Source: Pelomyxa schiedti (taxonomy: Eukaryota; Protista; Evosea). Taken from it: 64,000 nucleotides of DNA. The position numbers and the translations under genes were made by a program. The stretch spans positions 13,298 to 77,297 of the forward strand of contig JAHLWZ010000847.1 of the NCBI GenBank assembly GCA_020536535.1, in the 5' to 3' direction. This document shows, one piece after another, positions 1 to 64,000 of this stretch. Within the stretch, counting starts at the first letter, position 1; every line of letters begins with the position of its first letter. The notes under the pieces were generated by a model, which saw only the letters and a list, made by a program, of their open reading frames with translations, ran no database searches and was not told the origin of the DNA.

Positions 1-498
1 GCAACTTGCAACACTGACTGAAGATCCGATCTTGTGGTCGTGGCCGGCGTATGTGCGGATAATCCAAAATTCTCGCCGAACGGAACGGAACAGGACGTGC
101 GACCAACAAACTTGTGCTTTTCTCGTGTGTCATCGAATCGTGTTGTGTGCACTACAAGAGGTGGAGGAGGATAATATTATCACGGTGGCTATTGGGTGGG
201 ACTGGGCAATCATTACGTAACGACTGTGCGGTTTGTTCCGTTGCACTCCTCAAAGAGGGACCAACAATCTGGTCTTCGTCGAAATCAAGTTCTCTTGATG
301 CTGGGGTGTTTAGTTGATGTGTACCCATCGCTGGTATCCTGGGGTGCCCCCAATTTTTGGCTTCGAAGGGGCATTTCCAGGGGTACATCATAAGTATGAC
401 GGTGATCACAAGCTGTTCCGCGACTGCTCACACACTTTTCCAGCAACTGTCGGTCTTCAAGAAACGACCACGAAATCGTTCCATTCTTCGAATTATTG

Positions 499-2347
499 AT
501 GGCGTTCAAAAGTGCAGCGCTTGTGGCTCTTTTTGTTGGCTGCCTTGTCATAGGGAAGACTGAGGGGTATTGGTGTGCTGAAAACTCGTGGGCAGTTTCC
601 GCCGTGACAGCGTTGGCTGCCACTAAGACAACCGTTTTCTCTGGGCTCACTTACGAGTCGGAATTCGACGACGCTTTCGAACTGCTGTGGAAGCACCTGA
701 AGGCTTTCTCCAATGGTATTAAAACTTTGTTTGCTTGTTGTTTGTTTTCCCTTCGGACAACAAAAGGATAAAGGCTCCTTGGCAGTTGCACTCACGCCTT
801 TTTTTTTTTTTTTTTTTTGTCTAGGGTATTCTGGAGTGATATATGTTGGGCAGGAGACGGGAGAATGGTACGGCATTGCTGATTGTTACACTCAATCAAC
901 CCTCCTTGGGTTTCAAGGCTAGTATGGCCCTATTTCGTATCATCTTCTCAATTTCCTCACCTCTTTTCAAGTGGATGCGACTTGATTTCCGATTCGTACA
1001 GCTATGTTGCCTTTGCTGTGAACGAGGCTGTCTTTGGCGACTCTCATGTCCACTTCTTCGAAACGGATGATGGATCCTACCTGTGGGAAGAGGGTGAATC
1101 GACCACAGACTATGACCCAACCTCTCGCCCATGGTTTGGACCCAATGTCTCCCTTCTTTGCAGGGTTTTACACCACAAAGGTGGATTACTGGCTGGACTG
1201 ACTCGTACGACGATGCTTTATCCAACCAGACATGCAAAACTTATGCTCTTGACATTCCCGGTGGCAAAGTACATCTAATAATAGGCAAATGAAATCTAAG
1301 TTCTGCCACAGGTTGCAGCTGATGCTGTCTCAATAGAGCAATGCCCTGTTGACAATGATTTCGCAGACTGTGACTATAAAATGTTGTGCTCAAAATTAAT
1401 TTTCTTTTTTAATGGAATAACAGGGATGAGGATCAACCTGATGAATGTGATCCCTTGTGGTGTTTCGCAGGTAATGATGCGCCAGCAGCGTACTATACTG
1501 CTGTAAATTTGGGTGTACCCTCAGTGGATGAAATTTCTACCGAGGAGGAACTTCACACTCTTGTTTCACTACTGCGTTCTGCACTTGTTATTAACGCTGG
1601 TGGCCCAGTGTCTTCCATGTAATAACTCCCTGAGTGCTACTTTTTATTGATACTATTACCCAGTTACACAGCATTCACTACAAATCAAGATTATGTTGCT
1701 GTTTGCACCTGCGAATCTTGGATCTTTGGGGATACTGATAAATGTGACGACACAAATTGGATACTCAAACTCAGAGTTTTTATCCTGCCACTATTTCTAC
1801 CCCCTCTTAGTTTCTTCTCCAGAGTGAAAACCTATTGGATGATGAGAAGGTTCACTTATTCCCAGTGGATGATTCCGGCGATTTTGACCTTACAGATGAG
1901 ATGGAAGTGAGGAACCCTTTTTTTTCACCCCTTCAAACTCGGCTTAACCTCTTGCATTTTTCTTCCTGGCTCTTTTTTGGTAGAGCTATGCCTACACCTA
2001 TGATCCGACTATTCGGCCTTGGTACTTGCAGGCCACTGCCCGTCATGGTAACTGTTATTTTCGAATGTGTACCTACACACTCACTGTACTTCAGAGGAGG
2101 GATGGGCACCAATTTACACCTACGCAAGCTATGATGTCCAAGGACTCACCTTTACTGGCAACTATGATTCCTCAGGTTTGGGGATGAATTCACACTACAC
2201 CTCCCACAAAAACAACCTGAATTCCTAACCAAACCCACACCAGATGTTGTCATAGCAGTTGATTCGTTCTCCATCTGTTCCGGTGTCAGTCTCTCAGTCA
2301 CTGGCCTCCTTCTTCTCGCCGCAGTTCTCTGCGTTCTTTTCCTTTAA
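499..2347 (+). CDS. Secreted, probably GPI-anchored protein with two Cache/PDC-like sensor modules (multi-exon)
   Basis: ATG 499 and signal peptide MAFKSAALVALFVGCLVIGKTEG. Two motifs, YDPTSRPW(W)..WTDSYDD..AAD and YDPTIRPWY..WAPIY..IAVD, resemble dCache_1. Hydrophobic C-terminus SGVSLSVTGLLLLAAVLCVLFL ends at TAA 2345-2347 with no cytoplasmic tail. Confidence 0.7.
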
Positions 2348-2457
2348 CTGATCCAACACACAGTACCATACCCATTTTTCTTCCTTTCGTCTTTCATTTC
2401 GCTGTAAAGTTGAACGAAACGGGAAAAACCAAACAAAAAAAAAAAAAAAACCGAAAG

Positions 2458-3929
2458 ATGCAGGGGTTGGGAAGGAGGCGCGCGCATGCGTTTTACGACG
2501 GAAGAATGAGGCGGGACTTCCAGCGGTACCCCAACGTAGAGGACTCGGCCCGCGGGGTCAAGTCGGTGCGCGAGCGGCTGCGCGACCTGCTGGCGCAGGC
2601 CAACATCGCGCCCAACGGGGGCTGGGCGCTGGACATCGCCCTGCGGCCCGTCGGGGTGGCCCACGACCCGGTGGGGCAGGGGGCCGTGTCCGTCGACCCC
2701 TCGCTGCCCCTGCTGCGGACCCTGGCCCTGCTGGGGTGCTGCCCCGCGGGCGCCGCGAGGCGCAGCCCCGGCAGGGGCGTGGTGACCCCGGACGTCCTCG
2801 TGGTAGTCGCCGAGTACTTGCTGTGCTGCTGCGAGGACTTCGAGCCGTACCACGGGATTTCTCCCTTTCTGAAAAAGGTACTGGAGCCTGTGCCCATTAC
2901 TTATGAGTGTCATTCCTCTTAGTGTGTGGGTGTAATGGCTGACACGTAATTATATCTGGTATACAGCTGGGGGTTCCAGTCTGCCACTACTGCAAAGAAA
3001 GCATGGAGGGACACTTGCTGTCACGAAACCGTGAGAGAGCCATCTACATTCTCCGCACACAGTGGCGGACCCTGAGCGACCCGCTGCCGCTCTCCTGGGA
3101 ACACATGATCCTCCTCGCCACCACACAGGACGACGAGGAGCACTGCTTCCAGGCCCTGCAGGACTCCGTGCACGTGGCATCCACCAAGCCCCCGAAGCAG
3201 TGGTGGAAGGCCGCGGCCGGCCACTTCGCCAACCTCCAGGGCACCCCGCACAACCACTGGGGCGACGAGCGCGACCACCGCACCCTCGTGACCTGGGCCC
3301 TGTACCACGCCTCGGCCACCGGCAAGCTCGCGGCGCTCGCGGGGCTCATCAGGGGCCTGGCCACAATCGACGAGGTGGAGCCGCGCGTGTGGGCGACGGC
3401 CGCGGGGGGCCTGCTGGAGCTCAACTCGGCCGAGGCGTGGCGCTCGCTGCTGCGGGTGCGCCCCGGCCTGCTCACGGCCGGGCGGGCCCCGCTGCTCCTG
3501 TGCGCCGCGGCCGCCGCGCCCCCGGGGGTGCTGCGGGTCCTGCTGCAGGCGGCGCCGACGCCCCCGCGGCTGCTGCTCACGGACCTGAGCTACTTTGGGG
3601 CTGGGCCCAGCCGCAGGGGCGGGGCAATGCACGTGCTGTGCTGCGGCGGGCAGCAGAGACTGATCAAGAAGTGCAGGATCCTGGCGGAGGCGGGCCTCGA
3701 CCCGCACGCACTGACGGACCGGGGCGAGAACCTGCTGCACTGCCTCTTGCAGAACCTCACGGCCAGGCACCCAGACCCCGCGGGTGTGCGGGAGTTCGCC
3801 GAGTGGCTCATTTCCACTCACGGCCTGGATATGCGGGCTCCAGACGCCTCGGGCCGGCCTGCTTGGAGGGTCGAACAGCCCGACTTTCCAGAGGAGCACC
3901 GTGCTTGGGTTCAGACTTTCCAGTCTTGA
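2458..3929 (+). CDS. GC-rich protein with C-terminal ankyrin-like repeats (one intron, 2878-2966)
   Basis: Exon 1 MQGLGRRR..FLKK joins LGVPVCHYCKESMEGH in frame via a GT-AG intron. C-terminal GGAMHVLC, GLDPHALTDRGENLLHCL and GLDMRAPDASGRPAW fit ankyrin-repeat spacing. Confidence 0.6.
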
Positions 3930-4042
3930 CCATGTAATAATGTGTGTTTGAAAAAGACCAAAACAGGAATAGCAAAGAAAGCAAGTTGGATAGAAGCAAC
4001 CGGAGTTTTGTTTTAAGTATCGAGGAAATTTATTTGGTTTGT

Positions 4043-5176
4043 TTAGGCAAAGAGGTCGAAAGCGCCACCAAGGTCCTGGGAGGACAGAGTGAGAACATAT
4101 TACAAATACCGGAGAAAACAGAGGGACGCGTACCACTTCTTCCTCGGCCGGTTTTTCGGGTTCCGCTGGCGTTTCGGGCTCAGGCTCCGGTTCATCGACT
4201 TTGGTGGGTTTGCCTTTCTTTGGCTCGACGGGTGTGCTTACGGCGACTGGTGCTGCTGTGGCGGCTGTCTTCATTCGCTCGGCGGCAGGGAAGTTGTATG
4301 CGGTCGAGAGTGTGAGGCTGATCAAGTTCTGGAAACCGGTGTTGAGTACGTGGGGTACGGCGGTGACGGTGGGATATCGTAGTGCCAAGCTGACTGCTGC
4401 CATCGCCTGAATGCCTTTTCTGAGTTTATTGACAATGAATTCCGCGTCGTTCATCATGTCGATCATGTCGTGGTCGAAGACGAATCCTCCCTCGTAGACT
4501 GCCTTGATAAGAAGTCCGTATGAGAATGGTCGGATGTTGAGCTTGGCGAGAAGTGCGGCTTCACTGGGCCCGACTTTGTCTCCCTTCTTCAAAAGGGTGA
4601 CATCGCTGATGATTTCGACCTGTCCCTTGTTGATCTTGGATGCGATGTTCAGTGCTTGCAAGAAGCTGGTCTGGGTTGGCTCAAGTCCCGTATTACCAGC
4701 TGGAATAACGACCTCATTGGGGGCAAGGCTGCCGGCCTTGGCGGGGGCATCGACCTTGATCGACTGGAGCTTATCCCTGAGCTTTTTGGTGTTAGTTGGT
4801 CACGACGTCGTTCAGTAAGTACTAAACCGTACCTGGACAAGATCGCCGTTGGTGAACACGAACCCAATCTCGCCCTTGATGTGAGACAGAAGGGGCTCAA
4901 GTTCGGGGGTCTTTTTGACGTGATCGCGAACGATCTTGCGAATGAGTGTGTTCTTTCCCATAAGAATAACTCCCTCGTTGCGGATGGACTGGCGGATCTT
5001 TTGCATCTGAGCGCTGCCCACATTTGCTGAGGTCACGAGCATAATGCGGGGGTACTTATCAAGGAGATCGCCGAGGATCTAAACAACAAGTTCCAAACGG
5101 TACTCCTTGAGAAGGGAAAGCTTACCTCGATGTAGGCGGCCTTCTTCTTCTTCTTGTCTACAACCTTGACTGGCAT
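4043..5176 (-). CDS. RPLP0: 60S acidic ribosomal protein P0 (uL10)
   Basis: NVGSAQMQKIRQSIR, LMGKNTLIRK, IKGEIGFVFTN and KINKGQVEIISDVTLLKKGDKVGPSEAALLAKLNIRPFSYGL; acidic tail ending DLGGAFDLFA; three GT-AG introns. Confidence 0.97.
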
Positions 5177-5757
5177 TGCTTATGTTTATAATGCTGACTG
5201 TGGATAGCCGAGCGGTGTTGGATTACTAGTAGTAACGAAAATGACAACGCGCAGTGCGCTTGTACCCTAGAGGGGGAAAAAAAACAAATCAAAAACTGCG
5301 CAAGAAAAAAAAAATAGTCGGCGCGGGGCAGTTGGTCCAGAAACTACAGCGAAACCACGAGGCGACGGTGTGGGGTTTGTTTGCGATTGTGTTGGCGATG
5401 TGACGTGGATTGCGTCGGGTCGTTTCCGAACCTTACGATGCGTAGCAGGCAGTAAAACTCAAAAAAGCACGAAAGGGAAAAAAAAAACCACCAGATCGGG
5501 TGTTTTCTGACCCCGGGCCTGAAAATCCAACTGCGTTTGGGCGTCAATTAGTTCAGCAATTGTCTCACAGATTAGCTTTTTGGAATGTATCAGCCCCAGC
5601 CCCTCAGAGAGCCGTCGTCCGCGAGGATGGTTAATAGAAACGCATTGCCCCCAGTCAAACCGGTTCCTCATTTTGCAGATAATTCGATTCTTTTCGAAAC
5701 GTCATCTTGTTCGGCTTATCCACAACTTCAAGTAAAGATCTTTTTAATCATCAATCG

Positions 5758-7793
5758 ATGCGGCGGGTACTTGTGCTCTCGATCTTGGCAATTGGCTTGG
5801 TATCTTGCCAGTGGTTTAGGTGACCCCTCTTTTGGTCTTTGCATGCTCTTTTTTTCCCCCTTAAAGCCAACAGTTGTCCCGGTGTCGAAGTTCGAAACCC
5901 GTTGTTGAAGCTGTTCCTTGCTGCAGGAGCTTCGAAAGTGGTTACCGCTCTCTTTTGTTTTTTTTGTTCTCTTTGTTTTGTTTTTTTAACGTTTACTCTT
6001 TGCTACAGTGGGACATTATGTGTTTGAATGTAACAGCTCCACTGGATTACGCAAATCCGAGCGCTGGCGAGATTGCTTTGTTCGTCACCAAGCTCACAAA
6101 CAACAGTCAACCCAAATTCGTTAACCAATTGTGGATGATTTCTGGTGGCCCCGGGGAACCTGGTGAGGCACTTCTCAATTCAATGCTAAACTGGGACTTG
6201 ATGGATACTCTGGATGGCACCTTTGAGCTTATTTTCCCTGACCACAGAGGCACTGGGTTTTTTATTTCCCTTTCTCTGGTTACACCTTTCTTACTCGTGC
6301 AGATATTCCACACCACTTTATTGCCCAAATCCGGATCTGATGCATGCAGCAGAGTGCACTCAATACCTGAATGAGGTAATGGGAGCTAGTCTGCAACAAT
6401 TCACCATAAGCAATGCTGCACATGACATCAACTTCTTGATGAAACTAAATGCTTTCTCTGGCGTACAGCAGCACCTCTATGGAATTTCTTATGGTGTGGA
6501 ATAACTGGTCTTACAACACTCACTTTTTTTCGTGCAGGGACTCTGTTGCTGCAACGTTACCTTCAGATCTTTAACAGTAGTGAAGACAGACCCCTAAGTG
6601 TAACACTGGATGGAATTGTCTCGCCTATTCACACAGAACTCATCACCTATGACCTTCAGTCCAACAATGTTGGGCGAGTACTGATGGCCAGGTGTGATTC
6701 AGATACTTTCTGCAGTTCCGCGTTTGATGGAACCTGTGCATATCAGCTAATGCAAGAGATATTCGATGCACTGTCTGCAGGAGAAGCTACCTGTTTGGAT
6801 AAACTCGATCAACCTCTTCCTCCACCTTATTCTGAAAACCAACGTGCAGTATGCTGGAACTACCGACCCCACACCATGTAACTGTGCATAGGGTCTCGAA
6901 ATGCTATTTAGCCTTCTTCTAGAGAATGACGTCGCTCGCGTGTTTGTACCTGTCATAGTTTTTAGACTGAATCGCTGCAACGAGGATGATATCGCAGCCT
7001 TGAATTATCTGATGAAGTCCAGTAAGGTTTTTCTCCGTTCAAACTTTGCCTCATGATGAATCAGCAAGTGCTCACTTGACTGCACGTGATACACCACTAA
7101 TCCCAGCTGACAACCTTCTATTGTGTATCAACATCGTGGCAAGTGAAATGCTCTCGTTTGGTACTCCAGCTGATGTAAAAACTCTCACCGAACAAAGTAT
7201 GAGCTTCTACTTTGCCACTTTTGCCCCAGAGCAGGTGAACCTCTAATATTGTTTGGTTATTTAACCAAACAAAAGATGAGAATTTGGTACGAGTATTGGA
7301 CTAGGTACCCTCTTGACGAGTACGCACAAAAATTGCCTAATGTGGGTCAGTACGAAATATTTGCTGCCTAAAAACCAGGTCTAGGTTGATGGCTTACCTC
7401 TCCTCATGCTAAACGGCAATCTTGACCCAGCAACACCGCTGTTCTGGTCAACAGATTTGTGGATGCACTATTACTCTTCTTCCCCAAAAGCAAAGGTACC
7501 TCCCTGAGCCAGAGGACGTTTTCTAATTGATTTCACCCCCACCAACAACCAACCAGTTCGTGCTGCTCGATATGGCATGTCACGGGTCTCTGGTGTACTC
7601 ACCAGTAACAAACAGTGCCACCCCATGCGGGATGCAGGTTCTATCCAGCTGGTTACTTGGAGGATACAAAACAAGCACAGTCGACGATACTTGTCTCTCT
7701 TACCTAGCACCCATTGACTGGGAAGGAACAAACGCCAACACAATGGACGAGAGCATGTCATTATTTGGTACAACAGACATGTGGCAGTTCTAA
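5758..7793 (+). CDS. Secreted alpha/beta-hydrolase, TAP-like (tripeptidyl aminopeptidase/peptidase S33-like)
   Basis: Signal peptide MRRVLVLSILAIGLVSC; motifs APLDY, ISGGPG, PDHRGTG; nucleophile elbow GISYG, acid LNGNLDPATP and base ACHGSL, so the triad is intact. Confidence 0.85.
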
Positions 7794-8083
7794 AACAGTT
7801 GGAATGAAAACCATTTGGCTGAATAAAATAATCAACAGACCGGTACGCTGTCATTTTCGTTATCGTAGCTCAGGATCGGCGGTCTGGTGTTTGTTGTATT
7901 CCGCCAGTACTTTAGAATCTTTCTTTTTCCACAAACCCTTCCTCCCCTCTGCCCAGAATTCACCACCCCAGTGAGTGACTCTGCCTGATGTTCTCACTGG
8001 AAACAAACTTTTCTTTTGGAACGGTCAGATTGGTGGTACCGACTTTTTACGTAGTTGGGGGCGTGCGGTTGGACAACCAAATA

Positions 8084-11000
8084 ATGCAACCTCACCGTAC
8101 ACACACAGGCCAGCAGCACCACAAACGGTGCCGCCACGCAGAACAGCACGCGCCCGCTTCGCGTCTTGGCAGCGAGGACCCCACTACACAGCACTACCAC
8201 AACCAACAAACGCCATTCATTGCAGCGTCGCCATCTGCCGCGGCGACCGGCCTCGGCAGTACCACCAGCACTGCCGCCGCCGCCACCACCACCTCCTCCT
8301 CTAGTGCATCTGCTGCCGCAGCGGCAGCGAGAGCGCCGGCATGCACACCGCCAGACTCCCCGCACCGCGGCGGGCACCAGCACGACCAGCGGCACCTCGA
8401 CCTGCACTTCCACCGCCGCCATCACCACCACGACCACAGGCACCGCAGCGGCGGCGGCGGTAGCCACCTCGTTGGTTGCGGCTGGCACCACCACAGCCAC
8501 CACCCCGGCGCGCCGCCCCGTCCTGGTGGCGGTCTCCACCTCTCGGTCCACCAGCAGCAGTTATTGCGCGACGGCGCGGCAACAACCACTACGACTAATA
8601 CCACCACGAGCAGCATAGGCAACAGTAGCAGTGGAATTAGACGTAGTGGCGATGGAGGAGGCGGCGGCGGTGGTGGTGCCGGCGGTGGCCACGTGCACGT
8701 GCACAGGGGCGCGGGAAGGGATTGTTATGTGCATAGAAGTGGGCACCCTGGCGGCGGAGGGGGCGGAAGCAAAAGTGACTCAACTGCGAGTGCTGCTTCC
8801 TGCAGCAGAATTGCGAAGTGTGGCTGTCCTAATTGCACTAGTAATGGCAATCGAAATAGCGACGATGGAAGCAGCCAGCCTTATGAACGTGGATTACCCG
8901 TCCTCATTGAGAGTAACGGTTCGTTGTTGCAACAGGAGCAGCGGCAGCAACAACAATGGAAACTTGCACAATCCAAACAAGTGGAGGAGAATAAACGGCA
9001 CTGTCACCATCACAGGCACTATAGAGTGTATCACCGCAATTGCCATAAGAATCTGCTTCCTCTGGTAGGGAACCATCATGCCAGTGGCAATTTGCATATT
9101 GAAGAGGGTAGGTACAATCATATGCGTCTAACGCCTAAAACTGAACAGTAATTAATAAGCCTGTAAGTACAGTAAGGCACAAACTCATTACCCCTTCGCA
9201 GCGGCTTTGCCAACAAATCCCACTAATGAGAGTGACGTTAATCCCAGCAGAGGGGTCATTTCTCTCCTGGCACCTAGTAGAACGGTGGAGCCCAATCTGG
9301 GATCGGCTGCAGCGAACCCCCAGCCACTGCCTGTAACAATAGGTTTACACCTAATCCGGCACAATGACTCTAACGGTTTCACTCATCAGAACCTTCTGAC
9401 TTCCTACAAAAAGGGATTGAAATTTTTCCTTTCTTTACCAAAGAGCAGTTTCTTGAGGTATTCTATTTTTTATTTAGTCTATCAGTAGTCATATGTTCTC
9501 TTAGATGTACACTAAACACGGCAATAACTTTGATGTTTGCCTCAATAAAATTTTGGATGAAGTCCCTGTACTGAACGACAGAACTAGCCCTACAACTGAA
9601 GCCCAGAATACTCCCTCTTCGGCAGCTTCTACTCTTGACCATGGTGCAATTTCCAATGCCCAAGTCACAAAGCCTGACCTAGATGCGTGCTATGAAGAAT
9701 TCTCTCACCAGGATACTGAAAACCTCAATACGGAGACACCAATTGTAGATGAACGTCCAGAGTCTGAGATGGAAAGAGGAGAGGGGGCAACAATTGGTGG
9801 TGAAGATGACACACTCTTCAATGAGGCTGTGGTGACTGACGTCAAAATGACACTGCCAAACAGTCCTCAAGAACAACTTCCCAGTCAACAGGAAGCTTCA
9901 ACTTTGTCAAGTGACACACAAGCACCCTCCACTACCTGCCTCCCACAATCTACAGCGACAGAAAAACTTCCATTGGATACTATTTCTTATCAACTTCAGG
10001 TCCCAAATGGGCTCCCATTGCCAGCACCATCTCCAATGTTCTCCCAGCCTCATGTTCCAATTTCTTTTCCAACTCCTTCGCCTTTGCCGCCTCCTTCACA
10101 GTTAACTCCAGGTCAATACAGACCATTTTACACTTCTGCCCCATTTATAGTATCACCTCACTTTCCCCCACAGCATTTATCTCCGTACACATCGTCAGTC
10201 ATTCCAAATCCTTTCTTGATGCCCTCGCCACAGGTAATTCACCCAACGGGACCGTTGCTCCCACACCCACATTTGCAGCCAGTCTCCCAACCTCCCCTGT
10301 GTACCAACCAGTCATTCTTCTCTCCACAACAACCCAGTGTTATTTCTCCACAATCTTCCAGCTTGCCCATGCCCACATGGTATCCTCCACCATCAAACCC
10401 AATAACGGTAAGCACCACAATTAGCCCTGTAGAGAAACGACCACAATTTAAACTTCCAGTCATCTGTGCTGCCACAGGTGAGCAGTCAGTCAACCCGACT
10501 CCGTCTGCAACAGCTGAAGCAAGCTCTGTACTTCACTCCAAACCTAGTGTCAGATCGGTATTACAGGAACGAAGTGTCATCCAAGAACTACTAACTGAAA
10601 AGCAAGCACTTGAAGTTCAGATCCTAAAAAACAGAAAACAAATTGAGATATACGAGGTGAGTGTCCTTCACACGTCACCAACCAACCACATGCAGTATAG
10701 GCAAAGAGAACAACAAGAAGCACTGGACCAAGCAAATAAAAATCTTTCCTCATTAGGGGAGGTTGTGGATATGCAGCCCCAGATAGAGGAGCTTTCTGCA
10801 ATTGCCGACGAATTGGAGAAAACACTCGCAATGCAAGTCTCTTTTTGCTGTGGTGTTTCTCCAACAATCACAACACAGATCAAAGCAAGAAAGAGCACCC
10901 TTAATAGATGCATTAAGACAGTTGTCTGAAAGTATCGTCAAGGTTTCTCTGTACTCTTTTTCCCTTACCAATTGAGTTGTATTTATTCCCACAAGACAAC

Positions 11001-11523
11001 AGTACAGCACTCCTCTTTGCTGCAGGAGGCAAATACATTAGAGAATACCTTGAAATCCTTCCAAGAAAGCCAAGCCCAACTTACCCAACAACTCCAACAC
11101 AAGCAAACAGAACAAGAAACGATACTACACAATCTTGTCGACACTTCCCGTGACATGGAATCAATACAGCAGCGCATCACAGACATTCTCCACCAGTCAC
11201 ATGAAATTTGTACCAAAAAATCCACAGTGGAATTAGCACTCAGCTCACTAAGTGGAGCGGTCAGGTTTGTCTCCCTGCCTTTTCCCTTCTTTTGTATTCA
11301 CTTTTTTTTAGTGATGTGGTTGGCATAGCGACTAATGGGCTAGTTTCTTCCTGTTATACTTTGCTTGAGAGGTTTCTAGTAAGATATCTTTTAGATTCTT
11401 GGCTAATAGAATCAAAGAGTAAAGGACCGACAACTGGAAAGTCCCCACCAAATTCCAGTTTTTTTGAGAGAGGAAGTCATAAAAGCGTTGGCACCATTCC
11501 AACACACAGACGACAATTTGTAA
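8084..11523 (+). CDS. His/Gly/Thr low-complexity protein with CUE-like domain, Pro-rich region and C-terminal coiled coil
   Basis: Exons join in frame (e.g. intron 9112-9172). FLQKGIEIFPFFTKEQFLE|MYTKHGNNFDVCLNKILD matches CUE spacing (FP motif); heptad-rich 10560-11250. The last exon is uncertain (stop at 11422 or 11523). Confidence 0.6.
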
Positions 11524-11582
11524 AAGTAGGGAAAGTAACGTTGTTTAGTTACATAACTGTTTTATATTCAAAATTACAAAGT

Positions 11583-13751
11583 TTATTGCTTGTGTTGTAG
11601 TGCCTCAATGATTTCTCGTTTTGTCTCTTCCAGCTTCTCTTGCATGAGCTTGAGAATTTCACTCTGAACAAACCATGTCAATTATTTGGTGGTTTGGTGG
11701 TTGAAGGGAATGCTTTTTTCCGTACTTTAAATGCCTCCAAATCGGCCCTGGTCATTCCCCGAGGAGGATCAGAAAGAGCAGACGAAATGGCAGACTTCAA
11801 ACTGTTTGAAACAAGCGAAGCACAAGTGGAAGAAGGAGGGGCCGCCGAACTCGATGTATTCAATGAGGAGGGAAACATGGACTGAGAGAGTGCAAATCAA
11901 ATCAGGTTAGGGGAATAGAAAGGCCTCTCCCTCATTTATTGGAAATACATACACGTCTTCGCTTTTTTAAATCATCCATGTATGCAGGAGAATCCAGTTT
12001 TCTGGCCCTGTATCAAGTCAAAAAAGATGTTAAAGCTGTGTGGAAGTTGTACTCAGTGGCTGGGCTCATTTCGAGATGTGCTAACAATAAGTTTAAGAAT
12101 GGATAATAGAGAAAAGGGCATACATGTATCGGCTGGTGCAGGTTCCAGCATCATTTGCTTTGCTAGAACTGTCTTCTCAAATTCAGTATCACCTGAGCAG
12201 GGAAAGTAAGAGAAGACTACAGTAGCAGGGAAAGGAAGATGAGACCAATTTTACGGAGAGTATAAACTGCCGAGTCAATTTTCGAGGAAAACCTGGCAGC
12301 TTCATCGGAGAGACTGTCAAAATTTAGACCGTAAATTCCTTGCCCATCAGACCACTGGTGAAAGCTGATAGATGCCCGAATGTAAACTAGATCTTTAAAC
12401 ACCGGAGAGTTGATTACCACCTAATTAACTAAGTGAATTATCCTGATAAAGACACTCTGGTACCTTTCCTGTCTTGCCAGACACTGCAACGATTCGATAA
12501 ATAGGATTCTTCTCTGTGGGTGTAATCATAAGCTGAACACGTGAAAGGGGGTCCACCAGCCACCAGACAGTGCCAACCATATCATAAAAGTATACTGCCG
12601 CCCGTACAATACTGTCTTCAATAGTGGTTTCCATCAATGGAGCCACAGTTGGCAGTGTATTAACCGGAGTTGAGTGACGTGGTGAAGTGCTGACAGTAGA
12701 TGGAGAAGTTGCTTGGAGAGTAGCTGTTGACAGAGAAATGGTTGGAGGAAGAGTTGGAGCGGGGAAAGAAAAGAATGATGCTTGTAGGGGGAAAAAAGTT
12801 AGTGCACAAGTCATACTATTAATTAACGGTTGTTGATAGTGTTGTAATCAGTGTTATATAGTAAGATTCAGTAAGATTCCATGAGATACACACCACTGCG
12901 CGGAGTTTGGGGTCCAAGTGTGGGGGAAATTGGGTTCAGCTGTGGTTGTGTGGGTAATTGGAGAACCAACTTGGGTTGGTCTAATTTCGTCGGGTCGTTC
13001 GTCGTAGTGGCGGCAGCAGCAGCAGTATCCCCTAATTGCAGGCCGACGCCCACACCGGCCGGCGGCAAAAGGTCCGGCACTCTGGAATCTGGCGGGATCG
13101 GCAGCGGCGGCGGCTCCACCACAATCCCCAGCTCCACGCCAGGCTCCAGCGGCAGATTCGCGGCCACAGCCGAGTTGGAGGCGGCGGGGAACGGAGGGGT
13201 GGTGGGAGGCGGGGGGACGGGCGACTCGACGGCCGGGGGAGGGACCACCGGCGGGTCGCCCTCGTCGGCGGCGGCCGGGCAGCAGGGGTCCGCGGCCTCG
13301 CTGGCCGTGCCCGTGCCCGTGGTGGTGGTGGTGCTGGTGCTGGTGGTGGTGGCGGCACTGTCTACGGCGGCGGCGCTCGCGGCCGAGTCGTCGGTGCTGT
13401 GGTGGCGGTGGCGGTGCGGGGAGCGGGAGGGAGGGGGCGACGAAGGGGGGAGGACCAGGGGCTGGCTGCTGGCGCTGCTGAGGAGGTCCGAGGAGACCGA
13501 GGGGGGAGGGGGCAGGGACGGCGGCTCGATGTCAAAGTGCAGGGGCGAGGCAACTGGGGGCGGCGGGGGGTCTGGCTCGGGGTCTGCGTGCCTGTGTGTG
13601 GGTGTTGGGTGTTACCCGTGTCCAATTGCAGTGTGTCCGTGCCTCGAAAAAGTGGCGTGTGTGCTTGTGACAGTGAACTATGGGACGAGCGTGCAGGATT
13701 TGGGAGTATTATATAGGAGAATGGGATACTGTACTGTTGCTGTGCCGACAT
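11583..13751 (-). CDS. Ena/VASP-like protein: long Pro-rich N-terminus, EVH1 domain, VASP tetramerisation helix
   Basis: EVH1: RAAVYFYDMVGTVWWLV..YRIVAV..VINSPV..FHQWSDGQGIYGLNF. C-terminus DLEAFKSEILKLMQEKLEETKREIIEALQ. The first exon (ATG 13751) is less certain. Confidence 0.8.
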
Positions 13752-14005
13752 TTCGTGTTGAAAAGCTACACTCCACTCGGGGCTTCTTGGTCGCTGTTCA
13801 AGGAAAAAACAATTGGCACGAATGTTTCAATCTGATGATAGGCCAGAAGTCTTGGACCCGGACCCTGAGAGTGGTAGTGTTGTACACTCAGGCGTTATCT
13901 GCCTCTGAGAGCCTAGAAAGTTTCAGTGTCAAAACAGTGAACTTTTCATCATAATCATCATTATCACACCTTTCGCTCGTACAGACAAAATTTACCCTTT
14001 CCTAA

Positions 14006-15403
<1,398 letters not shown>

Positions 15404-15935
15404 ACGAGAGCTACATTTCCCAGAAATCCGTTCTGTTCAACTTCTCTGCACGTTTTTTCAGGTGAAGTTTTAATAACGGCCTTTAATTTAAATCAAGCAC
15501 AACGACACAAAAAAGCTTTCTTTTTCGTTCCTTTATTTGCCACAACCTCGTGGCAATTAAAGGATCACTTTTTTTTTGAAAAAAAGGGGGAACTTTCGCA
15601 AGACTGCACTCAGCCCCTTTTTTTAGCAGACAAAAAATCCCGTAACAATAAAAATTAAAAAATACGTCTCGGCAACGACAAGGCAAGCAAAACCGCCTCT
15701 TTCACGGCTACGACCCTCGAAAACAACTACATTCGAGATCCACACTGGGATCTCCGTTTTTTGCGTTGTTGAACGCACTCTTTAACACTCCTACGAACAA
15801 AAGTGACACACAAAGCAAACAACAAAACACAAACAAGTAACAAGTCCCAACTCTGCACGAACGAAAACAACACCCTGCACGTTAAAATGCGAAAACGCAA
15901 AATACGCTCACACACATAACAAAGATCTGTGAAAA

Positions 15936-17534
15936 ATGGGGGACACTACACCACTGCCAGAAGGGTGGACGGCACAAGTTGACCCAAAAACAAACCACAC
16001 GTATTATATAAGCGTCGTCACGGGCAAGTCACAGTGGGAACGCCCCGTGCAACCCGCGGCCGCTCAGGCCTGCTACCCACCATGGGAGCCAAAATTGGAC
16101 CCAACTACCAGCCGCACATACTTTTACAACACAAAGACTGGCGAGTCTCTGTGGGAGCTTCCCCCACAGCCAGCCACAGACTCCGCACAGAAAGCCGCCG
16201 CGACTCCGGTTGCTGCCGCTGCAGCTTCCTCGTCAACTCAAGGCCAGGCCACTTCAACTCCCACAGCATCACCCGCAGCAGTAACTCCAAGTGCGACGCC
16301 GGCAGCGGCTGCCAGTGCAACAGCCACTGCTACACAGGCATCGACTACCCCGTCACCCACTGCAACCAAGGGAACCACCGAGGCACCTTTGCCTCCTGGG
16401 TGGGAGGAGCGTTTTGATAATGCTACTAATCACAAGTACTATGTGAATGTGGAAAAAAATATCACGCAATGGGAACGGCCTGCGGTACCGCTACTTCTTA
16501 ATGCTCCACCTCCGTTTCTAACTCTATTCTTCAGGCTACAACACAAACTCCAGCTGCTAACCAAGCATCCCCAGCTGCCACTGCAGGGGCCACTCCTGCA
16601 GGGTGAGTCTCTACTCCTCAACTTGTCATTTGGAACTGAAAGTCCTCGTAGAACTGCAGAGTCTTCCTCTGATGAGGAAGAGGATCCCCCGTTGGTCATT
16701 TTCCGTCCAGAACTTGTTCCTAAAAAGGGAGCTCCCAAAAAGAAAGACAAAAAGTATTTCAACCGCAGAAATGTTCTTGTCATAGTAACATACATTCAGT
16801 GCGGAACCTGAAGATACTACTTCAGCCACAATTCACAAACTTGTTGTCATAGGTGCCGGTGCTGTTGGAAAATCTGCTCTAGTGGTGAGGTTCATTAAAG
16901 GCGACTTTATTGCGGAGTATGATCCAACCATTGAAGACTCCTACAGACGACAGTTCTCTGTAGATGACAGGCAATGCCACCTTGATATTCTTGACACTGC
17001 AGGTTGCTTTCTCGGGCACCCCACTTTTGCGCGAAGTTAATTAGCTCTTCACAGGACAGGAGGAGTATAGTGCTCTGCGTGATAATTATATGAGGACCGG
17101 ACAAGGTTTCCTTGTCGTTTTTGCTGTTAACTCCAGGTTATTGGTTATTCTTGTTTCTCTGGTATTTAGCCTCCATTAACATTGTATGTAGAGGTAGTTT
17201 TGCAGAAATACCTGGTTTTGTGAAGCACATTCATGAAGTTAAGGATCTTGATGAAGTTCCTCTCGTCGTTGTAGGCAGTAAGTGCGATCTCCGCGCTGAT
17301 GTACCTCAGCGAGTTATCAACGACTTCTGCACAAAGAACCAAGCTCCGTTCATTCCTTGTTCAGCCAAGTCAAGTATGTGGTTTTTTTCTTCCCCTCTTT
17401 TTCACCTTTCACTCACCCTTCACTAAGACACAAACGTTGAGACTGTATTCTCTGAGGTCGTTAAGGAGTGCCGCCGGATTTGCCCGACAAAGGCGAACCC
17501 AAACGATTCTCACAAAAAGTGTCTTATCCTGTAA
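15936..17534 (+). CDS. 3xWW domain - Ras GTPase fusion with CAAX box
   Basis: Three WW domains (LPEGW..YY..QWERP; PPW..YF..LWELP; LPPGW..YY..QWERP) splice in frame to [38 protein letters not shown]; ends KKCLIL*. Confidence 0.88.
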
Positions 17535-17782
17535 TAATCTATCTAAATCCTTGAAAAAGGAACAAAACAACAGGTTTTGTTTTGTTTGCTTTGTTTTGAG
17601 AATATACAATCGCTTTCATCAGGTGATGGCCATCACCCTTCCCTGAAGTTGCTGTTTGGTCGCCTTCCAGAAAGGTGGATTGAAAACAAGTTGGTTTTGC
17701 CACTGCGATTTGTCAAACAGCTGTCCGCGTTAAAAAGGATGAAACGAAGTAAAAACTGGAAAAAAAGAACGAAACCACCAAA

Positions 17783-19005
17783 ATGAGACAAGGCTTTGGG
17801 GGGGAAGAAGGCAAGAGAGTTGCCAATCACTGTTTTCAACACCCACCGAACAAGAAAAGAGTACTGATTATTTTATCTGTGCTCCTGTCCGTGGTACGAC
17901 ACAAAAAATACCCATTCTAGTGATTACCTCACCGGATTCTAGACTTGCCTTACCCACGGTTCTGACGTTGATGCATCACCAGAGTCTGGCCCTCAATATG
18001 GTGTGACTCTGAGTGGATATATCGGGAGCACCGGTGAAAATGACTTCACCGGCATCCAAGCGGTGATCAACCCACCATACTGGATCACGTCAGTGAATCC
18101 GATTCCGCTTTCCGTGCCAAGCGACACCCTGGATGCTGCCCTTTTAGTGACATCGATCACGAAAATGGTCGACACGTATTCCCAGATGACGGGAACCATC
18201 ACTATCTACCCAGCGAGTAACTGCCAAACCTCAGGCTACTATGTGCTGGAGTTTTTTGTTGGCTGTGTGTTGGAAGACGACCCAACCTGCGATGAGAGTT
18301 ACTCTTCCTTCAATGTGTCTCTCCCCATTTATATACCGAGCTGTGACTCTGTGGACCAGAGCGGCGTCAGTATCAGAACTTATGACGAAAAGGGGAACTT
18401 TGATGTGCGCCTTCAACCAGGGCAGAGTGTGTTTTCCTTTGAGATACTACTCTTTTTTTTTGATTTCACCAACAGCCATCATCATCGATGAAAAGATCAC
18501 CACTGACTTGGGTACTCCTCAATATGACTGTAATTGCACAACAGAGCTATTCTTGTATGACTGGTCAGGAAATCTCCTTGGTCATCACAACGTCGAATCA
18601 GAGGCCGAACTCTTTCATCCAACCTCCCTTCTTGTATCCCCACTCGAGAACAAACTCAGGTCTGTGTCATTTCAGCATATCTGGCATTGCATCTAAAATT
18701 GATACAGAGTTTTCCTTGACCCAATCATATTCAACTACACAAAGGGGGAGGTTGTTAAAATACATACCACTTGTGACACCAACTGGGTAACGGGCCGGGC
18801 TCAGTCTGTTTCAGGTGATTCAACAGTCACAGCAGGGGTTGCAGAGGAAGACGGTGCTGATGACAATGAGGGCACTGACGGGTGGATAATTGGACTTTCC
18901 GTTGGACTGACGTTGGCAGCTGCTGCAGCACTGGGTGCAGTCGGGTTCTTTGTTTACAAAAAGTGGAGAAGAACCAATCCTACACATGTACAACTGTTGA
19001 ACTAG
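17783..19005 (+). CDS. Single-pass type I membrane protein of unknown function
   Basis: Hydrophobic leader VLIILSVLLSV|TCLTHG; Cys-containing, beta-rich ectodomain; TM WIIGLSVGLTLAAAAALGAVGFFVY followed by KKWRR and a short tail ending HVQLLN*. Confidence 0.6.
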
Positions 19006-19167
19006 TCCAAGAATCCTGTGGATTGCTGTAACCCAAGACAAAATATACTTATAGCTTTATTTAATTTTCAGTGAGGCTCTTTGGGTAACAGTCCTTGGAG
19101 AAAAAAAAACCATGTGGAAACATTGGAAAAAAAAGTCCAGCAAAAGGTGGTGCTGGGTTTTTTTGTT

Positions 19168-21204
19168 TTATTCTGTTGGCACTTTCCTGGAATTGTCCAG
19201 GTCTGATCTGTTGTACTTTTCACGAACAAAAATAAGTGCAAATAGACAAAGAATGATGCTGGCTGTAACTAATGTATTTATGTAGCTGTAGGCAATATAT
19301 GGTTCTACAAAGAGTACCACCTGTAAATGGGTGGATGGTAAGACGGGTTTTGTTTTGTGTCTGTATTGTAAAGGACCGCACCACACAAATTATGTTCATT
19401 ACTAGAGTTAGGAATACTGCAGAAACCTCCTCAGGAGTTGGAAAAGTAGTTTCTGTGTAAACGTAAGTTACAAAAACCAATGGAAAACGTTAGAAACCTG
19501 CACCCAGCTCGTAAAACAAAGGATTAGTACTTCCGAGACAAAGTCCGACTACAGAGATATTATTGAAGAAACTGAGAGTAGAAACAAACCAAGCGCTATA
19601 GCAACGTAAACTGTATATATATTGCTTGGAATAAGTGGCTCATCAGAAAATACACTTGGCAAGCTGAGGGTAAACCACGTAAGAGCAAGTGTGCTCAAAC
19701 CCAAAAGGATGAATAATAGCAGCTTGAATCTGCGAGCAAAGAACTTATCACCGAGGAATCCAACTAAAAGACCGCCAGTCATCGAAGCAACAGTGGCGCA
19801 GAAGCCAATCCACCCACATGTTGTCTGGGAGTAGCCAACCGGAGAGAGGATGATGGCAAATGACCCACTCCATGAATTGAACATTCCTAATATTAATTAG
19901 GTGCTAACTCACTGTTGGATCCCTAAGAGAATCGGAAAATACCTACTTGCCACCCTCCTATTGAGGCTATCAAAATAAATGCGGGCTTTTTTATTATAGA
20001 TGGAATTTCTCGCAAAAAATCCATTGGAGAGGGACCTGGAGAACTGTTATCGCTTTACAAAGGAAGGGGTATGTACCCATGGATTTTCCTACTAGAAGAG
20101 CACTTGAAGGGGTAGGAGGAAGTGGCGGACGTGCTGGAAAGTAGGAGGCAACCCAGATAAAAACGAGTAAAGCAATGATTGCCTCAATTATTAGCAAAAC
20201 TGGGAGTGATGTTGCCTCAACGACATAGGGACCAATTAAAAAGCCTTCTTTCTGTTAGTATGAATAAAAAAAGCTACATGCTGGATACCAAGAGCGGAGC
20301 CTCCAGAGTTGCACAAAAAAGCTATGGCAGTGGCTGTTGTGCGTTGGTTTTGGGGAAACCACTAGTATTTCTCAGACGGAAAAAAGATGGGAGAGTGCAA
20401 GAATACCGTGGCACTGAATTTCGATGGGCTGGCCAGAACAAGTGGCCCAACGGCACCATTGATTGCCTTCAGGGAAAATATCTTCATTAAAGTAGCACTT
20501 AAAGGTATTGCAGCTTACTTGCCCAACCATAATTATCCAGATCGAATACCACGAGTCAGGTGAAAACAATGATAAGCAGCGCCCTACCAAGTATTAAAAT
20601 TGAGTGGTTGCAATGAATCAATACCAGATGCTGCCACTGCCACAAGTGCTGCTCCCAAAATAGTATTGAGTTGTAGTGCTTTCTAAAATATGTGGGGGAA
20701 AGAAAAAATCAGAGAGTGGAGCAGAGTAAAACCTAATAACCTGAAACCTTTGTGTTAAGAATCAAGCCAGCAACAAATACAAACTGTAAAAAGGTGAGGT
20801 GGGTGGCATTAAAGGCTGCAGAAATATAATGCCAACCGGAATATACATAATGCAACCACAAGCCAGCCACATGTTAATAACGGCATCAGTAGTGTGATAG
20901 TAATTCTTAGCAGTGTCTGGGAAGAAAGCACCATTCAAGTAGGTAAATTAGCAACACTCTCACGGAACCTCACTCATTTACATATATTATTTCAGTAAGG
21001 AAAAAAACTTAAAGTAAGAGACTGGGTTTATGGAGAAGAATTACCAGCCACAGGACTGAAAGTAATCCACACCAAAGACTGGGTTGCAGAGAGGCAACAA
21101 AACACACCCAACAAGTACCACCGCCTAGGATACACCATGTACTCGCTCCCACGCCCCCCGGCTCGCACCAACGGCTGCTCCTCGTCCACGTACCGGGTGG
21201 CCAT
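19168..21204 (-). CDS. MFS transporter, SLC49 (FLVCR/DIRC2)-like
   Basis: VYPRRWYLLGVFCCLSATQSLVWITFSP and YFPARPPLPPT motifs; many hydrophobic helices; N-terminal EEQPLV resembles an acidic dileucine lysosomal signal. Confidence 0.85.
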
Positions 21205-21449
21205 GTACTCTGTGCACTTGATTTGTTTGAATAAAGTGTTTTCTTGTAGACATTTTCTTGTCTGTTGAACGGGCGCCGGGGAGTGCCGTAACTTACGGAA
21301 TTGTTAATTGTTTGGGACAGTGATCCTAGATCTGAGATGTGGCCTGCGGGAGGCCGAGTTGGTAAAGAACAATAAGCTTCAAAAAGGGAAAATTGTTGTT
21401 TATTTTTCTTGGTGGGTGTATGATATTGACGGGGTAGATAAGTGGGTGC

Positions 21450-23187
21450 TTAGAACGCCTTGTGCTCAAGAAGCATGTTGTTCTCTGGGCAGAGGCCAAC
21501 GCAAGCCCTGAGGATGTTGACAATGCACTCTCTTTGCTTGGAAAGGGCATTGATGACTGGAGTGCCATGGGGTACAACTGGGGCCTTGAGGAGGTAGGAG
21601 AGAACAGAGAGCACAGAGTCGAAGCGGTGGAATTCGGTGTCAACTCCCTCGCGTTTGTATGTGATACGGGTCATAAGTTCGGCAAGAACAACCAAGTCAA
21701 GCATCACAGGGCCAGCAAGAAGAGAGTCCTCACAAGTGTTGTGGAGAACGATGCTACAACAAGTTAGTTATCGGAAACAACAATAGATTCACCGTACGTG
21801 TTGTGTCCACCCAAGAAAATCTGTGAAGTGTACTCATCAAGTGCCCTCTTGGAATCGCCGACGTAAGGAACATACTTGATAACAACGACGTGGTCTGGGT
21901 GCTCTCCAGGGGAATAGAGAAGCTGATTGGCAGCAACCATGTCATCAACGACGTTGCTCTTGCTGATTTCCTTGCTTCGGAATTGCTGGGGGGCAGACAA
22001 GTTGCGGCCATCATTGTTTCCAAGATGATTATAAGAAACAATGGAGCTGAGCTTAAGTCCGGCATTGACGAGGAACTCGGTAAGTACTGACTTCATCTTT
22101 GTTTGTCCGGTCTTGAAGTCATCTCCAGCAACAAAGGTATGGTGTTGGTGAGCAAGCTCGATAACACCAGGGACCAAAGTGTTTTGTGGGCTACCGTTGA
22201 TGTAAGTAACATCCTCAAGTATGGCAGCAGTAGCAAAGATGGTTGATGGGGAAATTTCTGCCTCTCCTCTCCTGCGGCAATCGTTAGATTTTTGGTAAAA
22301 AGGGAAAAGAGATACTTGATAGAAGCCAATAGGTTTTCAGCAGTGTCATTAAGGCCAGGTCTGAGGGCACTGAACCTCTCTGTTGTTGCAGTCCACAAAA
22401 TAACAACTTTCTCAAGATGGTTCACTTCCTTGAAGTTTCGGATGTCGCGCCTGACTTGTTCAAGGTTCTCTTGCTTGGTGCCCTTCATCACGTTGTCAGC
22501 ACGATCAGCTTGGTTGGCTGCAATGAAGTCGGGATAGTAGATGCTGGGCATGGGCCGCATGTCTTGCATCAAGGGCCACAACTTGCGCTGAAGATCGATG
22601 TCAACAACTTGGGCTCTCTTGAGGGCGCTGGCCATATCCATGCCAGAAATATCCCAGCCACCAATTACAAGATCACTTGGAGAAATCATTGGTAGTACAG
22701 TGTTGAAAGGAACGTGAACTTCATTGCCGTCGTCAGTGTTTCCCAAACGAATAGTGGAGCACTGGGTAAGAGAGCCAAAGTAGTTAGCAGTTTGGGTGCC
22801 GGTCTTGGTATCCCAGGTAAGATGGTGTCGATTGGCCAGAACTCCTGATGTAAGTGTGGTACCATTATTTCCTCCCCATCCAACAAGCAAGAGTCTGTAA
22901 AAAAAAAGTAATTAAAACACTGCTAAAACAGGGGGAAAATGTAGAAGAGAGGGGAAAAAAACATACCCAACACGAGGGACGGTCCTGACGGTCTTGAAAG
23001 TGTAAACCTTGGACTCGGGCTTGACGACCAAGTTTCCTGAGGCGTCCTTCAAAACGCGCGTGCTCTCGTACGAGTACCGAGACGTAATTTCGGTAGGTGT
23101 GTACTGCACGTTAGGGGAGTCAACAGTGAAAGAGGTAGTGCCGGTAGCAGCGGAAGCGGTTGCTGTTGCGGTAGATGTTGTTGCCAT
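21450..23187 (-). CDS. INO1: Inositol-3-phosphate synthase (MIPS)
   Basis: [63 protein letters not shown] and [10 protein letters not shown]; three introns. Confidence 0.97.
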
Positions 23188-24053
23188 AGTAGTAGTTTAA
23201 ATCGGTAGTGTAGATCTACGGTAGCTACAAGTCGTGGTATTGGTTGCCTGTTTCAAAAACTGCACAATGAAAAAAATAAAGAAAATGGCAGGAGAGCCGG
23301 GGAAACATGTTAGTATGTGGAAGTACGTGATGCTGGTTTTAAAAAAACGAAAACGAAAACGAAAACACGAAATTTGGGTAAGACCACGTAAAATAACAAA
23401 AACGAAAAACAGACCTCTGGTCATACAACGTGGGGTCGAAGTCTTGGCTTGCTTTTTTACCAACACTAGGTGTTGATTGGTGCACGGGGAGGAATGACTT
23501 TTTAATAGTGAATCACTAATTGTGATTACCCTTCGTATAAAAGGGCTCCCAAGCTGCGTGTCACACGTCATAAAGTTTCATTTTCTTCCCCAACGAAAAA
23601 AATCCCGATTGGCCAAATGTTTTTCCAGGGCCGAGAACCCGGCGATCTCTGTACCCAGTCCTCGTTTCTCGCCCGCGACGAGGGGTACGATTCGAATTCG
23701 ATCATGCGCGATCGTGGGCATGGGCTGCGGAAGAAAGATCAACCCAGAAGCCTTTTCCGCAGACCTCAGAACATTCCTTCCGTTTTTTATTTTGTTCCTC
23801 GGCCTTCCAAAAAAAGAAATACAGGTTGGGCTGGGCACTCTTTGGACTTAGAGTTCTTGGTTGTGGAGTACACCCCAATCTCCAGAATCACTCTGTGCAC
23901 CAGTGCCAAACTGTCCTTGAGTCCTTTCTCCCTTCATAATTTGCGCATCTGTTGGCATTAGATCACCGAGAAACAATAAATTTCTGATTGCGAAAGGTTT
24001 AAAAGACTTTACGTTAACAAAGGGAAAAAAAAACAACCCAACAGATCCCGATA

Positions 24054-25595
24054 ATGTTTACTGCTCCTGCAGCGCGCACGTTGTGCGGCAGTACGTCTTT
24101 TTTAACCCCATTCTAACGTGGATCTACGCTCCAGAGACGTGGAAGCGGTATTATTTGACGAAACCAGCGGCGCGGCAAGATCCAGCGGAACCGTTGGGGA
24201 CTCCATTTCGAGTTTAGCGTGGTACGGCGAGGACTACGGCGCAGGTTTGTTTTCCTCCTTTTTTTCTGTGAGATCCGCGCAGATACTGTTGTTGGTGTTT
24301 GACTTGTATCTTTGCAGCATCATGGTTATTGTCTGCATCGTGGGATGGTGCTGGCAGATTGTGGGAGGTGCAGCACGACACTTGTCAACCACTACTTCGC
24401 CATGTTCTTCTTCCTTCAGTACTGAAACCCTGCCGCTATTTTAACTCTATTGACTTACTTTACAGAACCCTAAATCTCCCCCTTTATTAACTTGTGCTTG
24501 GGGTTCAGAGAACAGGGCTTTTACAGGTGGTGCTGATGGAGTTGCTAAGTGCTGGTCGATACAGGTTTCCTACATACATGAATGAAGAAAGTCTCTAAAC
24601 TGACTTTTCTTTCAGACAGGGCAAGCCGTGCAAGTTGCTGCCCACGAGCAACCTATTAGATCACTGAGGTGGTGCGAAAGTAGTGGTTCTGAGGGCTTAC
24701 TGATGACTGCTTCCTTGGTAGTCTTTGAGCTTTTAAACTAATTTAACACTGAAGATAACATAACGTCACAGGATCAGACATTAAAGTTCTGGGATCTAAG
24801 AATGCCGTCAAATGAACCAGCCAATACTCTTTCTCTCCCAAACAGGCCGACTGCAGCAAGTGTATGCAAGCGTGTCCTGGCGGTCTCTGTTTTCTCCAGA
24901 CCTGCCTCTGGTACTCCATCTTTGAACCTTCAAACACTTAACATAACTTTCCAGTTTTAATATACGACTTGAACAACCTCTCAACACCCTATGTAAAACG
25001 CGAAACTCCCCATAACCACCCCATCACCTCCATTTCACTGTTCCCGGATGCGACTGGATTCATTGGTGGGAGTATCGAAGGCCGCTGTGCTGTGCATCAT
25101 GTTGCGGAAAGTGACAAATCCAAGAACTTTGTATTCAAGTGCCACAGATCAACAACACATGTACCCAAACTTATCCATTCAGTGCCGTAACCTGGACCTA
25201 GATCTTCCCTGTCAATGATATCACCTTCCATAAAAGGTTAGGTACATTTGCCACCTGTGGATCTGATGGCTCCTTTGTGTTTTGGGATAAGGATTCTAGG
25301 ATGAGGCTCAAACAGTCGGAGCAATCCCCTGCACCACTTACAGCATGCCAGCTCAATCAGACTGGAAATATATCCTTTTCCCTTTCCTCTTATGTTTTGT
25401 ACTGTCCTTAACAGCAGTTCACCTCTTAGCCTACGCCATTGGTTATGACTGGGCTTCAGGCCCCACTGCTCTCGAGAGCCACAAAACCAAGGTTTTCATG
25501 CACCCCATGTACCTTGTACCCTAACCAACTTTACACAGGTCTTCATCCATAAAACAAAACCAGAAGAAATCAACCCGAAACCAAAGAAGTTCTGA
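24054..25595 (+). CDS. RAE1: mRNA export factor Rae1/Gle2 (WD40)
   Basis: DSISSLAW, SASWDG, TLKFWDLR, GSIEGRCAV, FVFKCHR, FPVNDITFH, FATCGSDGSFVFWDKDSR and AYAIGYDW; contains an AT-AC intron. Confidence 0.9.
25370..25422 (+). other. U12-type (minor spliceosome) AT-AC intron in RAE1, 53 nt, phase 0
   Basis: 5' end ATATCCTTTT, branch TCCTTAAC at 25405-25412, 3' end CAC. Removal gives NQTGN|LLAYAIGYDW in frame, and no plausible GT-AG alternative was found. Confidence 0.9.
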
Positions 25596-25606
25596 ACAAA
25601 AAACAT

Positions 25607-28600
25607 TTATTCTGAATTTGACAAAATTTTCTCCAACTCCTGTGCCACAACACTGAAATCTGGGTTTTTTTTTTTTTGTGTTTTTGCAGTGTAAGTGGTG
25701 ACAAATAGGAAGAAAAAGAAGAACCTGGCCTTTGCTCAGGGTCCTGTGCCCAGCACGAGGAAATCAAAGTAGACAGTTCCTCAGGAAAGTCAGAGGGGAA
25801 TTCTTTGCGCTTGGGAAGAATCAGAAAGTAGAAATTACAAGGGGAATGAGAAACCTTTCCGGAGGTGACGAATTCTATAATTTCTGTGATGGAATAAGGA
25901 GTGCATTTATTGGGAATGTGAAAAAAGAGAAGAGGAAGCATACTCCAGGTTGACGGGAATGAGGAGGGGGGGTACGGGTCAGGATCAACGAGAAGGCAGT
26001 AGGCTAAAAGTGCAAAACTGTGTTTTCAATTTGTGAGTAGAGAGCAAATTTCTAGCCTAAGAGGAGAAACCTGTACACATCAGAGGGCTTACTGTAAGAC
26101 GCGTTGTTGAGTACTTCTGGGGCCATGAATGTGGGTGTCCCAACAGCAGCAGTCATGTTGGCACTTACAGTTTTTGAAGCAGACTTTGCCACATCACGGG
26201 TGGTACCAAAATCCGTGATTTTGCCACAAACATCGGAGTCCGGGTCTAAGGATGAGAGTAAGATATTGTCAGGCTTGAGGTCCCTGTGTATGATGCCACT
26301 CTACAGATCATGGTTAAGTCTGCGGGAATGGAAGGGTAAAGTACTTGGTGCAAGAAGTTCATTCCTCTGGCACAATCGACAAGAATTTTTACTTTTTGCT
26401 TTCCATACAATTTTTTATGTTTCATGACATGCCCTAAACTACCAAGGGTCATGAATTCCTGCAGAATTTTAGTAATGGAAAGAAGGTAGATGAACAACTG
26501 TCACTATGGAAAGCTGTTTCTTGAAATGTACAGCACCAATGAATTTAACTATCTGGATTGGTTTAGATTAATGGAGAAACTCGACTCGACAACCTGTGGG
26601 CAATGGAGGCTCTCCATTGTTCGCACCTAGAGAGGGGTTTTGTTGAAGTACAATAGCTTTTAGAATGCTAACCTCACTGCAAAATTCATTGTAAACTTCC
26701 ATGGAAATATCAGCACTTTTTAGAACCTGTGCCTGAGGTTTGTGCGGCAATGAAAACATCTTTAAAAAACCTTGACAGCTACATCCTGGCCACGCCATGT
26801 GCCTCTATATACAGTTCCAAACGACCCTGCCACCGTCAATGGATGAACTAAGAAAGAAGGAGAACCTTCGCCAACAGGTGGTTTCTGGAGGGTAATCTCC
26901 TCTGGATCTAAATGCGTCGACATTTTTGTCTCGACAACAAGAGGAATTTCGGTGTGCTGTATATCAATACGGCTATCAAAATTGGTTCCTTTCATTCATT
27001 TGAGAGAATTCCGTTGAGAAAATTCTACTACCACTGGCAGCTGCAAGAACAACAGAGGTGTCAAGCGCGGTTGTGCAGTGTACAACAAACTGGATTTTAA
27101 TATTTACAGTTTCTTTCTAGTTTAGGTGAGTACTTTAAAAATATGAACTACAGTACTTTGCGTAGAGTAGCTGTGCTCGGTTCAATGGCCAGCTTGTATT
27201 TATAAGACCTGATGGTCAATATATCATAATGTCATATTGTGATTGGGAGGATTACTTTGGCGGGAAGAATTTGTATGTCATTTTTTTCTTCCCTGCATTT
27301 ACAAGAGTGAAGGTTTGCGTATAGTCCTTTCCCACTGAGGCTTTGTGCCCGTGGAGTTCGAAGGCGAACTCTGAAATTGAACACTGCCCACAAAAATTAG
27401 ACGGGGGCAAAACTCTACAAAACCACATTTAATACGAAGTCAGCTAGCAGGAAATGTCTACAGCAAGTTAGGGGGACGAAGAGTTATGAGTTTCGTACTG
27501 AGAGCCTTCTGTTTCGAATTTTTCAGCAGGAGAATCATCATCGAGGAAGAGAGTGGATAATGCTTGTCCAGAAGGTTTTCTATGTTGTGAAAAAAAGGTT
27601 ATTTGATTTTAGACTTTTTATATATACCGCTTTTTCAGGTAAATTGCAGCAAGAATTGCTAAGCCAGCTAAAAGGCCAAAAAGCCCAACAGATATTCCAA
27701 TATACAAGCCATAATCAATACTATCGATATCTGGTTGGTATCAGTTTTGTCAAGTAAATTTGTTTGCTATACTAAAGTTGAAAGAAAGCTGCTCTGTCAA
27801 CTCGGCGCTATTTCCGTTGGTGTCCTTTGTGCAGCCCTCAATTAATGAGACCACACACATCATACTATCTCCCTTATCGTCGAAAATATCAAGGGAGTAG
27901 GTCTTGTTATCCAGATTCCATGGGTGGCAGTTGTTGACAGAACACCCGTCTGAGGTTTCAAAACAAGAGTCTTTTACACCTGTGACCAGTTCATCACATG
28001 TAAAGTTCACTGAAACAGATGGAGAATCTGATTGAGAGGCTCCCCCAGAAAACCAGCAAGTGGGTTTTTTCGTGTCATTGAAGTAAAAAAGGGAATAGGG
28101 CTTGGTATTTCTCACCCCATCCACAACTATCCTAACTGTGAGATTGTACCCCGAGCCTTTTTGCAGGGAGCATGATATGATTGAGTGATTTTGCACCATA
28201 TTCACGGGTTCGCATGCAATGGAATTATCAACTATGACTGTGATGCGGCTAGCAGTTGTCCCAAAGTTTGTACCTAATTTGATGTAACTCTCGAGTTGAT
28301 GTACAGGAAAGTAGCACCTGTTATGGTTGAAACACCACCATCATTTCCAACAGTAGTCATATCTTGAATTTCAGGGGCTGGAAGGTGTAAAATTGGGGTA
28401 TTTTGTATTGTAATTCTACCTGCATATGAAAACGTATTCAACGAAGCTGTAAGAGTGTTCTGGGATCTTGGTACATATACGTAGAGGATTGGAGACCCTG
28501 TGCCCTCAGGGGCATGGCATTGGATTTGAGTGTGGTCAACTGTGACTCGGGCACCCTGGCATTCAGAGTTTCCAATCTTTACTGCTACATCGGTACAACT

Positions 28601-31600
28601 CGGACCGAAATTTGTTCCAGATATGTTAATGAGCATCCCTGTTGTTGATGGTTGATTTGCCCAGGATACCGTAGGAGCTGTTTGTGGAAAATTTTTTAAT
28701 TCTAAGTCCATGGAGAATTCATGGAGAAACCTTGGTAAGTGAAAACATTGCTGCTACCTCTAGTAGGTGTTCCAGAGCAAGGAACTTCAACGGATACGTG
28801 AAGAGAAGGGCCAGCACCAACTGGTGCAATGCACTCAATGCGTGTATGATTTATCACCAACGCATTTGTGCAATTGCGTGCTATGGAGCATACATCTATT
28901 ACTGTCACACAGGCATCAGTACCAGTGGGACCAAAATTGGAGCCAGAGAGTGTTACAACTGTGCCACCAGATGTTGGGGGAGAAGGATAAACTGAATGAA
29001 TCTCTGGGTCTTTTTTTAAATAAAGCTGAGATGTAATTTAGGCAAAGATTTCGCTATACCTTTGTACCAAAAAACTTCTGCACTACCGGAAAGCCTGTGG
29101 TCTGAGTCATTATTATATACAGTTACAGTCACAGATTGGGAGGCACCAACACCCTCGGGAACAATGCACTGGATCTGAGTGTGGTTTTTGATAACTGTTG
29201 CATTCCGGCAGCTTTTCCCCCCAATTAAGACATCAACAGGAGTTCCCGCCTCACCAAAATTTGAACCAACTATATTCGTGACTATGTTGCCAGTGGTTGG
29301 AGTTGACTGGCCGTAAGAAACCTGTGGTGCTGAAGACAAGTTATTAGTTGCACTCACACGCAAATTATGCATACGGAGATATGAAAAGCTCCATGTATCA
29401 TTTTGTGAAAATGTGGCATTCTCAGAAAGTGCAGGGACATGAACAATAAGATCATACCCCTTCCCCACCCCAACTGGTGGATAGCACGTTATACAAGTCT
29501 CAGAAATTACAACGCTACTGCATTCTTGCCCCTTCACCATAACTGAGGCACTTGTACCAAAATTGGTTCCATAAATTTGTGTTGTTGTTGTTCCATCGGT
29601 GCTTGCCATTGTAACAGCAGCTATTTTTGGTGCTTGATGTAATGTTAAACAAGAAATTTCTGTGTGAATGGAAACCTGAATAATGCCAGAAATATGTATT
29701 GCTCATCTGTCCAGAAGAGTTGACCTGAGCTGAATGGAGACCCTCACTATGCCCAACTTTCAGAACGATGCAAGTAGAGTTGTAGATGTAAGAAACTCGA
29801 GAAGTGAAGTTATCCAAAATAACAAACACAGGTCTGGTGCCACCTGGCCCAAAGTTTGATCCCTACACCAGACGTCAAACACTTTCTTGAACTGAGCAGG
29901 AATACCCAAATGATGAGCGGAGAGCCTGCTGCTGTTGAGGGTTCATTTGTAAACTCAATTGCAGGACCTTCACAGTGTCAATGCAAGCATTGCGTTATCT
30001 CGAACTCTCACCTGAATAACTGAAGCCATAGAAACTGGCACATGTCCCATTTGTTTGGGGAACACATACCTCTAATAGAAGTCCTGCACCATACCCGGGT
30101 TCAACATCACAGGAGATTACAGTATCAGCCACAGTCACAATAGCATTTTTACATAAAACACCGCCAATAGTCACCATGGCAGGTGAATTAGCAGGCCCAA
30201 AATTGGTGCCACTAATGTACGTTTTACCTCCAGAGGTAGCCACTTTTGAGGAATTAACGATGGTAGGACCTGGAAAAAAGTGAATAAACTTTCAAATGAC
30301 CAGTAGCTACCTTCATAGCAGAATACAGGAAAACTTTGAGGGGGGCCAGATAAGTGGACAATTACTGGTAGATGACACCCACAACCAGGAGGTGAAATAC
30401 AAGTAACTTCAGTGTGAGCTACAGAAACAAAAGGATCCGTGCAATTCGTGGAGCCAATTTCCACGTACAGGGAAGTGTTAAGAGGTCCAAAATTGGACCC
30501 CTGCAGTTTGGTAAGTCCACCCTCCGTTATAGTTGGAGTTGCACTAAGTACAATGGGTCCTATATAATGATGAGTGCTGTATCGAGTGGAATACATAAAA
30601 ACCTGCATAGGAGAAATTGGATGATACTGCCATTTGGGTGTGCGTAGAATTGCATGGAATATACAAAGTTACTTCAATACCGTCACCGTAACCGGCAGGC
30701 GGGCTGCAAGTTATTTTTGTGCCTTCTGTGGACACAAAGGCACTTTCACAAGCGCAGATATCATTCTGGCAAGTTGCGTGGCCATGAGTGCCTGTGCCAG
30801 CTAGAGTAATACAGACACTTGAAGAGATAGGTCCGAAGTTTTCCCCCTGTGTGACCAATGGTGACTTTCCATCAGTGCTCACGCTGCTAAAAGAACGAAT
30901 AACAGGTTCTAGGACAAGGTCACAAAAAAAATAAGAGCGACTCTAAGCTTACTTTGGTAGCTAAAAGTGAACCAATTGCTGACTTGACCATCAATAGAAA
31001 CTTGAATGGTCCAGTTACTTCCAACTCCTGGTGGAAACGTGCACATTAACGTGTTGTCACTTGTCCAGTGTGCCATCACCCATGAGTCACCATCAAACGT
31101 CGAAAGTATGGGATAGTGGCCATCAGGTCCAGGTCCAAAATGGATTCCATACTATTGAGTTTAGTGGCAACAAAGTTTATACTATAGTAAGTACCAGTAT
31201 AAATTGACCTCCAGAAGTAGCAACATCATTGATAGCTTTGATCATAGGAGCTAGATTTGATTGTTATTGAGGTGAAAGATTTACCAAAACAACCTGGAAA
31301 GGAGAAGTCACTTGAGAAGACAGGTCTTGATGATCCTCGAGGTACCCACAATGTTATATTCTTATGTGTTCCCACACCGACAGGAGGACTGCAGGTTATT
31401 TGCATATGTGGTACTACAAGTACTGCAGTTTGGCACTCCTGTCCGTCGATTTCAACATAAATACTGGTTCCTGTTGGCCCAAAATTGGTTCCGTAGATGT
31501 TCACTTCGTTGGTGCTCTCAGAGTAATTGGAAAAGGTGAGGGCAGGTGCTGGATTTTTTTTTTTTTAAAAAACAAAGACACTTGTTTGCATACCATTATA

Positions 31601-34600
31601 GGAAAAGTCCGAAACAGATGACACAACAGTGTACCCAGGGCAGCCAATTTCCAGCCTAAGAGGATTGTCACATCCAACTCCAGGTGGAACAACAACAAGG
31701 GCCAAACTACTGCTGATGATAGTTGTATTACATGGGAGGTCATCAATGTATGTAAGCCCAACTGTGCCTGATGGACCAAAATTTGTTCCCACAATAGTTG
31801 AATATCCACCACTTGTATCAACCGAACTAGAATTCAACAATAGGGGGGCTGAAGACAAGAGTCAGATAAGTTCAAGTCTGGGAGAATGTGACCTGCAAAT
31901 GAGAAGTTAGGGAAGTATCCTATCTGAGTCTGAGAGCTATCTATTGGAACAAACAATTCTATCTCAACATCACTTCCTGTGGCAGGTGGGGTATAACAGG
32001 TTATTTTAGTGTGTGGTATTATGACTGTTGCATTTGTGCACTCAATTTCTGTCTTGAAGCCACAGTCATTACCGAAAACTGACATGAAAATTGCAGTCTG
32101 TGTATCTTTGGGACCAAAATTGTACCCCAATATAACAGTTAACTCATTCTCCCTGCTCGCGGATGTAATAATTGGAGCTATTTTTCATAAGCATCATGCT
32201 CTAGAAAGGAAAAAAAAAACCTTGGTAGGAAAACAGAAATGGAAGGCTGTGCTGCCCACTAACAGCGATAACGAGAGAGTGATTTCTACCAGAGAGTGCA
32301 GGGAAAAAGCATGATACAGCAGTGCTATTAATGCAGTATGTGATTTGAGGGATGCCATCGACAATACATTGTTCAGGATAAAAAGAACCGACAGCGAAAT
32401 AGTGACCCTAATCCTTGTGAATAAATCTATAACCCTCAGGAAATAAGTCTTACAGTGATAACATAGAAGCCACCAGTAGTTGAAATTTGGGGAACATAAG
32501 CAATCTCAGGTGCTAGGAGGGAATTAGTCTTAATTGGAATTAGGGAGGAGAACCAAAATATGAGAAAACAGGTGAGCTGCCGCATTGTTGTGTGCTTGGT
32601 GGAGCACAAACTTCAACCGTAAGGTTTGCTCCAGCAGAGATATTTGTGTAACAACTGACAGATGTATGATTTACTACAACTGATGCATTTGAGCAATCTG
32701 TTCCATTTATTGTCACAGAAACACGAGAGCCAATGGGCCCAAAGTTGGAGCCTCCAACAGTCACCTTCTTGGGGTTTTCCAGTTCTGTGTCAGACTTGGA
32801 ATCAATGTTTGCTGAAAGTACAACTGGCTCTGGTGTTTTGGTTATTTTTGTTTAGAGTATGGTTGGGATGCATACTGTTGTACGAAAAAATAGGATAGAT
32901 ATCGGATTTAATGCCTGCTACTTGCACCATAACATCAAGCAAAGACCCGTACCCAGGAGGAGATAAGCAAGTAATTTGGATGTGTGATGATTCCAAGTTG
33001 GTGGTTGGGGAGGTGCAGACTCGGTTCTCAATTGTCACAAAAAGTGGTGTTCCTAGAGGTCCAAAGTTGCTTCCATGTATGGTGGTAAAATTACCAGGAG
33101 TATTTGTTGAGGAGATGTTGAATATAACTGGCTCTAGAAATGTGTCATTGAAAAAAAAAAAAATTGAGAAGGCAGTACTGGAAAAACTGAAGGCTTCGAA
33201 TACCCCAGATTGATTATGAGAACCAAGTGGTAGTATAACTATTACAGTGTTGTTACTGCCAGCCCCAGCGGGGGGGAAACAAGTGATTTGGGTATGTGGT
33301 ATTGTAACCGTAGCACTTTTACATTCGCAGTTCACACAAGGTATGTTATCTCCAGTGATTGTCACAAGAAGGTTACTTTCTGTACCAAAGTTGGTGCCAT
33401 TAATAACCACTTTTTCCGATGCATCTGTTTTCACTGAGGATGTACTAGTAATTGATGGCGCTAGATTTCTGTTAGAATGAAAGAGGATCCCGGTAAGGAA
33501 AACCAGAAAATCTGAATTCCGACATGGCACTAATTTGATCTGCAACATTGACCATTAAAGGCAGGTGCGCACCCACACCAGGGGTGAAGTTGGCCAAAAT
33601 CTCTGTGTGGCTCACCCATTGTGAAGGAACCCAGGCAGTATCCACAAGAGTTTTTAAAACGTAACTGCCACCTGGTCCAAAGTTTTGTCCCTGTTTTTCT
33701 TGTTAATTTACCTTCCCAAAAGGATCAAAAAAAAAAAAAAAAACCATTATTATGTGCTGCAGGCTTCCTGCAGTTGGTACAGGATCAGTACCAATAATTA
33801 CAGGGGCTGTGATTTTTGAGTGGGGAGTGAAAAATTCAAAAGGGGAAACCTTTGTAGTGAAATATCATTGCCTCTGTTAACTGGTTTCCAACACGGAGTT
33901 TGACAGGGAGATTTGCACCAACACCGGGAGTAACTTGGCATTGAACTGAAGTGTGAGGCGTCACAAATTGAACGTTGTCACAAGCTTTGCTGTTGACAGA
34001 GAGGAAAATTGACTCAACACTGTCTCCGAAGTTCGTGCCATTGATGGTTATGCCTCCCCCAGTGGTTGAAACATCACTCACTGCCTTTATTGTTGGGGCT
34101 TTTAATAGTTAGACAAATAACTCACAGGGGCCGCCTGACCTGCATAGGAAAAAATGTAAGCCATACCCTGCTGCCAGGTCGATGTGCCATACAGTACTTT
34201 GACAATAACAAGGAGGGAGGCACCAACACCAGCTTGAGCAGAGCACTTAATTCTGGAATGAGGAATATCTACTTGTGCACTATCACATATGTGACCATCA
34301 ATAGTTACTGAAAGTGTAGCCCCTGTGTACCCCATGTTTTCACCATAAATATAAATTTCGCCTCCCTTTGTTGTTGTTGTGCTGGCATTATACAAAATTG
34401 GTGCTGTAAGAGCGTAAGTACTATAACAAAAAAGAAAAACTACAAGGTATAGACATGTTCAGGAATTCAATGGTCTGAGAATGTGTACTCGAGGCAGGAA
34501 CGGTCAACTGTAGATAATTGACTGGCTGACTTGGTGTTGCGTAAAGACACTGGATTTCGGTACAGTTCACTGTAACTTGGGGACTATTGCATGACTTGTT

Positions 34601-37600
34601 TGTATTTGTTGTGACAGTGACTACAGTTCCCTCAGGCCCAAAATTAGTCCCTGTTATCCTTAACTTGACATTCCCGTGCTCATCAGTAAAGGTACCAATA
34701 GCCACAATTGTGGGTACTGCAATGAATGTAACTTGTAGTATATGGTACCTTTACTTGTACCTGAATATGAGAAGGCATCATCACTCTGCACTGTATAACC
34801 CGGAATGGAAATCCTTACTGGGTATAATCGACCAACTCCAACAGCTGGGACACAGGAGATCACACGGTGTGCAGATGAAACAGAGGAATTTCTGCATGGT
34901 GCATTCCTTACAGACACATTCACTGGAGTGCCGATGGGGCCAAAGTTTGTACCATACACATGGATTATAGATTCTGTGCAGCAATTGGCTGTACTTACAA
35001 GACTAATAACAGGTGCTAAACCAAGTTATTACTCAATTTTTATTTCGAAGATAACCTTGGTAAGAGAATCCTTTGTATGTCACAGTTTGGTTTTGCCGAG
35101 TTGCATAGATTCTGAGTTGTAGAGTCAAGTTAACTCCTACTCCTTCTGGAGGTTTGAAGCAAATTCGTGTGTCTGAGGCAGAAGTGGTAGTAGTCCAAGT
35201 GGAGGTGCCAATTTTAACTTCAGAGTGCGTGCCACTAGGCCCCAAATTTGTACCAAAAATGCAAGCTTCTGTTGACTGGTCAGTATTTGCTGAACTCACC
35301 GTCTCAATTTGTGGATCTGCCATATTATGGTTAAAAAGGACACATCTGGGAGAGCACACATTTGTATGAAAAGAGGTACTCCTTTGATTTTTGTCCAGCA
35401 ACGTTGACAGAAATTGTGTGATTCAAACCACTACCACTGGGAATGGGGCACTCTACAAAATTTTCGTTGAGCCATGAAGTCTTCACCCAAGAAGAGTTCC
35501 CATCAATGGAGGCAAGAATAGTTGCGGAGCTGTCAGGTCCAAAGTTAGAACCCTATGCTTGTTCAATCAAGGGTTTTTTATAAGAAGTGGACCTTTATCC
35601 TGAAAGAAGTGCTGCCAGTGGTTGGTACATATTCCATTTGAATAATTTGAGGAGCTATAACATGCACTTTAGCTTTAGTTTGACATATCTATTGTTTGTT
35701 AAAACCTGCGTAACTGAATACGGAGGCGGAAGCATTTTGACTTCCAAAAACGGGTACATAAACTTCAACAAGTTGGTTTGTTCCTGTTGATACTTGTCAC
35801 TATGACCAGATGAAAAAAAAACTACAAACCAATTCCATCAGGAGTGACACATTTTAGGCTCGTATGAGATAGAACAGTAACATTTACACATTCCCTCCCA
35901 GCAATGAATGCTGTGACAGAAGTCCCTGGTGGACCAAAATTCATACCAGAAATAGAGGTAAAAGTGTGAGGATCAGAACTTGTTGCGGATAACACAGCGG
36001 GAGCTATTCTTTGTCATCAATTGACCTCCAATGGGGAAGAAATGAAAAAGGATGCACACGGTTATAGGAGAAGATGTAATCACATGTAGTCTGTCCAGTG
36101 GAAGAGCGCGGAATGGTCACACATAACAGCAGCTGTGAACCAGCACCAGGCGGTGCCAAACAGGTAATTTGGTTGTGATTTACAGATTGAGCATTTATGC
36201 AAGTCTTGTTCCCAATAGAAACCGATGCAAGGGTGCCAGGAGGTCCAAAATTAGTGCCACTGATAGTAATTGTAATATTTCCAGTGGTGTTGCACCTTGT
36301 TGATGTCCCAATTGTTGGCTCTGTAAGAATGATGAAAGGGAAATTTTTTACTAGGGCGTTATCTACCGTCATAGTCTATAACGGAAGTAGCAATCACAGT
36401 CCCTGATGCCAGCTTCACTGTAAGTGTATTGTTTTTGCCTACACCCATGGGCGCACTGCATTGAATTTCTTCTTGGCTGATAACTTCGGCATCAGAGCAG
36501 TTGAGAGCCCCAATGTAAACGGAAACTGATGAATTTTTTGCCCCAAAACCTTTCCCAGTTATGTTGATACGCCCACCACTTGAAGGGGGGCTGGTTGTTT
36601 TCACAATAATCGGATCTGGCAGAAAGTGAATAAAGCAACAGTTGGTGGCAGGAACACACTATCGTAGGAAAAATAGGTCACAGCACTGTTATTGGTAGAG
36701 GGTAGCACTACAATCACGACTTTGATGTTTTGGCCAACTCCAGGCTTTGGGGTACACGATATTTGTGTATGTTCAACAATTACATGGGCATTTGAACACT
36801 CTTCTCCTCCAATTGTAACATTAATCGGAGTTGAGAAAAACCCAAAATTACGGCCTTGTATGATTGTGTTTGCCTGATAGTTTAAAGGAGATGCTGAGTA
36901 TGCTACAGGGCCTATTGCTCATCAGAAAAGAGTTTGATTGATTGAATTATAAAACCAGAAAAGCAGAATTTATCCCATTTAAGGGTTGAACCAGAAATGG
37001 AAACATTCATAGTCAAGTTAACTCCTATACCCACAGGGAAACATCTAATCTGTGTGTTTGCGACTGTAATTCGGGCATTCCTACAGTCGTTTCCAGCAAT
37101 AGAAACTGTGACAGGAGTTCCAATAGCACCGAAATTCTGGCCAGTAATAATAGTTTCCGTACTTCCATCAGTGTCAGCTGAAGTAGTATTCAAGATAGCA
37201 GGCACTACGTTCTGTAAATCGTGGAACTATTGAGAAGTTTGCGACCTGAAAAGCTAATATGAAATTGGGGACTGGTTAACCCCCCCACAGAAACTGTGAT
37301 AGTGTGATTTCCTGAGCCCACCAGTAGGGCTGCCTTCACTGAAGTGTATGACTCCCAGATTGACGGCACTTCCGTCCCATCCAATCGTACAACAAGTGTT
37401 GTTGTAGCAGTGCCGAAATTGTATCCCTACTTTTAGTGGGTAGATGAAAACTTGTCCTGTAATCACACATGAATTGTGCAGTTACTACATCCCTCAGGAA
37501 GCAAGCCATCAATTGAGGAAATATTTGGGCCTAGAACAAATTGTAACATTGGAAATTTAGAGAAGTGTCTGTCTACCTAAATAGGTGAATGTGTTGGAGC

Positions 37601-39971
37601 AATATGTGGCAATGCAGACTTCTACAGCTGATCCACCTCCTGGTGGTGCAGAGCATTGCACGAGTGAAGAATTTATCACAGAAGGGTAACCAGCTGAAGC
37701 TCCTCCTATGGTGACCAGGAGCGAACTTGTTTGGCACAAATCTGTTCCTATGAGATAAACCAGTTCTCCTACTGAGTTTGGCTTTGGAATATTACTTGTA
37801 ATTGCTGGAGCTATTTTTTATGGTTGGAAAGAGTAAGAATGGAAGAGCGTACAGGTGTATGAAAAAACATTTGCCACGGGACTACTCTGGTCCCCACCTG
37901 TACGAACTGTCACTTGGACTGGTAAATTTACACCAAGGCCCACTGGGGGATTGCACGTAATCTGATTGTAGTTGTGGACTGAAACATTTGCACAGGGAAA
38001 TGAATTCACAGAAACTTCAATTGATGTGTTGAATTTTCCAAACCACATGCCATTAATTGTAGTGTTACGACTAGAACAAGAATTGGATAGTGTAGCACTC
38101 TGGATTGTAGGAGCTAGTTGAGGTTAACATTTTTCACAGAAAGGTGCCAGCATACGAGGATAGTTAATATTAGAGCATGCTGTTATATTACTTCCACTGG
38201 GAATCTCCACACATAAAAGTTGTGACAGACCACAGCCATCAAGTGGAGGTGTGCAAGTAATTGATGTATGAGACTTCGTACATTTAGTACAAGGTGCTCC
38301 TGCTATAGAAACACTCCCTGCTATCGAGCTTGGTCCAAAATTTGCGCCAGTGATGTCTAGCCTTGGTGGATCAGCAATTATCTTGGCTGTTGAAATACTT
38401 GGCGCTTTGCTTTAATGAGTTTGTTTTCCAAAAGGAAAGATAAAAACCTTCATAGTTGAAGATATCTGCATAGCCCCAGTCAGACTGGTTATTACAAGGC
38501 CCCACACTTACTCGCAACTGGGACCCAGCACCTGGTCGTGGGTAACAGGTTACAGCTTGTTGATCAATTGTCTGGGGTGAATCGCATATAGTGCCATTGA
38601 TCCTCACACATAAATTTGTATCTGGTGGACCAAAACCATCACCAGCTATATAAAGCATGGTACCACCTTGTGTTGGAATGGTAGGGGAAACACTTTGTAT
38701 GGTTGGGGCAGAAAATCGGTACACTGTTGAGGTGTTACTTGAGACTCCTTTGCATACGATTGACATATTGTATATTACACCTGGACTTCCCTCCTATGGA
38801 AAGTTAATGTAGCACCAAGGGTAAAGGGAATGAACCCCAAGCTGACAGGTCAGCACGTGCTTTCCATCTCCCGTGTTAATACTGCCGCAACTAATGTCTC
38901 CAACAGACACAGAGTCACAAGGCGGTAGCCAATTCCCACTAATTCTGAGTTGACCTCCACTTGCCTTAGTGGTATTCAAGACAGACAGTATCTCCGGTTC
39001 TTCATAAATTGGTATGCTATGGAAAAAAGCAAGAACAAACCACAGATTCCTTGATCACACCAACTAGAGTAATTCTGAGCAATAAAGAGGTTGTCCAGTG
39101 GCACACTGACAAATGTGGTGCTGCCAACCTCAGCCCAAAGTAACCAAATTTCTTCTGAAGTACCTGAGCAGGATGTGGACATGTTCAAGGAAAAGAAGTA
39201 ATATTTATAAGCACTGAAGTAAATAGGAGGAAAAGTAAGAGTTTGGTTTTCCCCCGTGCTGGCACGACAAGGATAAGACACTAATTAAGGAATGAGACCT
39301 TTGTACTTTCACAAAGAAATTCTCACCACTGTCTGGCCCAAGGACATAAGTTCTGTTGTCAGTTACCAGAAGCGCCCGCATGTCAAGGTGGCCTTTCACT
39401 TTGAATTGGAGCGTTTTCAAAGCAGATCCACTTGTGAGCTGCGAGAAGCAAGTAAGCTTTACAGGCATACAGCCGAGGGAAGAAAATACCTTGATTGCCC
39501 CACGCACTTCATAGCAGTAGAGTGCAGAAGATGTGAGGGGCTGGTCCAGTGGTGTGTGAAAACTGGATTTTTTTTTTTTTTGACACATCAATAAAAAGGA
39601 AGAAAATCCACCGAAAACAAGACAAAAAAAAAAAAAAAAAAAATTGCACACCACCACTCTGACACAGCGCCATCGGCTGGGTTGAAAGTGCACCTTGCGC
39701 TGGTGCAGGCTTGCTCCCGCAGCCCGTACCCATACTGTCCAATGGCCGAGTCGCACGTAAGCGCAGCGGCGCCCCCGGCCAAAACCACAACCATCATCAA
39801 CACCAACACCAACGGCAACGGCAACGACGCCACCACTGACGCTCTCGTGGCCGCCGCCTCCGCCACCAACCGCACCGAGGGCCGCCGCGGCCCACGTGCA
39901 GCGCCGACGAAACCAAAAACGGGCGAGGCGACACCGCCACCTCGCAATTGTGGGTACTTGTGCGCTGCCAT
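25607..39971 (-). CDS. Giant receptor kinase A: signal peptide, PA14-like tip, 35 IPT/TIG repeats, bacterial-Ig-like domain, TM, TMK juxtamembrane domain, TKL kinase
   Basis: ATG 39971 with hydrophobic LPLVLVLMMVVVLAGGAAA; repeats AP.I......T.GG....I.G.NFG....C....H..I.C..P.G.G....FSY; TM about 27655-27735; ETKMSTHLDPEEI, GEGSFGTVY, VAVK, HRDLKPDN, DFG, APE; TAA 25607-25609. Confidence 0.9.
28080..39000 (-). repeat. Array of 35 IPT/TIG domains in kinase A (about 310-bp exon+intron period)
   Basis: Manual count of GxNFG-type repeats, nearly all bounded by phase-1 introns (FSYx|xP). Repeats are diverged and not identical at DNA level. Confidence 0.8.
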
Positions 39972-40253
39972 ACAAAAATTGAGGCTGGGCCTCTGCTGAC
40001 GATATATTATGTCCCAACGAGTGGTTCGATGGTTTGTTTGTTTGGACTAATTTATTTGGAATTCGGTTGCCCCATCTGAATTGCCAGTTCGTTCCTGCTC
40101 TCTGAAGTTTGGCGCTGAGAGTGGCACTCGCACCATAACCGGAAGTCCGAGTCTTCTGCGCAGAACGTCAGCGACAAAAATAGCCTCGCGTGGCTACAAC
40201 AGCAAACCAACGAATTGTTTCGAACAAACAAACAACCAAAATTTGTGGCAACA
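39972..40253. promoter_or_regulatory. Putative bidirectional promoter shared by the two receptor kinase genes
   Basis: Only 282 bp between the divergent ATGs; CpG-rich; an (AAAC)3 tract faces each gene (40031-40045 on -, 40223-40240 on +). Confidence 0.6.
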
Positions 40254-43200
40254 ATGTACAGTACCGAAACGCGGAGTGGTGGTGGTGTCAGATCTTGCCG
40301 TAGTCGGCCAGATCTTGTTGTCTTATTGCGTGCCGCCATTGTGTGCCTTTGTTGCTGTGCGACGGCGTCACACGCGACGTCATTGGGAGGTCACGGAAAG
40401 ACCTTCGCCGAGAGGGGGACATGCACAGAGGGCACCTTTGGCGTTTTTATGCACCAGTGGGACGACGGCAAATACCAGCAGGATTGCCCGCTGGGCGTGG
40501 CCAGTGGGACTTATTGTGACACCGCACCCATCAATTTTACTTTGTCAGACAGTGTGTCACAGTCTGGGTGCATTAAATATTACGGCTACCTCCAGGTGTG
40601 GAGTGCTCCTCTCTTTGTCTGTTGCATTGTCACCCAACACATGTTCCACTTTCTGTAGTTATCATCCGGCCGACCAGAGATCAAACAGCTGAGGCTAGAC
40701 CTCTCTACAACAAGTTCTAATGAGGCCACGTTGTATCTTACTACACCTGATGACACTCTCACAGCAGGAGAGAATTATTGTACTCCAACCATAATACAAT
40801 CGCACGACCAACTCTCTAATAGACATGTACAATCATGCCCCTTGCCTCCCTCCTCTTGCTGTTTCCACTAGAACCTTGCCAGCCTATCAATTTGACCCTT
40901 ACCATTTGTACCCCTTTGAAGTCCATGTGATCCAGTGCTCTTCAGATACAGACAGTACTTTTGTGTCACTGCAATGGGCAGGTGAGGATGGTGTCTACCA
41001 AGTTATTCCTGCATCAGAGTTCATCTTTGTGGATTCCTCAGAACCTGTTATATGTGAAGCTGATGTATGTGGTAAGGACACTCTTCCCATCTTACTCTCT
41101 TTCCCACTTTTATCTCTGCTTATTTAGAACCACAATTGACAAGTTTTGAGTCCAATGCTACTACTGCTGGTGATAGTTTGGTTTATATTGAGGGTTCATG
41201 GCTTGATGAATGCACAGATGTCTTTATAGGGGGAGAACCCTGTGAAATTACAAGTGTTTCTTACCTCATCCCAGGCTATATTACATGCAAACCCCCGGTA
41301 GTAATTTGGACTCCAATTACCTATGTCTCATTTAAAGAAGGAAGGGTCCCTTGGCTTGAGTTATGATTTATGGGTTGTATGCAGAGGTGTCACTAGCAGC
41401 GAACTCACTGGTTTCACTTATCAATGTTTCTTGCCCACTCTAATATTTTGTACTCTTTTGTTAAAAGTCACTAATGCAATGTAGCACCAACAATTATCTC
41501 TGCGACAGAGGCCTTCACAGATGGGTCAACTCAAACAGTAATAAGTGGTACCAGTTTTGGTCCACAGGGTACTCTTGTTACTGTTACAATTGATGGGGAA
41601 CCATGTACTTCTGCTAGTGTTACAACACCACACACAGTCATTTCTTGCTATCCTCCTCCAGGAGTTGGTGCTGACCACGAAGTACAAGTTAACTTTCTCA
41701 CTTCAGGCGAAGTAGCAAAGGAATATGTGTTCTCCTACACGAGTAATTCTCAAACTCTTTGAACGACCCTGAGGCACTCACTCCCCCAAAGGTCCATCTA
41801 TATCTGAAGTTGTTTCCACTATAGAATCTGGAAAGCAAGCCTTAACTGTAACTGGCACAAACTTTGGGAATGAATTATCCTCCATTTCTGTGGGAGTAGA
41901 TGGATATATTTGTCAGAATGTGTCGATCCTTTTTGCTCACAAATCAGTTCTTTGTTTCCCTGACTCACATGCTGTCATTGGAAAAAATCACAAAGCATCA
42001 ATCACTGTTGAATATCAAACCAGCCCAGATTTTTCCTTTGACTTTCCAGGTGAAGTTCAATTTCCAATGTTTTTTTTTATTAACTTGGCATTTTTAAGCC
42101 CCTACAATTATGTCATGCTCCAATACACCAACGACAGGGGGGGGAATTTCAATATCTGGAAAGTTTTTTGGCGCAGCTGGGGGAGCTGCTACCAGTCCTT
42201 GGGTTTATGATATTGTTGTTCTCGGTGTTGGTGAAATTAACTGTACTATACCACCTGGGGCAGGGCAAAAACTCCCTCTGCAAGTAACAGTTGGAGGACA
42301 AGATAGCCCAATAGAATATATATACTATTTCCAGGGTATCGCTACTTTGCATGGAGTTCACTCCTGACAAACTCAAGGTCCAAAGGTTGTATCTGCTACA
42401 CCTACATCTACAACGGGAGGCTACACAACAATCGTTGGCACCAATTTTGGACCAAGTGGCACTTCTATATCTGTTACTATCGACAACAAAGAATGCAAGG
42501 AAGTGGTTATGAATCACACTGTAATTCAATGCAAGACTCCAGAAGGAGTCGGAAAAAATTTGACAGTTACTGTCACATCACCAACTGGGGTCAATGCCCA
42601 AACTGCATATGCACAAGCCTTCTCATATCAAAGTTTTTTCCTTCCAGTTAACTTAAAATTCACTTCATCAGGTCCCTTGATTACCGGAGTTATTACTGGC
42701 AATTCCTATATCACCCTCATTGTATTACATCCTCTAATCTAACTGCACTCATGGTAATGTTAGGGGCAAAATTTTGCACCAAGTGGTTACACAGGAATTA
42801 CATGCTCCAATGATGATGGAAGCACGTGGACATTTGGGGAAGCTGTAAATACAACCACAATGAAGTGTTACAGCTCTGGAAACAAAGTAATGGTAATGAT
42901 TGGAGGACAGAAAAGTAACTCGAAAATCTTCACACAAAGTAAATCTAGTTGTAATCTGTGCACACTGTTATTTACTCCCACCCCAACGACAAAACAAAAC
43001 AGCTCCCACAATAGACTTAGTTACTAGTGTTGAGACTGCAGGAGGCACTGTTAACATTATTGGTCAATGCTTTGGGTCAACTTCAGTTACTGTCTACATT
43101 GACAATAAAAAATGTGAAGTGGCACAAATTATCACCCCTAATTCGCAGATAACTTGCACAGCCCCTGCAGGTGCTGGCAAGAACTTAGATGTTCTTGTAA

Positions 43201-46200
43201 TGTTCTCTTCACCACTTGTAAATGTATCTTTCAGGGGATTTTCCTATAACTGTATTGGAACACATCTTCTTTTCACAACTTATTTCCTTAGCCCCACGGA
43301 TTTTTTCTACTACTTCTGTGGATACTATTGGAGGTTATGTTTATATTAAAGGAGACAACTTTGGCCCAGCTGGAACAACTGTAAATGTCACGATTGGCAA
43401 CAAAATGTGCTCTAATGCAAGTGTTGTTACCGCTCACACAATAATTGGCTGTTTGATGCCTCCCTCTGTTGGGGGCTCCCTTGATGTTGGGGTGAATATT
43501 CCTATTGTCCCTTCACATTCACAGGAAGCACATGCACCAATCTTCTACTTCAATGGTAATGAGCTTCTTTTTTTGTTTCTCTGATCTCATCTCCAACAGA
43601 TCCTGAAATAACGGCAGTTTCCTCCGCAGACACAGATGGACACTCGAGAGTTACTATTTACGGGAAAAATTTTGGTCCTGCAAGTGCCAGTGGTGTGAAG
43701 TTTTCAATTTTTGTGTGTCTGGATAGCAGTACCTGCTCCGAGTGTCTCAATACCTCAGTTGTTGATCACAACCATCTACAGTGTTTTCCTCCTGTAGGAG
43801 TAGGAAAGGAGTATAAATTGCTCTTGAACCTCACAACAGTAAATGGAGGTTGGGTTCAGTCTGCAGAATATGATCTTTTTGATTATAAAGGTATTCTTTC
43901 ATTTTAAAGATGTGTACATTTAGGAAAATAGATCCGCTCATTCATAATGTGTCTCACCCAAGCACTACCGGAGGAAACATCACCATATATGGGGAAAACT
44001 TTGGCCCGACTGGCACTCCAATTGCAATTCATATTGGGAGTGTGCAATGTGAAGGAGCACATATTAGCCTATCACACTTTGAAGCTAGTTGCGAAATATC
44101 TGAGGGTATTGGAGGGCCAAAAGAGGTTTATTTTGAGATTCTTCCTACAACCGAACATGCAACTAGTGTTTCTTCGAATTCATTTTTTTACAAGGGTAAG
44201 TTGACGGATTTTGTTTTGTAAGCTAATCGTTGCCCATTAGCTCCAATTATTCTGTCAGCAAAAACAGCAAGTGGTGGAGGACAAACGGAAATAAGTGGGA
44301 GTAATTTTGGTCCAACTGATACTCCCATTACAGTAACAATTGGGGGACAAACTTGTTTTTCTCCTATGGTCAAGACTGCCCATTCAAAAATTGAGTGTAC
44401 TGTTCCCACTGGTGCCGGAGTTAAGAAGGTTATCACTGTTACAGTCCCTTCAGGCTCAACAACACAGTTCTCAAGTGCCGCTCTATTCAACTACACAGGT
44501 CTATTCAAGATACAGTTGGTTCCATTAACTTTTTTTTCAGCCCCCAAGATTTCAACAGTGCCACTTGTGCCTACACTTGGGGGACTTATCCATATTCAAG
44601 TATTGACTCTGTCTTTTTTTTTTTTTGAATTAAAACACGAAGGGGTCCGACCTTGGAGCGCCATTCAACTCCATTTCTGTGTTTATCGACAGTACAAAGT
44701 CCTATTATGCAGCAATTATCAATAGTAGTACTATTCTAGCCGGGGTTCCTCCTGGTTCAGGGACAAATCATTGGGTTTATGTGTGCATTGAATCAATATG
44801 CACATCTGCCGCTCTTCTTAGTTTTCAATGTAATCTCTCCACCTTGTAAGTACTCGATTATCCAAGTTAAGTTTCCCTTTAGCGCCAGTGTTCACATCTT
44901 CTACTGGCGCCTCGACTGATGGTTCTGCCTTCACCACACTCCATGGATCCAACTTCGGTCCGATTGGCACTGTGGTGAGTGTCTATTTCCCATCGAAGGG
45001 TTCCTACTGCTTGAATGCAACAGTATCTGTGCAGCACACACAAATTAAGTGCCGTCCTCCTCCTGGTGTTGGCTTGGACAATACTATATTAATCACTGTT
45101 GGAAACACTGGAAGTGCATTATCTACAGTTAGCAATGGGTTCTCATATGATCGTAAGCAAAGAATTTTTTTTTTTGGCACCCAACCTTCACTCAGCTCCA
45201 GCACTGTCATTTGCAACTCCAGCTGATACTGTTGGGGGTATAATTACTATTTGTGGGTCCAACTTTGGTGACCTTGGAACCAATGTGACCGTGATAATTG
45301 GCCTAGCTGAATGTGAAGGAGCCAAAGTTTCACTTGCACATAAGCAAATCCAGTGCTCAGCACCAGCAGGGGTTGGCAAGAACTTGAAGGTTACACTTAA
45401 TGTTCCTCAGACTGGTTATTTATCTACTTATTCCAACATCTTTTCTTATAATCGTATGTATTTTTTTCCTATGACTGAAAGTTGACATCGAAAAAGCCCC
45501 AGTTGTTACCTCTGCTTCTGAGGTTAAAAACGGGATGTACAACATCTCAATTTTTGGGAAAAACTTTGGAACTTCCATCAGTGTTGCCGTAATGATATCC
45601 GGGAAACCCTGCACAGTGACAAGTGTCTCTCAAACGGAAATCAAATGCATTGCACCCCCTGGCTCAGGGCCTTGCCGACCAGTGATCGTCACAGTACCTG
45701 CTGGTGTAAATGCCCAGTCCAGTATGGAAGCTTATGTGCTAAATTATACTGGTAGCACCATAGATGTAGTTTTTCACTGATTTGTTATCAAAGGTCCTGG
45801 ATTTTCTAATGCCAGCACCACCACAACTGAAGGTGGTCTGACAACTATATATGGACAGAACCTGGGGGCTGTCGGTGACAGTTTGATAGTGAAAATTGAC
45901 AATAAGTTGTGTGCCAATGCCACCGTTACGAAGCTCAACTCAGAAGTTCAATGCGTTGCTCCACAAGGAGCTGGCAAAAACTTGATTGTGCATGCGACAC
46001 TAGTTGATGGGACATTCCTCACAGAGGCCCCTGTATTCTCTTATATGCGTATGCATAGATTGCGTTCTTCGTTTCTGTTGGCTGATTTTCTTCAGCACCA
46101 ACAGTGTCATCTATCTCGCATTCCGACACAATTGGGGAGGAAATCTCTCTAGTAGGAACGAATTTCGGTCCTGTGGGAACCAACATTAGTGTAATGATTG

Positions 46201-49200
46201 ACCATTTGGGGTGCTCAGAGGCATATATCACAAAGAGTCATCAAGAAATTACTTGTGTGGCCCCCGCTGGTGCAGGTATAGCTTCGGAATTACTTGTAAT
46301 TTACAAACTGACACAAAAAGGTTCAAATATCCCAACAACTGTGTGCATCCCCACTACTAATCCACAGTGTATTCATCTTTCTTTCTCTTACAATGGTTCG
46401 TTTCCCATCGGCTTGTCTTTTCTTTGAAAAAACTACAAAAAAAAAAAGCTCCTTCAATCAGTACTGTCACACCTGTTTCCACTGCTGGCGGGAATGTTAC
46501 TATAACTGTATTCCATCTCTTGATAGATCAGCGTGTTTGTTTATAGTAGTTTAGGGAAACAATTTTGGACCTGGTGGTTCATATCTTGTGGATACTTCAA
46601 CAGATGGAACTACATGGCTTCACTCAGAGCAAATTAGCCACACTATTGTAAAGGCGTTAGTGGCACCTGGCTGTGGTAAAGGCCGGAACATCACAATTCG
46701 TGTTGTGGATCAAACAAGTGTGCCTGCCCATTTCAACTATTCAGGTATGCCATCCCCAACTCTTGTGCCTTTCTGACTCCTAGAAAGCTCCTACAATATT
46801 ATCTACTTCCTCTCCAAGCACGAGAGGGGGTATTCTGACACTAACAGGCATAAACTTTGGCATTTCTGGCACTCATGTAATTGTTAATATTGGAAAGCAA
46901 CCTTGTTCGACAGCAACGGTTGCAGTTCCCCACACGGAGATAACATGCACAGCACCCTCCGGCACTGGCGTTGTACAAGGAACTCTATTAGTTCCAGATG
47001 ACCTGCGTTTCAGTCAGAGTACTTCTTTCCAAATGACATATGCAGGTATTTCAAGATTTGAGTACTCCCTTTCTAATTTTGATAATTTAGTGCCTGAGAT
47101 CTACGTCATGACTCCCACACACACGCAAGGCGGTACAACTGAAATATATGGAGATAACTTTGGCCCTGTTGGAACTCCAGTTTCAGTGGCCATCAATGGA
47201 GCATCTTGTTTGAATCCTAAAGTCGAAGTGAACCACACCAAGATTACGTGTACTGTGCAGCCTGGGTGTGGTACAACTTTGTCTGTTAAGATAAATGTTT
47301 CTTCCATATATTCTTTTACATCAATATTCTCCTTTGCAGGTTTCTCATTTCCTACCTCCTGTCTTCTCACCTTCCTGTAGGACCTTCAATAATAAATGCC
47401 ACTGCAGTTAATACCAGTGGAACAGAGGAAACCCTTATAACAGGCATAAACTTTGGGCCGCAGAATGACTCTGTTTCTGTGTTGATTGGGGGAGTTAACT
47501 GTACGGAGGCACAAGTTATTAGACCTCATCAGACAGTGTCCTGTTACCCACCACCTGGTGTTGGAGCCAATCTATCAGTTGAATTGTGCGTCCACTGCAA
47601 CGGTTTGCAATGTACCTCAGCACCTGTATTTCGTTACAGAGGTAAATCACGGTCCAAACTGTATGCTTACTTGCACTTAGAACCTGTCATAAAATATGTC
47701 CCCCCTGTGCCAACACAGGGGCAATGGATAACAGTGCTGGTTTGTTTTCTTTGGCTTTCTTTTTTCTTTTTATGAGGTTGTGCTAGGGTGATTTCTTTGG
47801 CACCATAAACAGTATTGTAACATGTGCCACAAACCCCAGTGGACCAACACCAGCACAGTGGCTAAATAATACAGCTCTTAACTGCTCTATTGGTGAAGGA
47901 CTTGGGACTGGTCTTGTTGCGGTTTGTATTGCAGGGCAATGCAGTAACTCATTCATTTTCCATTATCAAGGCGAGTACAACCGTAAAGTATTTACTCTAA
48001 TTATCATAAAAGCTCCTACCATTGATAGCATTCCATCTCCCAGTACCAATGACTCACTGCTGACAATTTTTGGAAACAACTTTGGACCCGATAATACAAT
48101 CCCATCAGTTTTCATATGCAAGGATGAATTGTGTACTTTGGCTTGTAAGAATGCAACTGTGTCCGTCAAGCACACCGTCATAACATGTCAGCTTCCTGTC
48201 AGTGTAGGGGCAGGTTATATTGTGAACGTTACCGTTGGTGGGCTTTATGGACTTGGGACCTTTTCGTTTAAAAGTACCTGGCTAATCTATTTTCCTGTCG
48301 TTTTCTAATTAATTTACCCCAGGCCCACTTATTCATAGCGCCACCTCTACCAATACCACTGGCGGTACTACAACCATTTTAGGAGAAAATTTTGGCCCAG
48401 AAAACACAACAATCATGGTGCTCTTGAACGCAGTTTCTTGTTTACACCCTGTTGTTCATTCACACAATCATATTACCTGTGAAGTACAACCAGGGTATGG
48501 TGCACTTCTAAACGTTGTGGTTATTGCACCCCTTGGTGAATATCATCAGAATGGGTCTGCTCCAGTTTTTTGCTATAACGGTAATTCCACGATATGAATT
48601 CCTAAGAGCTGATTTTTTTAGCTCCTTCTATTGTTTCCATGACTCCCACCCCCACCAGTGGGGGTATCGCCACCGTTTACGGAAACAATTTTGGACCCTC
48701 TGGGAGTCCCGCCATTGTTACTGTATCAAACTTTTCATGCAGCAACGTAACAGTTATAAATCACACTCAACTGAAGTGCAATGTCCCTCCTGGTTGTGGG
48801 GGTACTAATACTATGGTTGTGTGCCTCCCTGATACCTCGAACTGTGGCTCGCCATCCCTTTTTCTTTACATAAGTATTGTCTTGTATCTTTTATTTTAAG
48901 AATCATGTATTTAGGTCCTACAATTGTCAATATGTCTCTCCCCCCAACTAATGGAAGTTGCTCAATCCAAATTACTGTACACCACTTTTCTATATACAAT
49001 GTTTACACAATTAGGGATCGAATTTTGGGTTGCCTCTTTGTACTGTTTCTGCCATAGTGGATGGATACAGCCAATCAGCAACCATTTTATCACATACCAC
49101 GCTTTCTGTATGTGTTCCTGTTGGAAGTGGCTCAGGACATCTTATTCAAGTAGTTGTTCAGAACCTAGGGAGCAATTTGCTTACTTTTTCATATCATGGT

Positions 49201-52200
49201 TTACAACTTACTTTCCCCAAACTTACTGAGTGTTATTTCAGTTCCAGAGATAAACCGAATCGAGTCTGTGAAGACAAGTGGTGGCAAGTTGACAATTTTT
49301 GGTACGAACTTCGGACCTCTTGGGACACCTGTACTTGTTTCTTTGGAGGGGCTGGGAGTGCAGTGCTCACATACACCAAAATGCATTTGTTCCAACGCAT
49401 CTATTTCTATTGCCCACACCGAGATATCTTGTTCTGCACCTCCTGGTGTTGGAGGGGACCACACCATTAATATTACCATCCCCGCAAATAATTATGGATT
49501 GAGCACCAGTAGCAATATTTTTGCGTATTCAAGTTTGTCTCTATGCCTTTACCTTTTTCCTAATCTCTCATAGGCCCTATTGTGACATCAACCTCACCAA
49601 CAAGTACTACAGGTGGCATAACTGTGATTGAAGGGGACAACTTTGGCTTGTCCAATACCACTATCGCCGTCTATTTATTTGTACTGGGAAACTACTCCCG
49701 GTGTACTGATCTTTCAGTCTCCATTCCCCATTTGGAACTGCAGTGCAGGATGCCAGAGGGCTATGGAGAAAATTTGCCACTAAAAATTACTATTCTAGAA
49801 GGATACCCAGGCTCTCAATCTGTGGATGCATCATTTTCCTACCAAGGTTTTTTGCCACCTCTTTCAATTTTTTTCTCATATATTTCCAGCGCCAGTTGTT
49901 TTAAGTTCAACACAAACCAATACAACTGGAGGCATCGTTCAGATAACTGGGGTGAACTTTGGTCCCCTGGCACTGACAGACATCACAGTGACAATTGCTG
50001 GAACAAAGTGCAAGAATCCAAATGTCTCCGTTGCTCACACACAAGTCACTTGCACGGCCGATAAAGGAGCAGGGGCACAGCAATTGATTGAAGTTACAGT
50101 ACCTGCAGGAAGTAATCAACAAGGGAGGGCCTATGTTTTTAGCTATTTCCGTGCGTTTTGCTTTCCACAGTTCGAACTCCCCATGTAATGTTACATAGGT
50201 CCCCAAATTACCTATGTGCCACCAGTACCTACTACAGCCAGCAAGCCTGTCCACCTCATTCAGGTCTCTATTCTCAATCTAGTGTCTCCTTACTAAGCCT
50301 GTAGGGGGTGAACTTTTCTCCTTTTAATAATATTTCTGCACTCGTTGTTATTGAGGGAATTACTACGGTTGCTACATGGGATAGTGCAACTAGTATCTAT
50401 GCCTCATTCCCTGAAGGAGTGGGTGCCAATCTTTCACTTACAGTCACTGTGGCCAATCAAACAAGCGACAACTTCCTATGGAATTACCAACGTATGACTT
50501 CATTTTTTCTCCCTTTTCTCATCCCAGACAGCACCTGTTATTGAGTTTGTTAGTGAAGCCCCTGATGAGAACCAAGTTGGAATAACTATTGGTGGTAGTG
50601 CCTTTGGCAAGCAAGGTGACAACATCTTTGTCTTTCTAGATTCAGTGCCTTCTGTTGCATGCAGTAATGTGGAAGTTACTATCCCTGATGTACTACTGTG
50701 GTGTGCTATGCCCCCCGACTACGTTTGGAGTGGAGGTGTCTCTGTTATTGTTCCTTTTGTTCCAGGCCATAAGCAACAAGGAGACTACTTACGGACCACA
50801 TCTGCTCCCGTTATAAGTTATGTAACATCAGTGGACACAACTGGTGGAAGCATAACCATAATTGGGAATAACTTATGGAATTCCCATACCGTTGTTGTAA
50901 CTGTGGGGAATAGTAGTTGCAACAATGTAACAGTTGACCCACCCACAGTAGTTACCTGTATAGCTCCGCCCGGTGTAGGATCTGGCCTTCGAGTTACAGT
51001 GTCAGTAGGCGATTTGAAAGGAGAATTTCCTTCATTTTCGTACAATGGTATTCCCAGATGTAAGCAACTTCTGCACTAACTATGTGACACAAAAAAGCAC
51101 CTATAATCCTGTCCGCCACACCTGCACCAACAGTTGGTACTGTTACCACAACGATCTATGGAAATAACTTTGGGCCTGTTGGCACACCTGTTACTGTTAT
51201 GTTGGAGTTCACAGATGAGCCTGGTGTTCTAAAGGAGTGCAATAACGGTGGCAACCAAACCCTCGTTACCGCCGAGGGCAAGATTACATGTATGCCTCCT
51301 CCCGGCTGTGGGAGTGGACACTCCATACATGTAACAGTTCCGTCAAATTTGCCATCAACAGAGTCATTAACAAGCAGCGCAGCTGTTTTCTCGTATGAGA
51401 GTATGTATTGACAATCTAAGCTCCAAACTAAATATTTAACAGTTCCGCGCCCTCTCACCACTTCTTCTGTTGATACAACCGGTGGATACATTTTTATAAA
51501 TGGCACCAACTTCTGTGATTCAACCACAAGTGCAACTGTGACAATAGAGAAAATACCTTGCACAAATGCAACAATTTTAACCCCAACATCTATTGCTTGC
51601 TTGGCTCCAGCTGGCACAGGGCAGGGAAAATGTATTGAAATTACTATTCCTGCAGGATCTGACCAAACAAGCAATTTGTGCACATTCCACTATAACGGTT
51701 TAGAAACGAAACCTTTTCTTTTTAATGAATCTCCTCTAGATCCTGTTATTTACTCTGCCACCAACGTCTCTACGGAAGGAGGTGTAACAAGTATTTCTGG
51801 TATTTCAGTCCCTTCTCGCATTCTTTCTGACCTTAAAAAGGGTTGAATTTTGGGAAAGATTCCAGCATAATTACTGTAAAAATTGAGCAGAACGTTTGTG
51901 GAAATGTCACAATCCTTGACGACCATGTTCTTTTGTCGTGCGTTGCTCCGGCAGGAATTGGTACCAACCTCCAGCTTTCCGTAACTGTTGGAGTGCAAAA
52001 GTCTAGTGCTTTCAATGGCTTTTCTTACGTTGATGTGACACCGCCATACTGCCAACTTTACGCAGGATTTACTGAATCGTCATCAACAAAATTTGTTGTT
52101 GATCTTCAATGCCGAGAAATTGTCTATAACGTATCTACATCGGCGTTCACTGCGAGTGGCTGTGCTGTGGAACACAAGTTAGACACAACCCCAAGGCAGA

Positions 52201-54529
52201 ATTATAAAATCCCTCTCAAGCAAGTGGATAAAGCGGAAGAGTGCACAATTACTCTAAAGCCACTTATTGTTTATGATGCTGCCCACAATTTCAATAACGG
52301 CTCAAACACTTTGACTGTAAAAGTAACTGGTACTGGACCGAATTTCCTTTTAGATTACTTACTTTCAACAAGCAAACTCGACGACTGAAATCATCATTGG
52401 ATTAGTTTTGGGCCTTGTATTCTTGGGTGCTGTGGGGGCACTTGCCGGTTTTGTATTCTTCATGAAAAAGAGGCTTGCACCCCGCAAACCCGAACCTCTT
52501 TAATTGATTCATTCCAGGAACCAGAAACCACAAGAAGAGGGAGTTGTCATGAGTGACTTGTTCGGTGCTGTTGAAGATGAGAATGATGAGGAAAAGTTTG
52601 ACACATCACAGTCAAGGTTCCTTTTCCCCTCAGCTTCCCTCCACAAACTTTTCGTTTGTTACAGCGAAGTTGCTCTTCCGGAATGCATGTTAGAAGTAGA
52701 CAATTTTTACTCTGTGTTTGTTCTCATTTAACTGACAGGTGTCAGTTTCGACACTCAAATTTGGCCTTAATTATCGTCAATGTCCTGTTGGTGAAAAGAT
52801 TTCGGAAACTGTTTCCCTGGTTAATTCAACAGGCCGCCCCATTTATTTCAAATTCTTCCCGCAAAGATCATATAAATATAAAATGGTTGTGGACCCTGTT
52901 GCAAGTGTCATTGATCCGGTATCTTTTTTAAATGGAGAATTTAAAGTTTACTTAAAACGTCAAGACCTATGCCATGGATGTTACACTACATATGATTGTT
53001 ACCTGCACAACTGTAATTGAGTCATTCTTACTCCTTGCATGCAGCCCAGGTTCAACCGAAACTTTGGAATCTCTTTTAGCAAATAACTAGTTTAGGTGAA
53101 CAACTTGACGGGGATGAACTACAACACTGTAAGATTCCTTTTAAAATTGAGTCCAGACTTTCCACCAAGGTTCCCTTCTTTTTTTCCCTTCCTTACTGAG
53201 ATTCACGCTAGTTGGATCCCGAAGAACTTGATTTGGTTATGCCTCCAATTGGTGAAGGGACATTTGGTAAGGCTCGAGTGTTTTCTTTTTTCAACTCCTC
53301 AACAGTATATAGGCACAGTTTACAGAGGAACTTGGAGAGGACAAGCTGTGGCTGTCAAAGTGTTAAAATCTAAAGGCATTTCCAGCAAAGAAAAAGTAAA
53401 AGAATTCACTCGTGAGGTTGTAGCTCAGACAAAAACCTATGCTTATACTGACCCTCATTCAGGTGCAAATAATGGAAGAACTACAATCTCCACAGATAAT
53501 CAATTTCATTGGTTCTGTCCAGGTCAAATCTCAACTTGCAATAGTAACGGTACCTGCGTCTCTATTAATTAGTGAATTATTTTACACTGTTACAGGAGTT
53601 CATGTCTCTGGGCAACTTAGAAAGTGTTATGAAGGTAAAAGGCTTATCTTAATGCCATTTTTTGATTTTACTTCAGAAACAAACGCTTTCCCTTAAGCAG
53701 AAGACAAAAATACTTTTAGACTGCGCAAAGGGGATGAACTTCTTACACCAAGTTGTCTTCTTCCACCACCTTTTTCTTTACTAACTGTGAGGTTTTGTAG
53801 AGTGGTGTTATTCACAGGTTTACCTTTATTGATTCATTGTAGCAGTTTCCCATTTACCTGCATTTCTTTAGAGATCTCAAAGCGGGGAATCTACTTATAT
53901 CCTCCCTAGATCCTACTAGTATTGTCTGTGTAAAAATCAGTGATTTTGGAACAACGAGAGAGGTAAATTCTGCCAAAGACCAAATGACTATGAATGTGGG
54001 CACACCTACTCACATGGCGCCTGAGGTACTTTTTTTTTTGTTGCCCCTTTTTGATTTGTACAGGTTATTGAAACCGGAAATTACACGAGTAAAGCAGATG
54101 TGTTTAGGTACGTAGTGCGTACACCCCTTGTTGTAACTCTGCTATAGTTTTGGAATTTTGGCATACACACTCCTGACTGGCACAGGTATGAGCTCACCAA
54201 GGTTTCTTTTATTTCTCCTCACCAAGTACACAGAACCTTATACCTCTGAAGACTTTTCATCAGCACCCTGGAGTATCATTCTCTCTTTTCCTTCCATCAG
54301 ACCTAAATTTATCCTTCTTCAATCAGAAATTGCTGAATTTGTCATTAGTGGAAAGAGAATGAAAATCCCAGATTCTACACCATACCCAGACCTCATTGAG
54401 GCATGTTGGGCTCCAGACCCCAATGAACGACCTGGTTTGTAAAGAACCAACCTTGTTTTTTCCTTTGACTCTTTCTCAGACTTTGGGGCTGTTTCTGAAG
54501 CTCTAGAACGGATGCTCAACAAACTATAA
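40254..54529 (+). CDS. Giant receptor kinase B, paralogue of kinase A with the same architecture
   Basis: ATG 40254, leader LVVLLRAAIVCLCCCATASHA; PA14-like tip (IKYYGYLQ..LYPFEVHVIQ..VSLQWAGEDGVYQVIPASEF); 35 IPT repeats; DVTPP..DAAHNFN Ig-like domain; TM IIGLVLGLVFLGAVGALAGFVFF; LKFG..PVG..N domain; GEGTFG, VAVK, HRDLKAGN, DFG, APE; TAA 54527-54529. Confidence 0.9.
41129..52030 (+). repeat. Array of 35 IPT/TIG domains in kinase B
   Basis: Manual count; repeat starts at about 41129, 41484, 41792, 42099, 42379, 42672 ... 51098, 51443, 51740, nearly all separated by phase-1 introns. Confidence 0.8.
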
Positions 54530-54586
54530 GCCAAAAAAAAAATGTGTATTGCAAAACACAAATTTGTCACTTTTTCCTTTTCTTTT

Positions 54587-56350
54587 TCATAGGTACAAAG
54601 GTACCCAGGGCACAACATTGGGCACTTGTGAGAAGAAGGATGATAACTGATATGAGGGGTACCTCATGCTAAAGTGGGTGAGGATGAAGGTGTTGCTTGG
54701 GTGTGCCAGTACAATTTCTCTCAGCCTGGGCCACATCGTGTGCTGGTATTCCTGGGCCATTTCTTCCATTTTGGGAGAATTCTCAAGGTATGTACACTCT
54801 GGGAAATGTGGGTGAGGGCGGTGTAAGTAAATGGAAAGATACCAACAAAAATGAATGGGTAATCAAATAGCTCCGGAGAGTCAGTGAAAACCTCACTCTT
54901 GGGTAAGATTTTGCTTGAAGTGTGAAAGAACTAACCTGCTCTGTGGTGTCTCCCAGGTATGCAAATAATGGCTGTACATTAACTTTTCAGAAGTCAGGAA
55001 TTTTCTATTAGAGGTATAGATTACACGAAAAGCAGTATCCAACTGAAGGCAAAGTGTGGCTTGTTTTGATAACCTGTATGCTGTTGTTATTCATGGTACC
55101 ACTGCGTGGAGTGTTATTCATACCTTCACGTTGTACGAATTAGTCACGGAAGGGGGTATTCGTTTAGAATCCCCTGGTTGCACTCCCAGGGCTGTATAAG
55201 GAGGTAATTGTCCCTCACCGCCACTCGCCATTTGTAGCGAAGCTGTCATGAATGACGTAAAATGGGGGAGAGAGGGTTTGGGTACGAAAAACTGGATTAA
55301 GGATCAGGGGAGTACATTGGGAATTAATACCGTTGTGGGAGAATATTTAATCAACGTAGGTGCTTCTTTTACGTGATCCAAGTGACAGTGTGTGACAAAA
55401 ACCGCCTGGGGATACAATGTCCCTTCAACTGCTCCACAGTCCACAAGAAATCTAGCTGTTGGAAAAGCACCAATTAACACAGAACTCAAAAAAAAGTAAG
55501 AGAGCACACGCTCTTTCACATAGAAGCCAGAGCCTCTGGAAGCTTTTGAGTAACCCCAGAAAGTCAAGTTCATGCCCCCAAAAGGAAGAACCATCTCTCC
55601 CCATGTTTGGTTCCACTGTGGACCGAGTGCTCTACAGGATAGGGTGCACCCTAATATCTCAGTAACAAACAAAGGTCACCATAGAGCTAGGATATAAATA
55701 GAAACAAAAAGAAGAGGAAGAAGAAAAAGAGACATACATTGCGAGTAATGTGAGTGATAAGCCGGTGGGGTGTTCGTTCTGGGATCATGTGATGGAGACC
55801 ACCCACCAGATGCTCCCCAACAACCGCTGTTTCCACTCACCCTTCCATTTGCATTTGCATTTGCATTTCCATTCCCATTTCCATTTCCATTTCCATTCCC
55901 ACCACTGCCGATTGGGAGTGTCCTACCACCAGGAGACTGCTGGTGTTGCTGGGGTGTCGACGGCGACGGCGGGGGTGAGTGCTGCTGCTGTTGCCTTGCG
56001 TTCCCCGGTGTGGGTACGGTAGTGGCGTCCCGCTGCGGACCCGGAGAGCCTGGGCCGCCCCCGCCCCTGCCCCTGCCGCTGCCCCTACCGCCGGGCGACG
56101 GGGTTGGAGAAGAAAACGGCGACGGCGGCGGCGACCCAAGAGGGGGCGGCGAGGAGGAAGAGGACGAGTGCGTGGGGGGCGCGGCGCCATCGCCGCCCCG
56201 GTGGTCCGAGCTTACTCGTGCTCGTTTGATGCTACTTGGTGTCGCAACTTGCTGCTGCTGCTGTTGTTGTGGTGGTGGCGGCGGGGAATTTCTCTCGGGG
56301 CTCTCGTCCCCTTGGTCGTCGGAGCCTCGCCTTCCGTTCGGGGCGTGCAT
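54587..56350 (-). CDS. Metallo-beta-lactamase fold nuclease, short RNase Z (TM-type)-like, with disordered N-terminus
   Basis: LVDCG, VFVTHCHLDH (HxHxDH), SHTLPSVGY, YLGDT, ECTY, QHT and LTHFSMRY; about 190-aa P/Q/G/N-rich leader. Confidence 0.8.
55844..55900. repeat. Coding hexamer repeat (CCATTT/GCATTT)n encoding NG/NA dipeptides
   Basis: Directly visible; translates to NGNGNGNGNGNANANANG on the minus strand. Confidence 0.85.
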
Positions 56351-56428
56351 CGATGATTCGGGGTAAGGGAAGCAACCCAACTTGGTGAAAAGGAAAGGAA
56401 AGCTCAAAAAAGTGTTTCGCTTCTTACA

Positions 56429-59400
56429 TTAGCCTCCTCGTTGTGACATAAGGAACTTCATCGTGCAGGGACCGCAGGCAGCTTCGTGTTCGATTTCGTA
56501 AATGTCAGGTGCTGCGGCCAGTGGTATTTTGCAGCTTATACAACAAAAACAGGGAAGGTGGTAGGCATGGTCCAGCTGGAAGGTGACAATGGAAATGAGA
56601 AGAAATAAAAAACCGAAAGATGGGTTGCAGACCGCTTTGGTGTGGTCACCGTCAATCGGCCCCCCACATGTATGACACATCAAGGCAAAGAGCTTCTCGT
56701 AATCATATCGACAGTACACTTTACTGTCCTTTGTGAAGTAGGCCGATGTTATCCTCTGGCCACAAAAAATGCATACAAAACACTCTGGGTGATACCGGAG
56801 TCCCTTCAATAATTTTAGCTCTTTCTCAATTATGTAAATGCAGCTAGGAACATACTGCTTCCTCTACATAAAAGGCTTCAGTGATAGGCTTTGCACATGT
56901 AGCACACTTTGGAACGGTGGTTGAACGCAACTGAAACTCACAAGCTTCACAATATATCTTCCCCTCCCTACTGTTGGTTAGTCCTTCTTTACGGGGTAAA
57001 GTGGCGTACCATACAAACACCTTTAGGTCAGTAAAAGGTTTTGCACATTTGGTGCACTTGAAGCAAGTTTTGTGATACTTATGATCGGCAATATTAAGTC
57101 TGGGTTCATTGGGCATTATATATACACTACATGCAGTACACAGTGGAAGTGTTGCTTTCATCCGTGCTTCTAATATTGTTTTCTCATATTGTTGTTGTTT
57201 TAGTTTTATTTCTACCATTGATGGAGAGCCGTCCAGAACGTCGTCCACTTGGTGGGCGAGCATTCCAATTTTCGTTACGGGGTGGATGTGCTGAGTGAGA
57301 GACTTGAAGAGATTGATGGGGAGTTAGCAGTTTCTGCGAGGCTGCTGAAGATGAAGTTTGGGAATGTTGTGCTTGTGACGGCGGTGCCTGACGCTGTGAT
57401 TGCGACCGCGCTTGAACTTCAGGATGTGGCTGTATTTGTGATCGTGTTTGTTGTGGGGGAGGTATTGGAGGTGACTCAGGTTGATGTGGGGTGGATACTG
57501 CGGTTGATGTTGAAGTTGAGGTGGAGGTGGACGTTGATGTTGATGTTGCTGGTGACGGTGACGGTGTTGTTGACTTCAGTTCTGGAAGTGGTGGATCGGG
57601 AATGGTTGACTTTAGTTCTGGAAGTGGTGGATCAGGAATGGTACGCTGTAGTAAGCGTTCTTTCTTAAATAAGCACGAAGGAATACATGACAATAAAAAC
57701 ACACTGAATGTACAGTCTTTGCAGAAAAGTTTTTTTCGTAAGACTGTATATTCTTCCTGGGCGGTCAAAGGTTGACCACACTCAGAGCATTTGAAACACC
57801 ATGCGTGCCAATTGAGATTGTTAATCGATTCAAATAGATCTGAATCAATTATCTGTGGAATTAAGTTTTCAAGAAACTTGCTGGGACACACCAATCCACA
57901 TCCATCGCAAAAGGCAAAAAAATCTTGAAAAATGCTTGCTCCTCCTTCTGTAGATGGTGAGGAAGCACATGATATACAAATTGGATTTTGCTCTTCTGTG
58001 AATGTGCAATGATCTTTCTGGTTTTATTTTTTTAAAAGATGACTTTAAACTTCTTTTCTTTTTTCTTACCATTGGCATGTGACATTTACAACAAGAAACA
58101 CACTCCCAATGCCAGACTCTCTCCCTGTGGTCCATTATGAACAAATTAAGTACTCCAGACTTACCCACAATGAGCAGTCATTTGTGTAGCATTAACAGGC
58201 TTGTGGCAGGCAAAACAGTTTGGAAGGTCGGCCTCCGTTGTTGTAAATTCGGAAAAGAATACTTGAATCTTACATAAAATTAAGGAAGATAGTCAAAGAG
58301 ATTGACACACAGAAAAACTGGCTGGGTAAATTTTGTGATGTATATCCTTACAAGCTTTATCTAAGTCTCTCTGAAAAATGAATTCTTACGTGCAATTTTG
58401 AAAAAAACCTTTAGTAAGAGGAGATTTTCCTTTAGGTAGGCAGTATGAAAGGAAAATGCAAACATTTTCGACTGAGAAGTGTGAGAAGAGAGAAGATAGT
58501 TATGGAACAAACCTTGGAGGATCTATGATAAAACTGAATGTGAATATCCTGATTCAACATTGTATGGTCACATACAATTTCGACTTCATTTGACCCTCTC
58601 CGAATTTTCTTATTTTTGCTAAGATCAGAGGAGAAGAAAATGAGATTACTTACAAAAGGCTTAGATGCATAAACAGTCTTCCCTTGCTGAGTGATTGACA
58701 TCCAGGGCTCTGTAGTTAAAATAAGACAGATTTGAAGATCTGGCACCAACCACATGATCCTCGCTCAATATTTGGTATCGTTTTCATTGTTACACCTGTT
58801 AAGACAACTGCACGGGGTGGTGGAAGTAAAAGGTGCATCGGAGTCCCACATATCTTTCTTTGGGCAATGGCCTCAAAGTACCTTACTGTTCTTTCCTGTG
58901 AGGGAATTGTAACACCCTAATAGTAAAAGGTCAAAAAAACACTACAATCGGGAGGGATTCATGCCCTCCCATTCAAGGTTCGTTTTGTTCCAAAGAGCCG
59001 CAGGGCCTCTGAGGCTGAAGTGCATGTATGCATCCATAACAACAGACAGGATATGAAGGTTCCCGTGCGTCCCTAACAGTTCGATTTAACTTGAAGGATA
59101 CAACAATAAACTGTATACCTTTCCAGCCTACATAAAGTATCAAATGAAAGGAGAGACAAAATTTGAGGACGAAAGATGACTATGTATTGAGTACTTAACT
59201 TACAGTGGACAGCAATGGTGTTGTCGGGGTTGGAATCCAGGTATTTTTCCTATTTTTTTTTCCCCCAATTAAAGACAATAAAACTTTAAGTTGCATTACA
59301 GCATCCAAGCAAAAATTCATAGCAAGTTCTAACGGAGGAGAGCAGTGGTCATAAAAAGGAAACTCAGCCACTGTGCCAAGTAAGAGCAAACTGGTGATGC

Positions 59401-59859
59401 AGGTGACCAACCTTGATTGTGAAACTTTCTGTGGTCATATTTTCTCTCAGCACAGCTGGTTATGAATTAGAATAGAGAATGAAAACATCTCTTTTTTGTT
59501 ACAGGTTGTAAACTTTGTAGTGTCCCGAGTGAACTAGATGAAGTAAGGTACAAGATGGAGGTAGGGACATAAATACGTGAGTCAAGAAATCTGGTTAAAA
59601 GAGGGAAACAAGGGTTAGTTGGGAAAACAAGCAGGCAACTAAAGAGTACTTTTGAACATCAGTCATTTTATTTCTATACAATCCTTCGAGGGATTCGCTA
59701 GGGTAGCCCATGGCTTGGCAGCGTTACCTCCAAAGAAAAGAAAACAAAGCAGTGGGTACCAATGATCCTGTCCGTGATGTAGGTGAGATCCAAGTCAAAG
59801 CCCTGTTGCTCGAATCTACGTTTCTTCTTGGACACGACCCGCCTCAATATCGTGGTCAT
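56429..59859 (-). CDS. PTEN-family phosphatase + C2 domain + five LIM domains
   Basis: VSKKKRRF..GFDLDLTYITDRIIAMGYPS, YKVYNLCAER, FPFYDH, HCK|AGK|GRTG, GVTIPSQ; C2 domain; LIM motifs CxxC..HxxC..CxxC..CxxC/D grouped 2+3. One GC-AG intron (58917-58964) and one apparent TT-AG intron (59128-59198). Confidence 0.88.
57569..57642. repeat. 36-bp tandem duplication (TIPDPPLPELKS x2) in the PTEN-LIM linker
   Basis: gttgacttcagttctggaagtggtggatcgggaatg followed by gttgactttagttctggaagtggtggatcaggaatg; two synonymous differences. Confidence 0.9.
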
Positions 59860-60048
59860 TCTCAACACTACGGTACCGCCGTCTGTGGTTTTTTTTATTT
59901 TTTTTTGTTTCTTCGTACAGTTTTGGCATTTGAAGATCTGTACGGAAAAAAAGGGAACAAAAAGTTTGACAACTTAACAGGCAAGTCGTGCCATCGAAAA
60001 ACATACACCGACAGCTGAAGGCGATCAAACAAACCTGTAAAACAAGCA

Positions 60049-61477
60049 ATGGATGTTGTGGGTGTTGTGGCCCAGTGTCGTTACTCCGAGACTGTGAAGG
60101 CCAGGGTGAAAAATGACGTAGGGAACGTCCTTAGGATCTTCCCCTCTCTTAAAGTCGAGTGTCAACAATTCAGTGTGTTTTCTATTGTTGCTCGTTTTGT
60201 GACTGGGGGTTTTTTTTCCCTTCTTCTTTTTCTGCACCCTTACATTTAAAGAGTATGACGACGGTTCTGTGGAACCTGTGTTGTGTATCAGCAATTTGTT
60301 ACCTGTTACTGTAAAAGGTTGCAATTATCACTTTCCTGTGAATATCTATTTATTAAGGTACATTTCTTTTCCACCTACTGGTTTTTTTTCTCTAATTTTC
60401 ACAAGAAATTATCCTTCGGTCGCTCCTGTATGCTTTGTGAGGCCAGCCGCCAGTATGCATTAAAAACCTCACAAGTCGCGAGTAATGTTTTCTAAGACAT
60501 GACGATTAGACCAACAGCGTCTGTCAATAATAATGGGTTCATCCAACCCAACGCTTATGCTACCTGGACTCCTTCCTATGCTCTCACAGATTACGTGAAA
60601 ATCATCTCGCAGGTATGTGTCGGCTTGTGTCCTTTAATGCCACAGTCTTTCCAACTACTTCACATAGATATTGGGCGCAGAGTCTCCTCTTTACTCCTCA
60701 CCCCAACCACCACAACCACCCCCATCTTATCCACATCCCCCTTCACCACTTCACAATTCGTCATCTCAGGCAGCTACTACACACCCCTCTTCAGCCTCAT
60801 CCCAAACCATTCACAAAGCATTGTGCTCGAAAATCAATGAACAACTATTAAGATTAGCCACGGCAAGTAGAGAACATGTTGAAGCAAAAGAAAAATTGAT
60901 GGCACACGCATCTGCCCTCTCTGATATTCGTTCACAGATTCTCCACCAAACCGTATGTACTGGAGATTTCCCTATGTTTTTTAACCTATAGAGCAGGAAA
61001 GTGTTACTACACTTTCCCAAAGAATGGAAAACGAACGAACACAAATCGAGAGTAGGATTGCCGCAAATACCGAAATGCAAAGCAACTCCAAGAGTATAGA
61101 TGAACTAGTGGCACCTGAAAACATTCTTACAGAGCAGTGAGTAGGGTTCGATCACGTTTATTCATCTTAGCCATTTGGCAGGTTTATTCAAGAATATGCA
61201 CAGTACGAAGCCATAGAAGACACCTTACACTTACTCGCAGGCAGCATTACCAACGTGAACTTTGAAAGTTCGTTGAAGGTGTGAACGTTTCGGGGAGTAA
61301 CGGGTTTTGTTTTTCATCCCGTAAATCCACAAGCACTGACAACACCACACAAAATAGACCATAAGGCAACTTTCCCACGAGCAGTTCCTACACAAAGCCC
61401 TCATGGATAAAATCATACAAGTTGGCAATTCCATCCCCTTCCCACCCAGTTTCCCACCGGGTTCCATGTATGAGTAG
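60049..61477 (+). CDS. TSG101: ESCRT-I subunit TSG101/Vps23
   Basis: UEV domain (LPVTVKGCNYHFPVNIYL..NYPSVAPVCFVRP), Pro-rich linker, coiled coil and steadiness box (AIEDTLHLL..IRQLSHEQFLHKAL). Confidence 0.88.
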
Positions 61478-61594
61478 ATGCGCCTTTTTACTCGTTGTTT
61501 TCCATTGATAATGTAAATTTTTTTTTTGTTTGCGCAATACCATGAGTAGCAAACATAAAAGAAGACAAAAACAAAGCAGCTTACCTTACTGGCA

Positions 61595-63710
61595 ATGCAA
61601 CCGAGTTTTATGTTCGGCTCCAAGTCCAGGGGCCGCGGCAAAGGCAAGAAGAGCACACCCATAATTCTTACGCCTCCGTCGCCCCAGAGCTTGCTCACTT
61701 CGGCGCCTTCTAGTTCCAGTTCAACCTGTGACAAACAATCAGAAATCGAGACCCCCAAAGGCCCATTGTTTCCTGCTGTGCTGCCAACAATATGTGAGGG
61801 CGGGGACAAGGATGGCAAGACCCATAATGCAGTGGCGGCTGGTGGTGCGACAGGGGACATCTTTGGCATTTTTCACAGCGAGAATACTGTTGTTCCAATC
61901 ATACCACCTTCATTGACAATTCCAATTGGAGCTTTTGAGGCTGGGAGTACAAAGACTGATTTGAGCGATGTTGGCTCTTTATTGGATTCTTACAATCAAG
62001 GGATTCAAGGGATTTCTTGTGAGTATCATTCTCTCGTTTGCTATTGGACGATTGATTGAATGCATGTGTGATATTACCTAAAAAAAACAGCTGCTTCATC
62101 GCCTGGGAAAACCTCACTGGCAAAGCACCAAACTTCTCCTTTGTGCGTGGTCACTGAATGCCCTGTGTGTAGCAAGGAATATGATGGAAGCACCGTGACA
62201 CCTGTTTCACTTCCTGCGCCATGCAGGCACACCACTTGCAGGACATGTGCAGAGGCCCTCTTTGGAAAACTCTACAATGACTCCCGTTTTGTGTGCCCTG
62301 TGTGCCTCTCCTCTATTGATCCGGGTGCCACAGTAAAAGACTTGACTGTAAACAAAAGTGTGATGGAACTCACTTACATGGTTTCCCAAAGGAAGGTTGA
62401 AGGCTCCGGAGGCCCAAGGTGCGGCAAGTTATATCCAAAGAGGAGTTCAAATCTCATACTCAATCCAGGACATGCGAAGAATGTGGAAAGACTTCTGCTA
62501 CACTGAGTTGCAAGAGATGCGAAACGGCCCTGTGTTCAGCATGTGATAAAGTCATTCATTCCCATAAGGTTTTGCAGAACCATACCCGAACTCCTTTTTT
62601 CAGTCCTTTTCCTGTGAGAGAACCCTACTGTATGACACATAAAAACTCCCTGGAACTGTTTTGCGAAGCTTGCAATGTTCGTATTTGCTCTATTTCTCTT
62701 TTTGTAGTTAAGACAACCAAGGAACTATGTTGCTATGCTTGCTCACAGTTCGGTGACCACAAAGGGCATCCTGTTGTGGCAAGAACTGGTGCAGAAGGGA
62801 GAGTACACTCCACCATCCAGACCGAGTTGGTAGCAGTGAAAGACAAGTGGTCACTTCTAAATCAGCAGGCTGCAGTAATTCAGCAATCCTTGTCAAAATT
62901 GCACATATCAGCTGCAGCGGCCCAAAGACATATTTCCACTGAGGTGCAAAAGATTCAAGCTGAACTTGATAAGCGTGAGCATGCTCTTATATCTGAACTT
63001 CAAGAAAGACAGAATACTATCTCGCAGCCTTGGATAAAGGAGCAAGGTTAACCTCAGATGATTACTTACATTCTACTCACTTTCCCCAAGAACATGTGCG
63101 ATTGGTTGAGAAAGAAGTTTCCAAATTAACCAGCCTGGGGCAACAGATACTAGACTGGAACGATGAGATTCTGCTGTTGGGGTTCTCCAAGTTTATTGTG
63201 GAGCGACTGTCATCAGCCGCGAAATACATTCCGGCACTATCCACCAGCCACGCCCAAGGTGTTAAATTTCCTGTGAGCTTTCCTGACACCACCGAACTTG
63301 TCAGCTCCATACAGAAGCTTGGATCCATCACCACCACAGTCACTGTCAGCACCGTGTCAGAATCTCCCACAAAGAGCCCAGCAACTCTGCCACCTCCCCC
63401 AGCCACATCAAAAAGCAACACCACCACCAATGCTGATGACCAACAGCCCAAAGCACAAACCACTACGGCAGGACCTCTGGACTCTCCACAACCAGCAGTC
63501 CATAAGAATCCTAACCCTACTACTACTCCTCCTGCTACATCACAAGCAACCACAACAGCTTCAAAATTGAGTCCTGACCATGGTGTTCAATCTATGATTG
63601 TTGTAGACAATCCTGAAGACCCAGAAGGAGTTCTGCAGACCCCCTATCACAAAGCAACATCAGCAACAACCGATAAGGACGACAACACTGCCCCGACTAC
63701 AACATCTTGA
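61595..63710 (+). CDS. RING - B-box1 - B-box2 - coiled-coil (TRIM/RBCC-like) E3 ligase
   Basis: RING CPVC..CRHTTCRTC..CPVC; B-box CEEC..CKRC..LCSACD..H..H; B-box2 CMTH..FCEAC..CYAC..H.GH; coiled coil; S/T/P-rich tail. Confidence 0.85.
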
Positions 63711-63915
63711 TACTCACAAATAAGTTTGTGCAGCTCAAATCAAATACGAATGGATAGTTGCTAAAAATCGTTGTGATGGGTGTTTTTGAGTGCATACGCG
63801 CACATAGGGGTTTTTTTTGGCCTGGGGCTGGCTGTAACTTTACAGGGACTTGATAGAGCTTCCACTTGTTTTTTGTTTCCATATCTGGATCAGTGGGCGG
63901 TGATTTTTTTCCCTA

Positions 63916-63987
63916 CAAAAAGTGCATCATCACCGCCCAAAATCACCGCCCGGGCGGTGATTTTGGGCGGTGATGATGCACTTTTTG
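63916..63987. repeat. Perfect 72-bp spacerless palindrome built from GGGCGGTGAT units
   Basis: Base-by-base check: 36-bp arms are exact reverse complements, centred between 63951 and 63952. A fifth motif copy lies at 63895-63904. Confidence 0.95.
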
Positions 63988-64000
63988 CAGTCAAATCGGA

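Follow-up and report, generated by a model that had tools for sequence, protein, structure and literature searches.

Receptor kinases that combine TIG (IPT) repeats, a transmembrane (TM) helix and a kinase were already known from Dictyostelium (VSK3) and from animal MET/RON, and giant ones from Mastigella and Planoprotostelium. The ectodomain has one TIG domain in VSK3 (rk family) and a few in MET/RON, followed by a single TM helix and a cytoplasmic kinase (PMC2064856). Mastigella eilhardi kinases carry 9-12 IPT repeats, and Planoprotostelium fungivorum PRP82680.1 consists of 25 TIG repeats, LRR, TM and kinase. The Entamoeba TMKs (families A-F; e.g., EhTMKB1-9 and PATMK) are surface kinases linked to growth and phagocytosis (PMC2880585, PMC2211552). 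They have a signal peptide, one TM helix and a TKL-type kinase, and their definition includes a CXXC-rich ectodomain related to Igl (PMC2880585). TgrB1 and TgrC1 of Dictyostelium are single-pass IPT proteins encoded head-to-head, with recombination in the N-terminal part and without a kinase; there are more than 20 such pairs per genome, clustered, hyper-polymorphic and with fast turnover (PMC13648343, PMC12745789). Finally, adhesins such as the Marinomonas RTX adhesin and yeast Epa/Flo/Cea1 present a PA14-type fold as the end domain of a long stalk and have no kinase.

The window analyzed here (a 64,000-nucleotide stretch of Pelomyxa schiedti contig C847) contained two divergent genes, A and B, that were related to all of these systems (Table 1). 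Similar to VSK3 and MET/RON, both encoded an IPT/TIG ectodomain, a single TM helix and a cytoplasmic kinase, but they had 35 repeats and, in this comparison, only they had a PA14-like tip. The kinases of M. eilhardi shared their juxtamembrane domain; however, the Mastigella and Planoprotostelium proteins had shorter arrays or lacked this domain, and none matched the tip. The cytoplasmic part, which an earlier note on this DNA had called a TMK module, was indeed of this type. A TKL-type kinase was present and the juxtamembrane profile matched the Entamoeba kinases with E-values from 1e-17 to 2e-5; a predicted signal peptide and one TM helix were further common features. In contrast, the CXXC-rich Igl-related ectodomain was lacking: the tip and IPT array of A and B had 0.3-0.9 CXXC motifs per 1000 aa (i.e., below 1) versus 19-23 (about 20) in the Entamoeba TMKs. 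Moreover, the Pelomyxa IPT kinases formed a clade of their own (97/96) with the Entamoeba TMKs outside, both belonging to the same wider amoebozoan module.

Two giant receptor kinase genes in a mostly unpaired family

A and B were confirmed as real back-to-back genes. Their predicted spliced models, curated from the DNA, were uninterrupted by stops and had 63 introns each (median 43 nt), all of them GT-AG except for two GC-AG introns in B; the two proteins were 34.5% identical. The public annotation of A (KAH3746092.1) coincided with our model at residues 59-2219 and ended prematurely within an intron, and that of B (KAH3746093.1, 3,509 aa) was short of eight in-frame segments as well as of the signal peptide. 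In two single-cell RNA runs, 10% and 6% of the sequence words from positions 37100-43000 were present, and these could not be attributed to either gene. The coordinates given earlier for two paralogues of nearly equal span were reproduced, and so was their anatomy, namely a PA14-like tip (as a predicted fold), 35 IPT repeats, an Ig-like domain, one TM helix, a juxtamembrane domain and an intact kinase with complete glycine loop, VAVK, HRD, DFG and APE motifs. All 32 repeat exons tested matched the Pfam TIG family (PF01833, best E-value 1e-11), and the ectodomain stalks contained 66-84 N-glycan sequons. The arrays were in register: the same-numbered B repeat was the best match for 8 of the 35 A repeats (about one expected), and the variant repeats, marked in A by an additional phase-0 intron at positions 6, 12, 18, 22, 26 and 30, sat at the identical six positions in both genes.

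Table 1. Features of genes A and B, in window positions
Feature	Position	Strand	Remarks
Gene A	25607..39971	minus	ATG 39971, TAA 25607; 14,365 bp; 64 exons; 3,832-aa receptor kinase
A TKL-type kinase domain, intact	25607..26911	minus	sister to C218 (support 100/99)
A juxtamembrane ASH/MSP-fold domain	26912..27383	minus	common to Entamoeba TMKs
A single TM helix	27645..27701	minus	
A membrane-proximal Ig-like domain	27773..28076	minus	weak Big_12 match (E 0.13) in paralogue C218
A 35 IPT/TIG repeats	28077..38997	minus	about one repeat per phase-1 exon
A repeats 2-5, inferred ancient crossover interval	37528..38706	minus	5' part with C788, 3' part with C218
A PA14-like tip	39042..39760	minus	predicted fold; groups with C788 tip
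A signal-peptide-like hydrophobic stretch	39780..39836	minus	hydropathy; residues 46-64; alternative starts Met 59/60
A-B intergenic gap	39972..40253		282 bp; probable shared promoter region
Gene B	40254..54529	plus	ATG 40254, TAA 54529; 14,276 bp; 64 exons; 3,804-aa receptor kinase
B signal-peptide-like stretch	40314..40370	plus	hydropathy; residues 21-39
B PA14-like tip	40380..41071	plus	predicted fold; groups with C218 tip
B 35 IPT/TIG repeats	41130..52031	plus	in register with A
B repeats 2-5, inferred ancient crossover interval	41487..42674	plus	
B membrane-proximal Ig-like domain	52032..52329	plus	homology to A and C218
B single TM helix	52390..52446	plus	
B juxtamembrane ASH/MSP-fold domain	52739..53169	plus	model pLDDT 89.8; best PDB match OCRL ASH domain (E 4e-7)
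B TKL-type kinase domain, intact	53212..54529	plus	sister to C788 (support 100/97)

Besides A and B, only two genes (C218 and C788) carried this tip together with 35 repeats. The closest paralogues of A and B were only 39-41% identical; thus, there were no recent copies. The kinase tree placed A with C218 and B with C788, in two separate clades with one further 35-repeat member each, and this rejected A and B as recent sisters. The earlier note had proposed that IPT kinase genes recur as divergent A/B pairs in two clades. The clades were recovered but the recurrence was rejected, since 11 of the 13 IPT kinases in the P. schiedti genome were single genes and A/B was the one pair. The family thus consisted mostly of the scattered singletons that the note had named as evidence against its proposal: C847 was the only contig where both strands carried IPT arrays, and the other A-type (C218) and B-type (C788) genes were unlinked. 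A SYS1-like gene lay in tandem upstream of C788, and two tRNAs and a scaffold gap were found at C218. In line with the note's own caution about orientation, a divergent gap of 282 bp was ordinary here, the unrelated PTEN-like and TSG101-like genes being separated by 189 bp. The gap contained (CAAA)n runs facing A and B; such an inverted repeat was also found 5' of unrelated genes, so it was rejected as a pair-specific promoter motif. The reading of a recurring two-gene system is weak.

A single pair could still act as one receptor. A and B may be co-transcribed, length-matched co-receptors in one membrane whose tips reach the ligand at equal height and whose kinases cross-activate, with C218 and C788 as a second pair that lost its linkage. 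We considered this rather unlikely, although several observations agree with it. Namely, the A type and the B type each comprised exactly two genes, every one of them with 35 repeats, and the sole tips of this kind were found in these four. The A-B gap was short, and there was one tip of each type per pair both before and after the exchange described below. Moreover, two further head-to-head pairs of candidate TMK-type genes were located by their juxtamembrane-exon coordinates on C626 and C917, a hint that pairing may be selected; these contigs, like C171, C22, C450, C576, C291, C471 and C639, were assessed from coordinates and public proteins. However, C218 and C788 were unlinked, short divergent gaps were frequent here, and both kinases were intact without pseudokinase asymmetry. 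The equal repeat number was not special either, since other sister genes also matched (C790 and C225 with about 29 repeats each, C1056 and P0054 with about 10 and 9), which would be expected of repeats that have diverged too far for unequal crossing-over. Should A/B be an obligate co-receptor, it would represent the first TMK-type system of Archamoebae to work as a heterodimer.

The likeness to the Tgr proteins suggested another possibility, i.e., an allorecognition locus where A on one cell binds B on another in an allele-specific manner and the tips are highly polymorphic. Both loci encode IPT membrane proteins head-to-head (PMC13648343), and the tgr genes are also marked by recombination near the N-terminus (PMC12745789). 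Nevertheless, we judged this very improbable. No cluster of duplicates or fragments surrounded A and B, and the pair was ancient and stable with no recent copies and a single old recombination. Both partners had a kinase, leaving no receptor/ligand asymmetry, and in a comparison at the level of profiles Ig_TgrO1 matched 4 of the 32 repeats faintly, with E-values of 0.014 or worse. Aggregation is not known in Pelomyxa. A and B were anciently duplicated partners within a family whose members mostly stand alone, and a two-gene recognition system was not demonstrated. The analysis covered one strain, and a metagenome scan for relatives returned generic kinases alone, with identity of 50% or less.

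Ancient exchange of tips among four genes

From repeat 3 through the kinase, A paired with C218 and B with C788. The tip and repeats 1-2, taken together, grouped in the opposite way: A paired with C788, and C218 with B (AU p 0.001-0.006). The A+C788 grouping was favored by the tip alone and also by repeats 1-2 alone (three alignments, two models), while all 11 three-repeat windows from repeat 3 onward favored A+C218; the breakpoint permutation p was 0.0002. The introns told the same story: 49 were common to all four genes, the one between repeats 1 and 2 was missing in A and C788 only, and of the later private introns 3 joined A with C218 and 5 joined B with C788. An alignment artifact was rejected on the basis of the three aligners, two models, control windows and this intron character. 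Thus, the tip exchange was shown, and one old crossover appears to have produced all four tip-by-kinase combinations.

The crossover was plausibly an inversion within a head-to-head pair, but the tips could equally well have been swapped by a reciprocal translocation involving unlinked copies. The geometry of the locus and the old exchange also permit a more dynamic scenario, where the segment in the middle continues to invert, switching the tips between A and B as in phase variation. This was hardly credible: the DNA of A and B shared no identity except for a single 20-bp match at an exon-intron boundary, recombinase-type inverted repeats were absent at the matching repeat positions, and the exchanged copies were separate, diverged genes. 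Active inversion was rejected on the first of these grounds. The reciprocal exchange with a second, now unlinked, pair provides an example of receptor re-wiring; it is a clean, datable case where a head-to-head duplication could change which input of a receptor is connected to which output.

The tip and the possible role of the receptors

The tip had no Pfam match, PA14 and GLEYA included (threshold E 0.5-1), and no homologs were found by sequence search or language-model search. Among the IPT kinases of the genome it was present in the four genes only, and the long N-terminus in the public annotation of C790 lacked it. In a structural model of modest quality (pLDDT 66, four sequences), PA14 structures occupied Foldseek ranks 2-6; the top hit was VIA with Z 8.8, a score that stands among many jelly-roll folds. 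Against the Atlas, PA14 was found in all 10 nearest clusters (TM-score 0.54-0.58). With moderate confidence, the tip adopts a PA14 beta-sandwich fold. PA14 lectins use an acidic pair for calcium, and no invariant acidic pair was visible across the four aligned tips, which leaves room for a ligand other than a sugar. The overall plan resembled the PA14-tipped adhesins, including the tandem Ig-like domains of the RTX adhesin stalk, with a sequence identity of 10-14%; sugar binding by A and B is putative but probable.

P. schiedti eats bacteria while hosting three endosymbionts. As a whole, we gave somewhat better than even weight to the reading that A and B are independent, lectin-tipped long-reach sensors, i.e., old paralogs from an inverted duplication whose tips were later swapped. 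A whole-gene inverted duplication of one 35-repeat receptor kinase would have produced A and B, each acting alone like an adhesin with a signaling tail. Carried by a glycosylated Ig-like stalk that may extend to about 120-140 nm (estimated from 3.5-4 nm per domain), the tip would probably bind sugars exposed by bacteria or present on other surfaces. Ligand binding would cluster the receptors and switch on the TMK-type kinase, and partners from trafficking or the cytoskeleton may dock at the ASH/MSP domain. The likeliest role would be feeding or bacteria handling. The head-to-head layout would be a relic of the duplication, probably with shared transcription but without obligate partnership. 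After a second duplication, the tips would have been exchanged by a single crossover in the region of repeats 2-5, for which an inversion involving copies in head-to-head orientation is the simplest mechanism. As a result, each of the two types of tip would now occur with each of the two types of stalk and kinase.

With a small chance, A and B instead face the lumen of phagosomes or symbiont vesicles and steer vesicle maturation like VSK3, which has a signal peptide, TIG, TM and kinase and is located on late endosomes and lysosomes (PMC2064856). One P. schiedti symbiont is housed in vesicles (PMC10579272), and the ASH fold was best matched by the Rab8-binding domain of OCRL, although a shared fold is no proof of Rab binding. 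However, a stalk above 100 nm with this many N-glycan sequons better suits an exposed, adhesin-like role, and the Entamoeba relative EhTMKB1-9 is located at the cell surface. More doubtful still was a two-by-two system, where A- and B-type kinases heterodimerize and an inversion in the head-to-head pair re-wired lectin tips to kinases for combinatorial recognition of prey versus obligate symbionts. As it stands, the evidence supports an evolutionary history rather than a recognition system.

The TIG-TM-kinase architecture itself was not new; the set of four 35-repeat genes with a PA14-like tip and their old tip exchange were. Within the search made here, these four genes were among the longest IPT-repeat receptor kinases and the sole ones with such a tip, and they are concrete candidates for telling food bacteria from endosymbionts.

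Anatomy of the paired receptors

The models of A and B, whose start codons lay 282 bp apart, came from a self-trained gene parser followed by correction by hand. They encoded 3,832 and 3,804 aa, respectively, and were stop-free with 63 introns apiece by predicted splicing, and individual junctions might be wrong since several introns were in frame and stop-free. Both giant genes lay where the earlier note had placed them, and the domain order it described was seen in each protein behind an N-terminal hydrophobic stretch: a tip domain of ~180 aa, 35 IPT repeats, an Ig-like domain, one transmembrane (TM) helix, then a juxtamembrane domain of 120 aa and an intact kinase with the full set of catalytic motifs. 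The ectodomains contained 84 (A) and 66 (B) N-glycosylation sequons. The public model of A (KAH3746092.1, named 'zymogen granule membrane glycoprotein') was identical to ours at residues 59-2219 and then terminated inside an intron, ending at 2,180 aa; the gene went on to the kinase. Thus, gene A was split in the database. In the public model of B (KAH3746093.1), eight in-frame pieces were missing, as was the signal peptide.

Searching the A and B tips against Pfam gave no match. A fold model built from four aligned tips was a beta-sandwich (pLDDT 66). Among its nearest solved structures were sugar-binding PA14 domains from adhesins of bacteria and yeasts, and PA14 was present in ten of the ten nearest Atlas clusters. 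These matches suggested with moderate confidence that the tip was PA14-like, and it may bind sugar. The juxtamembrane domain had a confidently predicted ASH/MSP fold (pLDDT 90) with OCRL as the best structural match, and its profile retrieved receptor kinases of Entamoeba, Mastigamoeba, Mastigella, and Tieghemostelium. A and B lacked the CXXC-rich type of ectodomain by which Entamoeba transmembrane kinases (TMKs) are defined (PMC2880585). Elsewhere in Pelomyxa, the juxtamembrane-kinase module bore widely different ectodomains (P0021, P0058, P0030, P0164-P0168), which combined LRR with IPT, consisted of LRR only or of cysteine-rich repeats, or in one case resembled a solute-binding protein.

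Given the adhesin-like anatomy and the knowledge of Entamoeba TMKs (PMC2880585, PMC2211552), we leaned towards A and B each being a long-reach sensor. The tip would bind a surface glycan, the stalk would span ~120-140 nm if extended (our own estimate), and receptor clustering would switch on the kinase. TIG-TM-kinase receptors were already known (VSK3 and MET/RON; PMC2064856), and a VSK3-like sensor of the vesicle lumen was considered quite unlikely. Long IPT kinases were also present in Mastigella and Planoprotostelium. Annotated as an autotransporter, the Planoprotostelium fungivorum protein PRP82680.1 (P0010) was a receptor kinase of 4,467 aa that carried PAN and LRR domains and 25 TIG repeats. 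The earlier note had likened the pair to Tgr proteins; by those criteria of PMC13648343 and PMC12745789 that could be applied, A and B did not come out as a Tgr pair, and Tgr-like allorecognition was very improbable.

Reciprocal grouping of tips and kinases

Only four genes carried the tip: A, B, and the receptor genes on contigs C218 and C788. All had 35 repeats in register and shared 49 introns; our C218 model agreed with KAH3765385.1 at 99.9%. The kinase tree recovered two clades, joining A with C218 (100/99) and B with C788 (100/97). The same grouping was obtained from repeats 3-35 and the cytoplasmic part (AU p <0.004 per block), and 11 of 11 three-repeat windows from repeat 3 on backed A+C218. 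Moreover, three introns were private to A+C218 and five to B+C788. The tip and repeats 1-2 grouped the reverse way, A with C788 and B with C218, whether taken separately (AU p 0.01-0.03 each) or together (AU p 0.001-0.006; three alignment modes, two models). The intron separating repeats 1 and 2 was missing from A and C788 only. A permutation test allowing any breakpoint located the switch where repeat 2 ends (p 0.0002).

Since the two groupings were reciprocal, a single crossover was needed. Either an inversion between head-to-head paralogues or a reciprocal translocation between unlinked copies may have produced it, and in this single-species comparison either arrangement may be the ancestral one. 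Active switching between A and B was hardly credible. Within the reach of our searches, the quartet of PA14-tipped receptors with 35 repeats was new, as was the reciprocal exchange of their tips.

Over their whole length A and B shared 34.5% identity, and over the kinase 59%. Their repeat boundaries aligned, and the variant repeats, which carried an additional phase-0 intron, occupied positions 6, 12, 18, 22, 26, and 30 in both; the best match was the same-numbered repeat for 8 of 35. Since the repeats were in register, A and B arose by an ancient duplication of a whole 35-repeat gene. No DNA similarity was left between them except one 20-bp match.

Head-to-head pairing and the wider family

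The genome search covered 5,337 contigs (52,367,397 bases); the best 150 matches were scored, making family counts lower bounds. An IPT array followed by a juxtamembrane exon was found at 13 loci at least (A, B, C218, C788, C790, C225, C832, C1056, C171, C22, C450, C576, and C291). Among these matches only C847, the contig of A and B, had arrays on both strands. Upstream of the C788 receptor, read directly, a SYS1-like gene lay in tandem ~430 bp away, and no opposite-strand IPT gene was found within 14-15 kb upstream of C790, C225, or C832. The C218 receptor gene directly followed two divergent tRNA genes, tRNA-Gln(TTG) and one called Leu by ARAGORN but reading like an intron-containing Ile(TAT). 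Beyond them, a 100-N scaffold gap cut a REP/GDI-like gene, and the scaffold may be misjoined.

Features on C847 and other contigs
Feature	Position	Strand
Gene A	window 25607-39971	-
Intron entered by public A annotation	window 31849-31892	-
Gene B	window 40254-54529	+
PTEN-like / TSG101/UEV-like divergent genes	window 59859 / 60049	
WW-domain Ras-like gene	window 15936-17500	+
Ras-part paralogue (tblastx)	C218:43500-44300	+
Two divergent tRNA genes (L009)	C218:41793-42099	
Back-to-back TMK-type juxtamembrane exons	C626:39286-42530	
Back-to-back TMK-type juxtamembrane exons	C917:38543-43499	
Kinase-less IPT gene (L017)	C714:35847-41120	+
AT...AC intron, 53 nt, in WD40 (Rae1/Bub3-like) gene adjoining A	window 25370-25422	+

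Divergent neighbours were found elsewhere too. In the window, a PTEN-like and a TSG101/UEV-like gene (named by sequence resemblance, their short first exons having no Pfam match) diverged across 189 bp, and other unrelated divergent gaps measured about 400-900 bp. TMK-type juxtamembrane exons lay back to back on C626 and C917, the plus-strand C626 gene having an unrelated ectodomain, and tandem TMK-type neighbours existed on C116. Local duplication in either orientation explained neighbouring TMK-type genes; the pairing may also be under selection. An obligate co-receptor pair of A and B was a doubtful possibility. Judged by exon coordinates, the head-to-head C626 and C917 genes had short ectodomains.

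The C714 protein had IPT repeats, a TM helix, and a short acidic tail with no kinase. Its Ig-like and TM parts were those of the receptor family, and it was possibly a decoy or adhesin. For the C790 receptor (P0004; L004-L006), the public model began with 1,840 additional residues that matched nothing in Pfam and were probably a neighbouring gene fused in annotation. Upstream of C218 lay a paralogue of the Ras part of the window's WW-domain Ras-like gene, and the N-terminus of this paralogue was acidic; no other synteny was found between the window and that locus. Finally, the AT...AC intron beside gene A had a predicted U12-type 5' site and a branch-point-like box; the intron classes of the P. 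schiedti genome paper were GT-AG, GC-AG, and one GT-GG only (PMC8887013).

Follow-up and report, generated by a model that had tools for sequence, protein, structure and literature searches.

The two neighbouring genes A and B of Pelomyxa schiedti, which lie head to head in the window (the whole stretch of 64 000 nucleotides that was analyzed), each encode an ectodomain of 35 IPT/TIG repeats. Both the 35-repeat layout and the intron map recur in two more paralogues, on the contigs C788 and C218. The conserved layout is most readily interpreted as an ancient architecture that has been passed on stably, and does not prove a length ruler. The proteins of A and B are 33% identical, and the parts of both genes are given in Table 1. 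Gene A comprises an N-terminal head, the 35 TIG repeats, a Cys-rich membrane-proximal module, a transmembrane (TM) helix, an intracellular module and a kinase.

Table 1. Parts of genes A and B and the spacer between them, in window coordinates.
Feature	Position	Strand	Basis and remarks
Gene A, whole span	25723..39797	-	Spliced model and tblastn; ends approximate
A protein kinase exons (GSFGTVYRG, VAVK, HRDLKPDN, DFG, APE)	25723..26995	-	Pfam Pkinase 7e-19 (one exon)
A exon with transmembrane helix GISVGLFGLLAGLAILAAIYL	27621..27740	-	From translation
A Cys-rich membrane-proximal module	27753..28076	-	No Pfam family
A array, 35 IPT/TIG repeats	28077..39006	-	Spliced model, HMM, Pfam
A repeat 35, phase-1 intron ahead of GTNFG	28077..28377	-	
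A variant repeat 30	29676..29967	-	
A variant repeat 26	30953..31250	-	
A variant repeat 22	32221..32512	-	
A variant repeat 18, GQNFGPGGSY	33504..33806	-	Also in AF2 model of repeats 17-19
A variant repeat 12	35360..35672	-	
A variant repeat 6, mini-exon and GYNFG exon, phase-0 intron	37246..37530	-	
A N-terminal head exons, 5′ of repeat 1	39042..39797	-	tblastn, P0009 residues 7-190
Spacer between deposited start codons, ~650 bp, G+C-rich	39798..40448	.	Positions of deposited N-termini
Gene B, whole span	40449..54439	+	KAH3746093.1
B array, 35 IPT/TIG repeats	41121..52031	+	Spliced model, HMM, Pfam
B variant repeat 6	42672..42947	+	
B variant repeat 12	44541..44829	+	
B variant repeat 18, GNNFGPGGSY	46449..46744	+	
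B variant repeat 22	47681..47972	+	
B variant repeat 26	48915..49198	+	
B variant repeat 30	50199..50491	+	
B repeat 35, phase-1 intron ahead of GLNFG	51740..52031	+	
B Cys-rich membrane-proximal module	52032..52329	+	No Pfam family
B exon with transmembrane helix	52373..52500	+	
B protein kinase exons	53212..54439	+	Pfam; P0001: PK_Tyr_Ser-Thr 2.3e-58

The exon models of A and B were built from GT-AG sites, reading frame and homology, and for gene A the window was also searched by tblastn with the deposited N-terminus P0009 and the cytoplasmic part of C218. A gene finder using dynamic programming cut both genes into too many pieces when the intron penalty was low, and that setting was abandoned. 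When introns were accepted for the HMM score that they added, unspliced linkers between repeats were missed; a rule based on linker length was used instead, and this matched the manual choices. In the deposited annotation A is split and parts of B are skipped. This shows that the deposited gene models at these loci are wrong in detail, and repeat counts taken from database proteins would therefore mislead.

An HMM of the repeats, derived from the window and run on the spliced models, finds 35 domains in A and 35 in B. The original prediction, which had reached 35 per gene by manual count, is thus borne out by a family-specific model, and it had placed both arrays on the right strands at the right coordinates. 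Pfam scans were made exon by exon for A and B, and on deposited proteins. At E ≤ 0.01 the TIG model (PF01833) matches 29 of the 35 exon pieces of A and 31 of the 35 of B; most of those missed are half-domain exons of split variant repeats, and these variants are found by the family HMM. Single exons score 28–56 bits against this model (cut-off 20.9 bits), and the deposited C218 protein contains 28 stretches that match it. An AF2 model of repeats 17-18-19 of A is all-β, including variant repeat 18, with a pLDDT of 95.7 and a pTM of 0.86. Its top structural matches in Foldseek are plexin A1 IPT3-6 (E = 1.9e-9) and the IPT domains of Met, with titin fragments also among them. Both the Pfam score and the Ig-like β-sandwich fold assign the repeats to the IPT/TIG type.

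The array of A is encoded mostly as one repeat per phase-1/phase-1 exon with introns of ~43 nt, and the final exon of the head extends into the beginning of repeat 1. The repeats are of two TIG subtypes, a canonical one with a Cys pair and a variant one with GxNFGPGG...W. Variant repeats occupy positions 6, 12, 18, 22, 26, 30 and 35 in both genes, just as had been predicted, and each has an intron directly ahead of GxNFG; this intron is in phase 1 at position 35 and in phase 0 at the other six. The smaller landmarks that had been noted from the sequence are confirmed as well. Repeat 1 has an internal phase-0 intron in both genes (TCQLG/EGS in A and TCKPP/EGS in B, where the slash marks the intron), NFGPGGSY is common to repeat 18 of each, and both genes have Cys extensions in repeats 23 and 27; further Cys-extended repeats are 19 in A and 9 in B. 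As tests of the A–B register, neither Cys count nor repeat length gives a correlation. In all four genes, A, B, C788 and C218, the special introns occupy matching places in the array.

How closely do the four genes agree? The C788 gene has 35 domains, and that on C218 has 34 found by the HMM plus a homologue of repeat 1 placed by alignment. When the four ectodomains are aligned freely with MAFFT, repeat k falls at essentially the same column in every gene, for all 35 repeats. The summed array lengths are 3028, 3043, 3042 and 3035 aa, and so agree within 0.5%, while identity among the four long copies is 33–40%. The predicted conservation of count and register despite heavy divergence thus extends to all four long copies; the assembly is from a single cell and is fragmented into 5337 contigs, so there may be additional copies whose counts differ. 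For the remaining long TIG arrays (C790, C171, C225, C450, C639, C576, C22 and C170) the assessment used deposited P0004 and P0006 and match coordinates. The four genes form two clades, A with C218 and B with C788.

Comparison of single repeats gives a more qualified picture. The main diagonal of the A–B matrix has a mean score of 111 compared with 86 (z = 7.2, or 4.5 with canonical repeats only), and the main diagonals of all six gene pairs have z values of 6.0–16.6; in every case the shifted diagonals are flat. Position-matched repeats had been expected to be reciprocal best matches on one diagonal. The diagonal indeed stands out, but reciprocal best matches are mostly absent: 6 of the 35 repeats are best in their row, 4 to 6 are best in their column, and 3 are reciprocal. 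One-to-one orthology of the A and B repeats was accordingly rejected, a clade containing all copies being found only at position 35. In a tree of the 140 repeats of the four genes, position labels require 86 changes compared with 123 when shuffled, and gene labels 87 compared with 78. A+C218 are sisters at 11 positions and B+C788 at 15. Thus the clustering by gene that would have spoken against a conserved register is not seen.

Within a gene the repeats have an average protein identity of 29–31%. TRF found no tandem DNA repeats; self-comparison by blastn gave no matches in A and only 3 short ones in B, and comparison of A with B gave two trivial matches, neither of them in register. The original prediction rested on the view that arrays of this kind are quick to gain and lose units. 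That view is unsupported here, where the repeats are diverged to this extent and lack significant DNA similarity. Rapid change in repeat number is a trait of arrays with near-identical DNA repeats (PMC8201768), and between repeats lacking DNA similarity unequal crossover has no substrate. Positions 19–30 form a period-4 super-repeat in which, as in titin, domains of the same phase are more alike (within-phase minus between-phase score 19.4, P = 0.0036, a value near the smallest attainable in the design of the test). A period-6 super-repeat at positions 2–17 was also considered, and is not significant (P = 0.13).

The Cys-rich module of A is homologous to its counterpart in B, C788, C218 and shorter relatives. 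On the cytoplasmic side there is a β-sandwich-like module with a weak match to Cep192_D6, followed by the kinase. The B kinase exon matches Pfam Pkinase at 1.2e-11, the Pkinase model gives the kinase exon a better score than the Tyr-kinase model does, and a full kinase domain is present in deposited P0001 and P0003. The VAVK, HRDLK and DFG motifs are all present in the translations and, judged from these sequences, both A and B apparently carry an active kinase. The N-terminal exon of B matches no Pfam family, Sema and PSI included; the Pfam families detected in P0001, P0003 and P0009 do not include these two either. The Met/plexin arrangement, with Sema and PSI N-terminal to the IPT domains, is thus not found in the sequences scanned.

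We think that the 35-domain layout probably arose once and was inherited unchanged, frozen by the divergence of its repeats together with ordinary purifying selection. A and B would belong, as old paralogues, to a subfamily of giant receptor kinases that cross the membrane once and are specific to Pelomyxa. From the outside inwards such a receptor would have a head of roughly 130–300 residues that may bind a ligand, a rod of 35 IPT/TIG domains (its full-length shape being extrapolated from the three-domain model), the Cys-rich module and the TM helix, and, inside the membrane, the β-sandwich-like module and a kinase with intact catalytic motifs through which it may signal. The layout would have a single origin before the split between A-type and B-type genes, and the ancestor would already have included the seven disulfide-less variant domains at their fixed positions. 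Block duplication probably produced some of the layout, if not more, with a four-domain unit present three times at positions 19–30. Three or more gene duplications would then have followed without altering the layout. Two reasons for its fixity may be suggested: the repeats would be too diverged for unequal recombination, and in-frame loss or gain of domains would presumably be purged by purifying selection on a rigid ectodomain.

The shorter relatives bear on this directly. Other TIG subfamilies of the P. schiedti genome have 10, 11, about 15 or 29 repeats, and they too retain their counts at 35–40% identity (11/11 and 10/10), the 29-repeat type sharing its register. A stable count therefore looks like a trait of this family in general and nothing special to a ruler at 35. 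Shorter TIG-array receptor kinases of P. schiedti and Mastigella eilhardi have the same Cys-rich module, TM helix, intracellular module and kinase, and both TIG subtypes, but differ from the 35-repeat genes in having 10–15 repeats, or 29, and in some cases LRR-like N-termini. The 35-repeat form was found in P. schiedti only.

The strongest competing explanation is that the number 35, or the corresponding length of ~140 nm, is itself selected, for example so that the head is held at a defined height above the membrane, or outside the cell coat. It would account for 35 repeats in 4/4 long copies at such low identity and for the nearly equal array lengths. Nearly all repeats are phase-1/phase-1 exons so that a single one could be lost in frame, yet no loss is seen; the three-domain AF2 model is confidently rigid, as its pTM indicates; and the period-4 super-repeat recalls titin. 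Yet relatives in the same genome use other numbers, each subfamily with its own, and little gain or loss of units is expected anyway where repeats lack DNA similarity to one another (PMC8201768). The identical count and the agreement in length could reflect active selection on length, or alternatively low mutational input. On balance we consider such a ruler possible but rather unlikely. The original prediction had proposed selection on stalk length or domain-by-domain pairing; the conserved count and register that prompted it stand, but a ruler is not needed to explain them and pairing has no direct support.

In the pairing model A and B, expressed from a bidirectional promoter, would pair with each other one domain at a time along their stalks, either in cis or across cells, as a receptor and its ligand in the manner of TgrB1 and TgrC1 of Dictyostelium. 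Like A and B, the Tgr proteins are amoebozoan, span the membrane once and consist of IPT/Ig-like repeats. The canonical tgr genes form a head-to-head pair with a shared promoter that marks a functional receptor–ligand pair (PMC13648343). The spacer between A and B is similarly a candidate shared bidirectional 5′ region, and the two genes have equal repeat numbers and landmarks. Against this, only A and B are paired and their paralogues are solitary: the DNA examined at seven other paralogue loci has no TIG repeat on the opposite strand (this DNA includes ~5 kb upstream of C788 and 3–4 kb of C218), which weakens the idea. Moreover, A and B both have an apparently active kinase, while Tgr proteins are not known to have a kinase domain, and the Pfam Ig_TgrO1 model scores 17.1 bits here, below its cut-off of 27.9. 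Pairing is therefore improbable. A more elaborate form, in which A and B are a matched-length recognition pair whose rods zip in register with the seven variants as docking or hinge points, is slightly more doubtful still. If it were true, a change of count in one partner would break the pair, and the genes would be a receptor-kinase form of amoebozoan self-recognition in an anaerobic, never-multicellular amoeba. Finally, equal counts kept by gene conversion or recent homogenization between neighbours might be imagined from the adjacency of A and B, but this can be dismissed as very improbable, being already contradicted by the near absence of A–B DNA matches, the low protein identity, the closer kinship of each gene with one on another contig, and the failure of repeats to cluster by gene.

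The 35-domain architecture can be set beside several known systems. Animals have receptor kinases with IPT/TIG domains (Met and RON), and Dictyostelium has membrane proteins with IPT repeats (Tgr). Met has four IPT domains and plexin A six, compared with the 35 of the P. schiedti stalk. Met/RON and plexin have the IPT/TIG type in common with it by Pfam and by fold, and the single-pass receptor with a cytoplasmic kinase is Met-like. It differs from Met and plexin in that no Sema or PSI family was found in the B N-terminal exon that was tested, and in its extra intracellular β-sandwich-like module. The A-band super-repeats of titin are the classic protein ruler and, like the P. schiedti array, form a long Ig-like rod with same-phase domains more alike. 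In P. schiedti this is an extracellular receptor stalk and not a sarcomeric filament, and the super-repeat signal is significant at only 12 of the 35 positions. In the literature searched on Pelomyxa and Mastigamoeba there is no mention of a 35-domain form with a fixed internal pattern.

Periscope proteins and the stalks of fibrillar adhesins offer the sharpest contrast. There too a repetitive rod pushes a terminal domain off the cell surface, but Periscope stalks have highly identical DNA repeats that vary rapidly in number (PMC8201768). The P. schiedti repeats are diverged and their number is identical in four paralogues. It is a clean natural case of a very long domain array that, once diverged, is frozen in number and order, the opposite of the variable-length stalks of bacteria. 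Moreover, the occurrence of subfamilies with such different domain numbers, from 10 to 35, in one genome allows the question of whether stalk length matters for sensing to be asked.

Genes A and B of the free-living anaerobic archamoeba Pelomyxa schiedti each encode a giant receptor kinase with a stalk of 35 IPT/TIG repeats. The exon models behind this count are based on sequence logic and homology. A repeat HMM seeded with 27 clean repeats of the window was run over all stop-free stretches, GT-AG introns were enumerated between successive matches, and the spliced models were built by a small dynamic-programming parser trained on unambiguous junctions. Read-through of stop-free introns was corrected by a linker-length rule, which agreed with manual picks. 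On the spliced models this family HMM finds 35 domains in each gene, while Pfam TIG (PF01833), in scans that covered single exons and the deposited proteins, matches, at E ≤ 0.01, 29 pieces of A and 31 of B out of 35 exon pieces per gene. No stretch was flagged as resembling human sequence. Introns are about 43 nt long, and nearly all repeats are a single phase-1/phase-1 exon. The genome paper gives 7.4 introns per gene and leaves A and B unmentioned (PMC8887013).

The landmarks along the two stalks coincide, and all the specific statements of the original prediction hold. A second TIG subtype occupies positions 6, 12, 18, 22, 26, 30 and 35 in both genes; these seven variant repeats are without the conserved Cys pair, often have GxNFGPGG and a Trp, and carry an internal intron directly before GxNFG, whose phase is 0 from position 6 to position 30 and 1 at position 35. 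A and B have a phase-0 intron at the identical site of repeat 1, NFGPGGSY is common to repeat 18 of both, and the extra cysteines reported for repeats 23 and 27 are present in each gene. Within the block of repeats 19-30 the Cys-extended ones are 19, 23 and 27.

Counting repeats in the database proteins would falsely make the genes look different. Two deposited proteins belong to the locus, KAH3746093.1 being B and KAH3746092.1 the first two thirds of A. The former has 3509 amino acids and omits or shortens parts of several repeats (e.g. 3-4, 9-10, 18, 24, 26 and 33), leaving 32 domains by the family HMM and 21 Pfam TIG stretches. The latter, which carries the name ‘zymogen granule membrane glycoprotein’, stops within repeat 23 because it reads on into a canonical 44-nt intron (...FSFAGHILPDLNLSDSCLQPPYC); in our model the frame goes on, and 12 further repeats, a TM helix and a kinase follow. 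A is probably one gene that has been split by annotation.

Do the repeats of A and B correspond position by position? The ectodomains are only 33% identical; identity is 33.5% for position-matched repeats and 29.6% for unmatched ones. As a result, best hits mostly do not recover orthology: over the 35 positions, 6 matches are best in their row, 4 to 6 in their column and 3 in both directions. The expectation that position-matched repeats would be reciprocal best matches on one diagonal therefore largely fails pair by pair, yet it stands statistically. The main diagonal has a mean score of 111 versus 86 (z 7.2; canonical repeats alone z 4.5), offsets of one to six units give flat diagonals, and free alignment of the full ectodomains places repeat k of each gene in essentially the same column. 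A tree built from 140 repeats requires 86 changes for the position labels versus 123 when these are shuffled, and 87 versus 78 for the gene labels, so that the repeats are not clustered by gene. Neither clustering by gene nor unequal counts, the two outcomes that would have spoken against a common register, was found.

The 35-repeat observation is real, and it extends to four genes. A genome search with the last repeat and the membrane-proximal module gave at least eight further loci, two of which, named C788 and C218 after their contigs, have the same layout as A and B. C788 has 35 HMM domains, and C218 has 34 together with a repeat-1 homologue placed by alignment; their variants lie at the same seven positions. 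The four genes form two clades, A with C218 and B with C788. On the diagonal, A and C218 have 16 reciprocal best matches and B and C788 have 19, against only 2 to 6 for genes of different clades. In the tree, A and C218 pair as sisters at 11 positions, B and C788 at 15. The intron map is evidence of register that is independent of sequence similarity: common to all four genes are the introns inside repeat 1, inside the variants and, in phase 1, inside repeat 35. An extra phase-1 intron, in repeat 11 of one clade (A and C218) and in repeat 17 of the other (B and C788), is a clade-specific marker with one fixed location within the domain (model position 66, after PxGxG). A few introns have each disappeared from a single gene: at boundary 31/32 in B, at boundary 23/24 in C788 and within variant repeat 30 in C218.

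Features of genes A and B and of a paralogue locus (window coordinates unless a locus is named)
Feature	Position	Strand	Remark
Gene A	~39797 down to ~25723	-	head to head with B
Gene B	40449 to ~54439	+	head to head with A
Deposited B protein (P0001)	40449-54439	+	KAH3746093.1
End of deposited A protein (P0009)	31837-32184	-	KAH3746092.1, repeat 23
Repeats 19-30, A	~29998-33473	-	period-4 super-repeat
Repeats 19-30, B	46788-50152	+	period-4 super-repeat
Extra phase-1 intron, A repeat 11	35783-35830	-	also in C218 repeat 11 only
Extra phase-1 intron, B repeat 17	46276-46320	+	also in C788 repeat 17 only
Intron-loss site, B boundary 31/32	50532-51047	+	
Intron-loss site, paralogue locus	L034:4844-5086	-	
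TM-kinase module, A	27027-27386	-	~100 residues, …FKFFP…YKYK…, conserved
TM-kinase module, B	52736-52924	+	~100 residues, …FKFFP…YKYK…, conserved
G+C-rich low-complexity stretch	39600-40100		5′ ends of A/B

Why is the count constant? The original prediction took such arrays to gain and lose units quickly, and saw in the fixed number a possible molecular ruler. Rapid gain and loss is documented for stalks with nearly identical DNA repeats (PMC8201768). That premise is not borne out here. Tandem Repeats Finder reported no repeats in the A/B region, blastn self-comparison gave no matches in A and three short ones in B, and blastn of A against B gave just two trivial matches, both out of register. 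Other subfamilies also keep their counts: the deposited relatives P0007 and P0013 have 11 TIG domains each at 35% identity, P0015 and P0020 have 10 each at 40%, C714 and C471 each have about 15 repeats in a common pattern, and P0004 matches in register the last 20 of the 29 domains of P0006. The constant count is thus less surprising than had been assumed, and its stability would seem to follow, across the family, from divergence of the repeats together with ordinary constraint. Selection on exact length is possible but unsupported; 35 repeats in all four copies, with nearly equal summed array lengths (3028-3043 amino acids), would suit it, but the other subfamilies of the genome hold their own numbers at similar divergence.

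An old, partly block-built architecture, stably inherited, best explains the constant count. Averaged over the four genes, positions 19-30 have a period-4 similarity signal, with repeats resembling each other more inside the groups 19/23/27, 20/24/28 and 21/25/29 than other pairs do; this grouping scores at or near the top of all possible partitions (p = 0.0036), and we infer that these repeats arose by triplication of a four-domain block. The variant spacing (6, 6, 6, 4, 4, 4, 5) therefore reflects old block duplications, at least in part. A period of 6 tested at positions 2-17 was not significant.

In the most likely working model, each protein would be a single-pass receptor kinase whose stiff rod holds the head far from the membrane; at about 4 nm per domain, arithmetic gives a stalk of about 140 nm. 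An AlphaFold2 model of A repeats 17-18-19, from an alignment of 21 canonical-variant-canonical units of deposited proteins, is all-beta (pLDDT 95.7, pTM 0.86), so by this model the variant repeat is an Ig-like domain too, and a defined mutual arrangement of the three is predicted. In predicted fold it is most like plexin A1 IPT3-6, Met IPT and titin Ig tandems. In both genes the stalk is followed by a TM helix, then by a module with a weak match of PapD-like type, and last by the kinase; in the C218 protein the weak match of this module, below threshold, is to domain 6 of Cep192, which is a PapD-like beta-sandwich.

When the whole library was searched with the last repeat and membrane-proximal module, the matches were paralogues of P. 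schiedti and, from transcriptomes of Mastigella eilhardi, relatives with 10-14 repeats. No protein with 35 repeats came from another organism, which is weak evidence because transcriptome assemblies would rarely recover 12-kb messages. Other long TIG arrays of the genome, on contigs C790, C171, C225, C450 (7-9 kb of matches on each of these four), C639, C576, C22 and C170, are without the membrane-proximal module of the A/B family. P0007, P0013, P0015 and P0020, on contigs C832, C1056, C291 and one more, are predicted to run from a leucine-rich-repeat-like and Cys-rich N-terminus through 10-11 TIG domains to an A/B-type cytoplasmic module.

In-register zipper pairing of A with B, for which the Dictyostelium tgrB1/tgrC1 pair (PMC13648343) is a tempting analogue and with which a promoter shared across the ~650 bp between the deposited start codons would fit, is conceivable but likewise unsupported. 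Against it, none of seven other paralogue loci has an opposite-strand TIG repeat, with coverage that reaches ~5 kb upstream at C788 and 3-4 kb upstream at C218. The kinases of both A and B have intact motifs. The G+C-rich stretch at the 5′ ends of the genes has long stop-free frames on both strands, and extends over both the intergenic spacer and the first exon of A as deposited.
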